From assembly GCA_026770705.1 (NCBI GenBank), contig JANJGN010000026.1:40176001-40240000 (forward strand): a stretch of DNA of 64,000 nucleotides, in the 5' to 3' direction. The notes beneath the pieces are model-generated. The model searched no databases and was not told the DNA's origin. It was given only the letters and a program-made list of their open reading frames with translations. Every line of letters starts with the position of its first letter. The stretch's first letter is position 1. This DNA comes from Isurus oxyrinchus. Taxonomy: Eukaryota. Position numbers and translations under genes: made by a program. This document shows, one piece after another, positions 1 through 64,000 of this stretch.

Positions 1-699
1 ACCGTCTCCAACGGAGATTCTTAGGAGGCATTGTCGAGAAGGAAATTGAGTCCGACTCTTCAGTTTCAGGGATGAGAGTTAAGGAGAAAACTAAAACATA
101 TGTTTTCAGTGGTGTTGATCTGGAACAGGTGGTGTAAGTGATGATATTTCAGAAACCTATTGCAAATTAAATGAAGTGAAAATAATTCATACACTAGCTT
201 ATTAAGCAGCAGGAAAAATAATCAAGTGGACACAGTTTCAAGTTGCTGAAAGGTAATCTAGGGCTGATATCAGGATATTGTTTACGGAGAGCGCAATCGA
301 GATTTGGAATACCATCAGATTTTAATTTAATAGGACAGGAAATTACAGAGAGTCATAAGCGATTTTCATTGTTAACTCCTGTGCCAAGTACAGAGGATGG
401 AGATGTACTCTTGTTTTTGCAATGCTCTCTGAGATTTTAATATAACTGCTATCATTTAAACTTTTTCTGACTAGCTTTGATCGATTATAAACGCAATTTA
501 TAATTACAATTTAATATAATTTCAGGAGTGGGCCTCATATCTCTGCTGCGTTGTAATTTGAAGGAAATCCCTGTGATCCTCAGTGGAGGCAGTGTTACTG
601 TTTCCGTTTATTGGTGTGAGAGCGCCTTCTGGTGAACACTAATTGGGTCTTTCTGTCTGGGTCTCTCTCCAGGATACGTGATATCACTGCATCAGTTTG

Positions 700-925
700 T
701 CCTCCATGGAATAGAAATCCAGGACAGTGTGACAGGTCAGGGTGTGGCTGACCTTCAGTTCAGTATTGTTGGTAATTTCGTTAACATAGAACGGAATAGA
801 TCAATGAGTGACGTGTAGGTTCCTGCCGACATCCCCCCAGATAAGATGAATGATGTATTGTGGAGGCTGGCCTTGTTGTTGGCTACACCAATTCACGTAG
901 GGCAAGACACGTTTGCCCTCAGACG
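700..925 (-). pseudogene. Degenerate TCR V remnant (family A)
   Basis: Minus strand reads YVNWCSQQQGQPPQYIIHLI...NNTELKV, alignable to the V at 15929-16232; family-A promoter remnant at ~1170-1380 and CTCF-like motif at ~619-632. Confidence 0.7.
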
Positions 926-2117
926 TTACGTTTGGAAAAGGCCATCTTGGTTATAGCAGACACATGGGGAATGGAATTTTACTGCAAAAATAAAGTATTT
1001 TACTATTTCGTTGGACATGGGCGTCACTGACAAGGCCTGCATCTGTTGTCCATCCCTAACTGCACTTGCCAAGGTGCTGATGAGGCTTCCTGAGCGGCGA
1101 TACAATGCGCAGTGGAGCAACACTGTTCAGTATGATGATCCCTGAGGCTTTTAACACTGCAGTTTTGGAAACTTCATTTCGGAGCGGAAATACAGATCCC
1201 CAGATCCCCCTACCCCATCAACACCCCCACCTCTACCCTCCTCCCCGCCCCCCCCCCCACCCCCCTGCCATCTGCAGTTGAACTAACCAATGTCAAGCTT
1301 GGACAGCGGCATCAGTCTGTCCAATAGTACAGGGAAAGCAAGCCAGCTCAGTCCGAGAGCAACAAATGGAAGCTGCGGCTGGTAATGTCTGCAGTTTCAT
1401 AGGGTGAACCTGTTAGGTGGGTCTATTAAGGGAAATATTTAAACTTGTACCGTCATCAGTGCAGATGTCTTTCAATAAAAAAATTGCTCAATGGCAACTG
1501 GAGCTTCCCACAGCCGCTATAAAGGGGAATGTAAATGCCACGGTGTCCGGAGGGATTCGACACAAAGAGAATATTTCCAACAAAGACCATTTCCATATGC
1601 ATTAAAATGGGAGTCACTGTCAGGTTGATCCAGTATGGTAGAGGTTCCACGGTCGATGAGTTCAATGGTGCAGGGGTGAACTGGTCATTCCAATTATTTA
1701 GAACATATTGACGTTAACAACAACCATTTTCACAATAAATTGCTTAACCATGAGGACAGAGTTTTCAGACTTCCATTTGAAGTTAATGGCTGAATTTTAT
1801 TGCATGTCTCTTAGTCATTTAATAAACATTAATAAAGAACAATGTTGTCAATCTGCAACTATCTCTGACACGCAAAAGATCAAACCTAGTCGCCTACTGC
1901 CCTCTGGTGGAATGTACATTTAAATATTTTTGATGAAAATTTAGAGGAAATGGCGGCTCAGGGTAATGTGCTCAGTTTGAACAGCAGCTCGGATAATAAA
2001 GTAATTGAAATAAGGAAACCTTAGTCTTATGAAGTATTTATTTTACACCGGTCTTCGATTTTCCCGCCGCAACTTCCGATTTTTGCCTGCTGTGTCTCTG
2101 TACTACAGAGGGCTGGG

Positions 2118-2420
2118 GGTTTCTGTACGAGGATTGAACTCGTTTCCATTAGTGCCAAGCTGCATTGTCGGCCAGCTGCAGCTCCGAGATCGTTAAAGTT
2201 ATGAATTTAGTGAAGCTGTTCAACTTAGATAAAAAGTGTTTTTTTTTTTACAAGATCGATTTTACTTCAGAACATCTCGGCATTTTATCAGAATAAATTC
2301 GGCATGTCTGTCAGTGTGATGCCGGTACCCGAATAAATGTAAGCCGCCGCTCCAACTGACATCGCATTTTCATGCCATCACTTCTCCTGTCTTAATCCCT
2401 GACGGCAGTAGCTGATCTGT
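2118..2420 (-). pseudogene. TCR V pseudogene (family D-like)
   Basis: Minus strand ...LFGYRHHTDRHAEFILIK...FTKFITLTISELQLADNAA; YYC and heptamer deleted, nonamer ACAGAAACC retained. Confidence 0.7.
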
Positions 2421-4551
2421 TAAAAAAAATGTTCAAACAGGAAAGATCAATCATGCGGGAGTTTAAAATGCAAACTCAATTCATATTTAAAACGAACGAA
2501 GATATGGAGTGTTTTTGATCCACAGCCATCGCCAGCAGCCTGAGTTTGACAGTAAAAACCAACAGGATTATAGAAATCAGGGAAAGAATGTATTGTTGCC
2601 AGGAGGAAACTGATTACTGATTACACAATCCATAGGAGATGGTTCTGGAACTCTGCAGCCGGGAAAAATCTCTCTTGCGGGGGGAAAAGCAAGCTCACGT
2701 CCCTCTGCACGGCTGTAACAACCGATGTCAAATACAGAGCAGAGGCAGCAATCCCTCCAGTAAAGCAAGCAAGCCAGGTCAGGGCGAGAGCAGCAAGTGA
2801 AATTTGCGGGCTGGGCTTCAAATAGTAGTGTTGCCACATGTAACATCCATGTGTGAGGGATTTTCGGTTTGTCCTCACTTTCTGTCACAATGATCCCTTC
2901 CTCCTTTCTTTGAAAGAATCCATTCCAAGAAGAACAAATCCTGCCTCTGTGACCTGCAGATGGCGAATATGTGAATGATAATTCGGAATGTACACTGTGC
3001 CTCACTACCATTACAAATGGAGGAGTATGAGGCAGTTCCTGCAATAAAGAAACACATCCTGCAATATCACTTTAAATTGAACTGGTGAGTTAGAACTGGA
3101 GGGCAGAATTTCAAAGGAGAAAATGAAATTATCCGCTGGTATCGAGAACGTTATTCTCACACACGATATGGTGAGAGTGGAATAAGTTTCTGGTTAGAGT
3201 GGCGGAAGGATAAACCACTGAATTGTTTAAGGCCGAAGTTGAGTCTTAATAGGGCTGCGAGGCAGGATCGCTTCGAACGGACGAGGGCACAAGTCTGAAT
3301 TATCTTGCCAAATAAAGGAACGCAGGAGTTCTAATTGGTTGTTACAAATAACCGGCACCAGATGGCAGTGGAGGATGGTTTCAGTGTGTAGGGTTCAGTT
3401 TCCCGCCGAGAACAGCAATCAGTAACTTTGTTGAAGAAAGGCATTAAAGAAAGATTCAAACATAGAGGCAATACTTTCAAATGTTTTTCTATTTTTATCA
3501 ATATTGTTGTGTCATTCACGGTTCAGTTTGTTGCACACTTCCCTCTGGATCTTAAGAGTTTTACCCATTCTTCGATGCAGAATAAACAACCTCAGCTTGC
3601 AACCCGCATCCAACAACTGAAGTTCATCTCCTTCCTGTGTAATTAGTGCCGGCTACCTGTCATCGTTCAAAATTCTACAAAGCTCCAGACTCTCATCGTG
3701 TTTTCCTCCCAGGTTTCCCGGTTATCAGTGATTCTTTGCTCTTTTTAGATGCTACGGAGGAGGAGGGATTGGTGGGGGGGGGGGGGGGGGGGCGGTGCCG
3801 CGGTTAGTAACTCTGAAAGAAACTGACCCTCCCCTCACGGGGAGCGGCGACGCGCCTTCCCATTTACCTGTCAGCCATCAGTCTGATGAGCTGCATAAAA
3901 GCTTTGCGCTCATCTACCTGCTTATATATATATACATTATTTATTCATTATCAAAAAGGTACGGATGTCCTAGACTTTATACTTCAACTGCCAATATGCA
4001 GACATTATTTGTCAGACCAGCCTGATTTGTTATCCCTCTCGCCGCAGAGCCAGAGGTTTCTGGATTCCAGTCCACTTGAGTCCCCAGGATCAATGCGGGC
4101 ACCCGAGTGCAATCCTATGGGAAGAGTGGACCTTTCTGATGAGGTGTCAACTCGTGATCGTCATTTGCCCTCACATGTGGGTTGATAAATCGCAACGCCA
4201 CTTTTTCAAAGAAGAACAGGCTTGGTTAACATCTATACACCCATAAAGATCTCTGGAACAGACGGGTAATTAAACGATTACTATTTAAAGGATCATTCCG
4301 GGTGCAAATTAGCTGCTGAGTTTTCTACATTACTTTATAACAATGACGGAAAAACAATTTGGGGTGTCACGATACGCGCTACATGAACACTCTATTTTTC
4401 ATTTTCTCAAATTCCCACATTTGTATATTTATGATATATTCAGTGGATTAGAATTATTAGTAAAAGGTATCGCATATGCGGGAACCTGTTCAGACTCACT
4501 CCTGATCACAATGGTTGCGTCATGCTCTGTGATATTGAGAGACTCTCTGAC

Positions 4552-4590
4552 AGTTTTTGTACAGTTTCAGCCCAGCCCCGAGTCTCTGTG
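4552..4590 (-). other. 23-RSS
   Basis: CACAGAG + 23 nt + ACAAAAACT. Confidence 0.92.
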
Positions 4591-4897
4591 AGTCTCAGTG
4601 CGCAGTAATACACCGCGGAGTCTGCCAGTTCTGTTTCAGACACTTTAAGCGGGACGGTGCCGATCGAATCGTTGAGGTCCGCTGAAAAACGGTCCCCAGG
4701 AAATCTCTCTTTGTTCTCGGTGTATCTAGTCCTCAGCAACAGATACTCCATGGATCCGCTGGGATGCTGACGATATCAGAATAAGTTGAGATCGTTGCTG
4801 TATGTAGCTGTATAATTACAGAACAACCGAACATTGTCTCCTTCACTCACTGTGACTGCAGGCGGTGCCTGTGAAACGGAATCTCCTCGACAATGTC
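4591..4897 (-). pseudogene. TRAV/DV: TCR alpha/delta V exon with stop at the conserved Trp
   Basis: GDSVSQAPPAVTVSEGDNVRLFCNYTATYSNDLNLF*YRQHPSG...DSAVYYCALR; AG acceptor intact; TGG>TGA at 4776-4778; upstream leader (~4985-5030) lacks ATG. Confidence 0.92.
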
Positions 4898-5408
4898 CTG
4901 TAAGAGCCAAGAGTAACATTAAATTAAACGATATCATTTCGCTTTGTTCATGCGCTTTAATAGGATCATCGCCCTGGACAATAACCTGAGAAATGAATCG
5001 GAGGAGCTAAACACAAATATATTCACCACTCAGTGGCTCTAATCGGAAGGTGCTTGGACCGAATAAATAAAACTTCCTTCAATGAACATTCGGCTCCTTC
5101 TATCGAAATCAGGTCCTCAGCTTCGTTTCCTGTAATTTGAAGGGAAAGTGAAAACTCTCGGTGAGTTTAAAGCTTTGGTATTTGTCAAAGTCCGTCTCCG
5201 ACACCGGCGGGGCCCGTAGTCTCACTTTAACTCTTCCAGCCTCATTCATTCGGGTAGCTTTCCTACTACCGTGCAGCGACAAAGTGGATCCAGATGATTT
5301 TCTCATTTGGGATCAAAATATTTTTACCACCTGTTAATCGAACTGTCCGATTGAATGTAGTGAATGATAAAGATATGACTCGCAGAGTTGTACAATTTAT
5401 GAACCTAC

Positions 5409-5460
5409 CAGTGAAAAGAGCTGCTGCTGTGAGGAATAAATACAAAGCAACAGGAGACAT
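5409..5460 (-). other. Intact-looking leader exon followed by a highly degenerate V-like exon (~5110-5330)
   Basis: MSPVALYLFLTAAALFT-G|GTAGG phase-1 donor; CCAAT boxes at ~5560-5595; downstream GSTLSLHGS resembles FR1. Confidence 0.6.
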
Positions 5461-5889
5461 GTTTGCAGAGAGCTCCCGGCGGATCTAACCAGAATAGGGT
5501 GAAGCCGAAATTGTTTTAGTCAAGGGTTGGTAAGAAGTGGCGTTACATCCCGGCCTCTGCTGATTGGTTCATTGCTGACTGGGTCACCAATCAGCTGAAA
5601 GCTTCTTTGTGTTTAATTCAAGCAATCAGGTCGCAGCTCCTTTGATCTCTAATTCGTATCACCAGCGTCGGGAGAAAGGAAGGAAGTGAATGTATTCATC
5701 TCACAACAGGGAATTGGACAGGGATTAAACTCAATGTTCACCCCTTAACAAGTTCAATCGGTAAGACGGAGAGAGAAGGAAAGAGCTGCTCTATGACTAT
5801 GAAAACACCGTTAGCCCTAGTTAACAGGCTTCAGTTGGAAATTCATGTCTGCATTTAGACTTAGGTGATTAAATAAACTCGTCAAGCGA

Positions 5890-6200
5890 CCATCAAAAAC
5901 AAAAAATCCCAAACACGCAAACCCTTCCTCCGAGAAGGACAAGGGCGGCAGGCACCGCCGGCTGCAGGTCCCCCTCCAAGCCCCACACAAGTATAACTGA
6001 AAACTATAACGGCCGCCCCTTCACTGTCGCTGGATCGAAATGCTGGAACTCCCTCCCTAACAGCACTGTGGATGTACCTACACCACATGGACTGCAGCGG
6101 TTCAAGAAGAAAGCTCACCATAGACTTCTCAAGAGAGGTGGGGAGGAAATGCTGGTCCGGCTAGCGACTTTCAATACCAGTAAAGCATGGAACAATGTCC
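5890..6200 (+). mobile_element. LINE 3' end fragment (CR1/L2 group)
   Basis: Alignable to 22260-22530 and 44045-44380. Confidence 0.7.
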
Positions 6201-6651
6201 TCCACCTGTCACCCGCTCGGATAACCAAACCAACGACTAATGATGCACCCTTCTGCGCTCGTGTTTCTGTCAATTAGTCCGTGTCAATCATCCCAGTACG
6301 AGAACTGATAAAGTTCTGCAAGACGCGTATTGTTTATGTATCCACAGATGCTGACTGACTTACTTTTTTTGCTTAATCATTCTCTCAGCCGCCCTCTGGT
6401 GACAAGAGCGTATAAACTTTTACAAAGCAGTTTCAGAGATAGCAGTTGGCTCAGGGTCATGTGCTCTGCTGAAAGGCAGACATAATTGATATCACCATTG
6501 AACATCGGAACATGATAATTTTTTCTAAATGATTATGTTGTGACGGTCTTCGCATCCAGTCGCCTTGTAACTGAATTCTTGAAGTGGAGTTTCACATCCA
6601 CAAACTGACGGGTGTACCTGTATGAGGGTTTAACTTGTTTCCAACACGGTG

Positions 6652-6900
6652 TCCCTCAGGGCGCAGGGATAAATTGCAGTTAGATACAGCCAAGTGATGG
6701 CAAATGAATTTTGTCAAGCTGCCGACATTTGCAGACCAATGCATTTTAACAAAATCTGCTTTATTTTTCAAAACCTTTGAAGCATTACATAAACTAAGCA
6801 TTGGCTGTGTTTCAGCTTGTTGTTGGTACCAGCTGCCGCGTCTGTTTCTGTCTTAAGCCTTACGAATAGTGCCTGAGCGACAATATCTCCATGGCTCAGA
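6652..6900 (-). pseudogene. TCR V pseudogene (family D-like) with RSS at 6613-6651
   Basis: SHGDIVAQ...WYQQQAETQP...AIYPCALR, internal deletions; CACCGTG + 23 + ACAGGTACA; downstream flank paralogous to 1890-2100. Confidence 0.8.
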
Positions 6901-7699
6901 TATCAGAAATTTGTAGTAAACAAGGAAAGATCAAAAACACGAGAGTCTTGGCCTGGAGGAGGGTAACTTATGAAAAGCAGATACGCAGCCACCAGATACG
7001 GTCAATAAATAAATGAATAAAACTTATGAAAGAAAAAGAATCGAAGGAGAGTTTAGAATCGGAAATTGTTGAATATTATTTTGAGCCCGGAAGGCGAATA
7101 ATTCTGTAAAGTTGCACCTTGCAGTTCCAGGTCAACGCCACTAGAGGGCAGTGTGAGACAGTGTTGGTTTCGGGGTCGGGGTGCATTCTGGTCTCACAAC
7201 AGTGTTCAGAAATCTTACTGAAGAAAATTGACGAAAACAAATTCAGAAACAGAAACATTATTTTTTTCAATGTTTATATAACTCTTGGTAGGTTGTATCT
7301 GTTTGAAAGAAAAAGAAAATGCATCCACGCACATGGGTTCAAACGGTAAAATATTTAGACTAATATCAGGATATATTTGTTGTCACAATGAGATGGATCA
7401 CAGTGTGGAACAAACTTTCAGCCAGAATGCGGGAGGAAAATACCCTGGAATCCTTGGATGCTTAGTTGAAGGCGAGATTAGGGCCTTTATGGATAGGAGA
7501 GCGATACGAGGAAGAAGGCAACAGCAGTTCGAATTTGTAACTACCTTCAGAACGGCAGCTTGGCGGGAATTTACGTGAATTATTGCACCCATGCAATTGT
7601 CAGTGTGCACCAGCAGAGAGCAGTGTGAATCACTGAGAAATTCTGAATGTGGACCGTCCGGTGTGAGCTCAGAAACAGCGAGCTGTGTCAGTGTGAAAC

Positions 7700-8000
7700 C
7701 TTATCTTTACCTTGCTTGCCCTGCTCTCAACCCTTAATTAGCACATTCCTTAGATAATATCATCACCTTCATCACCTCTTTGTCCTTTTGTCTGTGACAT
7801 CTTTTGGTTATCTCCACTTATCACTGGCCGTTTATCCAGCTCTACTTGCACCCCCCACCCCCTTAAACCAGCTTATATTTCACCTCTCTTCTATTTTTAC
7901 TTAGTTCAGTTGAGGAGTCAATCGAAGTCGAAACATTAACTGTGCTCCTCTCCGCAGATGCTGCAACACCTGCTGAGTTTTTCCAGGTATTTTTGTTTTT
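7700..8000 (+). mobile_element. Penelope-like element 3'/pLTR fragment inserted in a V promoter
   Basis: Same tail (GAAAC...CCTGCTGAGTTTTTCCAGG) as the GIY-YIG-bearing copies at 46737-47578 and 53426-55683. Confidence 0.8.
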
Positions 8001-8139
8001 GACTCAGTTTCTGTCCTTAGTTCGACAGGAATGCGCCTCTGAGTTGCTCGTTGTGAGTTCTTCAGACGATAATATCCATCCCCTGGTTTTAACCTGACCC
8101 TCCGGACAATTTTCTCAACCGGCATTTCATGTGGTCTGA

Positions 8140-8496
8140 TAATACTTCGGATTTACAGAGTGCTTCTGCTGTTTTCCAGCAGAAGCAGGAATCATATCCA
8201 TGAAGTTCTCCATCACCATTGCGTTTGACATCGTGCGTTGGTGCAGACGGATTCCGAATCAGCCCCCCCTCCCCCAGCCCAACCCACGCCCCCCTACCAC
8301 CGACCAACCCCTCTCTCCACGCGCCCAGCATCTATTGATGGCCACAAGAGGAACTGACCAACATGAGATGATCACTGCTTCAACCGAGGGAGGCAACAAA
8401 CTCCGTGCCGTGACTGGGAGGCGCTCGGGTTACAGACACTGCTGCCTGTCTCTGCGCCACAGTCTCACAGTTCAATGAAGAGCTGGTACAGAAACC
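8140..8496 (+). pseudogene. TCR V pseudogene (family B) with 23-RSS
   Basis: QHLLMATRGTDQH homologous to the 30515 gene; C-rich insertion and deletions; RSS CACAGTC+23+ACAGAAACC at 8458-8496. Confidence 0.85.
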
Positions 8497-9046
8497 TGGA
8501 CCAAGTGGGCGAACCACACCACTGTTATTCGATCATCGGCCTTTCGAGTGGTGCTTTTACAAAGATCCCAGGGTAGGGGCTATGAAAACAAAACAAAAAA
8601 TAAAATCTAGAATTGAAATACTTAAAGATAGTCAGAAATGAAGAGAATTGGACACAGAGTTGGAGAGAAAAAGAAAAAACTTATCGCACAATCCAGAATG
8701 AGTGGGAGAAAAACAGAAAGCAAAAACGTGTTTAACCATTGGTGAAGAGGACAGAAAATTAGGAAACAATCGAACGATAAGAGGAAGCAAGTAAAAATTA
8801 ACGAGTGTGATGCATAGAGGTAAAGATCAAAATGAAAACGATCTATACTTGACCTGAATTTGCCCGGTCTTAAAATCCCTCTTTATTATTTCCCTTGCTT
8901 GGGAAAGAATGAAACACTTGCTGCTCTCCAAGAAGTTTCACACTATTTCTGTTGCCATTTTACTCCTTCTTAGCCTGTTGCGTGCATTATTTCCACACCA
9001 ACGTCTTCCAATATCCTTGGGCATGATCTAATATAGCAATGTAGAA

Positions 9047-10770
9047 AGCGGTGGCGTGGTGGACTAATATTTCAGAGACCCCGGGTATGAGCCGAGTTTC
9101 AATCCCACAAGAGCAGATGTTGAAATTTGAGTTCAATAAGTCTAATGATAACCATGGCTGAATGCTGTAAAAAAATCTGGTTCACTAATGTCCTTTAGGG
9201 AAGGAAATCTGTTGCCCTCACCTGGTTTGGCCTACATGTGACTTAAGACCCACAGCTATGTGGGTTAACTCTCAAATGGCCCAGTAAGCCACTCTACTCT
9301 GTTGCATCAAAGGAATGAAACTGGATGGAGCACACGGCAAATTTAGGCCTGCCAGCACTGCACTGCCCTTCGTACTAACATGAGAGCTGTCTCATTGATC
9401 AGTCAAGCATAGTCATACTATCTTACAGACAATGTCCCAGGCACCACCATCGCTGGTTATGTCCCGGCAGCAGCCGGGAAGGAGTTGCCCTAGGAGACCT
9501 CAACATGGACTCCAGATCTCATGGCATCAGGTCAAACAGGAGCAAGGAAACCTCCTGGTGATTACCAAATACCCCCCTCCCCAACACCTGATGAATCTGT
9601 AGTCTTCCATTTTGAACACCACTTGGAGGAAACAGTGAGGGTGGTAAGGGCACAGAATGTAAACTGAATGGGGGACTCCAATGTCCATCACCTAAGAGTT
9701 GGTTGAGTCATAAAGGCCATGGCTGCTGGACTGGGTCTGGGGCATGTGGTGAGTGAACAAACAAGAGGGAGAAGATATTTGACCTCATCCCCTCCAATCT
9801 GCCTGCCATCTCCAGATTGAGGGTACCCTCCATCGTGTTGTGTGACACCACAATCGTGCGAAATGGCATAGGTTTCGCAAAGATCTTGCAGTTCAATTTT
9901 AGACAACAACTAGGCGCTGTGGGCCATCAGAAGCAGCAGCACTGTTTTCAACCACAACCTGTAACCTCATGGACTGGCATACACCCCACTCTACCATTAC
10001 CATCAAGCCAGTGGATCAACCATGGTTCAATGAAGAGCGCAGTAAGGCATGCCAGGAGCAGCACCAGGCATATCTAAAAATGAGGTGTCAGCCTGGTGAA
10101 GCTATAACATATGACTACTTGCGTGCCAAACAGCATAAGCAGCAAGTGATGGACAGAGCTAAACAATTCCACAACCAACGGATCAGACCTAAGCTCTGTC
10201 GTGCTGCCACATCCAGCCATGAATGGTGGTGGACAATTAAACAACTTGCTAGAGGAAGCGGCGTCTCCAATATCCCCATCCCCTATGAAGAAAGAGTCTA
10301 GCAGGTCAGTGCAAAAGATAAGACTGAAACATTTATTGCAATCTTCGACTTCCTCCAGAGGTTCCCACAATCACAGATGCCTGTCTTCAGCCAATTCGAT
10401 TCTCTCCTGGTGATATCAAGAAACGGTTGAAGGCACTGGATATGACAAAGGCTATTGGCACTGACAATATTCCGGCAAAAGTACTGAACATGTGTGCTCC
10501 AGAACTTGCCGCACTCAGACCGAATATTTTCCAGTACAGCCACAACATAGGCATATACCCAGCAACGTGAAAAATGTCCCAGGTATACCCTGCACACAAA
10601 AAGCAGGACAAACCCAACCGCCCGAACAGACTATTCTCGATCATCAGTAAAGATATGGAACGGGTCATCAACAGTGCGACCAAGCAGCACTTGCTTAGCT
10701 ATGAGTTGCTCACTGACACCCAGTTTGGGTTCCGCCAGGGCCACTGAGCTCCTGGCCTCATTACATCAAC
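9047..10770 (+). mobile_element. SINE-like tRNA-derived head followed by degenerate CR1/L2-group LINE (endonuclease to RT N-terminus)
   Basis: DQPWFNE, KAIGTDNIPAKVL, DTQFGFRQG motifs, frameshifted; B-box-like GTTTCAATCCC near 9095. Confidence 0.85.
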
Positions 10771-11049
10771 GACGGAATGAGACAGATAGACCCGCCGATG
10801 AAGAAAGTACCTGAGCTACCGAGAAAGACAGGGAGAAAGAGAAAGTCAGGGAAAATAATCGGCCCAGAAGCAATTGGTGCCCAATTATCATCAGTCTTGA
10901 GAGAGCAGCCAATCATGTTGCTGGGAAACGCCTTTCAGTTTCTCAATAAGTGAAGCTTGCCCCGATCCGAATTTCCTCTTTATCTCAGAACAGAGTGTCA
11001 ACATATTTCTAATCTTATCTTACTTCATCCGAATTCTAATCCTGACACC

Positions 11050-11480
11050 ATATGCTCCCAGTGCCCTTTAATGATAATAATGATCTTACTGCATGGTGAG
11101 TCAATGTTTAAATGGTCCATGTCTGTTCCATTTGTTATATTCAATTCCAGATATTTGATACGTTCTGTGTTTTGTTCCAGGAACAAATGGTCAAGATTCA
11201 GTGTCCCAGAATCCCTCTGAATTAGCGGCTCTTGAAGGACAAGGCATAAAACTGGAATGTATTTATTCGGCAGCTGGTGTAACTCTGTTCTGGTACATCC
11301 AGTACCCCGGGGAAGCTCCGAGATATTTAATGAAGATATATAGCTCGGGGAATGCAGAAAATTTCCAGATTTCCCAGATAGATTCTCCGCTGTTTTGCAC
11401 AATGGGAACAAAACGGTTCCTTTAAATACCGCTGGGGCTTTTCTCTCCGACAGCGCCGTGTATTTCTGTGCCATGGAGCC
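11050..11480 (+). pseudogene. TRAV/DV: TCR V pseudogene (family C): leader 11050-11095, V exon from 11181
   Basis: QDSVSQNPSELAALEGQGIKLECIYS...LFWYIQYPGEAPRYLMK...DSAVYFCAME; start ATG>ATA and a 1-nt frameshift near 11360 relative to the 24751 paralog. Confidence 0.92.
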
Positions 11481-11557
11481 CACACTGCTGCAGAGATATA
11501 GCGTATCCCGTACAAAAACCCCGCTGGGAGTTCCAGTCAGTGCTCAGCAGAGGGCGC
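11481..11557 (+). promoter_or_regulatory. RSS (nonamer 11512-11520) plus adjacent CTCF motif (11544-11557)
   Basis: CACTGCT+22 (or CACACTG+24)+ACAAAAACC, then TCAGCAGAGGGCGC. Confidence 0.8.
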
Positions 11558-12448
11558 TGTCACACCGAAAAAACAGAAACAATTCAGCCTGTAACTCTTT
11601 AGAGTACAAACACGTTTCCATCTGTTTCAGATGAAGTTACATTGTGTCATAGTTTGCCATTGTGAGATTTGAACTCTTGATCTTGGGGTTTGCAAACCCA
11701 GTACCATAACAACTTGGCTATTTAGGTTTGTAGGTGTCACAGGGTCATTAATGAAATATCAAAACCAATCATAACGCTGAACAAGAACAGCTGAGCAGCA
11801 ACTGAGGAATTCTATGAGTTGGGATTTTATCATGCATCTATAATAAACATGAATTTCCCAAATTAATTTGTGGTGCGTTAATTCACATTTTGCCTTTTGA
11901 TGATCTTTCCTTGCCTGTCGGAATTATTGCCCCTTTCTCCATCTCCACTGTCCCTTTCGAAGTCTCTTTGGTCAACGCCGGCACATGTTGTCTATTTGAC
12001 CAGACTATTTTTCTGGTTCATGGAAGGTAGGTTGAAAATGAACACATTTCACAAGGGAATGATTGTGCTCTTTTAAACAAGCCCCAAGCACAGAGTTCCC
12101 TCAATGTGCATTGTCCTTTCGAGTGTCTGCTTGATATTTTCTTACACCATTCACAACCCGGTGTTTCTGTTTTTCAATAACCAGTTAAGGGGATCCATCC
12201 CCACCCCTGTCCCTAATAATATAACATCCCCGTTATAAGGACACAGACAATAGCCCCGCTCGGGCTGTTTACATTCACTGACAGCCGCTCCCCTCCACCA
12301 CCAAACCCCCCGCCCACCCCACCACCTACAGGTCTTAAAGAACCAACGGATACACAAGGGAATGAGGTGAGAGGGTCCCGAGAGTAACAACCGATTATTG
12401 ATGGTTTCTTCTAATCTCAATTTCCCTTTCACAGAGCGGACAGCGACA

Positions 12449-12975
12449 ATGTCGACAAGCAGCAATTGGGGTGTATGGGGAGTGACCAGGGATTCCTGAC
12501 AGGGAACAGTGAAATAAACACATTTCATCTCATTTTCAAAACATGGTTTCAATCTGAATTTTAAACACTCTCCTGTATGAGCATTTTCTGTTTGATCATG
12601 TGTTTCAGGTCTGAGTTATGGAGATCGTTACTCAGATACTGTCCTCAAATGTTAAGACTGAAGGAGAAGTAGCTGGTTTAAGTTTCACTGATGATATTTC
12701 ATGGAGTGAATGCGTTTTATTCTGGTACCGGCTGATCCCGATCGGGCTGTATTTACAGGGGCAGTCTTCCTCATGTCTGCAGGCAATTGGTGAGACAGAC
12801 AACAGCAAAAGGACCGTTCAGACAGTCACACCTCTCTCTGAGTTAAGGAAGTGAACTGTGAAGAGCTCATCAGAAGCAGGGCACAACCGGGGTTTATGTT
12901 GGGAAGCAATCTCACTCCCCAGTACTTTGTGCTGTGCTTGGGAGCTCCTGCCTGTTGGGGTTTGTACAGAATCCA
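12449..12975 (+). pseudogene. Degenerate TCR V (family D)
   Basis: Leader remnant plus SYGD..TQ..KTEGEVAGLSF...LFWYR; 3' half scrambled; inverted paralog of 23390-23950. Confidence 0.65.
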
Positions 12976-13252
12976 GGGCAGGTGCAGCCATAATGTCCAG
13001 CGGCGCTGTCAGTAACTCAAACACACACCGAGAGAAAACCACATTCACCTCGGATCAAACCGGCAACAACTGTTTCCAGCAGCGGCCAAGAAAACAAACT
13101 GCAGAATCCGACCCTACCGAACACATGTCAAAAAAATCTACAGGTTAAACCATCTTTCCTGTTTCTGATCAGCTTTTATTTCCCTTAAACTCCGAGCTCG
13201 ATATTCAGATCAGCTCCGGGCAAGATGTTTCTGATCCTCAAACCAGACCGTC

Positions 13253-13305
13253 TGACATCACACTGACTGTAGGGCGAAGACGTCTCACGCTGCAGGGTGA
13301 CGTCA
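13253..13305. promoter_or_regulatory. CRE/ATF motif cluster upstream of family-E V
   Basis: TGACATCA, GACGTC, TGACGTCA (13298-13305). Confidence 0.6.
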
Positions 13306-13555
13306 CACAGGCTGTGGGTCGAGTCTTACTGGCGGATGCTCTGATGCATGCGCACTCCCCTCCCCCACGCCCCATCATGCTGAAGCTCCATCGCAGCTTC
13401 AGTTTGTGATCACAAGTCCTAGAGACTCCTGTCTGGCGGACGCAGTGTAACTGGTGTTGGGCTCAGTTTGATAGGGCACAGCGCTGCCTCCCCCGACATC
13501 GCCTCTTGGCCTGAATCTGTTGAGAGTTACTTTACTGAAGTCGATAGGGTCCAAC

Positions 13556-14056
13556 ATGAAGCTGAGCCTCACTTTAGTGATCATCTCCCTGGATTTCTTA
13601 CTTTTCCCTCCGTGTTAGTGTGCTCACTATTCCTGACCAGAATATTTTATACATCCCTTATGTTATTTCACATTGTACTTTACTTTATTGCATATCTTCT
13701 ATTATCTTGTTCTTATTGTGCTATATTATAGTTTATTGTGCTAGATAATATTGATTTCATCTTATTACTCTATATCTACATATTCTTCTCAGACTCCACT
13801 GACAGTGAAGAAATGTCACAATCTCCCAAGTCAGTGGTTGCTACCAAAGGAGAAACTGCATCGTTCAGCTGTTCCATTAGAGTAGGAGGACAGATCCTAC
13901 ACTGGTACAGGCAACACCCGGACAGAACCGTGCAGCACCTGGCCAGTGTTCGGGACAGGATCACAGCTCGGTTGATTGCAGTAGAGAAGAGCAGTGCTCT
14001 GAATGTTAGTGACGCTCGAGTGACAGACACCACCACCTATTTCTGTGCGGTTGGGA
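13556..14056 (+). CDS. TRAV/DV: Apparently intact TCR V gene (family E): leader 13556-13613, V exon 13793-14056; very short CDR2
   Basis: MKLSLTLVIISLDFLLFPP|YSTDSEEMSQSPKSVVATKGETASFSCSIRVGGQILHWYRQHPDRTVQHLASVRDRITARLIAVEKSSALNVSDARVTDTTTYFCAVG; GT/AG phase 1 (donor choice inferred). Confidence 0.85.
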
Positions 14057-14095
14057 CACAGTCCAGCAAAGATCAGTAGAGATCGTACAAACACC
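14057..14095 (+). other. 23-RSS
   Basis: CACAGTC+23+ACAAACACC. Confidence 0.88.
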
Positions 14096-14999
14096 TGCCA
14101 GCGAGACGCTGACGGATTGTAATCGGTACAGACATCAGAGCGGGCAGTCTCACTCCGGCTAAACAAAAGCAATAAAGGAGCCTCCACAGTGAGGGTCACA
14201 GGGACCTTCCTAAAACACCTAATAACAGCAGCAAAGAAGAAGAGCTGAGGAACACTTGCGCAATTATATTAGTTGATTTCAACTCGAGTTTGTACCATAA
14301 TCGATTTTCATAAATCAATTTGATCACTTTCATTTACTTATTGCCTTTTTATGCAGTTTCAGTGCCTGTCTGTAATATTGAACAACTCTTCCCCATTTAT
14401 ACACAATGAACCCAGCTCACCAGGCAGTGACTGTGATGTCTAAAACAAACTTCAGATATAGAGTTCACCCACTGACCATTGAGCTTCAGAATGTTCCTTC
14501 AATGCTGGAATATTTTCTGTACCCATTAACAATCCCAAATTTGCTAGTGATAATGAACAGATCAGGATTGAACTCCGCGCCCCCCCACCTCCCCCCACCA
14601 CCACGCCCATCTCTAAAAGTGCAGGATTTCCCCTATCTGACTGTAGTCCAGCTCAGGATTTTTCCATTCAATGTCAGTCAGCTCACCACCGAAGGATCTC
14701 ACGGACCCATGGAGACACAAAGAAGTGAGATGAAAACTACCTGACACATAGCAGCAAACTATTAAGGGCGGGGATTGGAATGGGTATCTTCAAATCTGAT
14801 TCTGTGATGATCTGTCAGTCGGATCGGATTCTGCAGTTTGTTCTCTCGGTCGCTCCTGGAAACAGTTGGGTGACAGTTTGATCTGAGGTTAAAGTGGTTT
14901 CCTCTCGGTGTGTGTTTGAGTGGTTGACAGCACCGCTGGACATTCTGGCTGCACCTGCCCGAAATTCGATGCAAACCTCAACCGACAAGAATTCCCAGA

Positions 15000-15270
15000 A
15001 TGGAGTGAATAGAGTTTCACTAGGAAGGAAATACGTATTGAGAAGTAAGATAATGATGATGAGCGGACTGAGGGTGTTCCACAGGATGGTCCTCCTCTGC
15101 ATTGCTGCAGTCCGGGAAAACCTCTGTCAGAGCAGAAATACCGAGCCCGGCCCCACTGAACTGCCGGCCCAAACAATGCCAACTAGAACACAGGCAGCAT
15201 TCGGTCCAATAATAAGGCGGGTCAGAGAGGCGACAGCAAACGGAAGCTGTGGGCGGGGCTACATCAGGAA
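15000..15270 (-). pseudogene. Orphan family-A promoter and leader; V exon deleted
   Basis: ILWNTLSPLIIIILLL leader-like sequence and CCAAT-containing promoter alignable to 16385-16600. Confidence 0.65.
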
Positions 15271-15928
15271 GTCTTGTCACACATGGAATCCATTTGTAAG
15301 CAGCTGAAGTCAATAGTATTGTCCCCTTCGAAAATGACATAACTCTGCCTCTCTATAACAGCTGCGGCACTTTCATATTCATTCCATATTGGGGGAGAGC
15401 AGGGTGAGCACCGGCAAGTCAGAATTAGTAAATTATTCAATAATAAAGGGAATTATCATTAGCGACTTGGGATAAAACGAGGGTTGTATCTATGGGCAGC
15501 TGGATTAGTCTGTGTTAATGTTCAACAAGTATCAATGGTCTGAAACGGTTAAACTAAAGACAGGAAGAAGGGAATGTCTGAAATTATTCGTAACGGGTGG
15601 AGACAGAGGCTGAGAGAGAACAAGTCAGCAGGGAAACGCATCCAAGGAAAAGAAAGATGAGTTAAAGCACCATATATCGATTCGTAGTGTTCATTTTTCT
15701 TAGGTGTGAGAGTTGAAAACGCACATTGATATTACTGCTGAAGTGATCATTGTCAGTTCTTGTAAGGGGTTGTGTTTTGGTGCAATTTTAGGACGGTCTC
15801 TGTGCCTCCCACTGTGGAGGCATGATTATTGTTTCTATTTATGGGTGTGAGAGCGCCCTCTGCTGAGCACTAACTGGAACTCTCAGTGTGGGGTTTTTGA
15901 ACGGGGTCCACGTCTCTGCAACAGTATG

Positions 15929-16422
15929 GGCTCTCTGGCGCAGAAATATACCGCGCTGTCAGAGATCAGGGCATTGCAGATCATTAGCTCGGTAATCTTG
16001 GCTGTTTTATTTAACATAGCTGAAAAGCGATCGGTGATGTCGGTGTGTCTGTATTGTTTCCCTCCCCGAATGTGAAGCATGTACTGTGGAGGCTGCCCGC
16101 GGCGCTGACTGTACCAGTACACATAAGGGTTAGAATCGCTTGTTTTCAAGGTGCAAGTTAGTGTGACATTACTTTAATCTTCCGCCGTTATTTCAGCAAC
16201 CGGTTGTTCCACCGTCTCTGGGTGGCTCCATTCTAACATAAACCAATAGCAATAACAACAATTAGTATCAGCCTCATATAAATAAACATAATCGTCATCA
16301 ACATCACCATTTTCTTACTAAAAACAACATCTGGGTTACAGCATCAGGAAGAGAATGGAGTTTTACTGGGAAGGAAATACTTACTGAGAAGTGATGAGGA
16401 GCGGAGCGAGACGGTTCCCCAT
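15929..16422 (-). pseudogene. TRAV/DV: TCR V pseudogene (family A): leader 16385-16422, V exon 15929-16232
   Basis: ETVEQPVAEITAED*SNVTLTCTLKTSDSNPYVYWYSQRRGQPPQY...DSAVYFCARE; in-frame TAA, frameshifted leader; RSS CATACTG+21+TCAAAAACC; CTCF motif 15853-15866. Confidence 0.92.
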
Positions 16423-16879
16423 GGAAGTTCCTGAGTCTGCAATTTTGCAATGCAGGAAATTCTCTGCCGGAGCAGAAATACAGATCCCTGTTCCACTGCA
16501 CTGCTGACCCAACCAATGGCAGGGATGGACCAGCGGCAGCAATCACTCCAATGCACAATCGGATCAGAGCAACAGCAGAAAACGGAAACTGTGGGCGTAG
16601 ACTGAATACTGAATGAAGTGTGCAGTGACTCTCAGCTGCACCTGGTACTGCTGGAGCGGAAATAGCGACGGTTGAATCTGCAGAATTCTCTAACCATCCT
16701 GCACCTGCTCACTGTTCAACTGACTGAAACCAAATAAGGTGTTTAGAATCTTAGAAGAAGGACTGAGTCACGAGAGACTTCATGGAAAGAGTTATACAAT
16801 TCATCTTTCGTCTCCGCATTTTCCACATAGCCGGATATTCTGCAGTGGTTCCAGCTCTGAACAAATGGCAGTGAAATAA

Positions 16880-19410
16880 GAACATAAAACATAACATAAG
16901 AATATAAGAACGAGCAGCAGGTGCAGGCGATTCAGTCCCTCGAACCTGCCCAGCTATTCAATACGATCATTGCTGATTTCATTTCGGCCTCAGCTGCAAT
17001 ATCCCATCCTCTCCCCATAACCTCTCAACCCATTACTAATTAAAAATCTGTCTATCTCCTCCTTCAATTTATTCAACGTCCTGGCATACATTGCACTCTG
17101 AGGTAGTGAATTCCACAGATTCACGGCCCTTTGAGAAAAGTAATTGCTCCTCATTGATGATTTAAATCTGCCACCCCTTAGCCTAAAACTATGGCCTCTC
17201 GTTCTAGAATGCCCCACAAGTGAAAACATCCGCTCCACGTCTACTTCATCTATTCCCTTTAGCATCTTCTATACCTCAATTAGATCTCCTCTCACCCTTC
17301 TAAACTCGAGCGAATATCGGCCTAAACCGCTTAATCTCTCCTCATAAGACAAGCCCCGCATCTCTGGAACCAATCTAGTAAACCTGCTCTGAACTGCCTT
17401 CAATGCAATTACATCCTTCCTCAAGTAAGGGGACCATAACTGTGCACAGTACTCCAGGCAAGGTCTCACCAATACCTTGAACAATGGCAACAACACTTCC
17501 CTATTTTTATCCTCTATTCCTTTTGCAATAAATGCCAAAATTCCATTTTTCTTCCTTCTTACCTGCTGTACGTGCATACTAACTTTCAGCGATTCATGCA
17601 TGAGGGCACCCAGATCCCTCTGCACTGAAGCATTCTCAATTTTCTCTCCATTTAAATAATAAGTTGCCTTTTTATTCTTCCAACCAAAATTGATAACCTC
17701 ATCTGTGATAAACTCCATCTGCCAAATTTTGGCCCGTTCACCTAAGCTGCCCATATCCATTTGTAAATTTCTCACTTCTTCACTGCAACTTACTTTCCTA
17801 CCTATTTTGGTGTCATATGAAAATTTAGCTACAGTGCCTTCTATCCCTAAATCCAAGTCATTAATTTAGATTGTAGATAGTTGGGGCCCAAGGACCGAAC
17901 CTTTTGGCACCCCACTAGTTACAGCTTGCCATCTAGAAAAAGAGCCATTTATCCAGAACCTCTGCTTTCTGTTGGTTAGCCAATCCTCTATCCAAACTAA
18001 TATATAACCCCTAACTCCTTGTGAGCTTACCTTGTTTATTAATCTTATCTGTGACACCTTATCAAATGCCTTCTGGAAGTCCAGATATACTACAACCACA
18101 GGATCCCCATTATCCACTTTGCTTGTCATATCTTCAAAGAACTCTAGAAAATTAGTCAAACACGAGTTACTCTTCATAAAACCATGCTGACGCTGATGGA
18201 TTGCATTTTGACTTTCTAAATGCCCCATTACTATTTCCTTAATAATGGATTCCAACAATTTCCCAACGACAGACTTTAAACTAACTGGTCTGTAGTTTCC
18301 TACTTTCTACCTCCCCACTTTTTGAATAAGGGAGTTATATTAGCATTTTTCCAATCCTCTGGATCCAGAAAATTTTGGAATATTATAGCCAATGCAACCA
18401 ATATCTCTGCTGCCACTTCCTTCAAGGCCCTGGGATGTAGGCCATCTGGTCCTGGGGGCTTGTCACCCTTTAATCCCAATAGTTTGTTCAGTTCATTTTC
18501 TCTAGTGATGGTGATTGTTCTACGTTCCTCCTTCTCTATACCTTCTGCACTACCTGTTACTATTCGGGTGGCACTAGTCTCCTTCACTGTGAAAATTGGG
18601 GCAGAATATTGATTAAGTGTCTCTGCCATTTCTGCATTCCCCACTATTAACTCCCCAGTCTCATCCTCTAAAGTGCTAACATTCGCTTTAGCTACTCTAT
18701 TTCCTTTTATATACTTGTAGAAGCTTTTGCTCTCAGTCTTTACATTTTGTGCTAGTTTTCTTTCATAATTTACCTTTTTTCTTTTTATTATTTTTTCAGT
18801 AACCCTTTGTTGATCTTTAAACGTTTCCCAATCCTCCAGCCTGCCATTGAACTATGCAATTTGGTATGCCTTAGTTTTTGCCTTTAACTTCCTTGCTTAG
18901 CTGTGGATGCTCCCCGCCCCCTACCTCTTACCATCTTTCTTCCTCTTTGAAATACATTTTCCTTGGGAGGAATTGAATACCTCCTTAATTATCTGCCACG
19001 GTTCATCAACTGGCGTACTTTGTCGTCTTCCTGCCCAGTCTACCAGGGCCAAATCTGCCCTCACGCCTATGTAGTTACCTTTGTTCAACTCCAGAACACT
19101 AATGTGGGACTCAAGTTTCTCGCTCTCAAACTGAACCTGAAATTCTAGCATGCTATGGTCACTCTTCCCTAGAAGATCCTTTACTATGCGATCATTAATT
19201 AATCCCATGTCATTCCACAAAACCAAATCCAGTATAGCCTGCTCCCTCTTTGGTTCCACAGCATATTGCTCCAAGAAACAATCTCTCATATACTCCCTGA
19301 ACTCTCCCTCGAGGCTCCCTTGCCAATTTCATTAGTCCGGTCAATCTGCATATTACAATCACCCATCATTATTGCCGTGCCTTTCTTACGTGCTTCCAGT
19401 ATTTCCTGGT
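16880..19410 (-). mobile_element. CR1 LINE, 5'-truncated (EN remnant, RT, 3'UTR with microsatellite tail)
   Basis: PPGPDGLHPRALKE, YLDFQKAFDKV, SGVPKGSVLGP, LEFRRVRGDLIEV in frameshifted ORFs. Confidence 0.95.
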
Positions 19411-19959
19411 TTATACTGTAATAAGTGAATATAATATTTCCCTCTTTTTTGCTCACAAAATGATGGTCTTGGATTTTCGAATTTTCTGCTAATGGAAACA
19501 ATTATACACAATATACCACATCAAATTTCTTATCTTTTTCAATATTTCGAATAAATGTCTCCTTTGATAATTTGACAGAAGAAGACTAATAACTGCTTCT
19601 CTAGCCTGCTTAATTGAGGACATCTCCCCTGGTACATCCCAATCTACTTTCTGCAACACCTTGACATTCATGTAAATGGTATTTCCTTGGTGGCTAAAGA
19701 GTGGTTTATAAAGAATTATCATTGCTTTCCGCCATAAACATCAAGAAAAATAAAGACCGAGTCTGATTAGATCCAATTTAGATTTCTAAGAGAACATATC
19801 TGACATTGGTGTTTTGATATGTGAATCAATGAACGCGAAATCCACTCGATGGTCGAACTTCTAGAACGGATTGAACATAATCCGCCAGCAGAGGGCGCCA
19901 AACCCAAGCATGCTAATTAGAATGTCACGTGTCATCAAAGCTAAAGCCAATAAAGATGG

Positions 19960-20250
19960 TACCCTGAGTAAGGTCTGTCAGAGTGAGAGGTCGCCCATTT
20001 AAAACAGGGATGAAGAGGAATTTCTTCCCTCAGTGATGGTGAATCTGTTTATCCCAGAGGACTGCAGAGGCAGGGCCGTTAAATATATCCAAGGCCGAGG
20101 ACAGATTTTTAATCAGTAGGAGAATCAAGGGTTATGGGGAAAAGGCAGGAAACTGGAGTTGCATATTATGAGATCAGCCATGCTCTCGTTGAATGGCGGA
20201 GCAGATTGGTGGACTGAATGGCCTATTTCTGCACTTATAGTCTTATGGCA
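19960..20250 (+). mobile_element. CR1 LINE 3' end
   Basis: Alignable to the CR1 3' region at 16900-17250. Confidence 0.75.
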
Positions 20251-20375
20251 ACAGTGGGCCTGGCCCCCTGCAGTGTGTGGGTGGAACAATGAGATGAACA
20301 GAGCCCGGGTTCGCTCTCTCCTTCTCAATCTCTGGAACTTTCCATTCACATTCACTGAGAGAGTTTCACTCAGTC

Positions 20376-20875
20376 ATGTTTCTGATAATACTGGCGGCTC
20401 TGTTGGACAGTAAGTGCTGGATTACGTTTTTCAATATAGATTAGCAGGTTGGTCCAAAGAGCTTGTACTAGGAATTAATGTAGGTAATCATAGTTTAGTA
20501 AATTGGAATTTACTAATACTCTAGAGTTCGATTGAGTCTCTTTAAATTTCTGCTCTTTTCTTCGTCTATTTTCACAGGCGGACTATGTGCAGATCCAGTA
20601 ACGTAATCACCGGTGACATTAACTGCGCCGGAAGGGGACTCGGTGCAGTTAGATTGTATATATACAGTATGCAATGGTATCGGCAGAAACCGGCACAACC
20701 TGTAAGTTGGGTAATCAGCAAACTAATAGGACTGAAAATAGTTGAAATCTCAGGACGATAACTGGCGGCTGCTGACGCATCTAAGAAGTCCGGTTATCTC
20801 AAAATAAGTGGCCTGAGTGCCGAGAGCGCTCTGAGGCCCAGTGTCAGTTAAAAGCCGAAAACCCGTACAGAAAAC
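20376..20875 (+). pseudogene. TCR V pseudogene (family F): leader 20376-20409, exon from 20578
   Basis: MFLIILAALLD|..ADPVT*SPVTLTAPEGDSVQLDC..WYRQKP; RSS CCCAGTG+23+ACAGAAAAC at 20837-20875. Confidence 0.85.
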
Positions 20876-21054
20876 TCAGCGAGTATTCACTACTCAGCTA
20901 AGTGTTTTTAATGTCTATCTGCGACTTTAGTTTGCTCCCGAGCTCACAGAGAACAAGAGCTGACAGGTTTATTTTGAAACATTTGTATTGTTGTACTCGG
21001 CCTTGTCCAAATCAGCAGAGAGCCGGCCTGGGAAATTTTGAGACTCGACTCCAT

Positions 21055-21365
21055 GGCCCGAGTTATAGCTCTTCAGTAAATGTCTCGGAGCTTACCCGAA
21101 CATTTGATGTACCAACAGATGTAGAGAAAGCTCACAGGCATGGAATAACTATAGCTGATCATTACGGTCTGTTCTCCCACACAGTTAACTCAACGGGATC
21201 TTGGGACACTTGGTTGACACCACTCGTTACTGTAACAAAACAAAGAAGGTGTCAAAGTCTGGAATTGAATTTAACGCATGAAATAGACAATGACGCTTTA
21301 AATATAGAATTAACAAACAGCATGACCGTTATCAGAAAGGGCCATAGAGAGTACGTAGTGTCTGG
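21055..21365 (-). pseudogene. 3'-truncated family-C V remnant
   Basis: VSQDPVEL...WYIK..APRHLLKSYNSG plus leader remnant. Confidence 0.7.
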
Positions 21366-21404
21366 TGTAGACTTCGACAGACAGTAACTGAATTTTAAAC
21401 GGCT

Positions 21405-22540
21405 TTTCAGGTGAGGAAGTGAGGTGATCGTGACTACCATTGATATCAAGGCCACATTTGATGGATTGTGACTTCAAGGAGCCCTAGCAAAACTGGAGTC
21501 AATGAGAATCAGGAGAAAATTCTCCGCTGGTTGGAGTCATACTTAACACAAAGGAGGATAGTTGTGGTTGTTGCAGGTCAGTCATCTCAGCTACAGGAGT
21601 TCCTCAGGGTAGTGTCCTAGGTCCAACCATCTTTAGCTGCTTCATCAATGAACTTCCTTCCATCATAAGGTCAGAAGTGGAGATGTACGCTGATGATTGC
21701 AAAATGTTCAGCAATTCGTGACTCCTCAGATACTGAAGCAGTCCATGTCCAAATGCAACAAGGCCTGGATAATATCCAGGCTTGGGCTGAAAAGTGGCAA
21801 GTAACATTCACACCACACAACTGACAAGCAATGACCATCTCCAACAAGGGAGAATCGCCTTTGATGTTCAACGGTATTACCACCGCTGAATCCCGCACTA
21901 GGCACACCCTGGGGGCTACTATTGACCAGGAACTGAACTGGACTAGCCATATAAATACTGGCTACAAAAGCAGTTCAGAGGCTAGTAATCCTGTGGCAAA
22001 TAACTCACCTTCTGACACACCAATACCTGTCCACTATCTGCAAGGCACGAGTGAGGAGTGTGATGGAATAGTCCCCACTTGCATGGATGAGTGGAGCTCC
22101 AACAACACCCAGGAAACTTGACACCATCCAGGACAAAGGAGCCCACTTGATTGGCACCACATCCACAAACATTGAATCCCTCCACTACGTGGCACAGTAG
22201 CAGCAGGGTGTACTATCTACGAAATGCACTGCAGGAACTCATCAAGGCGCCTTAGACAGCACCTTCCAAACCCACGACGACTACCACCTAGAAGGACAAG
22301 GACAACAGATAGATGGGAACACCACCGCCTGGAATTTCCCCTCCAAGTCACACACCAACTTGACTTTGAAATATATCGCCTTTCCTTCACTATCGCTGTG
22401 TCAAAATCCTGGAACTCCTTTCCTAGCAGCAGCACGAGTGCACCTTCACCACAGGGACTGCAACAGTTCGAGAAGGCAGCACACATTCTCAACGGTTATT
22501 AGGGACAGGCAATAAATTCTGGCCCAGCAGGCATCCTGTA
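21405..22540 (+). mobile_element. CR1/L2-group LINE, RT to 3' end
   Basis: GVPQGSVLGP and YADD motifs; 3' tail shared with local SINEs. Confidence 0.9.
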
Positions 22541-22639
22541 AAATTACAATTCAGCATCGTACAAGATAATACAATATAGCAAAGTCCAGCAGAAGATAAC
22601 GGATCTGATGAGTGAAATATTGCTGTCAGAAATAGAGAT

Positions 22640-23064
22640 CACCCTCATGCGTTGGAAAGAGTAAGATACCCAGGAATGTGATCACTAAAGTGAAGCTCAG
22701 ATTCATGCGTCGGCTGTTATCGACTTGTATCTACAGGGACAGTCTTACATCTGTTTTCAGGCAATTGGTGAATCAGAAGATTCAAATCAAGAGAGGGACC
22801 TGGCGAAGGCATCACTGTTGTGTAATCAAACTGAACTCAACATCAATTACACTTTGTCTGGAGGACTCGGGTCTCTAGGACTTGTCATCACAAAGTGAAG
22901 CTTTGAGGGAGCTTCAGCATTTATGGAGTGTGGGGGAGAGGGGTGCTCATGCGTCAGAGTAACCGCCAGTGTGACGTAATTCTGCGGCCTGCGTGACGTA
23001 GGTCTGTCTGTGTAACATCACCTTGTAAACTTTGTGACGTCATCCGACAGACTATGTGACGTCA
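22640..23064 (-). pseudogene. Family-E promoter (CRE cluster 22971-23064) and orphan leader; V exon missing
   Basis: MNLSFTLVITFLGILLFP matches the 13556 leader; TGACGTCA at 23035-23042 and 23057-23064. Confidence 0.7.
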
Positions 23065-23389
23065 GGCTGTCTGGTTTGTGGAACAGAAACATTTTTCCTC
23101 GGAGCTGATCTGAATATCGAATCCTGAGTTTAAGGGAAATAAAACAGGAAACAGGAACAGGAAAGATGGTTTAACCTGTAGATTCATTTGGTGGTCGATC
23201 TGTTGGTAGGGCTGGAATCTGCAGTTTGTTTTCTCGGCCGCTGTTGGAAACAGTTGGGTGACAGTTTGATCCGAAATGAATGTGGTTTCCTCTCGGTTTG
23301 TGTTTGAGCAGCTGACAGCGCCGCTGAACCTTGTGGCTGCACCTGCTCGAGATTCGATGCAAGCCCCATCAGACAGGATCTGCCAGACA

Positions 23390-23950
23390 CAGCCCAAAGT
23401 ACCCGGACGAGACTGATTTTCATCGTAAACTCCGGCTGCGAGTCCTCCTTCGGACCAACTCGTCAAAGTTAACTTTCTCCGCTCAGGGAGAGAGATGTGA
23501 CTGCCTGAAAGGTGCTGTTGCTATTTTCTTGCCTCAGCAATTGCCTGAAAACAGATGTAAGACTGTCCCTGTAAATACAGCCAGATCGGGGCCAGCCAGT
23601 AACAGAATAAAACACAGTTCACCCCATGTAGTGTCATAAATGATACTTAAAGCAGCCACATCTCTTTCGTCGAAGCAAGTGAGGACAGTAGCTGAATGAA
23701 AACATCTCCATGACTCAGATCTGAAATGCATGTGCCAACAGGAAATTACTGACTGGAGGGTGTATAAAATTCGGATTGAAATCTTGATTCGGAAATGAGA
23801 CGAAATGTGTTTGTTCCACAATTACTTGCCATAATTATCTCTCCTCCCCCCGCCGCACCCTCCCCCCACCCCCTCCGCCCCCAACCTCCCCCTCACCCCC
23901 TCCCGACAACCATTTCAACCTAGATGCTGGGTGGCTGCATTGTCGATGCC
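23390..23950 (-). pseudogene. Degenerate TCR V (family D)
   Basis: SHGDV..Q..., FCY at the Trp position; inverted paralog of 12449-12975. Confidence 0.65.
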
Positions 23951-24675
23951 CGCTCTGTAAAATGTAAATTGTGATTAGAAGGAACTTGTTGTAATCTTCA
24001 CCATCAAGTATCTTCTGATGTTTCTCAACATCATCTCACCTCACTTCCTTGTGTATCCAGTGATGCTTTAAGGTTTGTAGTTGGGAACACGCTGGCAGCG
24101 AATGGAAACAACCCGAGCTGAGCTATAGTCAATGTCCTTTCAAGAGGAATGGTTACATGGTTAGGGACAGGGATGGGACTGGACCCCCTGGTCTAGTTAT
24201 TACAATTCAGAAGCACTGGTTTGTTAATGGCGTCAGGAAAGGTTTGACACTCGAAAGGAGAATGAACATTGCGGGAACTCTGTCCTCGGGGCTTGTTTTA
24301 AAGAGTGATAACACAACCTGATAAAGTGTCTTCGTTTTCTATAAACTGTTTTTGAACCAGCAAAGTACTCTGGTCAAATAAACACCACGTACAGGCTTTG
24401 ACAAAAGGGGCCTTGAAGGAGAGAGTGGAGAAGGGGAAAGGGCTGCATAAGAGTTCAGGCAGGCAATGAAAGATCATCAAAAGAATAAATGTGAGTTAGT
24501 GCAATACAAATTTATTTGTGGATTAAATTTTACTACAGTTGCAAGTTAAAATCAGCTAATATAATTCCTCAGTTGCTGCTCACCCGTTCTTCAGCGTTGT
24601 GTTTGTTTTGATATTTTATTGAAGACTCTGTGACCCTCACAGGCTGAGTTATTGCTTCAGTTTAGCGGTGTGAGA

Positions 24676-24750
24676 GCGCCCTCCGCTGAGCATTAATGGG
24701 AAATCCCAGTGGAGTTTTTGTACGGCATCCCCTATATCTTTGCAGCAGTG
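24676..24750 (-). promoter_or_regulatory. RSS (24713-24750) plus adjacent CTCF motif (24676-24689)
   Basis: CACTGCT+22+ACAAAAACT then TCAGCGGAGGGCGC. Confidence 0.8.
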
Positions 24751-25186
24751 AGAGTTCCAAGGCACAGAAATACACGGCGCCGTCGGATAGAAGAGCCCCG
24801 GTGATATTTAAATGAACCGTTTTGTTTCCTTTGTGCAAAACAGCAGAGAACCTGTCTGGGAAATCTGGAGACTTATCTACATTCCCTGAGCTATATATCT
24901 TCATTAAATATGTCAGAGCTTCCCCGGGATACTGGATGTACCAGAACAGGGTTGGGACAGCAGCCGTCGAATAATTACAATCCAGTTTTATGCTCTGTCC
25001 TTCCAGGACCTTTAATTCAGGGGAATCCTGGGACACTGAATCTTGACCATTTATTCCTGCAACAAAACACAGAATGTATCAAATATCTGGGAGTGAAGAT
25101 AACACAAGTAACGGACACGACCATTTAAACATTGACTCACCAGGTAGCAAGATCATTATTAGCAGCAAAGAACATGGGGAGCACAT
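24751..25186 (-). CDS. TRAV/DV: Intact TCR V gene (family C): leader 25141-25186, V exon 24751-25056
   Basis: MCSPCSLLLIMILLP|GINGQDSVSQDSPELKVLEGQSIKLDCNYSTAAVPTLFWYIQYPGEALTYLMKIYSSGNVDKSPDFPDRFSAVLHKGNKTVHLNITGALLSDGAVYFCALEL; canonical Cys/Trp/Cys and GT-AG. Confidence 0.93.
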
Positions 25187-26149
25187 GGTGACAGGATTAG
25201 AGCTCGGAAGAAATAAGATAAGATTTGAGATATGTTGACACTTCTGTTCTGATATTAAAGAGGAAATTCAGCTCAGGGGCAGACTTCACCTACTGAGGAA
25301 CTGAGGGGCGTTTCCCAGCGACAGGATTGGCTGGTCTCTCAGAACTGATGACAGTTGGGGCACCAATTAGTGTTAGTTTGGGCCGATTATTTCTTCTGAG
25401 TTTCTCTTTCTTCCTGTCTTTCTCGGGTTTTCGAGATCTCCCTTGGTCTCAGGATCTCTCTGGCTCGCTTTGTCTTTCGGTCTCTGTGGCTGTAACTCCC
25501 CTCTGGCTGTTTCTGACCCTCCATCACACATGCTTTCTCTGCCTCTTTCTCTGTCACCCGGTTTCCCTAATTTCAGAATGCAGAAAATCCAATTTTTCCC
25601 AGTCTCCCATTTCAATAAGTTCAGAAAAGTCCTCAATCAAGAGGAGCAGCTACAATAGATAAACTACTTAACCGCAGCTCGGAGGCAGCATTAAAATAGA
25701 AACAGTTAAGTTTACATCCCAACTATGGCACGCGTCCTATTCTTTGTCTGTGTTGATATTTAAGACTCGGCATCCCATCGGGATCTCGGTTGTTTCATTT
25801 CGTTAAAGCAAGCTTCTTTTAACCAGCAATGGCCGAGGTATTAAAATAAACAAGGGAACCACTAGGATTTAAAGTAAAGTTTAAATTAGCTCGCGTGTAT
25901 AAGTTCACCTGCACTAAGATACATTACAATAATAAGAAGAACTCTAGAAATGCGACATAATCATGCAACAATATCATGCTCCAGTAATTGCAGTTCCCTG
26001 ATCGTCTCTGTGCATTCACTGCAGCGGATATGGGCACAGTAACATGGTGATTATGAAACTGCTCTATTAATCTAGGAGGCCAAATGCCTCTCGGAAATTA
26101 TCCTTTCCCTATCGCCTGCTATCTTATCTTATTTTTCTTTGACTTCCTG

Positions 26150-26520
26150 GAATTCCTGCCTCCCTTTCGAGCATTATTATTCTCACTATATCCCTTAGAT
26201 TCCCTCGCTGTCTATGCCGGTTTCTCTCGTTTGGTCTCTCTTCGTTGCTCAATCTGTATTGTCTTCATATTTCTGCATCTGTTTCCTTCAATGTGTCTTC
26301 ATCTATTTCCCTCCCTGTCTCCGTTCTCCCTCATTTCTCTCAGTGTCTCTCGGACTGTTTATCTCACTGATTTCTATCATTCCCTTTCCTCCTGTTTATC
26401 TCTCCGTATCTTCACCTGTTTTCCTCTCTTTGTCTCCATTTCTATCACAGTCTCTCCCTCTGATTCACTCGCTATATTTTTAATTATTTCTCTTCATTTC
26501 TCAGTTTGCATGTCTTCATG
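26150..26520. repeat. CT-rich low-complexity tract (similar tracts at 26920-27180 and GA-rich 37060-37250)
   Basis: Degenerate (CT)n/(CTGT)n composition. Confidence 0.8.
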
Positions 26521-26554
26521 TTGCTGCATCTGTTCCCTTCAGTGTATCTTCAAC

Positions 26555-26925
26555 GTTTTTTATGCATTTGTGAGATGTGAGCGTCGCTGGCTGGGCCAGC
26601 ATTTGTTGATCATCCTTAATTGCCCTTATTCAGCGGGCATTTAAGAGCTGACCACATTGCTGCAGGTCTCGAGTCACATATGGGCCAGCCCAGGTAAGGA
26701 CAGCAGATTTCCTTCCCTAAAGGGCATAGTGAACCAAATGGGTTTTCATGACAATCGGCAATGGTTTCATGGTCATCATTAGGCGTTTAATTCAAGGTTT
26801 TTTTTTAATTGAATTCAAATTGCATCATCTGCTGTGGCGATCCCCAGAGCGTTACCGAGGGTAAACCTTGGCTCTCTGAATGACTCATGCAGCGACAATG
26901 CCACTAGGCCATTGCCTCCCCCCAA
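26555..26925 (-). mobile_element. tRNA-derived SINE with LINE-derived tail
   Basis: A-box TGGCCTAGTGG; core GGTTCACTA..CCTTTAGGGAAGGAAATCTG shared with 9047, 49115 and 57345 copies. Confidence 0.85.
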
Positions 26926-27511
26926 ATCTCTCTCTCTTTCTCATTTCTCTTAATGTCTCTCCCTCTGTTATCTCTCTCTGCTTATCTCCATCTCTCTCCT
27001 TCAATTGTATCGTTCTCTTCCCTCCTGTTTTTCTCTCTTTATCTCCATCTGCGTTTACCTCTCTGCCCCTCACTCAGTCTCTCTCCCTTTATCTCCATCT
27101 GTGTTTTTGCCATTGTCTCACCCACAGTTTTTGTTCCTCTCTGCCTCTCAATGCGCTTCTCCATCTGCCTGTCCCTCACAGACACGTTTGAAAAACAAAT
27201 ATTTAGCCGCCCAGGCGGCCCTCTAGTCCATCGTAATTATTTGATTCATTGAAGTTATCCAAGTGTTGTTTTTACATTCCATTCCCTGGGGAGTCTTCAG
27301 GATTAGATGCCTGTTACTGTTGTAGAAGAGGAAGTTAGTCGCCACAACAACAGGCCTCAGAAACTCTCCATTTTATATCAGGACATTCGTTTCCAAAACC
27401 AAATGCGGTGTCTAATCATTTTCTGGGCCCGAATTAAATTCATCAGAAAAGGCAGCCTCAAACCAATTGATGTACTCAGTCCCCATCAGACACAATAGAG
27501 GTCCATCCTTG

Positions 27512-27652
27512 TATAAAAGCAAAACACTGTGGATGCTGGAGATCTGAAACAAAAACAGGAAGTGCTGGAAAGGCACAGCAGTTCTAGCAGCATCTGTGGA
27601 GAGAGAAACAGAGTTAACGTTTCGAGTTCAATGTAACTCTTCTTTGGAACCC
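27512..27652 (-). mobile_element. Penelope-like pLTR fragment
   Basis: Alignable to other PLE tails; degenerate hammerhead core. Confidence 0.75.
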
Positions 27653-27984
27653 TGAGTTAGGGAGACAGTTGTATCTTTATTGATGAGGAAAAGTGAAAAA
27701 CCTGGCTCCAGAGGGCATGTCAATGGAAAAAAATCCATCGGCGTCAGTTTGCTCCCTTTCCCTCGCCAACGATATGAAAGATATTTACCATAAAAATATC
27801 TTTAATTGTAAATCTCAATGACCCCAAATTAAACCAATTCTCCAGTAATATTCCTGATCCAACGTGTTCAAGAACCAGGAAAACGCAATGAATGGAATTA
27901 CAGCTTCACGGTTTTGATTTTAGGTGAGGACTTTGCGGAGAATAGTGTTGCCAACAGAACATGTTTCTTCTCATTTGTATCAGC

Positions 27985-28230
27985 AGCTTTCGATGGAGAG
28001 ACTGTGATCCACCAGTCACAGCGGATCCTTACACAAGAAGGACAATCGAATGAAATGCAGTAAAATGTAATCACCAGAGGCTCTTGAGAGTATTCACTGG
28101 CATAGGATACGTCAGAAAAATGCTCGAAATTTATCATATCGACTGTTATCAGAAACATTACAGGCAAACTCTTCAACCTATTCATTTACCCAACAAGAAG
28201 TTATAACATTCCCGGTAAGGGCAGCACTGT
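27985..28230 (+). pseudogene. Possible highly degenerate V exon
   Basis: After an AG: GETVIHQSQRILTQEGQSNEMQ*N...IHWHR...KLFNLFI. Confidence 0.45.
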
Positions 28231-28589
28231 TGCACGTGGCATTGAAGAGGGCATTAGATGATTATTTGAATGGAAATAATGTGTCGGGGGATGGGGAAAA
28301 GGCAGGGCAATGGCACCCTTCTGCTCTGCTGACCCAATGAATGGCAATGAGTAAATAATGGCAGCAATCTCTCCAGTATCACAGATATCACAGTGGGACT
28401 GGCACTCTGTATTACTGCTGCGACAGAGGAACTCACTGCAGAGTTACCGACAAAGGCAGCGAAAAGCGGAACTATCTCTTATTATTCCTGATAACTCTAA
28501 CACTTCGCAGCAGGTGTGTCCTTCCGAATAAAACCCCCATTCTCCTGCTGATGGCACTAATCAAGTTATTGTCCTTTGTGAAATGATGG

Positions 28590-28745
28590 TGGTGTCGTTA
28601 GTGGAGGGTCAAACACATTTTTCTTTCCCTCTCATTTCCTACATGGTTCAAATGTGAATGTTAAATACCCGCCAGTTTGATCTTTCCTGTTGTTCTGAGT
28701 CATGGAGATTTTGTCACTCAACCGCTGTCCTCAGGAGGATCAGAG
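28590..28745 (+). pseudogene. Family-D V 5' remnant
   Basis: CTGAGTCATGGAGATTTTGTCACTCAACCG (SHGDFVTQP) matches the family-D exon start. Confidence 0.55.
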
Positions 28746-29269
28746 GTATAGCAGCAAACTGAAAGTTCTGGGAGGGCCTTTAATAGGTGGTGTTATCCTA
28801 CGTAGTGTCCGCCTGCGAGAAATTGTGCTGTCTGCACTTGCTGTCTCAGTGATCCCCCCTTCTTTCTGTGAAATAAACTATCCCAAGGAGACAGTTTCCA
28901 GCCCTCCTGCCCCGCTGCTGAAGGACATGTCATTTTTTCAGTCAACGTCCTATCCGAGTGCTGACTGCAACAACACTTAGATCAGTATCAGAATGTTCAT
29001 GTGTTGAAAACATATCCCGCAAGTTTACTGTAAACTGAATTGTTGAGTCGAATTGGGGGTGGGGGCAGGAGTTCAAATGTGAATTTGTGAAATAAATTCC
29101 CAGCTGGAATTGCAGACGTCGAGACTTCTACAGAGTTCAAGGAAATATTTGGGGCATCGTGGGGGAAGGTTCAGAACATCTGCGAATGATTGATGTTAAA
29201 TTGGCCGCATGGTCTCCAACATACCGAATGATCGAATGAACTGGTGCACGGCAGGAACTGCATAGTGTC

Positions 29270-29560
29270 TGAAGTAAAACTATAAAACTCTGGAGAAGTT
29301 CAGCAGGTTTGCAGCTTTGGAGAGTCAGAAACAGATTTTAGTCGATGATATTCATCAGAACTGGAAAAAACTGTAGATGTAACAGGTTGTAAATAATTAC
29401 AGAGGCAGGCATAGGCGGCATTACATAAAGAAGAAAATGGTAGATCAGTGAAATGGTGGCTGGCAGGATAGGTTAAAAGTTACAGGCGAAGTGGCCCAAG
29501 GGAAAAATGTAATGGGGCAAGTAAAGAAACGAAATGTAGCTCTGGCGGAGGTGTACTTAA
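29270..29560 (-). mobile_element. Degenerate Penelope-like fragment
   Basis: TCAGCAGGT...TTCATCAGAACT tail motif. Confidence 0.55.
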
Positions 29561-30514
29561 GGAAAGCAGATTCATCCCTTCGAGTTTCCATCCAAAATGC
29601 AAAGAGAAACCATAGAAAGAAGAACAAAGTGCTGTAGAAAAATTGTTAAATGCAATCTTGAATCCGGAAGGTTAACAAGTGCTGGAAAGCTGCACCTTGT
29701 AGTTCCAATCACCGCCATCAGTGGGCAGTGGGAGACTGTTGTGATCAGTGTTGGGGAGAATTCCAGACTGAGAACAATATTCGGTAACTTTATTGAAGAA
29801 AATGTCATTGAAGGAACACATGTGGAAACAAAAATTATTTTAATATTCATAGCATGTTTTATATTGTTTAACGTAATTCATTATAATGAGCTGTCAATGT
29901 TGCTATTACTGTTGGCATGTTGTTAATATTTGAAAAAAAAAGTTCGCGCTGCATCCAAGTGGGGAAGCACACGGGTTCACAATATGAAAGGAGACTGTTG
30001 GGCAAATCTTCCTGTTGTCACACTGAGAATGATCGCAATCTGGAATAAAGCTTCAGTCAGAATGCGGAAGGACAATGCACTCGAATCGTTGGATGCTGCA
30101 GTTGAAGGCGAGATGTAGGGTCTCCCCCGAAAAGAAACCTATTGTAAGAGGGAGAGAATAGCTGTTCTAATTTGTCTATCTAACTATATTGTGTACTGTA
30201 GCTGGGCGGGAACTCATGTACTTACCGGTACATGCCATCAGAGAGCAGTGTGAACCAATGAGAAAATTGAATGTGGGCGGACCGGAGCGAGATCACAAAC
30301 AGTGTGAGCTGGTGTCAGTGTGACACGCTGAGTGTGGGCGGGTAAATCCCAAGACTAAGCTTCTTATGTTAGTTCGACAATAAGGCGCCTCTGAGTTGGA
30401 CCTGAAGCCCGTGTGTAGCTTCTTGTTAATTCTGCTGAATATAATATCCATCTTCTGCTTCTAACCTGACCTCCCTGGGCAATCGTTTCAGCCGCTTTTT
30501 CATGTGATCTGATA

Positions 30515-30847
30515 ATGATCAGAATTTACATAATCTGTTTGCTGTTTTTCACTCTGACATACACGGATGTGGCCGGTAAGGATGAGGTGGTGCAGCTCCC
30601 TGGGCAGGTGGTCTTTAGGGAAGCGGAAATCGTAACCATGAACTGCACTCGCACCACAGCGTTTAACCTCGTGTTTTGGTACAGACAGCTCCCGAATCAG
30701 CCACCCCAGTATCTGGTAATGGCCACAAGAGGAACCGGTCAACAAGGGAGGATCACGGCTTCAATCGGTGAAGGCAGCAAACTCAGTATCCTGACTGTGA
30801 GCGATGCCCAAGCTACAGACACTGCCACCTATCTCTGCGCTGTGGGC
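30515..30847 (+). CDS. TRAV/DV: Intact TCR V gene (family B); leader and V in a single exon
   Basis: MIRIYIICLLFFTLTYTDVAGKDEVVQLPGQVVFREAEIVTMNCTRTTAFNLVFWYRQLPNQPPQYLVMATRGTGQQGRITASIGEGSKLSILTVSDAQATDTATYLCAVG. Confidence 0.92.
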
Positions 30848-30886
30848 CACAGTGTAAAAAACATATGTGGCGCTCGTACAGAAACC
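30848..30886 (+). other. 23-RSS
   Basis: CACAGTG+23+ACAGAAACC. Confidence 0.95.
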
Positions 30887-31810
30887 TGCACCGAGTGCGA
30901 GAGCCGCTTTACTGTTTTTGGACCATCAGCATTGCGAGTGGCGCCGTTATAAAATGATCCGTAGGTAGGAGATATGAGTGCCAAAATAAAGAAAACATAG
31001 AAGAGAAAGATTGAAAGAGAGTCAGAAATAAACAGAGCTGCAAACATAGACGAAGAAAAAGGAAGAGTAAAGACGTAAGACAGAATATGTAGCGCAAAAG
31101 AACGAGAGAAAAAGTGCAGTAATAATACTTGAACAGGACATATATTCAGGAAACTACTGAAAGAGACAGCAAAAAGAGATAGGAAGAAAAGAGAGAGAAA
31201 GGAGGTGAAGAAAACGGATTTAACCATTGAGGACAGACGTGCACTGAGCTGATCCACCGGGGCAACCCCACTCAAGGGCATTGACCAGATCTTCTTTTCA
31301 TTCAATCAGTTGCATTGTTCAGTTGAATAAATTTTATTAAGCTATACGTTTCATTTTCTCTGGTTTATCTGTTTTTACTTCTAATTAACCCCTTCTGTTC
31401 AGTTTGTCGTTGTTCACTTCCTTCCAGCTCCGCGATTCACTTTGCGATCGGTAGATTGCCCCATTAACGTGACCCCGGTCTCAGGTTCTGTAATATGTTG
31501 TCGCTCAGGTTCAATGGAGGTTGGGTTTCAGTACCCTCTTCCTTGGAGATTATCTCAACATAGCTCCCTGATTTTAGTGACAGAAATAGTTGATTAGAAA
31601 CGGGAAGGAGAGTTTAATTGGCAGATTTATCTTTGGCGTCACTCCGATTGGATTCTGAAGTTTGTTCCTCTCGGCCGCTCCTGGAAACTGTTGGCGACAA
31701 CCTTATTCAAGGTTTATTTGGTTTCCTCTCGCATCTTGTTTGAAATGCTTCATTGGTGCGATTGCGCACACCCGTCAACAGATAGGAGCTCAGACATACA
31801 GTCCAAAGCA

Positions 31811-32316
31811 GGTTTTTTGTGCAGGTGTGGAATTGCTTTCCACAGCTCTGTGTCCCAGGGACCGCAGTGATGCACCGCAGGCATCATTACTAAAGGGTAA
31901 ATCTGGACTAAACAAGTTTTATTTTACCTCTAATTTCCAAAGTATGGATTGAATCTGAACTTTAAACATCCGTGAGTCAATATTTTTTTTTCCCAATGGG
32001 CCCTGTTTTTCAAATATGATTCACAGGGATTATATTACTCAGTCGCTTTCCTCCGATGCCAAGGCAGAAGGAGCTACGCTGAATTTAAGTCACATCTATG
32101 ATACTGCTTGGAGCAGATATAATTTATACCGTTACCGGCAACACTCAGACACGCAACCCGAGTTTCGACTGTGGAAATATTCTCTTGGTAATTTAGATGA
32201 AGCAGAGTTTGACGAAGTCGTTTCTCTACAGATCTACAGACCTCGACTAAGTTCATCAGTTGAAATATTTCAAGGCTTCAGCTGCCTGACGCAGCCCAGA
32301 TGCTGAGTCGCCACAT
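31811..32316 (-). pseudogene. Family-D V gene disrupted by an internal inversion (31881-32291)
   Basis: ATG/leader start and RSS on minus strand; leader end, intron and V exon on plus strand. Confidence 0.85.
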
Positions 32317-32513
32317 TGCCACTGTCCGCTCTGTAAAAGGGGAGTTGGATATTTGAAGGCGCCCTTTTACATCTTCACTCTCAATGATCTGCTGCCGTGT
32401 CTCATGATGCTCTCACCTCACTTTCCTCTATCTTCGGTGGTGTCCTGAGTCCGGTAAGTGGTGATCTGGCTGTCAATTAGTGGAAACACCTCGAACTCGG
32501 CTATAGTCAGTGC

Positions 32514-34330
32514 AGAAGGGTGCACCCTCCGATCCCGCAAAGTGGAAGAGGTGAAGTTGCACTCTCCAATTACAAAGAGACCAGAGACTCTCAGGCTTCT
32601 TTTAACCGGTTTTATTCAAGCATATGCAAGGCAGCTGCAATCATTTCTAAGAATGAAGACCCAGTTCCCAGATTGATTACTTTTCATTACTTATGTACTT
32701 TTTCTTATCATAATACATTTGAATACATTTGAATACATCCAATCGGTAACCGACACACCGGTCTCTTGGTAACCCCATCCAATTGAGTAAATAAACATGT
32801 GATTTTGCTAACCAATTATTCTAAAGGAGATATACATAATTATGTTATCCAATCAAAATTAAAACTCGTACAACAAAGACCTTGGTTTTCACAGCTCAAG
32901 ACTGTTTGCGTTTCATCAAAGCCCCCTCTTTGTCCATTGTATGTCTTCCCATATCTAAGTTAAAACCATCTGCCCCTTCCCTATGTGAAAGGGGAGTACA
33001 CTTAATCTATTTTATGCCCTGCTTGTGTCTTCAGCCTGATTCTCAAGTCTGTGCAATATTCATCTGTTAATCGTCAACTCTTAATATGCTTAGCAGCCAT
33101 GTCTACCTGAGGATTTTAAGTTTTCTTCAGTAAATTCTTACAGTGTTCTCTTTTAGCACGTTTAATTTCTCCCTAAGAGTCACTTTTTTCATAGGCGTGA
33201 TAGTGTCGTTGTTAAAAACGTTGGGATCATGTGTGTAAGGGTGGGATGGGGTAGCAGAATGGTAGGAGGGGACAGAATTCATTGATTGGTTCTTGTGATT
33301 ATTAATGATTTTGGTTTATTCCAGCGTTAATTCTTCCTCTTACATTTAGCAGCTTCACCAACAGGATGCTGCTAACTGTGACTCCAGTGACCTTTTCCTG
33401 ACAGATCAGGGAACCAGTGGTTGAAGTTTGATTCTGTAATTCTTCAGAGTTATTTATTGGGTCTTCATATTAGAACAATGATACCTATTGTTACTGAACA
33501 AACAATTTTACAGACCGAAAGAATTAGCTCACGCTTTAATTTAACTTTCACCTAAGTTCCACAATGAACTACCTTTTTGACAACTGCCCTTATAGTATCT
33601 TAACTGAAATATCCATGAAATATTACCCCAGTTAAGAAATTGCCTTCGACTGCAAATAGAAGTACAATCTACAGCTTCCCAGAAACAAAAGGTGCTGATG
33701 TGGTTTTGAAAAAGCAGATTCTAACAAACTGTTTCACAGGACCAATGTTCTCCAGGCCTCAGGCTGCTACTTTCTACAATTAAAAACCTTTCACATGCAA
33801 AACAAAGGAGCTGGTCTCCAGTGAGACATCCCCGCCCCCGCCGCCCTCCTCCTCCCGCCCCCAGAATTCACTGCAGCTTAAAGGCTGCTTTCCTAAATAC
33901 TTTTTTTCTTTTTCATGTTCCCCATTGTCTTCACAAACCCCTTTAACGTTGGGTTTCCCAAATATTAAAACCTTTCATGTTCCTATGTTACCTTTATTTC
34001 GCATCTCATGAATCTCCGGTAAGATGAAAATGTTCTTTGAACCTCTTTTGAAATGCACTAGCTGCACATGAATTTTAACACAACACCAAATGTATATTTC
34101 AAATCTACTTTGTTTACTTGTAAATTAAAACCCACCAGAAGACCTCAATTCAAATGCAAAGAGATAACACATTTACTCTTTCACCCCTTAGACTCCACAA
34201 AGAATTTGACTCCAGGAACCTCTGCATTGATTAACCCTGAACATACACAGGCACAGCTTTCCTTACCTACACAGGGTATATTCATAAACACACAAAAATA
34301 AAAAGATGCACATATAATCACACCTCTCAT
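32514..34330 (-). mobile_element. Probable insertion, possibly LTR (32514-33142, TG...CA) plus internal remnant
   Basis: Interrupts the family-D promoter alignment at ~32515; AATAAA, CCAAT boxes and a purine-rich tract before TGTAAG; no coding evidence. Confidence 0.35.
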
Positions 34331-35364
34331 TGGTTTAATGTGGCAGGAGGGAGAATAGCTCTAGACTGGTTTCATAGCCTCCAGGGTAAGATGTAGAGCG
34401 GGTTCTCGTTGACATGAACTCGATAGCAGCAGAAGATGAATATCTCTACAACTCTCACTCAGATTACAAAAGCACATGGAGCAAAGAAATAAACAAATCA
34501 CAAGATTTTTAGATTTAGCTTTTCCCCTTTATCATCGATCCCCTCTAACTGTACAGTTCATTGCTTCAGAAAACTGATCTCACCTCGGCTCTTTATTCCT
34601 CCCTCCATTTTCCATATCTTCCACTCACCTGTCCCACTCATTGCTTAGTATCTGAAGCCTATCCTTCAATATGTGGGTTTACTTTGTCATCCTATTGTCC
34701 AATGGACCCTCACATACCATTAAAGTATTCTGATTTGAATTATTAAATTGCTATTTATTACAAAATGAGTCAGATTTTGGAGATACAGCAGTTAACCCGC
34801 TGCCCTGGCCTGATGAAAGGAACGTTGTGGCATTACGCCCCCTGGTGGGCATTCTATGAAGTGTTCAGATGCCCCTGAGAGACTGTGAGAGATCCAATGT
34901 TCATTCAATAACCCGATATGAGATTTCTGGTTCAAAGGAAGCTCGGTTGGAGCAGTTTTGAATTCACATGCCGAGCAGAAACAATGGTTTATATAGTTAA
35001 ACTATATACTGGAAAAAGGAAAGTTCAACAATTATGGGTAAAAGTGGAGACAGGCAATGATAAGGCACAGGGCCAAAAAGGAAATCATCAGACAAAGGGT
35101 GAGTTCAGGCTGCATTGGTGCATTTGTGGAGTTTGTATTTTATTACATATATAACTTAAAATTACAAACGAATATATTTTTGCCAGTGGACCTCATCTGT
35201 TCTTTTTGAGTGCCTTACTTCATTACACTTTTTAAAACCTCTTTGTGACTCCCCCTGAATTATTGCTTCCGTTTATTGCTGCAAGAATGGCCTCTCTTGA
35301 GCAGTAACTGGAATATTCAACGTCTTTTTGTTTGGGATCCGCTGTATCCCTGAAACTGCGTCGT

Positions 35365-35835
35365 GCTCATGGTACAGAAGAACAAGACGGGGTCGGAGAT
35401 CAGGACATTGATGATCGTTGACTCTTTGGTATTAGCAGTTTTACTGAACATGCAGGAGAATCGATCAGCAATTTAAAGGTTCTTGTTGACTGTCTCTCCG
35501 ATGATCTGGAACACCCACTGCGACCTGAATCGGTAGTGCTGACTGTAACAGAAAACTGAAGGGTTAGAATCACTTGTTTCCGAGATGCAGCTCACTGTGA
35601 CATTAATCTCCTTTTCAAGCATCATTTCTGGAACTAACTTTTCCACTGAGTTTTGTTCCCTCTTTTCTAACATAAAATAAAGCAACGCTCATTACCGTCA
35701 TCATTACCATTGTCACAGTTTTATTTTTTAGCAGAATTAATAGCTAAACTACGGCAGTCAGGGGGATAATTGATTTTATTAGGAAGGAAGTACGTACTCA
35801 GCAGTGATTTAATGATGAGGAAATGGCCATGCGAG
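35365..35835 (-). pseudogene. TCR V pseudogene (family A)
   Basis: NSVEKLVPEMMLEKEINVTVSCISETSDSNPSVFCYSQ...*...SDPVLFFCTM; degenerate RSS; promoter ~35870-36030. Confidence 0.85.
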
Positions 35836-37484
35836 CTGCTGTTTGAGTTTGTAACCCCGCATTCATTTAATTCTCTGTCGGATCAGAAATGCAGATTTCC
35901 ATCCCAGTGCACTGCTGATCCAAACAAATGCCAAACAGGGAGTAACGGCAGCATTCTGCCCAAAAAAAACAGAGCAAGCAAGGCAGTCAATGTAAAGCAG
36001 AAGGCGAAAGCTGCGGGCGAGGCTGAGGCAGTGCTTGTTATTGCAGTGTTATTGCAGAATCCATTTGTCATGCTCTGAATTCAATAGTAACGTACCCATC
36101 AGAAATTCTGTAACTTTGCATCCCTATAAGGTCTGCCGTCGCTTCATATTCATTGCAAATTCGAAGTCAAAAGGCTCGCGGATGGAAACGCAGAATGATT
36201 ATGTTGTTCAATATTTACTAAAATCTTCATCATTGACACTGGTGTAAAAAAACACTGGGACTGAAACTGGCGATGACAAATAGAGCAAAACGGCAATAGA
36301 TTCCTATTTTCTGGTTGATGCACACACTTAAACTTAACTATCTTATGAAATTGTGGAAGTGTAACGGAAAATATCACATTAAAAACTATAAATCTGGCAT
36401 AAAACGATTTTAGGTTAATTTGTATTCAGAAAATCGATATTAGCCGATGCAACGTAGACGGGTGAAAATCACAATCTGTGTACGCTACCTGCTGGGTGGG
36501 GTTAAAGCATCCGCATTTACTGATATCACAGGGCACGGATACTGGACGAAAATTCCCCAGTGCCTTCTCCCCGTGGGTCATAGGACACAAAGGTAAACTG
36601 CGCGATTAGTGAACTGCACCTCAGTCAGTGTAAAATCATTTAATTTTCAGAACGATTCAATAATTGACAGAGATCGGCCATTAGAACAATCCTTTCCATA
36701 GGAGTGTTTTCTAATTATGAAAGTTGACGCCTTGCTGTGGGTCTGACCATAACGTTCAATGTATAACAGCTTGATCCAGCGGTTCAACAGTTATAATTAA
36801 TTTTCGTTGAGGTCCTTTCCAGATATTGGGTTGCTGATGGCCACTGCTTGGTGGAGTCTCCAGAACTCAATCCTACAGAAAGGATTTCTGGTTACTCATA
36901 CAAAGAGCATGAAGAACAGATCATTGGCATGTTTCCGTAATAATATGTCGTTTTATTTAACAGTGTATACACAGGGAGACAAAGAGGAAGAGAGAGAAAG
37001 GCTTGAATAACGGCTGGACATTCATAGGTAGACAGGTTGATAAACAAATGTAGAGATACAGATGGTGAAACAGAGAGAAAGACAAAAACAGGGAAAGAGA
37101 GAGGGAGAGAGAAACAGCGAGAGAGACAGATAGATAGAGAATGATGGAAGGAGATCGAGGGACAGTAGGAGAGAGAGAGCTAGAGAATAGAAAGGGAGGG
37201 ACGTAGTTGTGTGTGACGGAGAGAGAGAGAAAGGCAGAGAGGCAAAAAGGCAGCCAACTAGACAGACCCAGACATTATTCATTAGAAGATGGTTGTAGTA
37301 AGAGTGAAATGGACAGGCAGACACCTATATAGTAAGATTTAAACCAAACGGATAGTACCGCACGAAGGACAAACATAGCAGGAACTCGAAACTCCATTTT
37401 GGCCGCTTTTAACCCGTTTATGCCTGAGTGTGAATATTGTGTCTACATCTATTTATCTATCTGTATTTGTGGTGGGGAGCATTT

Positions 37485-38352
37485 GAGTGGGAATTAGGGG
37501 GGTCCTTCTCAGGATGGCGGCTGGTGACTAGTGAAGTTCCGCAGGAGTCAGTTTTGGGACAACAGCTTTTCACTTTATACATTAATGATACAGATGAAGG
37601 AACTGAGGGCATCCTGGCTAAGTTTGTAGATGACGCAAAGATAGGTGGAGGGACAGGTAGCATTGAGGAGGCATGGAGGCTGCAGAAGAATTTGGACAGG
37701 TTAGGAGAATGGGCAAAGAAGTGGCAGATGGAATAAAATGTGAGGAAATGTGAGGTCATGAACTTTGGTAGGAAGAATGGAGACATGGACTATTTTCTAA
37801 ATGGGGAGAGAATTCAGAAATCTGGAGTGCAAACGGACTTGGGAATCCTAGTCCAGGATTCTCTTAAGGTTAACTTGCAGGTTGACGTGGTAGTTAGGAA
37901 GGCAAATGCAATGTTGGCATTTATTCCGAGAGGACCAGAATATAAAAGCAGGAATGTGCTGCTGAGGCTTTAAAAGGCCCTGGTCAGACCACATTTAGAA
38001 TATTGTGAGCAATTTTGGGCCCCGTATCTCAGGAAGGATGTGCTGGCACTGGAGAGGGTCCAGGGTAGGTTCACGAGAACGATCCCAGGAATGAAAGGCT
38101 TAACATATGAGGAACGTTTGAGGACTCTGGCTCTATACTTGATGGAGTTTAGAAGGGTGAGAGGGGATCTGATTGAAACTTACAGAATACTGAAAGGCCT
38201 GGATAGAGTGGATGTGGGGAAGATATTTCCATTAGTAGGGGAGACTAGGACCTGAGGGCACAACCTCAAAGTAAAGAGAAGACCTTTCAGAACAGATATG
38301 AAGCGAAACTTCTTTAGCCAGAAAGTGCTGAATCTATGTAATTCATTGCAAA
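37485..38352 (+). mobile_element. CR1 LINE RT fragment
   Basis: VPQESVLG, KFVDDAK, EFRRVRGDLIETY. Confidence 0.92.
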
Positions 38353-38790
38353 ATGGTCGCCCAGTTTGAATTTGGTCTCTCCAATGTAGAGGAGACCGCA
38401 TGGGGAGCAACGAATGCAGCAGAGCAAATTGAAGGAGGTGCAAATGAAGCGCTGCTTCGCCCGAAAGGAGTCTTTGGGCCCGTGGGCGGTGAGGAAGGAC
38501 GAGGTAATGGGGCAGGTGTTGCACCTTCTGCGATTGCCAACTCCAGCACGATGCCACCACCAAACACACCAACCCTTCACCAACCCTGTCGGCATTCTGT
38601 GGGGACTGTTTCCTCGACGACAGCCTGGTCCACTCCTCCATCACCCCTAACACTTCATCAATCTCCCAAGGCACCTTCCTGTGCAATCGCAGAAGGTGTA
38701 TCACCTGCCCCTTTACCTCCTCCCTCCTCACAAAAATTATGCTGTTTAACTTTAATGAAAGGCCACTGACGGTGAAGGAAGAAGATTCAA
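38353..38790. mobile_element. Penelope-like GIY-YIG fragment with internal strand switch
   Basis: CTSFNLLCCIRCSPCGLLYIGETK on minus; plus-strand piece from ~38590. Confidence 0.85.
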
Positions 38791-39256
38791 TATAATGTTA
38801 CGTCTGAGATGATGTAGGCCATGTGTTCAAACTGCTGGGAAGGTTTCGGTTTATTTTCCGGAGATGCGTGTGCTGTCATGATTGGATTTATTGCCTAACT
38901 TTATTTGCCTTTATGTAACTGAGCACCTTGCTGGGCCATATGACCAGAATGTTAAGAAAAACGACTTTCGTGTAGTACTGACGCTCCTCTCTTGGGCCAA
39001 CTGGGTACTGATAACATCTGCGGACCCACCAGCAACGACAACATCTGAGAATAAATTTACATGTCACGTCCTTTCGTCCAATCAGATTGGATCTCTCCCT
39101 CATATGCTAATTTATCTCAGGAGCGGCTATCGGATGCTCCTGGTTTGTTTAACCCGGCACATACGAGCTGCTCAACACAAGTACTCGATCAGCTTCCCGC
39201 AAAGGACAATCAGATCAACCTGCAGAGACGCACTGCGGCTGGGATTCACAGAGATC

Positions 39257-39716
39257 ATGCATTTAAAATTCACCCTTTTAACTACCCTCACCTACTTAGC
39301 ATTTGGTAAGTCTACATGGGAAGTTATAGTACAAACCATTAAAAACTCCCTGATTCTTAGAAAATTCACAATTCACTTGTAATCTATACTTTCAATTAGA
39401 TCTGCGTCACGAAGATTCTGTGTCCCAGGATTGGGCAGCAGTCGTCCTGAAAATCGGACAGACGTTCAGAACGCAGTGCAGCTATTCGACAACAGCAACC
39501 TGGTATGACCTGTACTGGTACCGAAAGTATCCCGATGATCGCCCGGACATGATTGTGTGGAGAAGTACCAGTGGCAGTGGAGGGAAAGCGGAAAACATTG
39601 GGAATCGCTTCAGATCTGTAATAAACAAATCGTCAAAAATGTCTGTTTTAACAGTCACTGCTCTTCCGCTGAGCGACACGGCACTCTACATTTGTGGATT
39701 CGCCCGATCAGATCGA
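39257..39716 (+). CDS. TRAV/DV: Intact TCR V gene (delta-like): leader 39257-39305, V exon 39400-39716
   Basis: MHLKFTLLTTLTYLAF|DLRHEDSVSQDWAAVVLKIGQTFRTQCSYSTTATWYDLYWYRKYPDDRPDMIVWRSTSGSGGKAENIGNRFRSVINKSSKMSVLTVTALPLSDTALYICGFARSDR; GTAAGT/AG phase 1. Confidence 0.95.
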
Positions 39717-39755
39717 CACAGTGACACAACCCAATCCTTCTCTCGTACAAAAACT
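39717..39755 (+). other. 23-RSS
   Basis: CACAGTG+23+ACAAAAACT. Confidence 0.96.
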
Positions 39756-39799
39756 GACTGCATCTGTTTTCACAGAGGATGTTTCATTGTGGTCAGGAC

Positions 39800-40350
39800 A
39801 AGGTTGCAACAAGACTGCAATTCCCATGAACTGATCAAACCGCCATAGCACTGGCGCCTATCCTGCTCTTTGAAAGATCTATCCAATTAATTTCAACTGA
39901 CATACCTTGCCCCACTGCATTGGAATATATATCTTCCTTCAAGAAATTATTCAATTGACTTTTTGATAGTTACTATTGAATCTCCTTCTACCACCATTTC
40001 CAGCAATGCATTCCATACAACAACTCGTATGTAAAAATATCGACTCATCTCTATCTCGTTTTTTTTTGTCGATCACGTCGTATCAGTCTCCTATTATTGA
40101 GGACTTTACTTCCAATAGAAGCAATTTTTCCCTACTCTACTCTATCAAAATTTGGAGCAGTAATATTCAATCTGCTCTCAACTGCCTTTGCTCAAACCAG
40201 AATAATCTTAGCCTTTCGAGTCACTCCATATGGCTGAAGTCCAGCATCTTTGGTTCCATTCTAATAAATCTGCTCTGCATCCATTCGAGTCCTAATATCC
40301 TTTCTGAATTGTTATGCATAGGTTTAAGTAGAGTAATCTATCGGATATAT
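39800..40350 (-). mobile_element. Old CR1 LINE 3' fragment
   Basis: Degenerate similarity to CR1 3' regions elsewhere in the window. Confidence 0.5.
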
Positions 40351-40559
40351 CAACATGGATTATATAATCATTTTTGGGATGTGCACCGCCAGCATTTATT
40401 GTCCAATCGTAATTATTTCTGCAAATAATATGCTTTATCCGTAAAATAACTAAGTATTTTCCAAAACATTTCAAACTGAAATTGCAATAATCCTTAACTT
40501 TTGTCCATGCAGCGTTTTGCACTCTGAGGTGCATCATTATAACTGCATTTACTATATAC

Positions 40560-42165
40560 AGTCAATGACAAGTGTACAGCCTGAGGGGTTTTACACAGTT
40601 AACCGGCCTTCGGTGCACTATACCTGAAAAGTTCTAGGCAGTGGCCTTTCCCCATTGCACCTTTGCAGCGACTGCCCCAAGCTTTAGTGGATCTCCCAGC
40701 ACGTAGTCTTGGACTTTGGTATTTGCCAGTGTGCAATGCTCGGCCGTGATCAATTCTTTGCACTAGGGGACCAGCAAGTTTCAGGCAGAAAAAAGAACCA
40801 TTTTAACCGAGTTGAACATCCTTCAGCAGTAGTTGATATCTGTCGCTGTGCGTCCCTGGAAACTTCCCACAGAGCTTAGAGTCCTGCGTGACAGATCTGT
40901 TGGGGTGACTAACTCCACCGCATCCCCTTCTTTGCAAAGCCACATTCTAGAAGGAGTTGTTCCACTGTCTGTACACCACCGCAGCTGCTTTTGAGGCAGC
41001 GTGCGGTGGCACAGAGATTTAGGGCGTGCATGAAGGATCTGATGGGGAGGGCCTTTCTCACCACCACACAGCCACGGCCTTGGTGTTTGATTGAAAGTTC
41101 TGGTGCTGAGGTATTTTCGCCAATGACTTTGACAATCTGCTCAAGGATCCATCCGACAAGGCCCAACATCTCCATCTACCTCAGGGCCGATAGGATGGAA
41201 CGTGCTGACCGCTGTCTCATGGATTTGTGGTCAGTGAATGTTTTTTTTGTACAAACCTTTCCCACCAGGGATGGATGAATGGACATGGAGCAACTACTTG
41301 GAGCGTTCTGAGATACAGTGGCCAGACTCATTCTTTGCAACACTGGGGACAGGTAGTGACTGCATTTAGTGACACTTGTTGTTCACTTATTAAGGGTCCA
41401 CACATGGCTTGATTCAGGCACACGTAAAGGCGGCCATCAGGATGAGGGTGATGTGAGGCACGTTTCCTTGCCTCCGCCCCACCCCACCTCCACCCCTATT
41501 CCAGAGCTTCGCACATGTTGTCCCTGTGGGCACGCTCCATCTTTGACCTCCAGATGAAGCAGAATATGACTTCGTGGACTGCTGCCATGTAGCATCTAGT
41601 TGCAGGGCTTACATTATGTACAGCAACACCGAGGGCATTTCACACCTGATGAGCAGGTTGATACTCGCAATGGAGAGACAGAGTCGCTCCCCCATGCCCA
41701 GTTCCCGCCTCACCTTAGCTATACGTCCTTCCCAGGCTCAGGCGCATGGTCTGGACTCTCACAACCATATCTCCAGGTAGTCTGACCTGACGATGAAGAG
41801 GGCAAAGGGTCTGTCGGCCCAAAAATCATGTACTAGCTCTTGCCACGATTCACCTTAGCTCTGAGGCCAGTTTAAACTGGGCACAGGTGTTCATGACTGA
41901 CAGCGGGTCCGAGTATAAGACAGTGACATTGTCTATATACAGGGAGACGTTGACTTGTCCGCCTCCACTGCCTGAGATCAAACTGCTTAAACCTCCAACA
42001 CCCCCCCGTCCGCCCCCACCCCCCCTCCCCCCCCCTCCACAACCACCCCCCGTCCCGGCCATCCTTCCTGATTGGCTCAGTTTTATGCAAAATATGAAGA
42101 AGGCAGAGGAGAGAGGGCAGCCCTCTCTGATTTGATTCTTGATTTGATCGGAAACCTTTTCAGTT
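40560..42165 (-). mobile_element. Tx1/L1-clade LINE fragment
   Basis: IREGCPLS and SLYIDNV RT-like motifs; C-terminal ALPIRSFMH...C...CGG..TVEQLLLEC zinc-knuckle remnant. Confidence 0.8.
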
Positions 42166-42409
42166 CTCACCTATTGACTCAAACCGTGCGACTGATCTTT
42201 GTGTAGAATAGTTGTATTTGATTGTGGATTCCACACCCAAACTACGTTTTGGAGAACATAAGCGTCATCATTCCTGATAAACCAGCCAATCGTATGCCTG
42301 GGAAATCCCTTCAGTTTCTCAGTAAGTGAAGCCTGATCCTGATCTGAGTTACACTTTAATATCAGAAGGAACAACATATTTGGAACATTCTCTGATTTTC
42401 TGTCGAACT

Positions 42410-42665
42410 CCAAACCAGACACCTTGTTCTCCCTATGTTCCCTTACTACTGATAATAACGGTCTTCCTACTCTTTCAGTATATGCTTAAATATTGGGTCT
42501 CGCTTCCATAAATAATGTTGCTCAGACTTTCGAAACTTTCTGCATTTGTCTTACATGAATGAGTGCCGTGTCCATCTGAATTGACATTCTGGAAGGACAG
42601 TGCATAGCATTGAACTGGAGAGTTTCATTCCCTCCATCGACTTGGTCTCTAAACATGCAAACACT
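42410..42665 (+). pseudogene. Family-C leader and FR1 remnant
   Basis: Promoter/leader alignable to 63380-63520; PSELTFWKDS-type FR1 remnant. Confidence 0.6.
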
Positions 42666-43054
42666 CCCTTATCAGGACGATAGCCCAGCTTGTGGTCAGC
42701 AGCCAGCTCACCACCATCACTGTATACACAAGGAAGCGACCTGAGAGAGTCCTGAGACACGGCAGCAGAGTATTGAGGATTAGAACTGCTGTCCTCAAAT
42801 ATGCTTCTTTGCAGTTTCAGTCGGATTGGAGTCTGAAGTTTGTTTTCTCGGCCGCTAGGAAACTGTTGGGTGACAGTTTGATCCGAGGTGAATGTGGTTT
42901 CCTCTCGGTTTGTGTTTGAATGGCCGATAGCATCGCTGAACATTGTGGCTGCATCTGCCCGAGATTCTACACATAAACCCAAATGGACAGGAGTTCCGAG
43001 TCACAGTTCAAAGACAGTTTGCGCACAGGGGTGAGACTGTTTTCCATCACTGTG

Positions 43055-43513
43055 AGTGTGAGAGTGCAGCAATACACGGCAGCGTCAGTCAGCTGCAGAC
43101 CCGAGATGGTTCAACTGGTAAATTTCGTGGAGGACTGGAACTCGACTGGGAAACGGATTTGGGCAAAATTTGTTTTTTCTTCATAACCGCTCGTGGATTT
43201 CAGCAATAAAAACCCGAGCTGGGCGTCTAGATGTAGCCTATATCAGTATAGCCAAGAGCTGTTTTTTGTCGTATGATAGCTACAGCTTAAAGTCACTACT
43301 TCGCCTTTTTCCTGAGCATCTGAGGGCAGCGGCTCTTACAAAATCTCCATGAATTAGTTCTGAGCATGTTGAAACAGAAAATAAATCAGACCAGCGGGTG
43401 TTTAACATTTAAAGGATGTGCGGAAAATGTGAAAGATGAAGATGAAATGTGTGTGGTCCTCGATTACCTGTCAGTAATGCCCCCCACAGAACCCAGAGGC
43501 TGAGTTGCCGCAT
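43055..43513 (-). pseudogene. TRAV/DV: TCR V pseudogene (family D): leader 43468-43513; RSS 43016-43054
   Basis: MRQLSLWVLWGALLT|...GEVVTLSCSYHTTKNSSWLY*YRLH...FTS*TISGLQLTDAAVYCC; CACAGTG+23+GCGCAAACT. Confidence 0.92.
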
Positions 43514-44044
43514 TGTCGCTGTCTGCTCTGTAAAAGGGGAGTTGAATATTTGAAGACACCTGTTCTAAACCCCTTCATCATTAATATGCTGTCGTGTCTC
43601 AGGGTGTTCTCACCTCACTTCCTTATGTCCTCAGTGGTGCTGTGAGAGCGGTAGTTGATGAGCTGGTCCTCAGTGAATGTAAACACACCGAACTGGACAA
43701 TGTTCAGTGCCTTTATAGGGGGAATGGCTCAGCTTTGGAAACCGAGGGTGGTGTTCTGGTTGTCAGTGTATTTAAATTCCCAAAGCTGGACGATATTTAG
43801 TGTGCTCATAGGGGGAATGTTTCAGATTTAGCTACCGATGTAACAGTGGCTGATTATTGTAACTGGAAAACTCAAGGCTGACCTGACCAGAAGGAGAGTC
43901 GGAACAGTGACTCCGCTGAGATTTCCCTCAAGTGTCAGTTAACTATTGAGCTAAGAACGATTCTGTGTTTTGTCTCAGTGATTTATAACGGTGATATCTG
44001 TTGTTACCGAACAAGTACTTGAGCAAACCTAGAGGAATTAACAT

Positions 44045-44380
44045 AGAGCAATTCACCAAGGCTCCTTCGACCGCACCTTCCAAACCCACGATCATTGCCA
44101 TCTAGAAGGACAAGGCAGCGGATAGATGGGAGTAACACCATCTGGAAGTTCCCCTCCGAGTCACTCACCATCCTAACATGGAAATATATCACCGTTCCTT
44201 CACTGCCGCTGGATGAAAATCCTGGAACTTCTTTCCTTACAGCACTCTGGATGTACCTACACCACCTGGACTACAGCAGTTCAAGGAGCAGCTCACCATC
44301 ACTTTCTCAATAGCAAGTATGGATGGGCAATAAATGCTGGCCGAGCCAGCGAAGTCCACACCCCGTCAATGAGTAAAAGA
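44045..44380 (+). mobile_element. LINE 3' end (same family as 21405-22540)
   Basis: Alignable to 22235-22530. Confidence 0.85.
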
Positions 44381-44825
44381 AAAGCTCTCCCTATAATTTA
44401 AACAACATTTCGAGCACTGACCCCATCTGCAGTTTATACTTAAAACTTTGTTAGAAACTCAGTGGTGGATTCTGCCTCTCTGTACAAGTAAGGATATATT
44501 TAAAAAACCATAACCTCCATAACCTTCGGATTTGTAAATGAGATTGCATCGCATCGACTCTCTGCATCCAGTTACTGAAGACAGAACACTCCGAGCGGGT
44601 CCAAAGCTCCCAGGGTGAGATGCAGGCTGAATACTCATTAACAAGAACTAACACCCATAGTGCATGAAAAACTGTCCTTACAACTCTCGTTCAGGTTAGA
44701 AGAAGATGTGGTGCAGGGAGAAGCAAAATAAAAGGGGTTTGAATTGTCTTTCGCTCCTTTATCATCGATCCCCACCCTCGATACAATGAATGGCTTCAGA
44801 AAACACAGCTCATCACATATTTTCA

Positions 44826-44975
44826 TCATATTTTAGTATCCTTTCCCCATCTTCAGAATTCACTTCTCAGTGTCTATCTTTCATTCATATTTTAATATTC
44901 CTTTCCCCATCTTCAGAAATATCATCTCAGGGTGTATTCATCATTTATATTTTAATATCCCTTTCCCCATCTTCC
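44826..44975. repeat. 60-bp tandem repeat, about 2.5 copies
   Basis: CTTTCCCCATCTTC at 44841, 44901 and 44961. Confidence 0.85.
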
Positions 44976-45809
44976 AGACCTTTCATTCACTTGCCTTGCC
45001 CAGTGATTAGTATCAGATTTTAATCCTTCGACATCGCTTTCTGAGGATCATTAAGGAAAAGCTGCTGTGGGGATAGAAACAGAGGTAGATTGCTGACTGT
45101 GATTGATATACTTTCAAAATACATTGAGAATTAAAGTTGGGGTATCCGGCCCTCGCCATGGACCTCTGTTAATGCAGGGCAAACATGCAAAACTTTCAAT
45201 AGCTTCATTTTCCAACCCAGTCACCCAGAATAGCCACATGAAGATAAAATGAATGTCCCAATTGGATACATCATATTTCATGACAGTGATTAGAATCATA
45301 AAATTATGGCGTGGTTACAGCACAGAGGAAGGCCATTCATCGCATCTTATCTGAGCCGGCCCTCTGTGAGAGTAGCTAAGCCAGAATCAGCACCTTTCCC
45401 CCATGACCTGCAAATCATTTATGAAATTCCAGCAAGATCAGTTCTCTGGAAAATCTTTTCTTATCGTTGATCGATTCACTTTTTGATCTTTTAATTTTCC
45501 AGAGAATGGCTAACGCGGCAGCCTCCTACCTGTTTGTTCTCCGGCATCTAACCAGGTGGCTGACGTGTTCCTCAACAACACGTCCGATATTCGGGCTGGT
45601 TGCAGTTTGCAAACGTCAAAAGCAATTGGTGACAATTCACTTTGGTGGCCCAGTCAAGTCTTCACAATCTGCCCGAAACCAACCTTCACCCACTGCGGCT
45701 CTGTGTTCAAATTTGTCCAGACAAAGTGGATCCAGACCTATTTTTCTAGTGGAAGGTCATTGGACTGAGCAGTGAGTCAGAAAGTTTACCTTTTCAGGCA
45801 CTTGGGACT

Positions 45810-47680
45810 ACCAAACTGGAGAGGATGCAAAGGAGATTTACCAGGATTTTGCCTGGGATGAAATATTTAAGTTATGAAGAGAGGTTGGATATATTGTACC
45901 ATTGTCGCTGACATCTTTTGATGATCTGCTTCTATCACTGCTTGTTTGTCCACACAACCACCTCTCTCTCTCTCTATCTCTCCGCCCCCCACACACACAC
46001 ACCCCTTAAACCAGCTTATATTTCAACTCTTTCTTGGACTCGAAATCAAGTTCTGTCGAAGGGTCACGAGGACTCGAAACATCAACTGTTTTCTTCTCCA
46101 CCGAGGCTGCCAGACCTGCTGAGTTTTTCCAGGTAATTCTGTTTTTGTTTTGGATATACTTGGGTTGTTTTCGATGGAGCAGAGAAGACTGAGGGGCGAC
46201 TGGATCGAGATGTACAAGATTATGAGGGGCATAGACAGGGTGGATAGGGAGGAGCTGTTCCCCTTAGTTGAAGGGTCAGTCACAAGGGGGTATAAGTTCA
46301 AGGTGAGGGGCTGGAGGTTAAGGGGGGATGTGAGGAATTTTTTTTTTTACCCAGAGGGTGGTGACGTTTGGAATGCACTCCTTGGGAGGGTGGTGAAGGC
46401 AGGTTGTCTCACATACTTTAACAAGGGTAGTAGTTGTGAGGAATTCGCTGCCCAAGTTGGTAGTAGACGCAGAAACTTTAAACTCTTTTAAAAAGTACCT
46501 GCAGCTGCACCTAAAGTGCTGTAAGCTGCAGGGCTATGGGCGGGGTGCAAACAGGTGTGATTAGAAAGGGCAACTGGGTGTCCTCGGGCTGGCATGGACA
46601 AGATGGGCCGAATGGCCTCCTTCTGTGTTGTAACTTTTCTCTGGTTTTATGGTTCTAAATACCTGGCTGAGCGCTTGGCACGTCATAACATACAAGGCTA
46701 TGGGCGAAGTGCTGGTAAATGGGATTAACTAGGTAGATAAAAACAAAGAAAACTGCGGATGCTGGAAATCCAAAACAAAAACAGAATTACCTGGAAAAAC
46801 TCAGCAGGTCTGGCAGCATCGGCGGAGAAGAAAAGAGTTGACGTTTCGAGTCCTCATGACCCTTCGACAGAACTTGATTTCGAGTCCAAGAAAGAGTTGA
46901 AATATAAGCTGGTTTAAGGTGTGTGTGTGTGTGGGTGGGGTGGGGGGGGGGGGGGGGGGGGCGGAGAGAGAGAGAGAGACAGAGGTGCTTGTGTAGACAA
47001 ACAAGCAGTGATAGAAGCAGATCATCAAAAGATGTCAGTGACAATGGTACAAAAGAACACATAGGTGTTAAAGTTAAAGTTGGTGATATTATCTAAAGGA
47101 ATGTGCTCATTAAGAATGGATGGTAGGGCACTCAAGGTACAGCTCTAGTGGGGGTGGGGGGGAGCATAAAAGATTTTAAAATATTTAAAAATAATGGAAA
47201 TAGGTGGGAAAAGAAAAATCTATAAAATTTTTAGGGAAAAAAAAAGGGGAAAAAAGGGGGGAAACAGAAAGGGGGTGGGGATGGGGGAGGGAGCTCACGA
47301 CCTAAAGTTATTGAATTCAATATTCAGACCGGAAGGCTGTAAGGTGCCTAGTCGGAAGATGAAGTGTTGTTCCTCCAGTTTGCGTTGGGCTTCACTGGAA
47401 CAATGCAGTAAGCCAAGGACAGACATGTGGGCAAGAGAGCAGGGTGGGAGTGTTAAAATGGCAAGCAACAGGGAGGTTTGGGTCATTCTTGCGGACAGAC
47501 CGCAGGTGTTCTGCAAAGCGGTCGCCCAGTTTACGTTTGGTCTCTCCAATGTAGAGGAGACCACATTGGGATCAACGAATTAACTAGGTAGGTCAGGTTT
47601 TTCTCAGGTCTTGGTGCAGACTCGATGGCCCGAAGGGGCCTCTTCTGCACTCTGTGATTCTGTGATTTTGGTGAATTCAA
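45810..47680 (+). mobile_element. CR1 3' fragment with three nested insertions (PLE 45894-46149, second LINE tail ~46423-46656, PLE 46737-47578)
   Basis: LFSMEQRRLRGDWIEMYKIM; host sequence resumes after each insert. Confidence 0.85.
46737..47578 (-). mobile_element. Penelope-like element 3' part (GIY-YIG C-terminus and pLTR)
   Basis: HMSVLGLLHCSSEAQRKLEEQHFIFRLGTLQPSGLNIEF; 13-bp TSD ATTAACTAGGTAG. Confidence 0.92.
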
Positions 47681-47727
47681 GGGAGACGTCAGCATTATCG
47701 CTGCCGGTAAATGGATTCACCCAGCCA

Positions 47728-47900
47728 AGGGGGGCGGTGGGGGGGGGGGGGGGGGGGGGGGGTGGGGGGGGGGGTGGGGGGGGGGGGGGTGGGGGTGGTG
47801 GGGTGGGGTGTGGGGCGCGGAGGGGTGAGGGGGGCGGTGGTGGTGGGGAGGTGGAGGGGGAGGGAGGTGGCAGCGGTGTTGGAGTTGGGGGAGGTGGTGA
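47728..47900. repeat. Poly-G / G-rich tract
   Basis: Long G runs. Confidence 0.9.
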
Positions 47901-49114
47901 ATACAAACAATTAAAGCAGCTGAAACAAAATGTAGAATTTCCTCAAATATTGAACACTAACAAAGTAAAATGGAAACCACACAGACCTGTTGGTGTTGCT
48001 ATAATAACTGCAGATGAATGTGAAAGAGATCCTTGAGTCCACGGGGCTCCAATTTACAGGGAATGCTGTCGAGAACACCTTGGATACTGACAGGAAAGGT
48101 TACCTTTTCATGATATCTTGACACTGGCAGGGCCAGAAAGATATCATATCTGTCGTTGCTGTTTAATTGCAGCCTTTGCCTGTACAGCACATGGACAAAA
48201 GAAGCGTGAGGTCGTTGCTTCTATAATAATATGCCCATTGAAAATGATGTAACTCCAGCTCTCTATGAGAACCATGTTAGCCCCAGGTTCGCGAAATGAA
48301 CTCCAATGTTATTATTTAACTGCAAATGCCTTCACCATTGATCTCGGATTGAAGTGTACGGGCGAAAGCAGACTTTGGATGACAGAAAAAATCCCAACCC
48401 AATCGGAATTGTAATTCCTAATGGCAAATGTATTTAATTTCAAACTTTCAAGTTGAGTAGCTAGCTTATTTGTAATGAAGTAAGCTATGAAATTATTGGC
48501 ATTAGCAAAGATAGAATATTATGAGTTCAAATCGAAGGGCTGAAATATCTTTTTTTCGTTAATTTAGATGAAAGCAAATGCCAGTCAGCCTTCTTTGGGG
48601 CAATATGGCCAGTGGCAGACACAGCGAATCCGCACCGCCACCTGCTGGCCTGGTTTAAATGAACACCTTTGGGAGGATCTCAGAGATCATTGTTCAGTAT
48701 TTGTGTTCTCTCTGTTTTCATTATTCGGTCTGATTCAGGATGATGAGGCGAGCGCTCCTCCCACTTTCCACCAAATCTGAGCAAGAACCTCCCTCACAGT
48801 TCACTCTGTGAGGTGGAGTCCCAGAAGGTTGCTTCTAGCGGGCACAGTGTTCTGGTGTTCGTTAAGATTGATGCACAACAGCACTGACTTCTCCAGAAGC
48901 AGCTACCCTGGCCTGAATCTGCCGACAGTTAATTTACCCAAGTTGATAGGACACGAAATGGTGGCAATTCTGGATTTCACACTCTATCATCTACGTGAGT
49001 GCGGCACACATCATTAAATGCCTATAATATCACATATATTGTAATACATATAGTCTAACAGTATAATATATTATATTATATATTATATTGTACAGTATAA
49101 TATATATTATTCGT

Positions 49115-49365
49115 TTATGGGATGTAGGCGTCGCTGTCTAGGCCACCAGTTATTGCCCATCCCTCCCTAATTGACCTTGATGAAAGGGCATTTGAGAGTC
49201 AACCACATCGCTGTGGGACCAGAGTCACATGTAGGTCAGACCAAATAAGGATGGCAGGTTTCCTGCCCTAAAGAGCATAAATGAACCAGATGCTTTTTAA
49301 GACAACCGACAGTCGTTTCATGGACATATTCCCAGATTTGTATTGAATTCAAATTTCAATATTTG
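49115..49365 (-). mobile_element. SINE copy followed by (GT)n at ~49385-49440, inside a V intron
   Basis: Alignable to 26555-26830. Confidence 0.8.
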
Positions 49366-49395
49366 CCTGTTTTCGAAATATATGTATGTGTGTAT

Positions 49396-49442
<47 letters not shown>

Positions 49443-49574
49443 AATATAATTATGCTATATTCTGTTGGATTGCATTTTCCAGTATTCTATCATCTTGTAT
49501 TTTGTTATTTTGTATTTTATTATTGTAAGTTATATGGAATTGCGCTTTTTTTTTTACAAATTATGTACATTATA

Positions 49575-49859
49575 TCTCATGCAACTGGCAGTAATGGAGT
49601 ATGACAGTCAGCGGTTGTTGCAGAAGGAGACATTGCATCATTGATCTGTTTTACCAAAGTAGCAGGACGGATCAGACGATATCCGGACAGAACAATGCAG
49701 CACCTGGCGAGAAGTACCAGCAATCGGAACAAGATCAAGGCTTGGCCCAATTTAGCGTAGTGAAGTGCTCAGAATGTTGGCGACGCTCGAGTGACAGACG
49801 CTATTTCTGTTTCTTTGAGGCACAATGTGTCACCTCGCAGTAAGGATCATAGAAAAGCC
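49575..49859 (+). pseudogene. TCR V pseudogene (family E) with RSS 49821-49859
   Basis: VVAEGDIASLIC...YPDRTMQHLA...NVGDARVTD; CACAATG+23+AGAAAAGCC; leader remnant ~48958-48997. Confidence 0.82.
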
Positions 49860-50580
49860 TTCTGAGGGAGGTGGGTGACAGTTTGTAGCCTGTGCCCTTA
49901 TCAAAGAGCTGGGAGTTTGATAACAATCTCCCCAGAAAAGGGCCCTCCGTCTCCCAATAAGTGAATCCTGCCCTGATCATTGTTCACGCTACAAAATCAG
50001 ACCAGAAGGGTCAACATCCATTTAGCATTAATTTTATTTCCTGTCAAAATAGAAATCAAACACCATATGTTCCATACATTCCTTTCTGAACTTCTGTGTG
50101 GTGGGCCTATGTTTAAATAATCATTGGGTATTTCATGTTTAAGTCCAGTTCTAGACTTTGGCACATTCTGTGCTTTGTTACAGGCACGAGGGAATGGGAG
50201 AGATTAAGAGTCCCTGGATCCTTCTGGGTTAATGGTCTGGAAAAAAGGTAGTAACGTTAGGCTGCAGTTTCTACATGTCTGATAACTTTCTCTCGCTCTG
50301 TTGGTGCATTAATATTCCGGGTGATCTCAGAGATATTTTCTGAGGAGATGTAACTCGAGGCATTGAGTTAGTTCTCAATATTTCCATACAGGTTCCCTGT
50401 TTCCCTGGACAAGGACCAAAAGAATAATGCAACTGTTTGAGAGACAAACCTGCCAATCTTTCTCCTAGGCTTTGTTGGGATCAAAGTTCCTGCCGGTAAT
50501 AGTGCAGAAGCGTACTTAACGGTCTTGTAAATATTTGCTGAGGTTTTTGTACAGCGTCGTGGCTGTTAACTGGCGCTGTG

Positions 50581-51030
50581 CCTCACTACACAGTAATAGA
50601 TCACGCTGTCCTTCTCCACACTCAGTCCGCTTATATTGAGGTAACCAGACCTTGTAGACCTGTCAGCAGCCGCCAGATATTGCCCTCAGATTTTGTCTTC
50701 TTTCAGCACTACTGTCCTGCTGATTATCCAGCCTGGAGTCTGTGCAGGCTTCTGCCGAATATTCACAATGTAACTGCACAGAACCCCCATCTAACACGGT
50801 TGTTGTCAGTGGAGACTGAGTCACTGGATCTGCAAATAGTCCGCCTGTGGAGTTAGAGGTACAAAAAAGCACAAGGTTCAATCTAAACCTGCATCTATCT
50901 GTATGTGCAAATTCCCACCTATCAAGATGTCTAATCGCACTACATCCTATTGCAAACTCTTTGCATCAATCTGCTAACTTGCCTTGATAAACACAGTCCA
51001 GTATTTACTATCCAGTATTATCAGGAACAT
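50581..51030 (-). pseudogene. TCR V pseudogene (family F) with RSS 50542-50580
   Basis: ADPVTQSPLTTTVLDGGSVQLHCEY, CDR1/Trp deletion with frameshift, DSVIYYCVVR; CACAGCG+23+ACAAAAACC. Confidence 0.9.
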
Positions 51031-52278
51031 GTCTGAGTGAATCTCTGTCTCTCTATAAGTGAATGGAATGATTTAGAGAGTGAGAAGAAGATAGGAAACC
51101 CGGGCTTTGTTTAACTCATTGTTCCACACACACACTGCTGGGGGCCAGGCCCATCGTGACCTCACTCAAGCTACCATCCTTATTGGCTCTGGTGTTGGTC
51201 ATGCGTGACTTTCTAATCAACATGTATAAACCTGGCGCCATCTGCTGGCAGATTCTGTTCAATTTGGTTGAGAGTGGGGCCTTTGGGTGGCTGTGGAATT
51301 CATTGGTATACATATTAAACAAGCATGCCAGATATTGTTTCCAAAGAATTGAAATTGGAGCTTATCAGACTCAGGCTTTCTTTTGTGTTTATGCCAGAGA
51401 ATAATGCATTTCTTTCTATATTACTGTTTGAAAATCAAGGAAAAACTATTTAGATAGGATGATAATATATAAGATATTACACATTAGAAGTAATGCACGA
51501 GGCAGGTACTAAGTGTGGCGGCCTTAAATGTAAACAGACGAGGAAAACTGGCGTTATTCTTTTATGAAAGGATTTAAAGGAGATACTTAATTGAAGTAGT
51601 CAAAATGATAAGAGATCTGATGTAATAAATCGTGCATTATTGTGCCCAGTGGCAGAAAATTCGATAACGCATACACCCCATTTTCAGAGAAGAAAATGTA
51701 AGAAAAAATAAGCAAAAAGGTGAAATTCACTCATTACACTGTGTTGAAACCTAAAATGCACGACCTAAAGGATGGAAGAAGAACATTCAATCGGAACCTT
51801 CAAAAAGAAATTGTTTGCAAGTTGAAAGTGAGAAAACTTGCCCCTCATGCGGAAACTGCAGGAGTTGAAAGGCGGTTTTGATAACTCTTCCAAACAGACA
51901 CAGGGATGGTATGGCAAATAATCTAATTCAGTGGTTTAAAATTACATGATTCAAGTTTCTTCATGCCTCTTCTGCTCTATTTGCTCTCTGTCACTTGAAC
52001 AGTGAGCAGCTGCAGGATTGTCACAAACTTGTGAAATTTCAACCGTCGCTATTTCCGCTCCCTCAGTTCAGAGAGCAGCTGAGAGTTATCGCGCACTTCA
52101 CTTAATATTGAGTCTGCGGTATCCCCGCCCACAGTTGGTCAGTCTCTGACCCGATTATGTTATTGGAACGATTGCTGGCGCTGGTTCATTCTTCTCATTG
52201 TTTGGCTGGGCACTGCAGTGGGGCGGGGGTCTGTATTTCTGCTTTGACACAGGATTCTTTGCATGTAAGTTACAGACT

Positions 52279-52797
52279 CATGACGTATCAAGGGGAACAA
52301 TTTCACTCCGCTTTTCATTGTTATATCATTTCTCAGCAAGCATCTCCTTCCCAGTAAAGTCCACTGTCCTCCTGATTGCTGTGACCCAGATGTCACTGTT
52401 GTTAAAATAATAGTGATGGCGGGGATGATGCTTATGTTGACCGACACGAAGCTGATGCTGACTATTGTTTTTACTTTTCTTTAATGTTAGAATGGGACAG
52501 CCAAGGCACAGTAGAACAGCCGGTTCATGAAATACTGGATGAAGAGGAAATTAATGCTGCACAAACTTGCATTTTTAAAGCAAGCAATCGCAGCTTTTAT
52601 GTGTAGTGGCACAGTGAGCATCCCAGGCAGCCTCCAGAGTGGAAGCTTCATCATGTTCGAAAGAATGTGTACCGGAGCGCCGATATCAATCATTGGTTTT
52701 CTTCTTCGCTTAATTAGAAATGCCAAGATCGTTGATCTAACGATCGGCAACACATTGATTTCCCACTCTGCCGTGTATTTCTGTGCCATGAGCCAAA
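52279..52797 (+). pseudogene. TCR V pseudogene (family A), exon from 52491; RSS 52798-52835; CTCF motif 52857-52870
   Basis: GTVEQPVHEIL..QTC...YV*WHS..PRQPP...HSAVYFCAM; CACTGGT+22+ACAAAAACT. Confidence 0.9.
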
Positions 52798-53516
52798 CAC
52801 TGGTACAGAGAGATCGTGGAACGAAGACAAAAACTCACAGTTTTTTCAATTACCGCTCAGCAGAGGGCGCTGTCACACCCACAAAAAAGGAAGAATTCTA
52901 CTTCGAATGTGAGGTCACGCGGACCTTTTCAAAAGATCATCACATTCAACAAGAACAGCTAATTACATTAGCTTGTCTTTAAAATTTGAATTTATAATAA
53001 AAACGAACTTTGTAAATGGCAATGTAATGCTTCAATCCCACTTATCCTTTTTGACGCATTTCCCTGCTGACTTCTTTCTTATCATCCCTTCTCCTTTCGG
53101 TAAAAAAAATGTGTACAGTTTCTTCTTTCAGTCTTTGATTTAAGGAGATGGCCCTTTGCTACTTCTCTGGGTATTAATTCACAACCCCTCCAACCCCGAT
53201 GCCTATAGATTCAGCCCTGGATACGAGAGGTTATTCATGAAAAAAATGGCCTTTAATTGAATAATATAATAATCCTGATACTCCTGTCCCGAATCTGCTC
53301 GTCCCCAGTATGGAATGAATATGTGAGTGCCGCAACTCTTCTAGAGAGGCAGACTTATATCCTTTTCGAAGCGGATATTACTACTGGTTCGCTTCCTTGC
53401 AGATGAATCCGAATGTATGATATCATGAAGATAAAAGCAAAATACTGCGGATGAAACAAAAACAAAAATACCTAGAAAGACTCAGCAGGTCTGACAGAAT
53501 CTGCGAAGCGGAATAC

Positions 53517-53555
53517 AGTTGACATTTCGACTCCGTATGACTCTTCATCAGAACT
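53517..53555 (-). ncRNA. Minimal hammerhead motif (mutated copy)
   Basis: AGTT-CTGATGA-AGAGTCATACGGAGTC-GAAAT-GTC-AACT. Confidence 0.6.
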
Positions 53556-55583
53556 AAGGAAAAAGAGAAATGAGATGAAATATATGCTGTTGGGTGGGGG
53601 GGGGGGGGGGGGGGGGGGGGGGAGGGGGGAGGTGCGGTGTGGTGGGACAAGTAGAGCTGGGTAGGGGGCCAGTGATAGGTGGAGGCAAAGAAGAGATTGC
53701 CAAAGATGTCATAGACAAAATGACAAAGGGGTGTTGACGGTGGTGACATTATCTAAGGAATGTGCTCATGGGGATATTAAGGGTAGCAAGCAGGACAAGC
53801 TGGTGGCAGATGGCCCTATTGCGGGTGGGGCAGGGGGAAGGGATCGAAATGGGCTGAAAGGTGGAGATTAAAAAAATAGATCGAAATAAATTTTAAAATC
53901 GGTGGGGAAAAAATATATTTTTATTATATATTATTGGAAAAGGGGGTATCGGAAAGGGGGTGGAGATGGAAGAGAGAGTTCATGATCTGAAATTGTTGAA
54001 CTCAATTTTAAGTCCAGAAGGCTGCAAAGTCGGAAGATGAGGTGTTCTTCCTCCAGTTTGCGTTGAACTTCACTGGAACCTTGCAGCAGGCCAAGGCCGG
54101 ACATGTGGGCATGAGAGCAGGGTGGAGTGTAGAAATGGCAAGCGACAGGGAGGTCTGGGTCATGCTTGCGGACAGGCCAAAGGTATTCTGCAAAGCGGTC
54201 ACCCAGTCTGTGTTTGGTCTCTCCAATGTAGAGGAAACTGCATTGGAAGCAGCAAAGACAGTAGACTAAATTGAGGGAAGTGCAAGTGAAGCACTGCTTC
54301 ACTTGAAAGGAGCGTTTGGCTCCTTGGACGGTGAGAAGGGGTAAGTGTTGTATCTTCTGCAGTTGCATGGGAAGGTGCCGTGGGAGGGGGTGAGGTGTAG
54401 GGGGTGATGGAGGAGTGGACCAGGGTATCCCGGAGGGAATGATCCCTGCGGAAAGCCACCGGGGGAGCGAAGGGATTATGTGTTTAATGGTGGCATCATG
54501 CTGGTTTTGGTGGAACTGGCGGAGGATGATCCTTTGAATGCAGAGGCTGGTGGAGTGATAAGTGAGGACAAGGAGGACCCTATCATGGTTGTGGGAGGGA
54601 GAGGAAAGTGTGAGGATGGATGCGTAGGATATGGGTCGGAACTGTTGAGGGCCTTGTCAACAACCGTGGGTGGAAAATCGAGAATGCTTCACTGCCCCTG
54701 GCGGCTTTCTGCAGGGATCGTTCCCTCTGGGACACCCTAGTCCACTCCTCCATCACCCCCTACACCTTAACACCTTCCCACGGCACCTTATCATGCATCT
54801 GCAGAAGTTGCAACACCTGCCCCTTTACTTCCCCCCTCCTCACCGTCCAAGAACCCAAAGACTCCGTTCAAGTGCAGCAGTGCTTCACTTGCACTTCCCT
54901 CAATTTAGTCTATTGCATTCGCTGCTCCCAATGCGGTCTCCTGCACCTTGGAGAGACGAAACGGAGACTGGGTGACTGCTTTGTGGAACACCTTCAGCCT
55001 GTCTGCAAGCATGACCCAGACCACCCTGTCGCTTGCCATTTCAACACACGACCCTGCTCTCATGCCCACATGTCCGTCCTTGGCCTGCTGCATTGTTCCA
55101 GTGAAGCCCAACACAAACTGGAGGAACAGCACCTCATCTTCCGACTTTAGGCACTTTATAGCCATCTGGACTTAATATTCAGTTCAACAATTTCAGATCA
55201 TGAACTGTCTCTTCCATCCCCACCCCCTTTCGGATCACCCTTTTTCCCATAAATTATAATTTTAAAATATATATATTTCTCTTTTCCCACCTATTTTGAA
55301 ATTTAATTCGATCTATTGTTTTATCTCCACCTTTCAGCTCATTTCAAACCCTTCCCCCCACCCAACACCCATTATGTCCATCTGCCACTAGCTTGTCCTG
55401 CTTGGTACCCTTAGGGTCCCTATTCCTTAGATAATATCACCAACGTCAACACCCCTTTGTCCTTTTGCCTATGACATCTTTGGCAATCTCTTCGTTGCCT
55501 CCTTATCACTGTCCCCCAATCCAGCTCTACCTGTCCTACCCACCTCTGCCAGCTTATAGTTCACCTCATTTCTCTGTTTGCCT

Positions 55584-55621
55584 AGTTCTGATGAAGAGTA
55601 TGTGGACTCGAAACGTCAATT
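55584..55621 (+). ncRNA. Minimal type I hammerhead ribozyme motif in PLE pLTR
   Basis: AGTT-CTGATGA-A-GAGT(ATGTGG)ACTC-GAAAC-GTC-AATT. Confidence 0.75.
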
Positions 55622-56110
55622 GTATTCTTCTCCGTGGATGCTGTCAGACCTGCTGAGCTTTTCCAGGTATTTTTGTTTTGTTGTGTATGATATCACTGCC
55701 TGCTATAACACCGCCCATATCATCATCCACTGCTGTCGTTAGTATGACCCGCCTTCTTTGCCGTTTATTATTGGAGAGTTTGCTGCCTTTGTTCTCTGAT
55801 GTCATTGATTGGATGTGGGCGGCCCCGTGTTAGCTCAGAGACAGTGTGAGCCAATGTCACTATGAAGTAGTGAATGTAGGTGGCCAGGACATGAGTTCAG
55901 AGACAGTGTGAACCGGTGTTCGTGTGAATCCTGAAGCGGTAAACTCCAAGGCTCGGCTTATTTCGCTAGTCTGACAGAAAAGCGCCTTGAGTTGGACCTG
56001 AAGCGAATGTTTGGTTCCTTGTTCAATCTTCAGAATACAATATCGTTTTCCTGGCCGTAACCTGATCTCCGTGGACAATTGCTTCAGCTGGTATTTCATG
56101 TGATCTGATA

Positions 56111-56476
56111 ATGCTGTGGATTTACAGAGTCTGTTTTCTCTTATCCATTCTGATCTCCACTGAAGTGACCGGTGAAGATGAGGTGACGAAGCTCCCAGTG
56201 TGAATTGTTGTCAGTGAAGCGGGAATCGTATCCATGAACTGCACCATCATCAGTGGGATGAACGTGGTGTGTTGGTACAGGCAGCTCCCCAATCAGCCAC
56301 CCCAACATCTTGTAGTGGCCACAAGAGGAACTGATCAACACGGGAGGATCTCTGCTTCAGTCGGGGGAGACAACAAACTTAGTATCCTGGCCATGAGGGA
56401 TACGCAAGTTACAGACACTGCCTCCTATCTAAGTGCCATGAGTGTAACAAACAAACTGAGAGCTCGTACAGAAACC
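56111..56476 (+). pseudogene. TCR V pseudogene (family B, intronless leader)
   Basis: MLWIYRVCFLLSILISTEVTGEDEVTKLPV*...MNC...WYRQLPNQPPQHLVVATRG...DTASYLSAM; heptamer lost, nonamer 56468-56476. Confidence 0.9.
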
Positions 56477-56535
56477 TACACAGAGTGGGGGCTCAGGACT
56501 ACGATGTTTCCATGATCGGCTTGTGAATTATGTGA

Positions 56536-56727
56536 NNNNNNNNNNNNNNNNNNNNNNNNNNNNNNNNNNNNNNNNNNNNNNNNNNNNNNNNNNNNNNNNN
56601 NNNNNNNNNNNNNNNNNNNNNNNNNNNNNNNNNNNNNNNNNNNNNNNNNNNNNNNNNNNNNNNNNNNNNNNNNNNNNNNNNNNNNNNNNNNNNNNNNNNN
56701 NNNNNNNNNNNNNNNNNNNNNNNNNNN
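56536..56727. other. Assembly gap
   Basis: N run. Confidence 1.
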
Positions 56728-57344
56728 GGGGACGGTGTTAAGGGCAAGAGCAAGGCAGTATAATATATAAAGGTTTAAACGTGATCAGAAATGCAGGGAG
56801 TTAGAAACATAGATGCTGAGAAAGGAAGCACAAACGCACAAGCCAGAATGAGTGAGAGGCAATGGTAAAGCGAATAGGTACAGGAATCATTCGTGAAAAG
56901 CTCATAACATGAGATAAATATGGAAAAATAAATGAAAGAAAGTGGAAAATAACGAACGTCATTCAAAGAGTTTAAAGATTAGATGAAGTCATAAATGTAA
57001 AGAACCTCAAATAAAATAGAATTCATTTATATTTAACAACACTCATACTTCTCTGTTAGTTCCAAAGCTAAATTTTCTGAAAATGTTGCCTAAACACTGG
57101 TCATTGAATCGTGCCACATGGATACATTTCCACTTTTCTCTTTGTTCTGATGTTGAAAAGTTCTCATGGGTTCCGCTAGGATAACGTGTGATCACACGTT
57201 ACTCCCTGTTATCCACTGGACATTATAGGGGCAGAACTGGCAGTTACCCTGCACAGGCAGCCCCACCCACAGGTTTCCTTCGTTGTTATTCGTTTTGACC
57301 CTCATTGCTTGCTCTGTAGTAGTGGGTACATTTAATGGAAAGAC

Positions 57345-57700
57345 AGTGGTATAATGGTTATGTTGTTGCACTAGTAATTGAGCGACTCGGTTGCATGGGT
57401 TTAAGTCCCTTCACACAGCATGTGGCAAATTTAAATTTAAAGAGCAAAACCTGGGAATGAAATCAAGTTTTGTAATAGTGACCATGAAAGTAACATTGAT
57501 TGGTGTACCGATGTCCTTTGGGGAAGAAAATCTGCCATCTCTTCCTGGCCTGATCTACATGAGAATCAAGACCCGCAGCAATGTGTTTGGCTCATAACTC
57601 CCCTCCGAGACAGCCTCACCAACCACTCAGCTCATGGGCAATTAGGGATCGGCAACAAATGGGTCTTGTCAGCGATGCCTACATCTCATCAAATAATTTT
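57345..57700 (+). mobile_element. tRNA-derived SINE (same family as 26555)
   Basis: Shared core and tail. Confidence 0.75.
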
Positions 57701-57984
57701 AAAAAGCCAAAAAAGAATGGTAAAGAGTATTCTGAACAAACTAATCATGTCTCCAGATGAGGTGTGAATGGATCCTTGGCGGCTGCCCAAATGTAATATG
57801 AAGGGATAAAGAAAGAAACGAGACAAGAACGAACCAGCACAAAAAAAACATGAAAACGATGGAGGCAGAGGTCATCATCTATAATTGAACAGAGTGTTAA
57901 ATACAGAAGGCTGTAAAGAGCATTGAAAAATAGCAGAATTGCTTTGGAATTGGTATCAGTGCTTTTACACTTTCTTGCATATTG

Positions 57985-58415
57985 TCAGCCTTGGTTCAGT
58001 TGGTGACACACTCCCAGCAGCATCAAAATGTTCTGGGTTCAACCTCACTCCAGGACTTGAGCACAAAAATCAATGCTGACGCTCAGGTGAATCACTGGAG
58101 GAGAATTACATCAGGTGACGTATTTTGGATGAGGCATTAACACGATCTACACCTCTCTGCTCAGGTGAATGTAAAATATCTCATGACACTCTTTCTAAGA
58201 AAAGCATGGGAATTATCCAATTTTCATCCCTCAATTAACATCACACAAACTGGCTATCCCATTGCTATATGTCAATTTGCTGTATGGACATTAACGACAA
58301 CAGCTCCTAAATTACAACAATGATCACACTTCAGCAAGCACTTCAATGGCGATAAGTTCTTTGATACGTCCATTAATTGGAGAAAATGCTAACTGAATGT
58401 AAGGTTATTTCCTTC
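57985..58415 (+). mobile_element. DeuSINE/SacSINE1-like SINE
   Basis: A/B-box-like head and central TTGGATGAG..TTAA..CGA segment resembling the Deu domain (from memory, not aligned). Confidence 0.6.
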
Positions 58416-58789
58416 TTTCATTATCATTTACGATGCAATTACCAATATTGACAAATTGAAACATCAGCAAGAAAGGTTCGTTATGCACACATCTGGGTAA
58501 GGTTCAAAGAATAAAAGCATATTTTCGGACTGGAATAATGAAATTCCTCTTTACACACAATGTGAGAGCAAAGTGAAACAAGGTTTCACTCACACTGGAG
58601 GAGAGAAACAGATCAGAATTGGTGGATTTTACAAAGGAAGGCGAGAATTAGGGTCTCCCTGGAAAAGCGAACAACACCAAGAAGGAGGGAAAATCCATTC
58701 TCATTTATAACTATACTGTAAAATACAACTTGCCGGATTCAGCAACAGTAAAAACACCTCGCAATTATTAGTACACAAGAGGGCAATGT

Positions 58790-58985
58790 GAACTACTGGG
58801 TGTAGGCACCACAGTATGAGCTCAGAGAGTGTAGGCAGGTCTCCGTCAAAGACAGTGAGTATGGGTGGCCCGGTGTGAGCTCAGAGAGCGTGAACTGTCT
58901 CAGTGAGAAACACTGAGTGTAGGCAGCCCAGTGTGAACTCAGAGAGTGTGAGCTGGTGTCCTGGAGAAAGACTGAGTTTTGGTGC
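58790..58985 (+). repeat. Degenerate tandem array in family-B upstream region
   Basis: Recurrent GTGTGAGCTCAGAGAG / CTGAGTGTAGGC units. Confidence 0.7.
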
Positions 58986-59024
58986 TGCCTGTGAGTTGAG
59001 GGGCAAGGAAAGCGTTGCTTCAAT

Positions 59025-59560
59025 TAAATAGAAGCTTGGTTAGGTCACACCTAGAGTACTGTGTGCAGTTTTGTCCCCCTTAACTCTGAAATAGTATCGC
59101 TCTCGAGATAGTGCACCGAAGGTTCACCAGACTTGTTCCTGGAATGGTGGTACTGTCTTATGAGGAGAGATTGGGGAAACTGGGCCTGTATTCTCTAAAG
59201 TTTCGAAGAATGAGAGGTGATCTGATTGAAACCTACAGAACACTTAAAATAATAGACAGGGTACATGCAGGTAAGGTGTTTCCCCCCACTGGAGAGTCTA
59301 GAACCAAGGGACACAATTTTAAAATAATGAGGAAGCGACCAATGGCAAAGATGAGTGGAAATTTCTTTACTCTGAGAGTTGCAAATCTTTGGAATTCTCC
59401 ACCCCAGAGGGCCATGAAGGTTCAGTCTTTGAGTGTAGTTAATGTACAATTGATAGATTTCCGATTCACAATAACGTAAGGGGTTATGGAGATAGTATGG
59501 GTAAAAGCCAGGGCAGGCTCGACAGGCTGAATGGCCTTCTCCTGTTCCTATTGTAAGCTG
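59025..59560 (+). mobile_element. CR1 LINE 3' fragment splitting a family-B promoter
   Basis: SYEERLGKLGLYSLKFRRMRGDLIETY. Confidence 0.9.
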
Positions 59561-59760
59561 CCATTAGTGAGAAGCATGGAAAGTGGAAGCTCCAGAGTAG
59601 GCACATTCCGAGCACATGTTCTTTCGGTTTTCCACACGAAGAAACCTCTGAGTTTGGTCTGAAGCGGGGGTCTGGCTCATTGTTAGTTCTCCTGAATCTG
59701 CTCTCGTGCCCTGGTTCTCCGTGGACAATTCGGTCTACAAGCATTTCATCCGGTTCAATA

Positions 59761-60101
59761 ATGTTCCAGATTTACTGGGTTTTCGTGATGGTTTATGCAC
59801 TTCTCAAATGAAGCTGAGGTTGTGCAGCTCCCTGGGCGGCTGGTTCTCAGTGACGTGGGAATCGTATCCATGAACTGGTCGGCTACCGTCTCGTACTGGG
59901 ACAGACTCCGCCCGTAACAGCCCCTCCAGCATCTGGTTATGGCCACATGTGGTACCGATCAACAAGGAAGGATCACTGTTGCAATCCGGTGAGTCAATAA
60001 ATTTAGCACAATGACCTTGAGGGACATCCGAATGACAGACAGCGCCACCTATCTCTGTGCCGTGAGGCCACAGAGTAGCAAACAGAGTCCGTACAGAAAC
60101 C
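59761..60101 (+). pseudogene. TCR V pseudogene (family B)
   Basis: EVVQLPGRLV...PLQHLVMAT...DSATYLCAVR; RSS CACAGAG+17+ACAGAAACC (spacer shortened). Confidence 0.88.
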
Positions 60102-61219
60102 CTGTGGGAGAGCTCCTCTGCTGTGTTTTGGCATATCCGGTAATAATAATGGAAATCTATAGTGCATGAGCTTAAAATAGAAAATAATGAAGAGAGAGAG
60201 ATCAAAAAGTGCGAAATAAAGATAAATGGAAACCCAGGCAGGGAAAACAGAGGAGCAAACATGGAAAGGGAGATTGAGAGCAAGAATGGGTAGAAACGTT
60301 TGCCAATTCATTTCAGGGAAAGGACATTAACAAAATAAGAAAAGATGAATAAAGGAAAGTGCAAATAACTAGTGGGAAAAGCAAATGTAGAAGTAAACCT
60401 TGAAGGAAAAGATGTAACAACGAGAAAACTGCATTTTCCTTTAAACTCCCTTCCCCCCAGGAGATATTTCAATTGCCTGAAATAGGTCTCTGAATAAAAA
60501 GCTGGAAGCTGCCGGAAGATGTTGATTCCTTTGTGAGGTACATTTCTCCAGCCTCTATTCATTCTATCAGGAAAGAATTTTACTGGATTCGAACACCCAG
60601 CGCCTGATATGTTCCTTTCCAGAGCCACTGGCAGAAAGCGACAGGTTTCCTCCTACACATAGAGGAGAGGAACTTGCTGGTCTTCAGACAACTGGCCTGT
60701 TCAGGTGTGAGCCGCTGGGCTAGGGAGCAGCAGCTCAACAAACTGCTTCTTACGTCGTGTGAACAATAGTTACAACCAACCCAGAAGCAGAAATTCCACG
60801 TGATTTGAAATTGGTTCCTTTAGGTATCTGGTAATGTGTTTACCCGATATGTGTTCATCTAATGCCAGCTGTTTCATGTTTGCTTATTGACCTGTAAACT
60901 TAAGGATGTATCTAGTATTCCTCATTCTGGCGCTGCTGAGATGTAGGTACAGGAACTGTACTCAATAACAAACAGTCCTTCTTTCTTTATTCTGGTTGCT
61001 TCAGTGCTTCATTGTTTGCATATTCTTTACAGTCGATATCTCTCGTACCGATAAATAAATATTATTTTATTCTACTAAATTGCTCTGATAACAAATTACA
61101 ATTTTTTGACTGATTTCACTTGTATCACTCGCACTTCGAATACCCGTGAGCTGGTTGTTCCCTCAGTCTCCATGTCGAGAGTGTCTATGTACAAGATTCT
61201 CACCTATTGGTTTCCCGTG

Positions 61220-61500
61220 TCTCACTGCACTGTAATACACCGCAGTGTCTGATAGCCGGACTATGATAACGGTGAGAGTGATGGAGCATTTCTCACTGCT
61301 CCAGGATACTTTAAACCTTCCCGCAACTATTTCATCTCTGAGTGTGGGGACATAATACTAGGGAGCTCGTTTGGAGAATTGCCGGTAACAGAATCCAAGA
61401 TCACTGGTAGCGAAAGTAGCAGAATGATGAAGTGAAATAGTTTGTCCTTCACTTCCCCCATACACCGAGATCCGAAATGTCTCCGACTTACAAACAACAG
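61220..61500 (-). pseudogene. TCR V pseudogene
   Basis: SEGQTISLH...FCYRQFSKRAP*Y...GRFKVS...LSDTAVYYSAVR; both Cys lost; degenerate RSS. Confidence 0.82.
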
Positions 61501-61610
61501 CTGCGAGAACAAGAATAAAATTAGCATCATGATATGTAAAAGGAACATAATTATATGAAATTATATAAATCTATAATTGTTTTTGCATAATAAACTGATA
61601 TATCTTCCTC

Positions 61611-61749
61611 NNNNNNNNNNNNNNNNNNNNNNNNNNNNNNNNNNNNNNNNNNNNNNNNNNNNNNNNNNNNNNNNNNNNNNNNNNNNNNNNNNNNNNNNNN
61701 NNNNNNNNNNNNNNNNNNNNNNNNNNNNNNNNNNNNNNNNNNNNNNNNN
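61611..61749. other. Assembly gap
   Basis: N run. Confidence 1.
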
Positions 61750-62072
61750 ATTTATCTCCTTGCTTATGTTTCGTTTTCTCGTTTATGTACCTATCTAGGT
61801 ATATGAGAGTCACATACCTTTGTCTGTCCATATCTTTACTTCGTATGTTCTATAACCAAGTTTTACTTAATATGTTTCTGGGCGCCGTATCTACAGCAAC
61901 AGCCTTGGAATTTTCTAACTTTATCCAGATGGAGGTTTGAAAATGAGAAAGTAACATTTCTGACCATCGCCGGCATTTCAAAAGGCCCCGTTTGGGTAAA
62001 AGTTAAAGGTGCAGCGGAGAAGGGCAGTGAACAAGATATTGTACGGCCTGATCCGCTCTATGTCTCACTGTG

Positions 62073-62501
62073 TCTGCTTCACGCAGTGATAGATTCCGGC
62101 GTCCTGGACGGCTGTGTTGTCTATAGATATGGTGTTGAAATTCTTCACTCGATCAAAGAACAATGCGGAGCGTCCTTCTGTCCGCTCTCCTGATATTAGG
62201 AGCCAGTAAGTGTCGGAGCCCCTGACAGTGTTTGCCTGTACCAGGCTACTGTATGACCAGAGCCAATAGAGAGCCGACAGCTCATTTCAACCCGTTCCCC
62301 TTCCCGACACACCACCTGCTCAGGGTGGGAGCTCTGATCCTCAAACTGAACGACTGTAAACAGAGGGAAAATTCCACAAACTACGACAGGGTATTAAGAG
62401 ATTGGTTAGACAATGCATCTGACTAGGTAAATAAACTCACACAATATCCAGAGCATCAGGGACCCTATTGTAAACAGGCCTTTGCAGGGGTTTCTGTTCA
62501 T
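62073..62501 (-). pseudogene. Divergent TCR V with one frameshift: leader 62441-62501, exon 62073-62353, RSS 62034-62072
   Basis: QVVCREGERVEMSCRLSIGSGHTVAWYRQTLSGAPT/..GERTEGR...QDAGIYHCVK; CACAGTG+23+ACAATATCT. Confidence 0.88.
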
Positions 62502-63473
62502 GATGACGAAGATGAACAAAAGGCGGATCCATCAGGGTCTGATTTCCAAGCTGGAACTTGCTGCCGAGCCCAGGGTTCACTATGGTGGAGAGGAGGGGGA
62601 GAGCGAGAGCTTCACATCCTCCGCTTATAGTGAATGACTGATGAGTGATTTTCTCACCAATCGACTTATTATTGGTTGCTGTCATCAGGCGTCATTCAGT
62701 GCATCACGCAGGGACTGGCTGTCTCAATGCAGAGAACTCTTGACCAGTCACTGGGAATGAATTTTTCCTTCTCTTTACAACAATAGATTATTTTATTTAG
62801 GTTGATTGGATCTCTGGGGTATTTTTAACGTCAGTGGTCATCGCTGGCTCAAAATCATTTAATTTAGCAGGGTTGTTTGCTGGTTCCTCATTGCCTGTAA
62901 ATAATTTTACTCCTTTGCCTTTAAATCCACATTTGCTTCATATTTGCTTTCTGTACCAGTGCAGTTTATATTTACCACGCCGCCTCAATGCTCTTTGGAC
63001 ACTATGGTTTCATTGAATGAGACAAACGTAAACTACATTTCCTGATTGACTTTCACTCCGATATCAATGAGAGAACTCCAGGCTGACATTCACGCCGCCT
63101 GGAAGTGTTTACGCGTAACTGTGCGCTTGCCGAATTTGTGCAATCCTGTATTCACCCCACTGTTCCGCGTTTTACTGCGGAGGGAATGTTTCCTTTAAGG
63201 GGAGATTGACCCACCAGACATCAAGACCAACAAGATAAAAATATCAGAATGTTGGAGGTAATCAGAGAAACCAACTGTCTGCAGCTCTCCTTGATTGGTG
63301 GGGAACTGTCATTATCTCCAACAGACCAGCCAATCCTCTCTCGGGTAACCACTCCTCTATTTCTAAAAAAGTGAGATCTGATCCTGATCTGGGTTGCACT
63401 TTAATATCAGACCAGAGGGATCAACATATTTAGAATAACCTGTGGTTTTCTGTTGCGCTCGATACCAGGCACC

Positions 63474-63950
63474 ATGTGCTCCCCATGTTCGTTACTGATA
63501 ATGATGCACTTGCTGCCTGGTCACTCTATGTCTACATTGTCAGTGTGTTTACAGGGGTTATATTTCCTCACTGACTTTTGAAAAATTCTGCATTTGTGTT
63601 ACGGGAACGAGTGGCGCGGATTCAGTGTCCCAAGATCCGTCTGAATGAATGATTCTGGAAGGACAGAGCATAGCATTGGACTGCAGTTACTCGACAACCG
63701 ACCCTGCCCAAACTCTGTCCTGGTACAACCAGCATCCTGGCGAAGCTCCGAGATATTTACTGAAAATATAAAGTTGGGGGATGAAGAGTAGTCTCCAAAC
63801 TTAACAGACAGGTTCTTTGCTGATTTGCACATAGGAAACAAAACTGTTCATTTAAATTTCTCCGGGGCTCTTCTCTCCGACAGCGCCGTGTATTTCTGTG
63901 CCAATGAACCCAAACTGCAAAAGAGATATAGCAGGTCCGGAGCAAAAACC
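63474..63950 (+). pseudogene. TRAV/DV: TCR V pseudogene (family C); CTCF motif 63974-63987
   Basis: MCSPCSLLIMMHLLP leader, acceptor AG>GG, DSVSQDPSE*, DSAVYFCANE; nonamer GCAAAAACC. Confidence 0.92.
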
Positions 63951-64000
63951 CCACTGGGAATTCCAGTTTGTGCTCAGCAGAGGGCGCTCACACACCGCGA

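Follow-up and report, generated by a model that had tools for sequence, protein, structure and literature searches.

V segments and predicted CTCF sites in the window

The window, by which we mean the whole 64,000-nt stretch of Isurus oxyrinchus DNA, contains TCR-alpha/delta-type V segments, some of which carry a predicted CTCF core just beyond the RSS (Table 1). Scanning the whole window for TCAGC[AG]GAGGGCGC gave exactly five matches, all on the V sense strand and 21-25 bp past the nonamer, reproducing the positions and gaps of the initial annotation, and the decayed copies that it had placed near 619 and 35290 were found as well. The copies belong, as had been proposed, to two V families (A, with V ends 11469, 24764, and 63899, and B, with V ends 711, 15940, 35374, and 52784), but the families are not separate cases: copies in both trace to one cassette with a single origin, and because all descend from it, the window copies are not independent.

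Table 1. V exons, RSSs, and predicted CTCF sites in the window
Positions	Strand	Feature	Details
622..635	-	Core behind strongly decayed family B V (end 711)	2 mismatches to CCASYAGRKGGCRS; nonamer lost
1897..1910	-	Perfect consensus site	1.2 kb upstream of V end 711
7138..7623	+	Two consensus sites (7138, 7610)	Both precede the V with end 8455, which lacks the cassette
11181..11480	+	TRAV-like V exon, family A (cassette-bearing subclade)	Frameshifted; start from splice acceptor
11481..11520	+	RSS	CACACTG, 24-bp spacer, ACAAAAACC
11526..11534	+	Candidate CTCF upstream (ZF9-11) motif	GGGAGTTCC, 9 nt ahead of core; motif printed in PMC12885311
11544..11557	+	Predicted CTCF core	Gap 23; pattern and consensus scan
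15853..15866	-	Predicted CTCF core	Gap 25; pattern scan
15892..15928	-	RSS of family B V	CATACTG, 21-bp spacer; probably dead
about 15929-16225	-	Family B V exon	Internal stop
19885..19898	+	Perfect consensus site	Precedes a V without the cassette (end 20824, offset -940)
24676..24689	-	Predicted CTCF core	Gap 23; derived A-to-G change, 2 mismatches; pattern scan
24713..24752	-	RSS	CTCACTG, 24-bp spacer, ACAAAAACT
24753..25057	-	Family A V exon	Open frame; TCR V-alpha domains among best PDB matches
35287..35300	-	Decayed core behind family B pseudogene (end 35374)	5 mismatches
51235-51248	-	Site paralogous to that at 19885	Before V 50590 (offset -659)
about 52490-52795	+	Family B V exon	Frameshifted
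52796..52835	+	RSS of the frameshifted family B V	AACACTG
52857..52870	+	Predicted CTCF core	Gap 21; pattern scan
about 63600-63910	+	Family A V exon	Broken
63911..63950	+	RSS of the broken family A V	CAAACTG
63974..63987	+	Predicted CTCF core	Gap 23; pattern scan

None of the window's cassette copies appears fully functional from its sequence, 0/5 combining an open frame with CAC at the heptamer in the 24-bp register. The RSS at 24713..24752 has no CAC in that register, the alternative being CACTGCT with 22 bp; for the core behind it, the consensus base is present at 24684 in contigs from three related DNA runs. The initial annotation held the motif to be better preserved than the adjoining pseudogene exons, and this stands only in part: against the closest intact paralogue, the core beats the exon in three of five comparable copies (V ends 11469, 13/14 vs 0.86; 15940, 13/14 vs 0.90; 711, 13/14 vs 0.58) and not in the other two (24764, 11/14 vs 0.90; 63899, 8/14 vs 0.84), 52784 and 35374 not being scorable.

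Sites were scored by mismatches to the printed consensus CCASYAGRKGGCRS (PMC6746451), in place of a PWM. Fourteen sites in the window have no more than one mismatch, compared with a mean of 0.53 and a maximum of 2 in 30 shuffles. Only four of these are RSS-adjacent (the 24676 copy, with two mismatches, is left out); the other ten are not, and several of them lie upstream of V segments from other families.

A cassette shared between V families

The cassette consists of the end of framework 3, an RSS that usually has a 24-bp spacer, and a CTCF-type core 21-25 bp past the nonamer. Comparison among V clusters establishes its single origin, distribution, conservation pattern, and 24-bp spacer. Among 116 V clusters, it occurs in 46 of the 51 that make up two TCR-alpha/delta V clades and in 0/65 others; within the count of 46, a B row with its core deleted (L074_p3127) scored 3 by chance and an intact one (L070_p1989) was missed, and these cancel out. 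Mismatches to the consensus number 0-2 in 38 of the 51 clusters and 3 in 8 more. The gap is 21-25 in 43 of 46 scorable rows (mode 23-24; the other three are 11, 16, and 20), although this constancy is not independent evidence because the cassette has a single origin. A 24-bp spacer is present in 25/29 callable cassette RSSs vs 1/35 others. Cassette sites are all forward, and no reverse-strand site with two mismatches or fewer was found at 160 V ends. Across the genome, a nonamer followed after 15-30 nt by the core gave 52 matches, of which 46 fall on contigs belonging to this V array and 6 elsewhere, compared with 0 for the reversed control. Other V families have forward sites upstream in 10 of the 56 clusters having enough upstream DNA, and an RSS-adjacent site was found at 0/35 shark IgH V ends, 29 of them close relatives.

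Copies are homologous all the way from framework 3 to about 150 bp beyond the core, with identities of 0.6-0.75. Family A is chimeric, and one clade acquired the cassette from the other by crossover in framework 3; we infer that it passed from B to a subclade of A, with the breakpoint about 30 nt ahead of the conserved cysteine. The cassette RSS is likely weak. A transposon origin of the cassette was rejected, the 30 matches of a 22-bp pattern all lying on C26, C151, and C152, although six of the 52 looser genome-wide matches lie elsewhere.

Conservation of the core

The initial annotation proposed comparing substitution rates in the motif and its flanks, and across 51 paralogues the motif proved more conserved than non-coding flanks: parsimony changes per column were 3.86 in the core, 3.44 in the nonamer, and 6.37 in 129 flank columns, and 0/116 contiguous flank windows were as low as the core. 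Within the core, invariant consensus positions had 1.86 changes, compared with 5.67 at degenerate positions. A second run on 30 rows, with 21 rows possibly picked via the motif removed, gave 2.5 vs 4.19 (P about 0.0006), again with 0/116 windows as low. The core CpG is retained in 42/48 rows, compared with 96/151 for three other cassette CpGs, the rows being related. The CTCF-type core appears to be under purifying selection. The best pieces from DNA runs X1, X3, and X4 are 95-98% alike, too similar to gauge conservation.

Retention of the core is independent of V function: mean mismatches are 2.0 in 14 rows with an open frame and usable RSS and 1.92 in the remaining 37, by a crude open-frame test of the last 270 nt only. 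Where the RSS looks dead, invariant core positions show 2/98 departures and the A's of the nonamer 5/77; an intact core beside a dead-looking RSS may reflect recent decay. Within two mismatches, a motif like the CTCF upstream motif TGCAGTTCC occurs 5-10 nt ahead of the core in 14/45 rows (one origin) vs 4/270 control windows, and its columns change as fast as the flanks (6.22 vs 6.37).

Organization of the locus

That the window belongs to a cartilaginous-fish TCR locus is borne out by V-alpha-like protein (PDB matches), 23-type RSSs, a linked J-alpha array, and a C-alpha-like exon, which mark a TCR-alpha/delta-type V array; protein searches gave one homologue in one search and none in two others. 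Scaffold C242 carries about 85 J-alpha, cassette Vs, and exons that we take, from position and known motifs, to be C-delta-like and C-alpha-like, the join between C242 and the window contig not being assembled. A lone perfect core facing the Vs precedes the RSS of the first J-alpha by 733 bp (C242:656316-656329, minus strand) and is the only site with at most one mismatch in C242:560001-764000. It would be a single predicted CBE just upstream of the J-alpha array, the arrangement of mouse TEA (PMC5859386). No INT1/2-like J-facing site with one mismatch or fewer was found in C242:400001-656000. Eleven V-facing near-matches at C242:765-777 kb, considered as a 3' super-anchor, are variants within a minisatellite (43-bp unit, about 290 copies) and were given no weight. 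A search for locus orientation through DAD1 gave 26 matches, none of them on C26 or C242.

On C26, 16 of 23 cassette matches are on the plus strand and 7 on the minus, and on the J-bearing scaffold cassette Vs occur in both orientations, with 24/41 sampled Vs inverted. Sites therefore do not all face the D-J end; they face both ways relative to J because the V segments do. The window is one of at least eight near-identical blocks alternating with IgM clusters, and many copies may therefore never reach J-alpha. The 64-kb TCR-V block has 14 sites, compared with 1 in 60 kb around the nearest IgM cluster. Contigs of presumed-RNA runs, compared with window positions 11000-25500 and 10 kb of the J-alpha array, yielded short repeat-like pieces only and are uninformative on expression, and nine short motifs of the cassette V end had 0 matches in 447 nurse shark TCR-alpha cDNA rows (another species; first 400 characters each).

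Comparison with known CTCF systems

The RSS-associated CTCF site of mouse lies 17-19 bp from the RSS, or 19-21 in the present register (PMC6746451). At mouse and human VH CBEs, as in the shark, the core follows the V nonamer by about two helical turns (PMC6746451, PMC4914699, PMC10293834, PMC11153149), and like mouse proximal VH genes (7183, Q52; VH5-2/VH81X) and human IGHV, the shark cassette has a core more conserved than its linker, a distribution that tracks V clades, and an RSS alongside that looks suboptimal. It differs in that the V segments are TCR-alpha/delta rather than VH, the gap is 2-5 bp longer, the RSS spacer is 24 bp, the linker resembles the CTCF upstream motif, and the sites point both ways to J and, as far as seen, are not confined to J-proximal Vs; unlike in mouse Igh, upstream sites coexist with RSS-adjacent ones. 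Non-functional mouse 7183 and Q52 genes typically have no site (PMC6746451), whereas predicted shark sites are kept in pseudogenes. Weak mouse VH RSSs rely on RSS-associated CBEs: VH5-2 use drops 50-fold on CBE deletion, and an inverted RSS-associated CBE retains substantial activity (PMC11153149, PMC10293834). Igh-style linear scanning requires convergent RSSs (PMC11153149, PMC10293834), and diffusional joining has been tied to strong RSSs (Zhang 2024, PMC11153149).

Mouse Tcra/d V sites, which the initial annotation described as mostly promoter-associated, are indeed listed mostly upstream of promoters (PMC5859386 Table 2). Forward sites precede several other V families in shark as in mouse Tcra/Tcrd (PMC5859386, PMC4995090), but mouse V sites are upstream or intergenic, whereas those of the shark cassette are RSS-adjacent. 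In mouse Tcra/d, 129/144 sites face J-C, and two CTCF sites near an RSS in mouse Tcrb provide a TCR precedent (PMC5859386). Mouse Igk (Cer/Sis) resembles the shark array in having Vs in both orientations; there and in Tcrb, CBEs act as dynamic impediments and synapsis is orientation-independent (PMC11153149, PMC10772921). However, 0/103 V-kappa have a CBE within 20 bp of the RSS, compared with a predicted site at 21-25 bp in shark cassette Vs, and Igk relies on strong RSSs, with a CBE orientation that ignores V orientation rather than following it. A CTCF orientation code has been reported at TAD borders in skate (PMC10115646). A literature search, mainly of papers outside subscription journals, found no earlier report of such a shark cassette.

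A possible role in V capture

The explanation that best covers these observations, to which we give about an even chance, is that a shared 3' cassette promotes RAG capture of its own RSS. The cassette core would bind CTCF, as its match to the consensus suggests; bound CTCF would likely stall cohesin loop extrusion next to the V, and stalling would raise RAG capture of the likely weak RSS at the D/J end of the locus. The partner anchor would most likely be the lone site that faces the Vs shortly before the first J-alpha. Cassette Vs occur in both orientations to J, which makes strict Igh-type linear scanning a less likely mode of capture than extrusion with a final step of short-range diffusion, a scheme proposed for mouse Igk and Tcrb. 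A weak RSS in inverted orientation, however, fits poorly with the link between diffusion and strong RSSs (Zhang 2024), and this counts against the explanation. Of the Igh-like RSS-CTCF module suggested by the initial annotation, the spacing near that of mouse VH and the conserved CTCF-type core hold up; the mixed V orientation to J and the retention untied to V function do not fit it.

Retention unrelated to V function is also what might be seen if real CTCF sites fold or insulate the whole array of IgM clusters and TCR Vs, their place after the RSS being a copied accident with no effect on the neighboring RSS. We regard this as possible, though clearly less probable; it accords with the ten window sites away from any RSS, with the upstream sites of other families, and with the density of sites in the TCR-V block relative to the IgM cluster. 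Against it, the interval from nonamer to core has rarely lost a larger piece (the three outlying gaps), and the site goes with a non-standard spacer and moved with the RSS into family A.

It is unlikely that jawed vertebrates inherited the layout from their common ancestor, in which case it would be homologous to the mammalian VH element, with some shark TRAV clades retaining it and the shark IgH miniclusters having lost it. The gap is similar to that of mouse and human VH sites, and the orientation of the core is presumably the same, by the usual convention. In addition, elasmobranch IgH is linked to TCR-alpha/delta (PMC12227049), and the RSS-CTCF state also follows V clans in mammals (PMC4914699). 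But the site is limited to one cassette among the 116 V clusters, and its absence from the shark IgH V ends leans toward convergence, so that of the two origins first offered, very old or convergent, the former is less favored. From the shark sequence comparisons, the layout is probably a variant of the known RSS-associated CTCF element that arose independently of the mammalian VH element. Least probable of all is that the motif is neutral, non-binding sequence carried by V duplication and gene conversion, as homology among copies and recent duplication of the blocks would allow, since conservation is concentrated at the invariant CTCF positions and not at the degenerate ones, the core CpG is retained, and a conversion tract would not pick out single columns.

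Taking the cassette and the J-alpha site together, we tentatively suggest, as a reading with well under an even chance, that a portable unit of weak 24-bp RSS and CTCF site, spread between shark TCR V families by framework 3 crossover, works with a CTCF anchor in the TEA position and brings to the J-alpha center Vs that face either way and are spread among IgM clusters across more than 17 Mb. If so, CTCF-guided V capture would match jawed vertebrates in age, and recombination control could be exchanged between V families as one unit. Sharks belong to the earliest-branching lineage having RAG-based receptors, and to our knowledge, the steering of V(D)J recombination by cohesin and CTCF has been worked out almost wholly in mouse. 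The apparently selected RSS-adjacent site and the TEA-position site in shark suggest that such control is ancient or arose twice. The locus also offers a test of the mouse rule that pairs weak RSSs with scanning and strong RSSs with diffusion, and it contains natural experiments: sister V clades of which one has the cassette and the other does not, cassette Vs facing both ways, and copies with the core deleted.

A CTCF-type element behind the RSS

Behind the V recombination signal sequence (RSS) of the shark TCR-alpha/delta locus there is, judged from sequence, a real and selectively retained element of predicted CTCF type at a fixed place. Re-scanning the window reproduced the five exact motifs of the initial annotation, with their strands and gaps to the nonamer (23, 25, 23, 21 and 23 bp). 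Measured against the CTCF core consensus CCASYAGRKGGCRS, as presented in PMC6746451, 14 window sites have at most one mismatch (0.53 in 30 shuffles); only 4 of these are RSS-adjacent, and several of the rest are found 0.7-1.8 kb 5' of the ends of V segments from other families and point the same way as the V, so two placements coexist. One non-cassette V family retains a forward consensus site on the promoter side, as in mouse Tcra, 0.66-1.07 kb before the V end.

Among 116 clusters at 92% identity, formed from 160 V ends gathered by protein similarity and not a census because regions were picked mainly from family A/B protein matches and some from motif matches, a forward core (at most 3 mismatches, 40-110 nt beyond the V end) was found in 19/19 of one subclade of family A (below, the A-subclade), 27/32 of family B and 0/65 of the others, which include 8 family A sister rows. 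A reverse core at 2 mismatches occurred at 0 of the 160 V ends, and a core behind 0 of 35 IgH V ends. A genome-wide pattern of exact nonamer, 15-30 nt and core, which V segments with variant nonamers escape, gave 52 matches, 46 of them on contigs of this array, and its reversed control gave none. Four matches (C3:128133579, C4:11920129, C4:21849321, C30:6763872), with a nonamer-like sequence 21 nt before the core and a common, different flank, probably represent a dispersed repeat family bearing a CTCF site.

Origin and conservation of the cassette

Sequence identity between rows shows a single cassette, comprising the end of framework 3, the RSS and the core, which passed from one V family to another. 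The identity comparison covered 15, 26 and 7 rows, with 11 long or truncated rows left out. The A-subclade and family B are at background over the exon (0.39-0.58) but rise to 0.76-0.79 in the stretch that starts 30 nt ahead of the cysteine and includes the RSS; the core bin has 0.77 and the flank 0.63 and 0.56, the same levels as B versus B. Against its sister, the A-subclade has 0.62-0.77 over the exon and 0.42-0.49 past the nonamer. The A-subclade is thus a chimera, its exon being sister-like but the stretch from framework 3 end to flank B-like, and the greater 3' diversity of family B points to B as donor. A houndshark gene model (P0001) continues in frame through the V end into the RSS (AMEPTL...HKNP.LGVP) and matches the cassette heptamer, nonamer and linker, its own spacer being apparently 22 nt, before diverging; it is likely a mis-annotation preserving the 5' part of the cassette. 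A truncated family A V fragment lacking the 3' cassette lies at window 21003-21210 (-).

A motif conserved no better than flanking DNA would have refuted the proposal; among paralogues the core instead changes more slowly than the flanks (51 rows; 3.86 changes per column versus 6.37, nonamer 3.44). None of 116 flank windows of 14 columns was as low, and within the core invariant positions change less than degenerate ones (1.86 versus 5.67). Omitting window rows and possibly motif-chosen rows left 30 rows, with 2.5 versus 4.19. The CpG of the core is retained in 42/48 rows, other cassette CpGs in 96/151. In sequence the linker is similar to the upstream motif of CTCF described in PMC12885311, and it is conserved no more than the flanks.

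Spacers of 24 bp occur in 25/29 callable cassette RSSs versus 1/35 others, mostly with heptamer CACACTG, and the same RSS could possibly be read in a shifted register, CACTGCT with 22 bp. No window cassette copy combines an open frame with CAC in the 24-bp register. One-base spacer changes are reported to reduce recombination, moderately or drastically depending on the study (PMC7753069), and weak mouse VH RSSs are described as rescued by neighbouring CTCF-binding elements (CBEs; PMC11153149, PMC10293834). An odd spacer beside a predicted CTCF site makes a suggestive parallel, in which spacer and site count as a single event because the cassette has one origin.

Comparison with mammalian loci

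The proposal of an Igh-like RSS-CTCF module stood in part: place behind the RSS and conservation of the core agree, but orientation to J is mixed and no link to functional V appears. Cassette sites on the contig bearing the window face both ways (16 versus 7), as on the J-bearing scaffold, where 24/41 sampled Vs are inverted, whereas mouse Igh scanning requires convergent RSSs (PMC11153149, PMC10293834). V segments that look functional and broken ones have cores of equal quality. Because these two defining features of the mammalian VH element, uniform orientation and the link to functional V, both fail, we rank the shark element as a variant, probably convergent in layout; that it works like its mammalian counterpart is the likeliest reading, at about even odds. 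Since CBEs are reported to hinder extrusion whichever way they point (PMC10293834), a local pause is still plausible. Families like window V 4602 and clade A are recognizable by eye in nurse shark TCR-alpha cDNAs, but a search of 447 rows for the V-end motifs of the cassette gave no match (PMC5931798). Our literature search found no earlier report of shark CTCF sites at RSSs.

C242:560001-764000 contains only one site with at most one mismatch, and it shares position and direction with the mouse TEA site, which lies just before J-alpha, toward the Vs (PMC5859386, PMC4995090); the chance of such placement, estimated roughly and after the fact, is 0.25%. A CTCF orientation code is described at skate TAD borders (PMC10115646). 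Behind C-alpha, a 43-bp minisatellite of ~290 copies (C242:764100-776700) has 11 units matching the consensus with 1 mismatch, all toward the Vs; one outward-facing CTCF-like site lies nearby at 778223.

Locus setting

Coordinates of the window, predicted CTCF sites and J-C end of the locus (scaffold C242)
Feature	Position	Strand	Remark
Window	G000:C26:40176001-40240000		
Decayed motif copy	window 622-635	-	
Decayed motif copy	window about 35287-35300	-	
Upstream site, non-cassette V family	window 19885	+	also L063, L078, L084
Upstream site, non-cassette V family	window 51235	-	
Cassette sites	C242 101.2, 120.1 kb	plus	J-bearing scaffold
Cassette sites	C242 152.4, 344.2, 360.7 kb	minus	J-bearing scaffold
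NARTCR-like + V-delta pairs	C242 400-550 kb		inverted relative to J
D + J-delta	C242		
C-delta-like exon	C242 616.8 kb		
Lone perfect CTCF consensus (predicted)	C242:656316-656329	-	L026; 733 bp before first J-alpha RSS, facing Vs
About 85 J-alpha	C242 657-743 kb		
C-alpha-like exon	C242 749.5 kb		

The window has at least 22 V ends, mostly broken; the open-frame V at 24764 matches TCR V-alpha structures and has 72% identity to a houndshark protein. Its block is repeated at least 8 times (94-100% protein identity), and some copies may be haplotigs. Relatives of its V segments span C26 between about 23 and 40.3 Mb and also occupy several unplaced scaffolds, and IgH V segments recur among them at intervals of a few hundred kb. 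The closest IgH V lies about 185 kb off and, with a J and three exons resembling constant domains, is presumably an IgM cluster by its motifs. Over these ~17 Mb, duplicated TCR V blocks alternate with IgM-like clusters in both orientations. IgH V segments amid the TCR V array are consistent with the TCR-type V exons between shark IgH clusters described in PMC12227049.

Tandem units of a NARTCR-like V and supporting V-delta, all inverted relative to J-delta, lie at C242:400000-552000. In front of each unit, a short repeat carries one or two CTCF-like sites on the strand of that unit, 14 in total and every one minus; nine plus-strand copies of that repeat unit occupy 2.8 kb at C242:365140-367907. 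Elsewhere (C26:5.96 Mb, C38, C42, C49; L020, L094, L095, L097, L098), many copies occur of a TCR-like V pair ~3 kb apart and without an RSS-adjacent CTCF site, and the scaffolds concerned bear IgH-like V as well. Nested long inverted repeats at window 53768-55423 and 45894-47052, with arms of up to 316 nt and 82-96% complementarity, are probably transposon ends.
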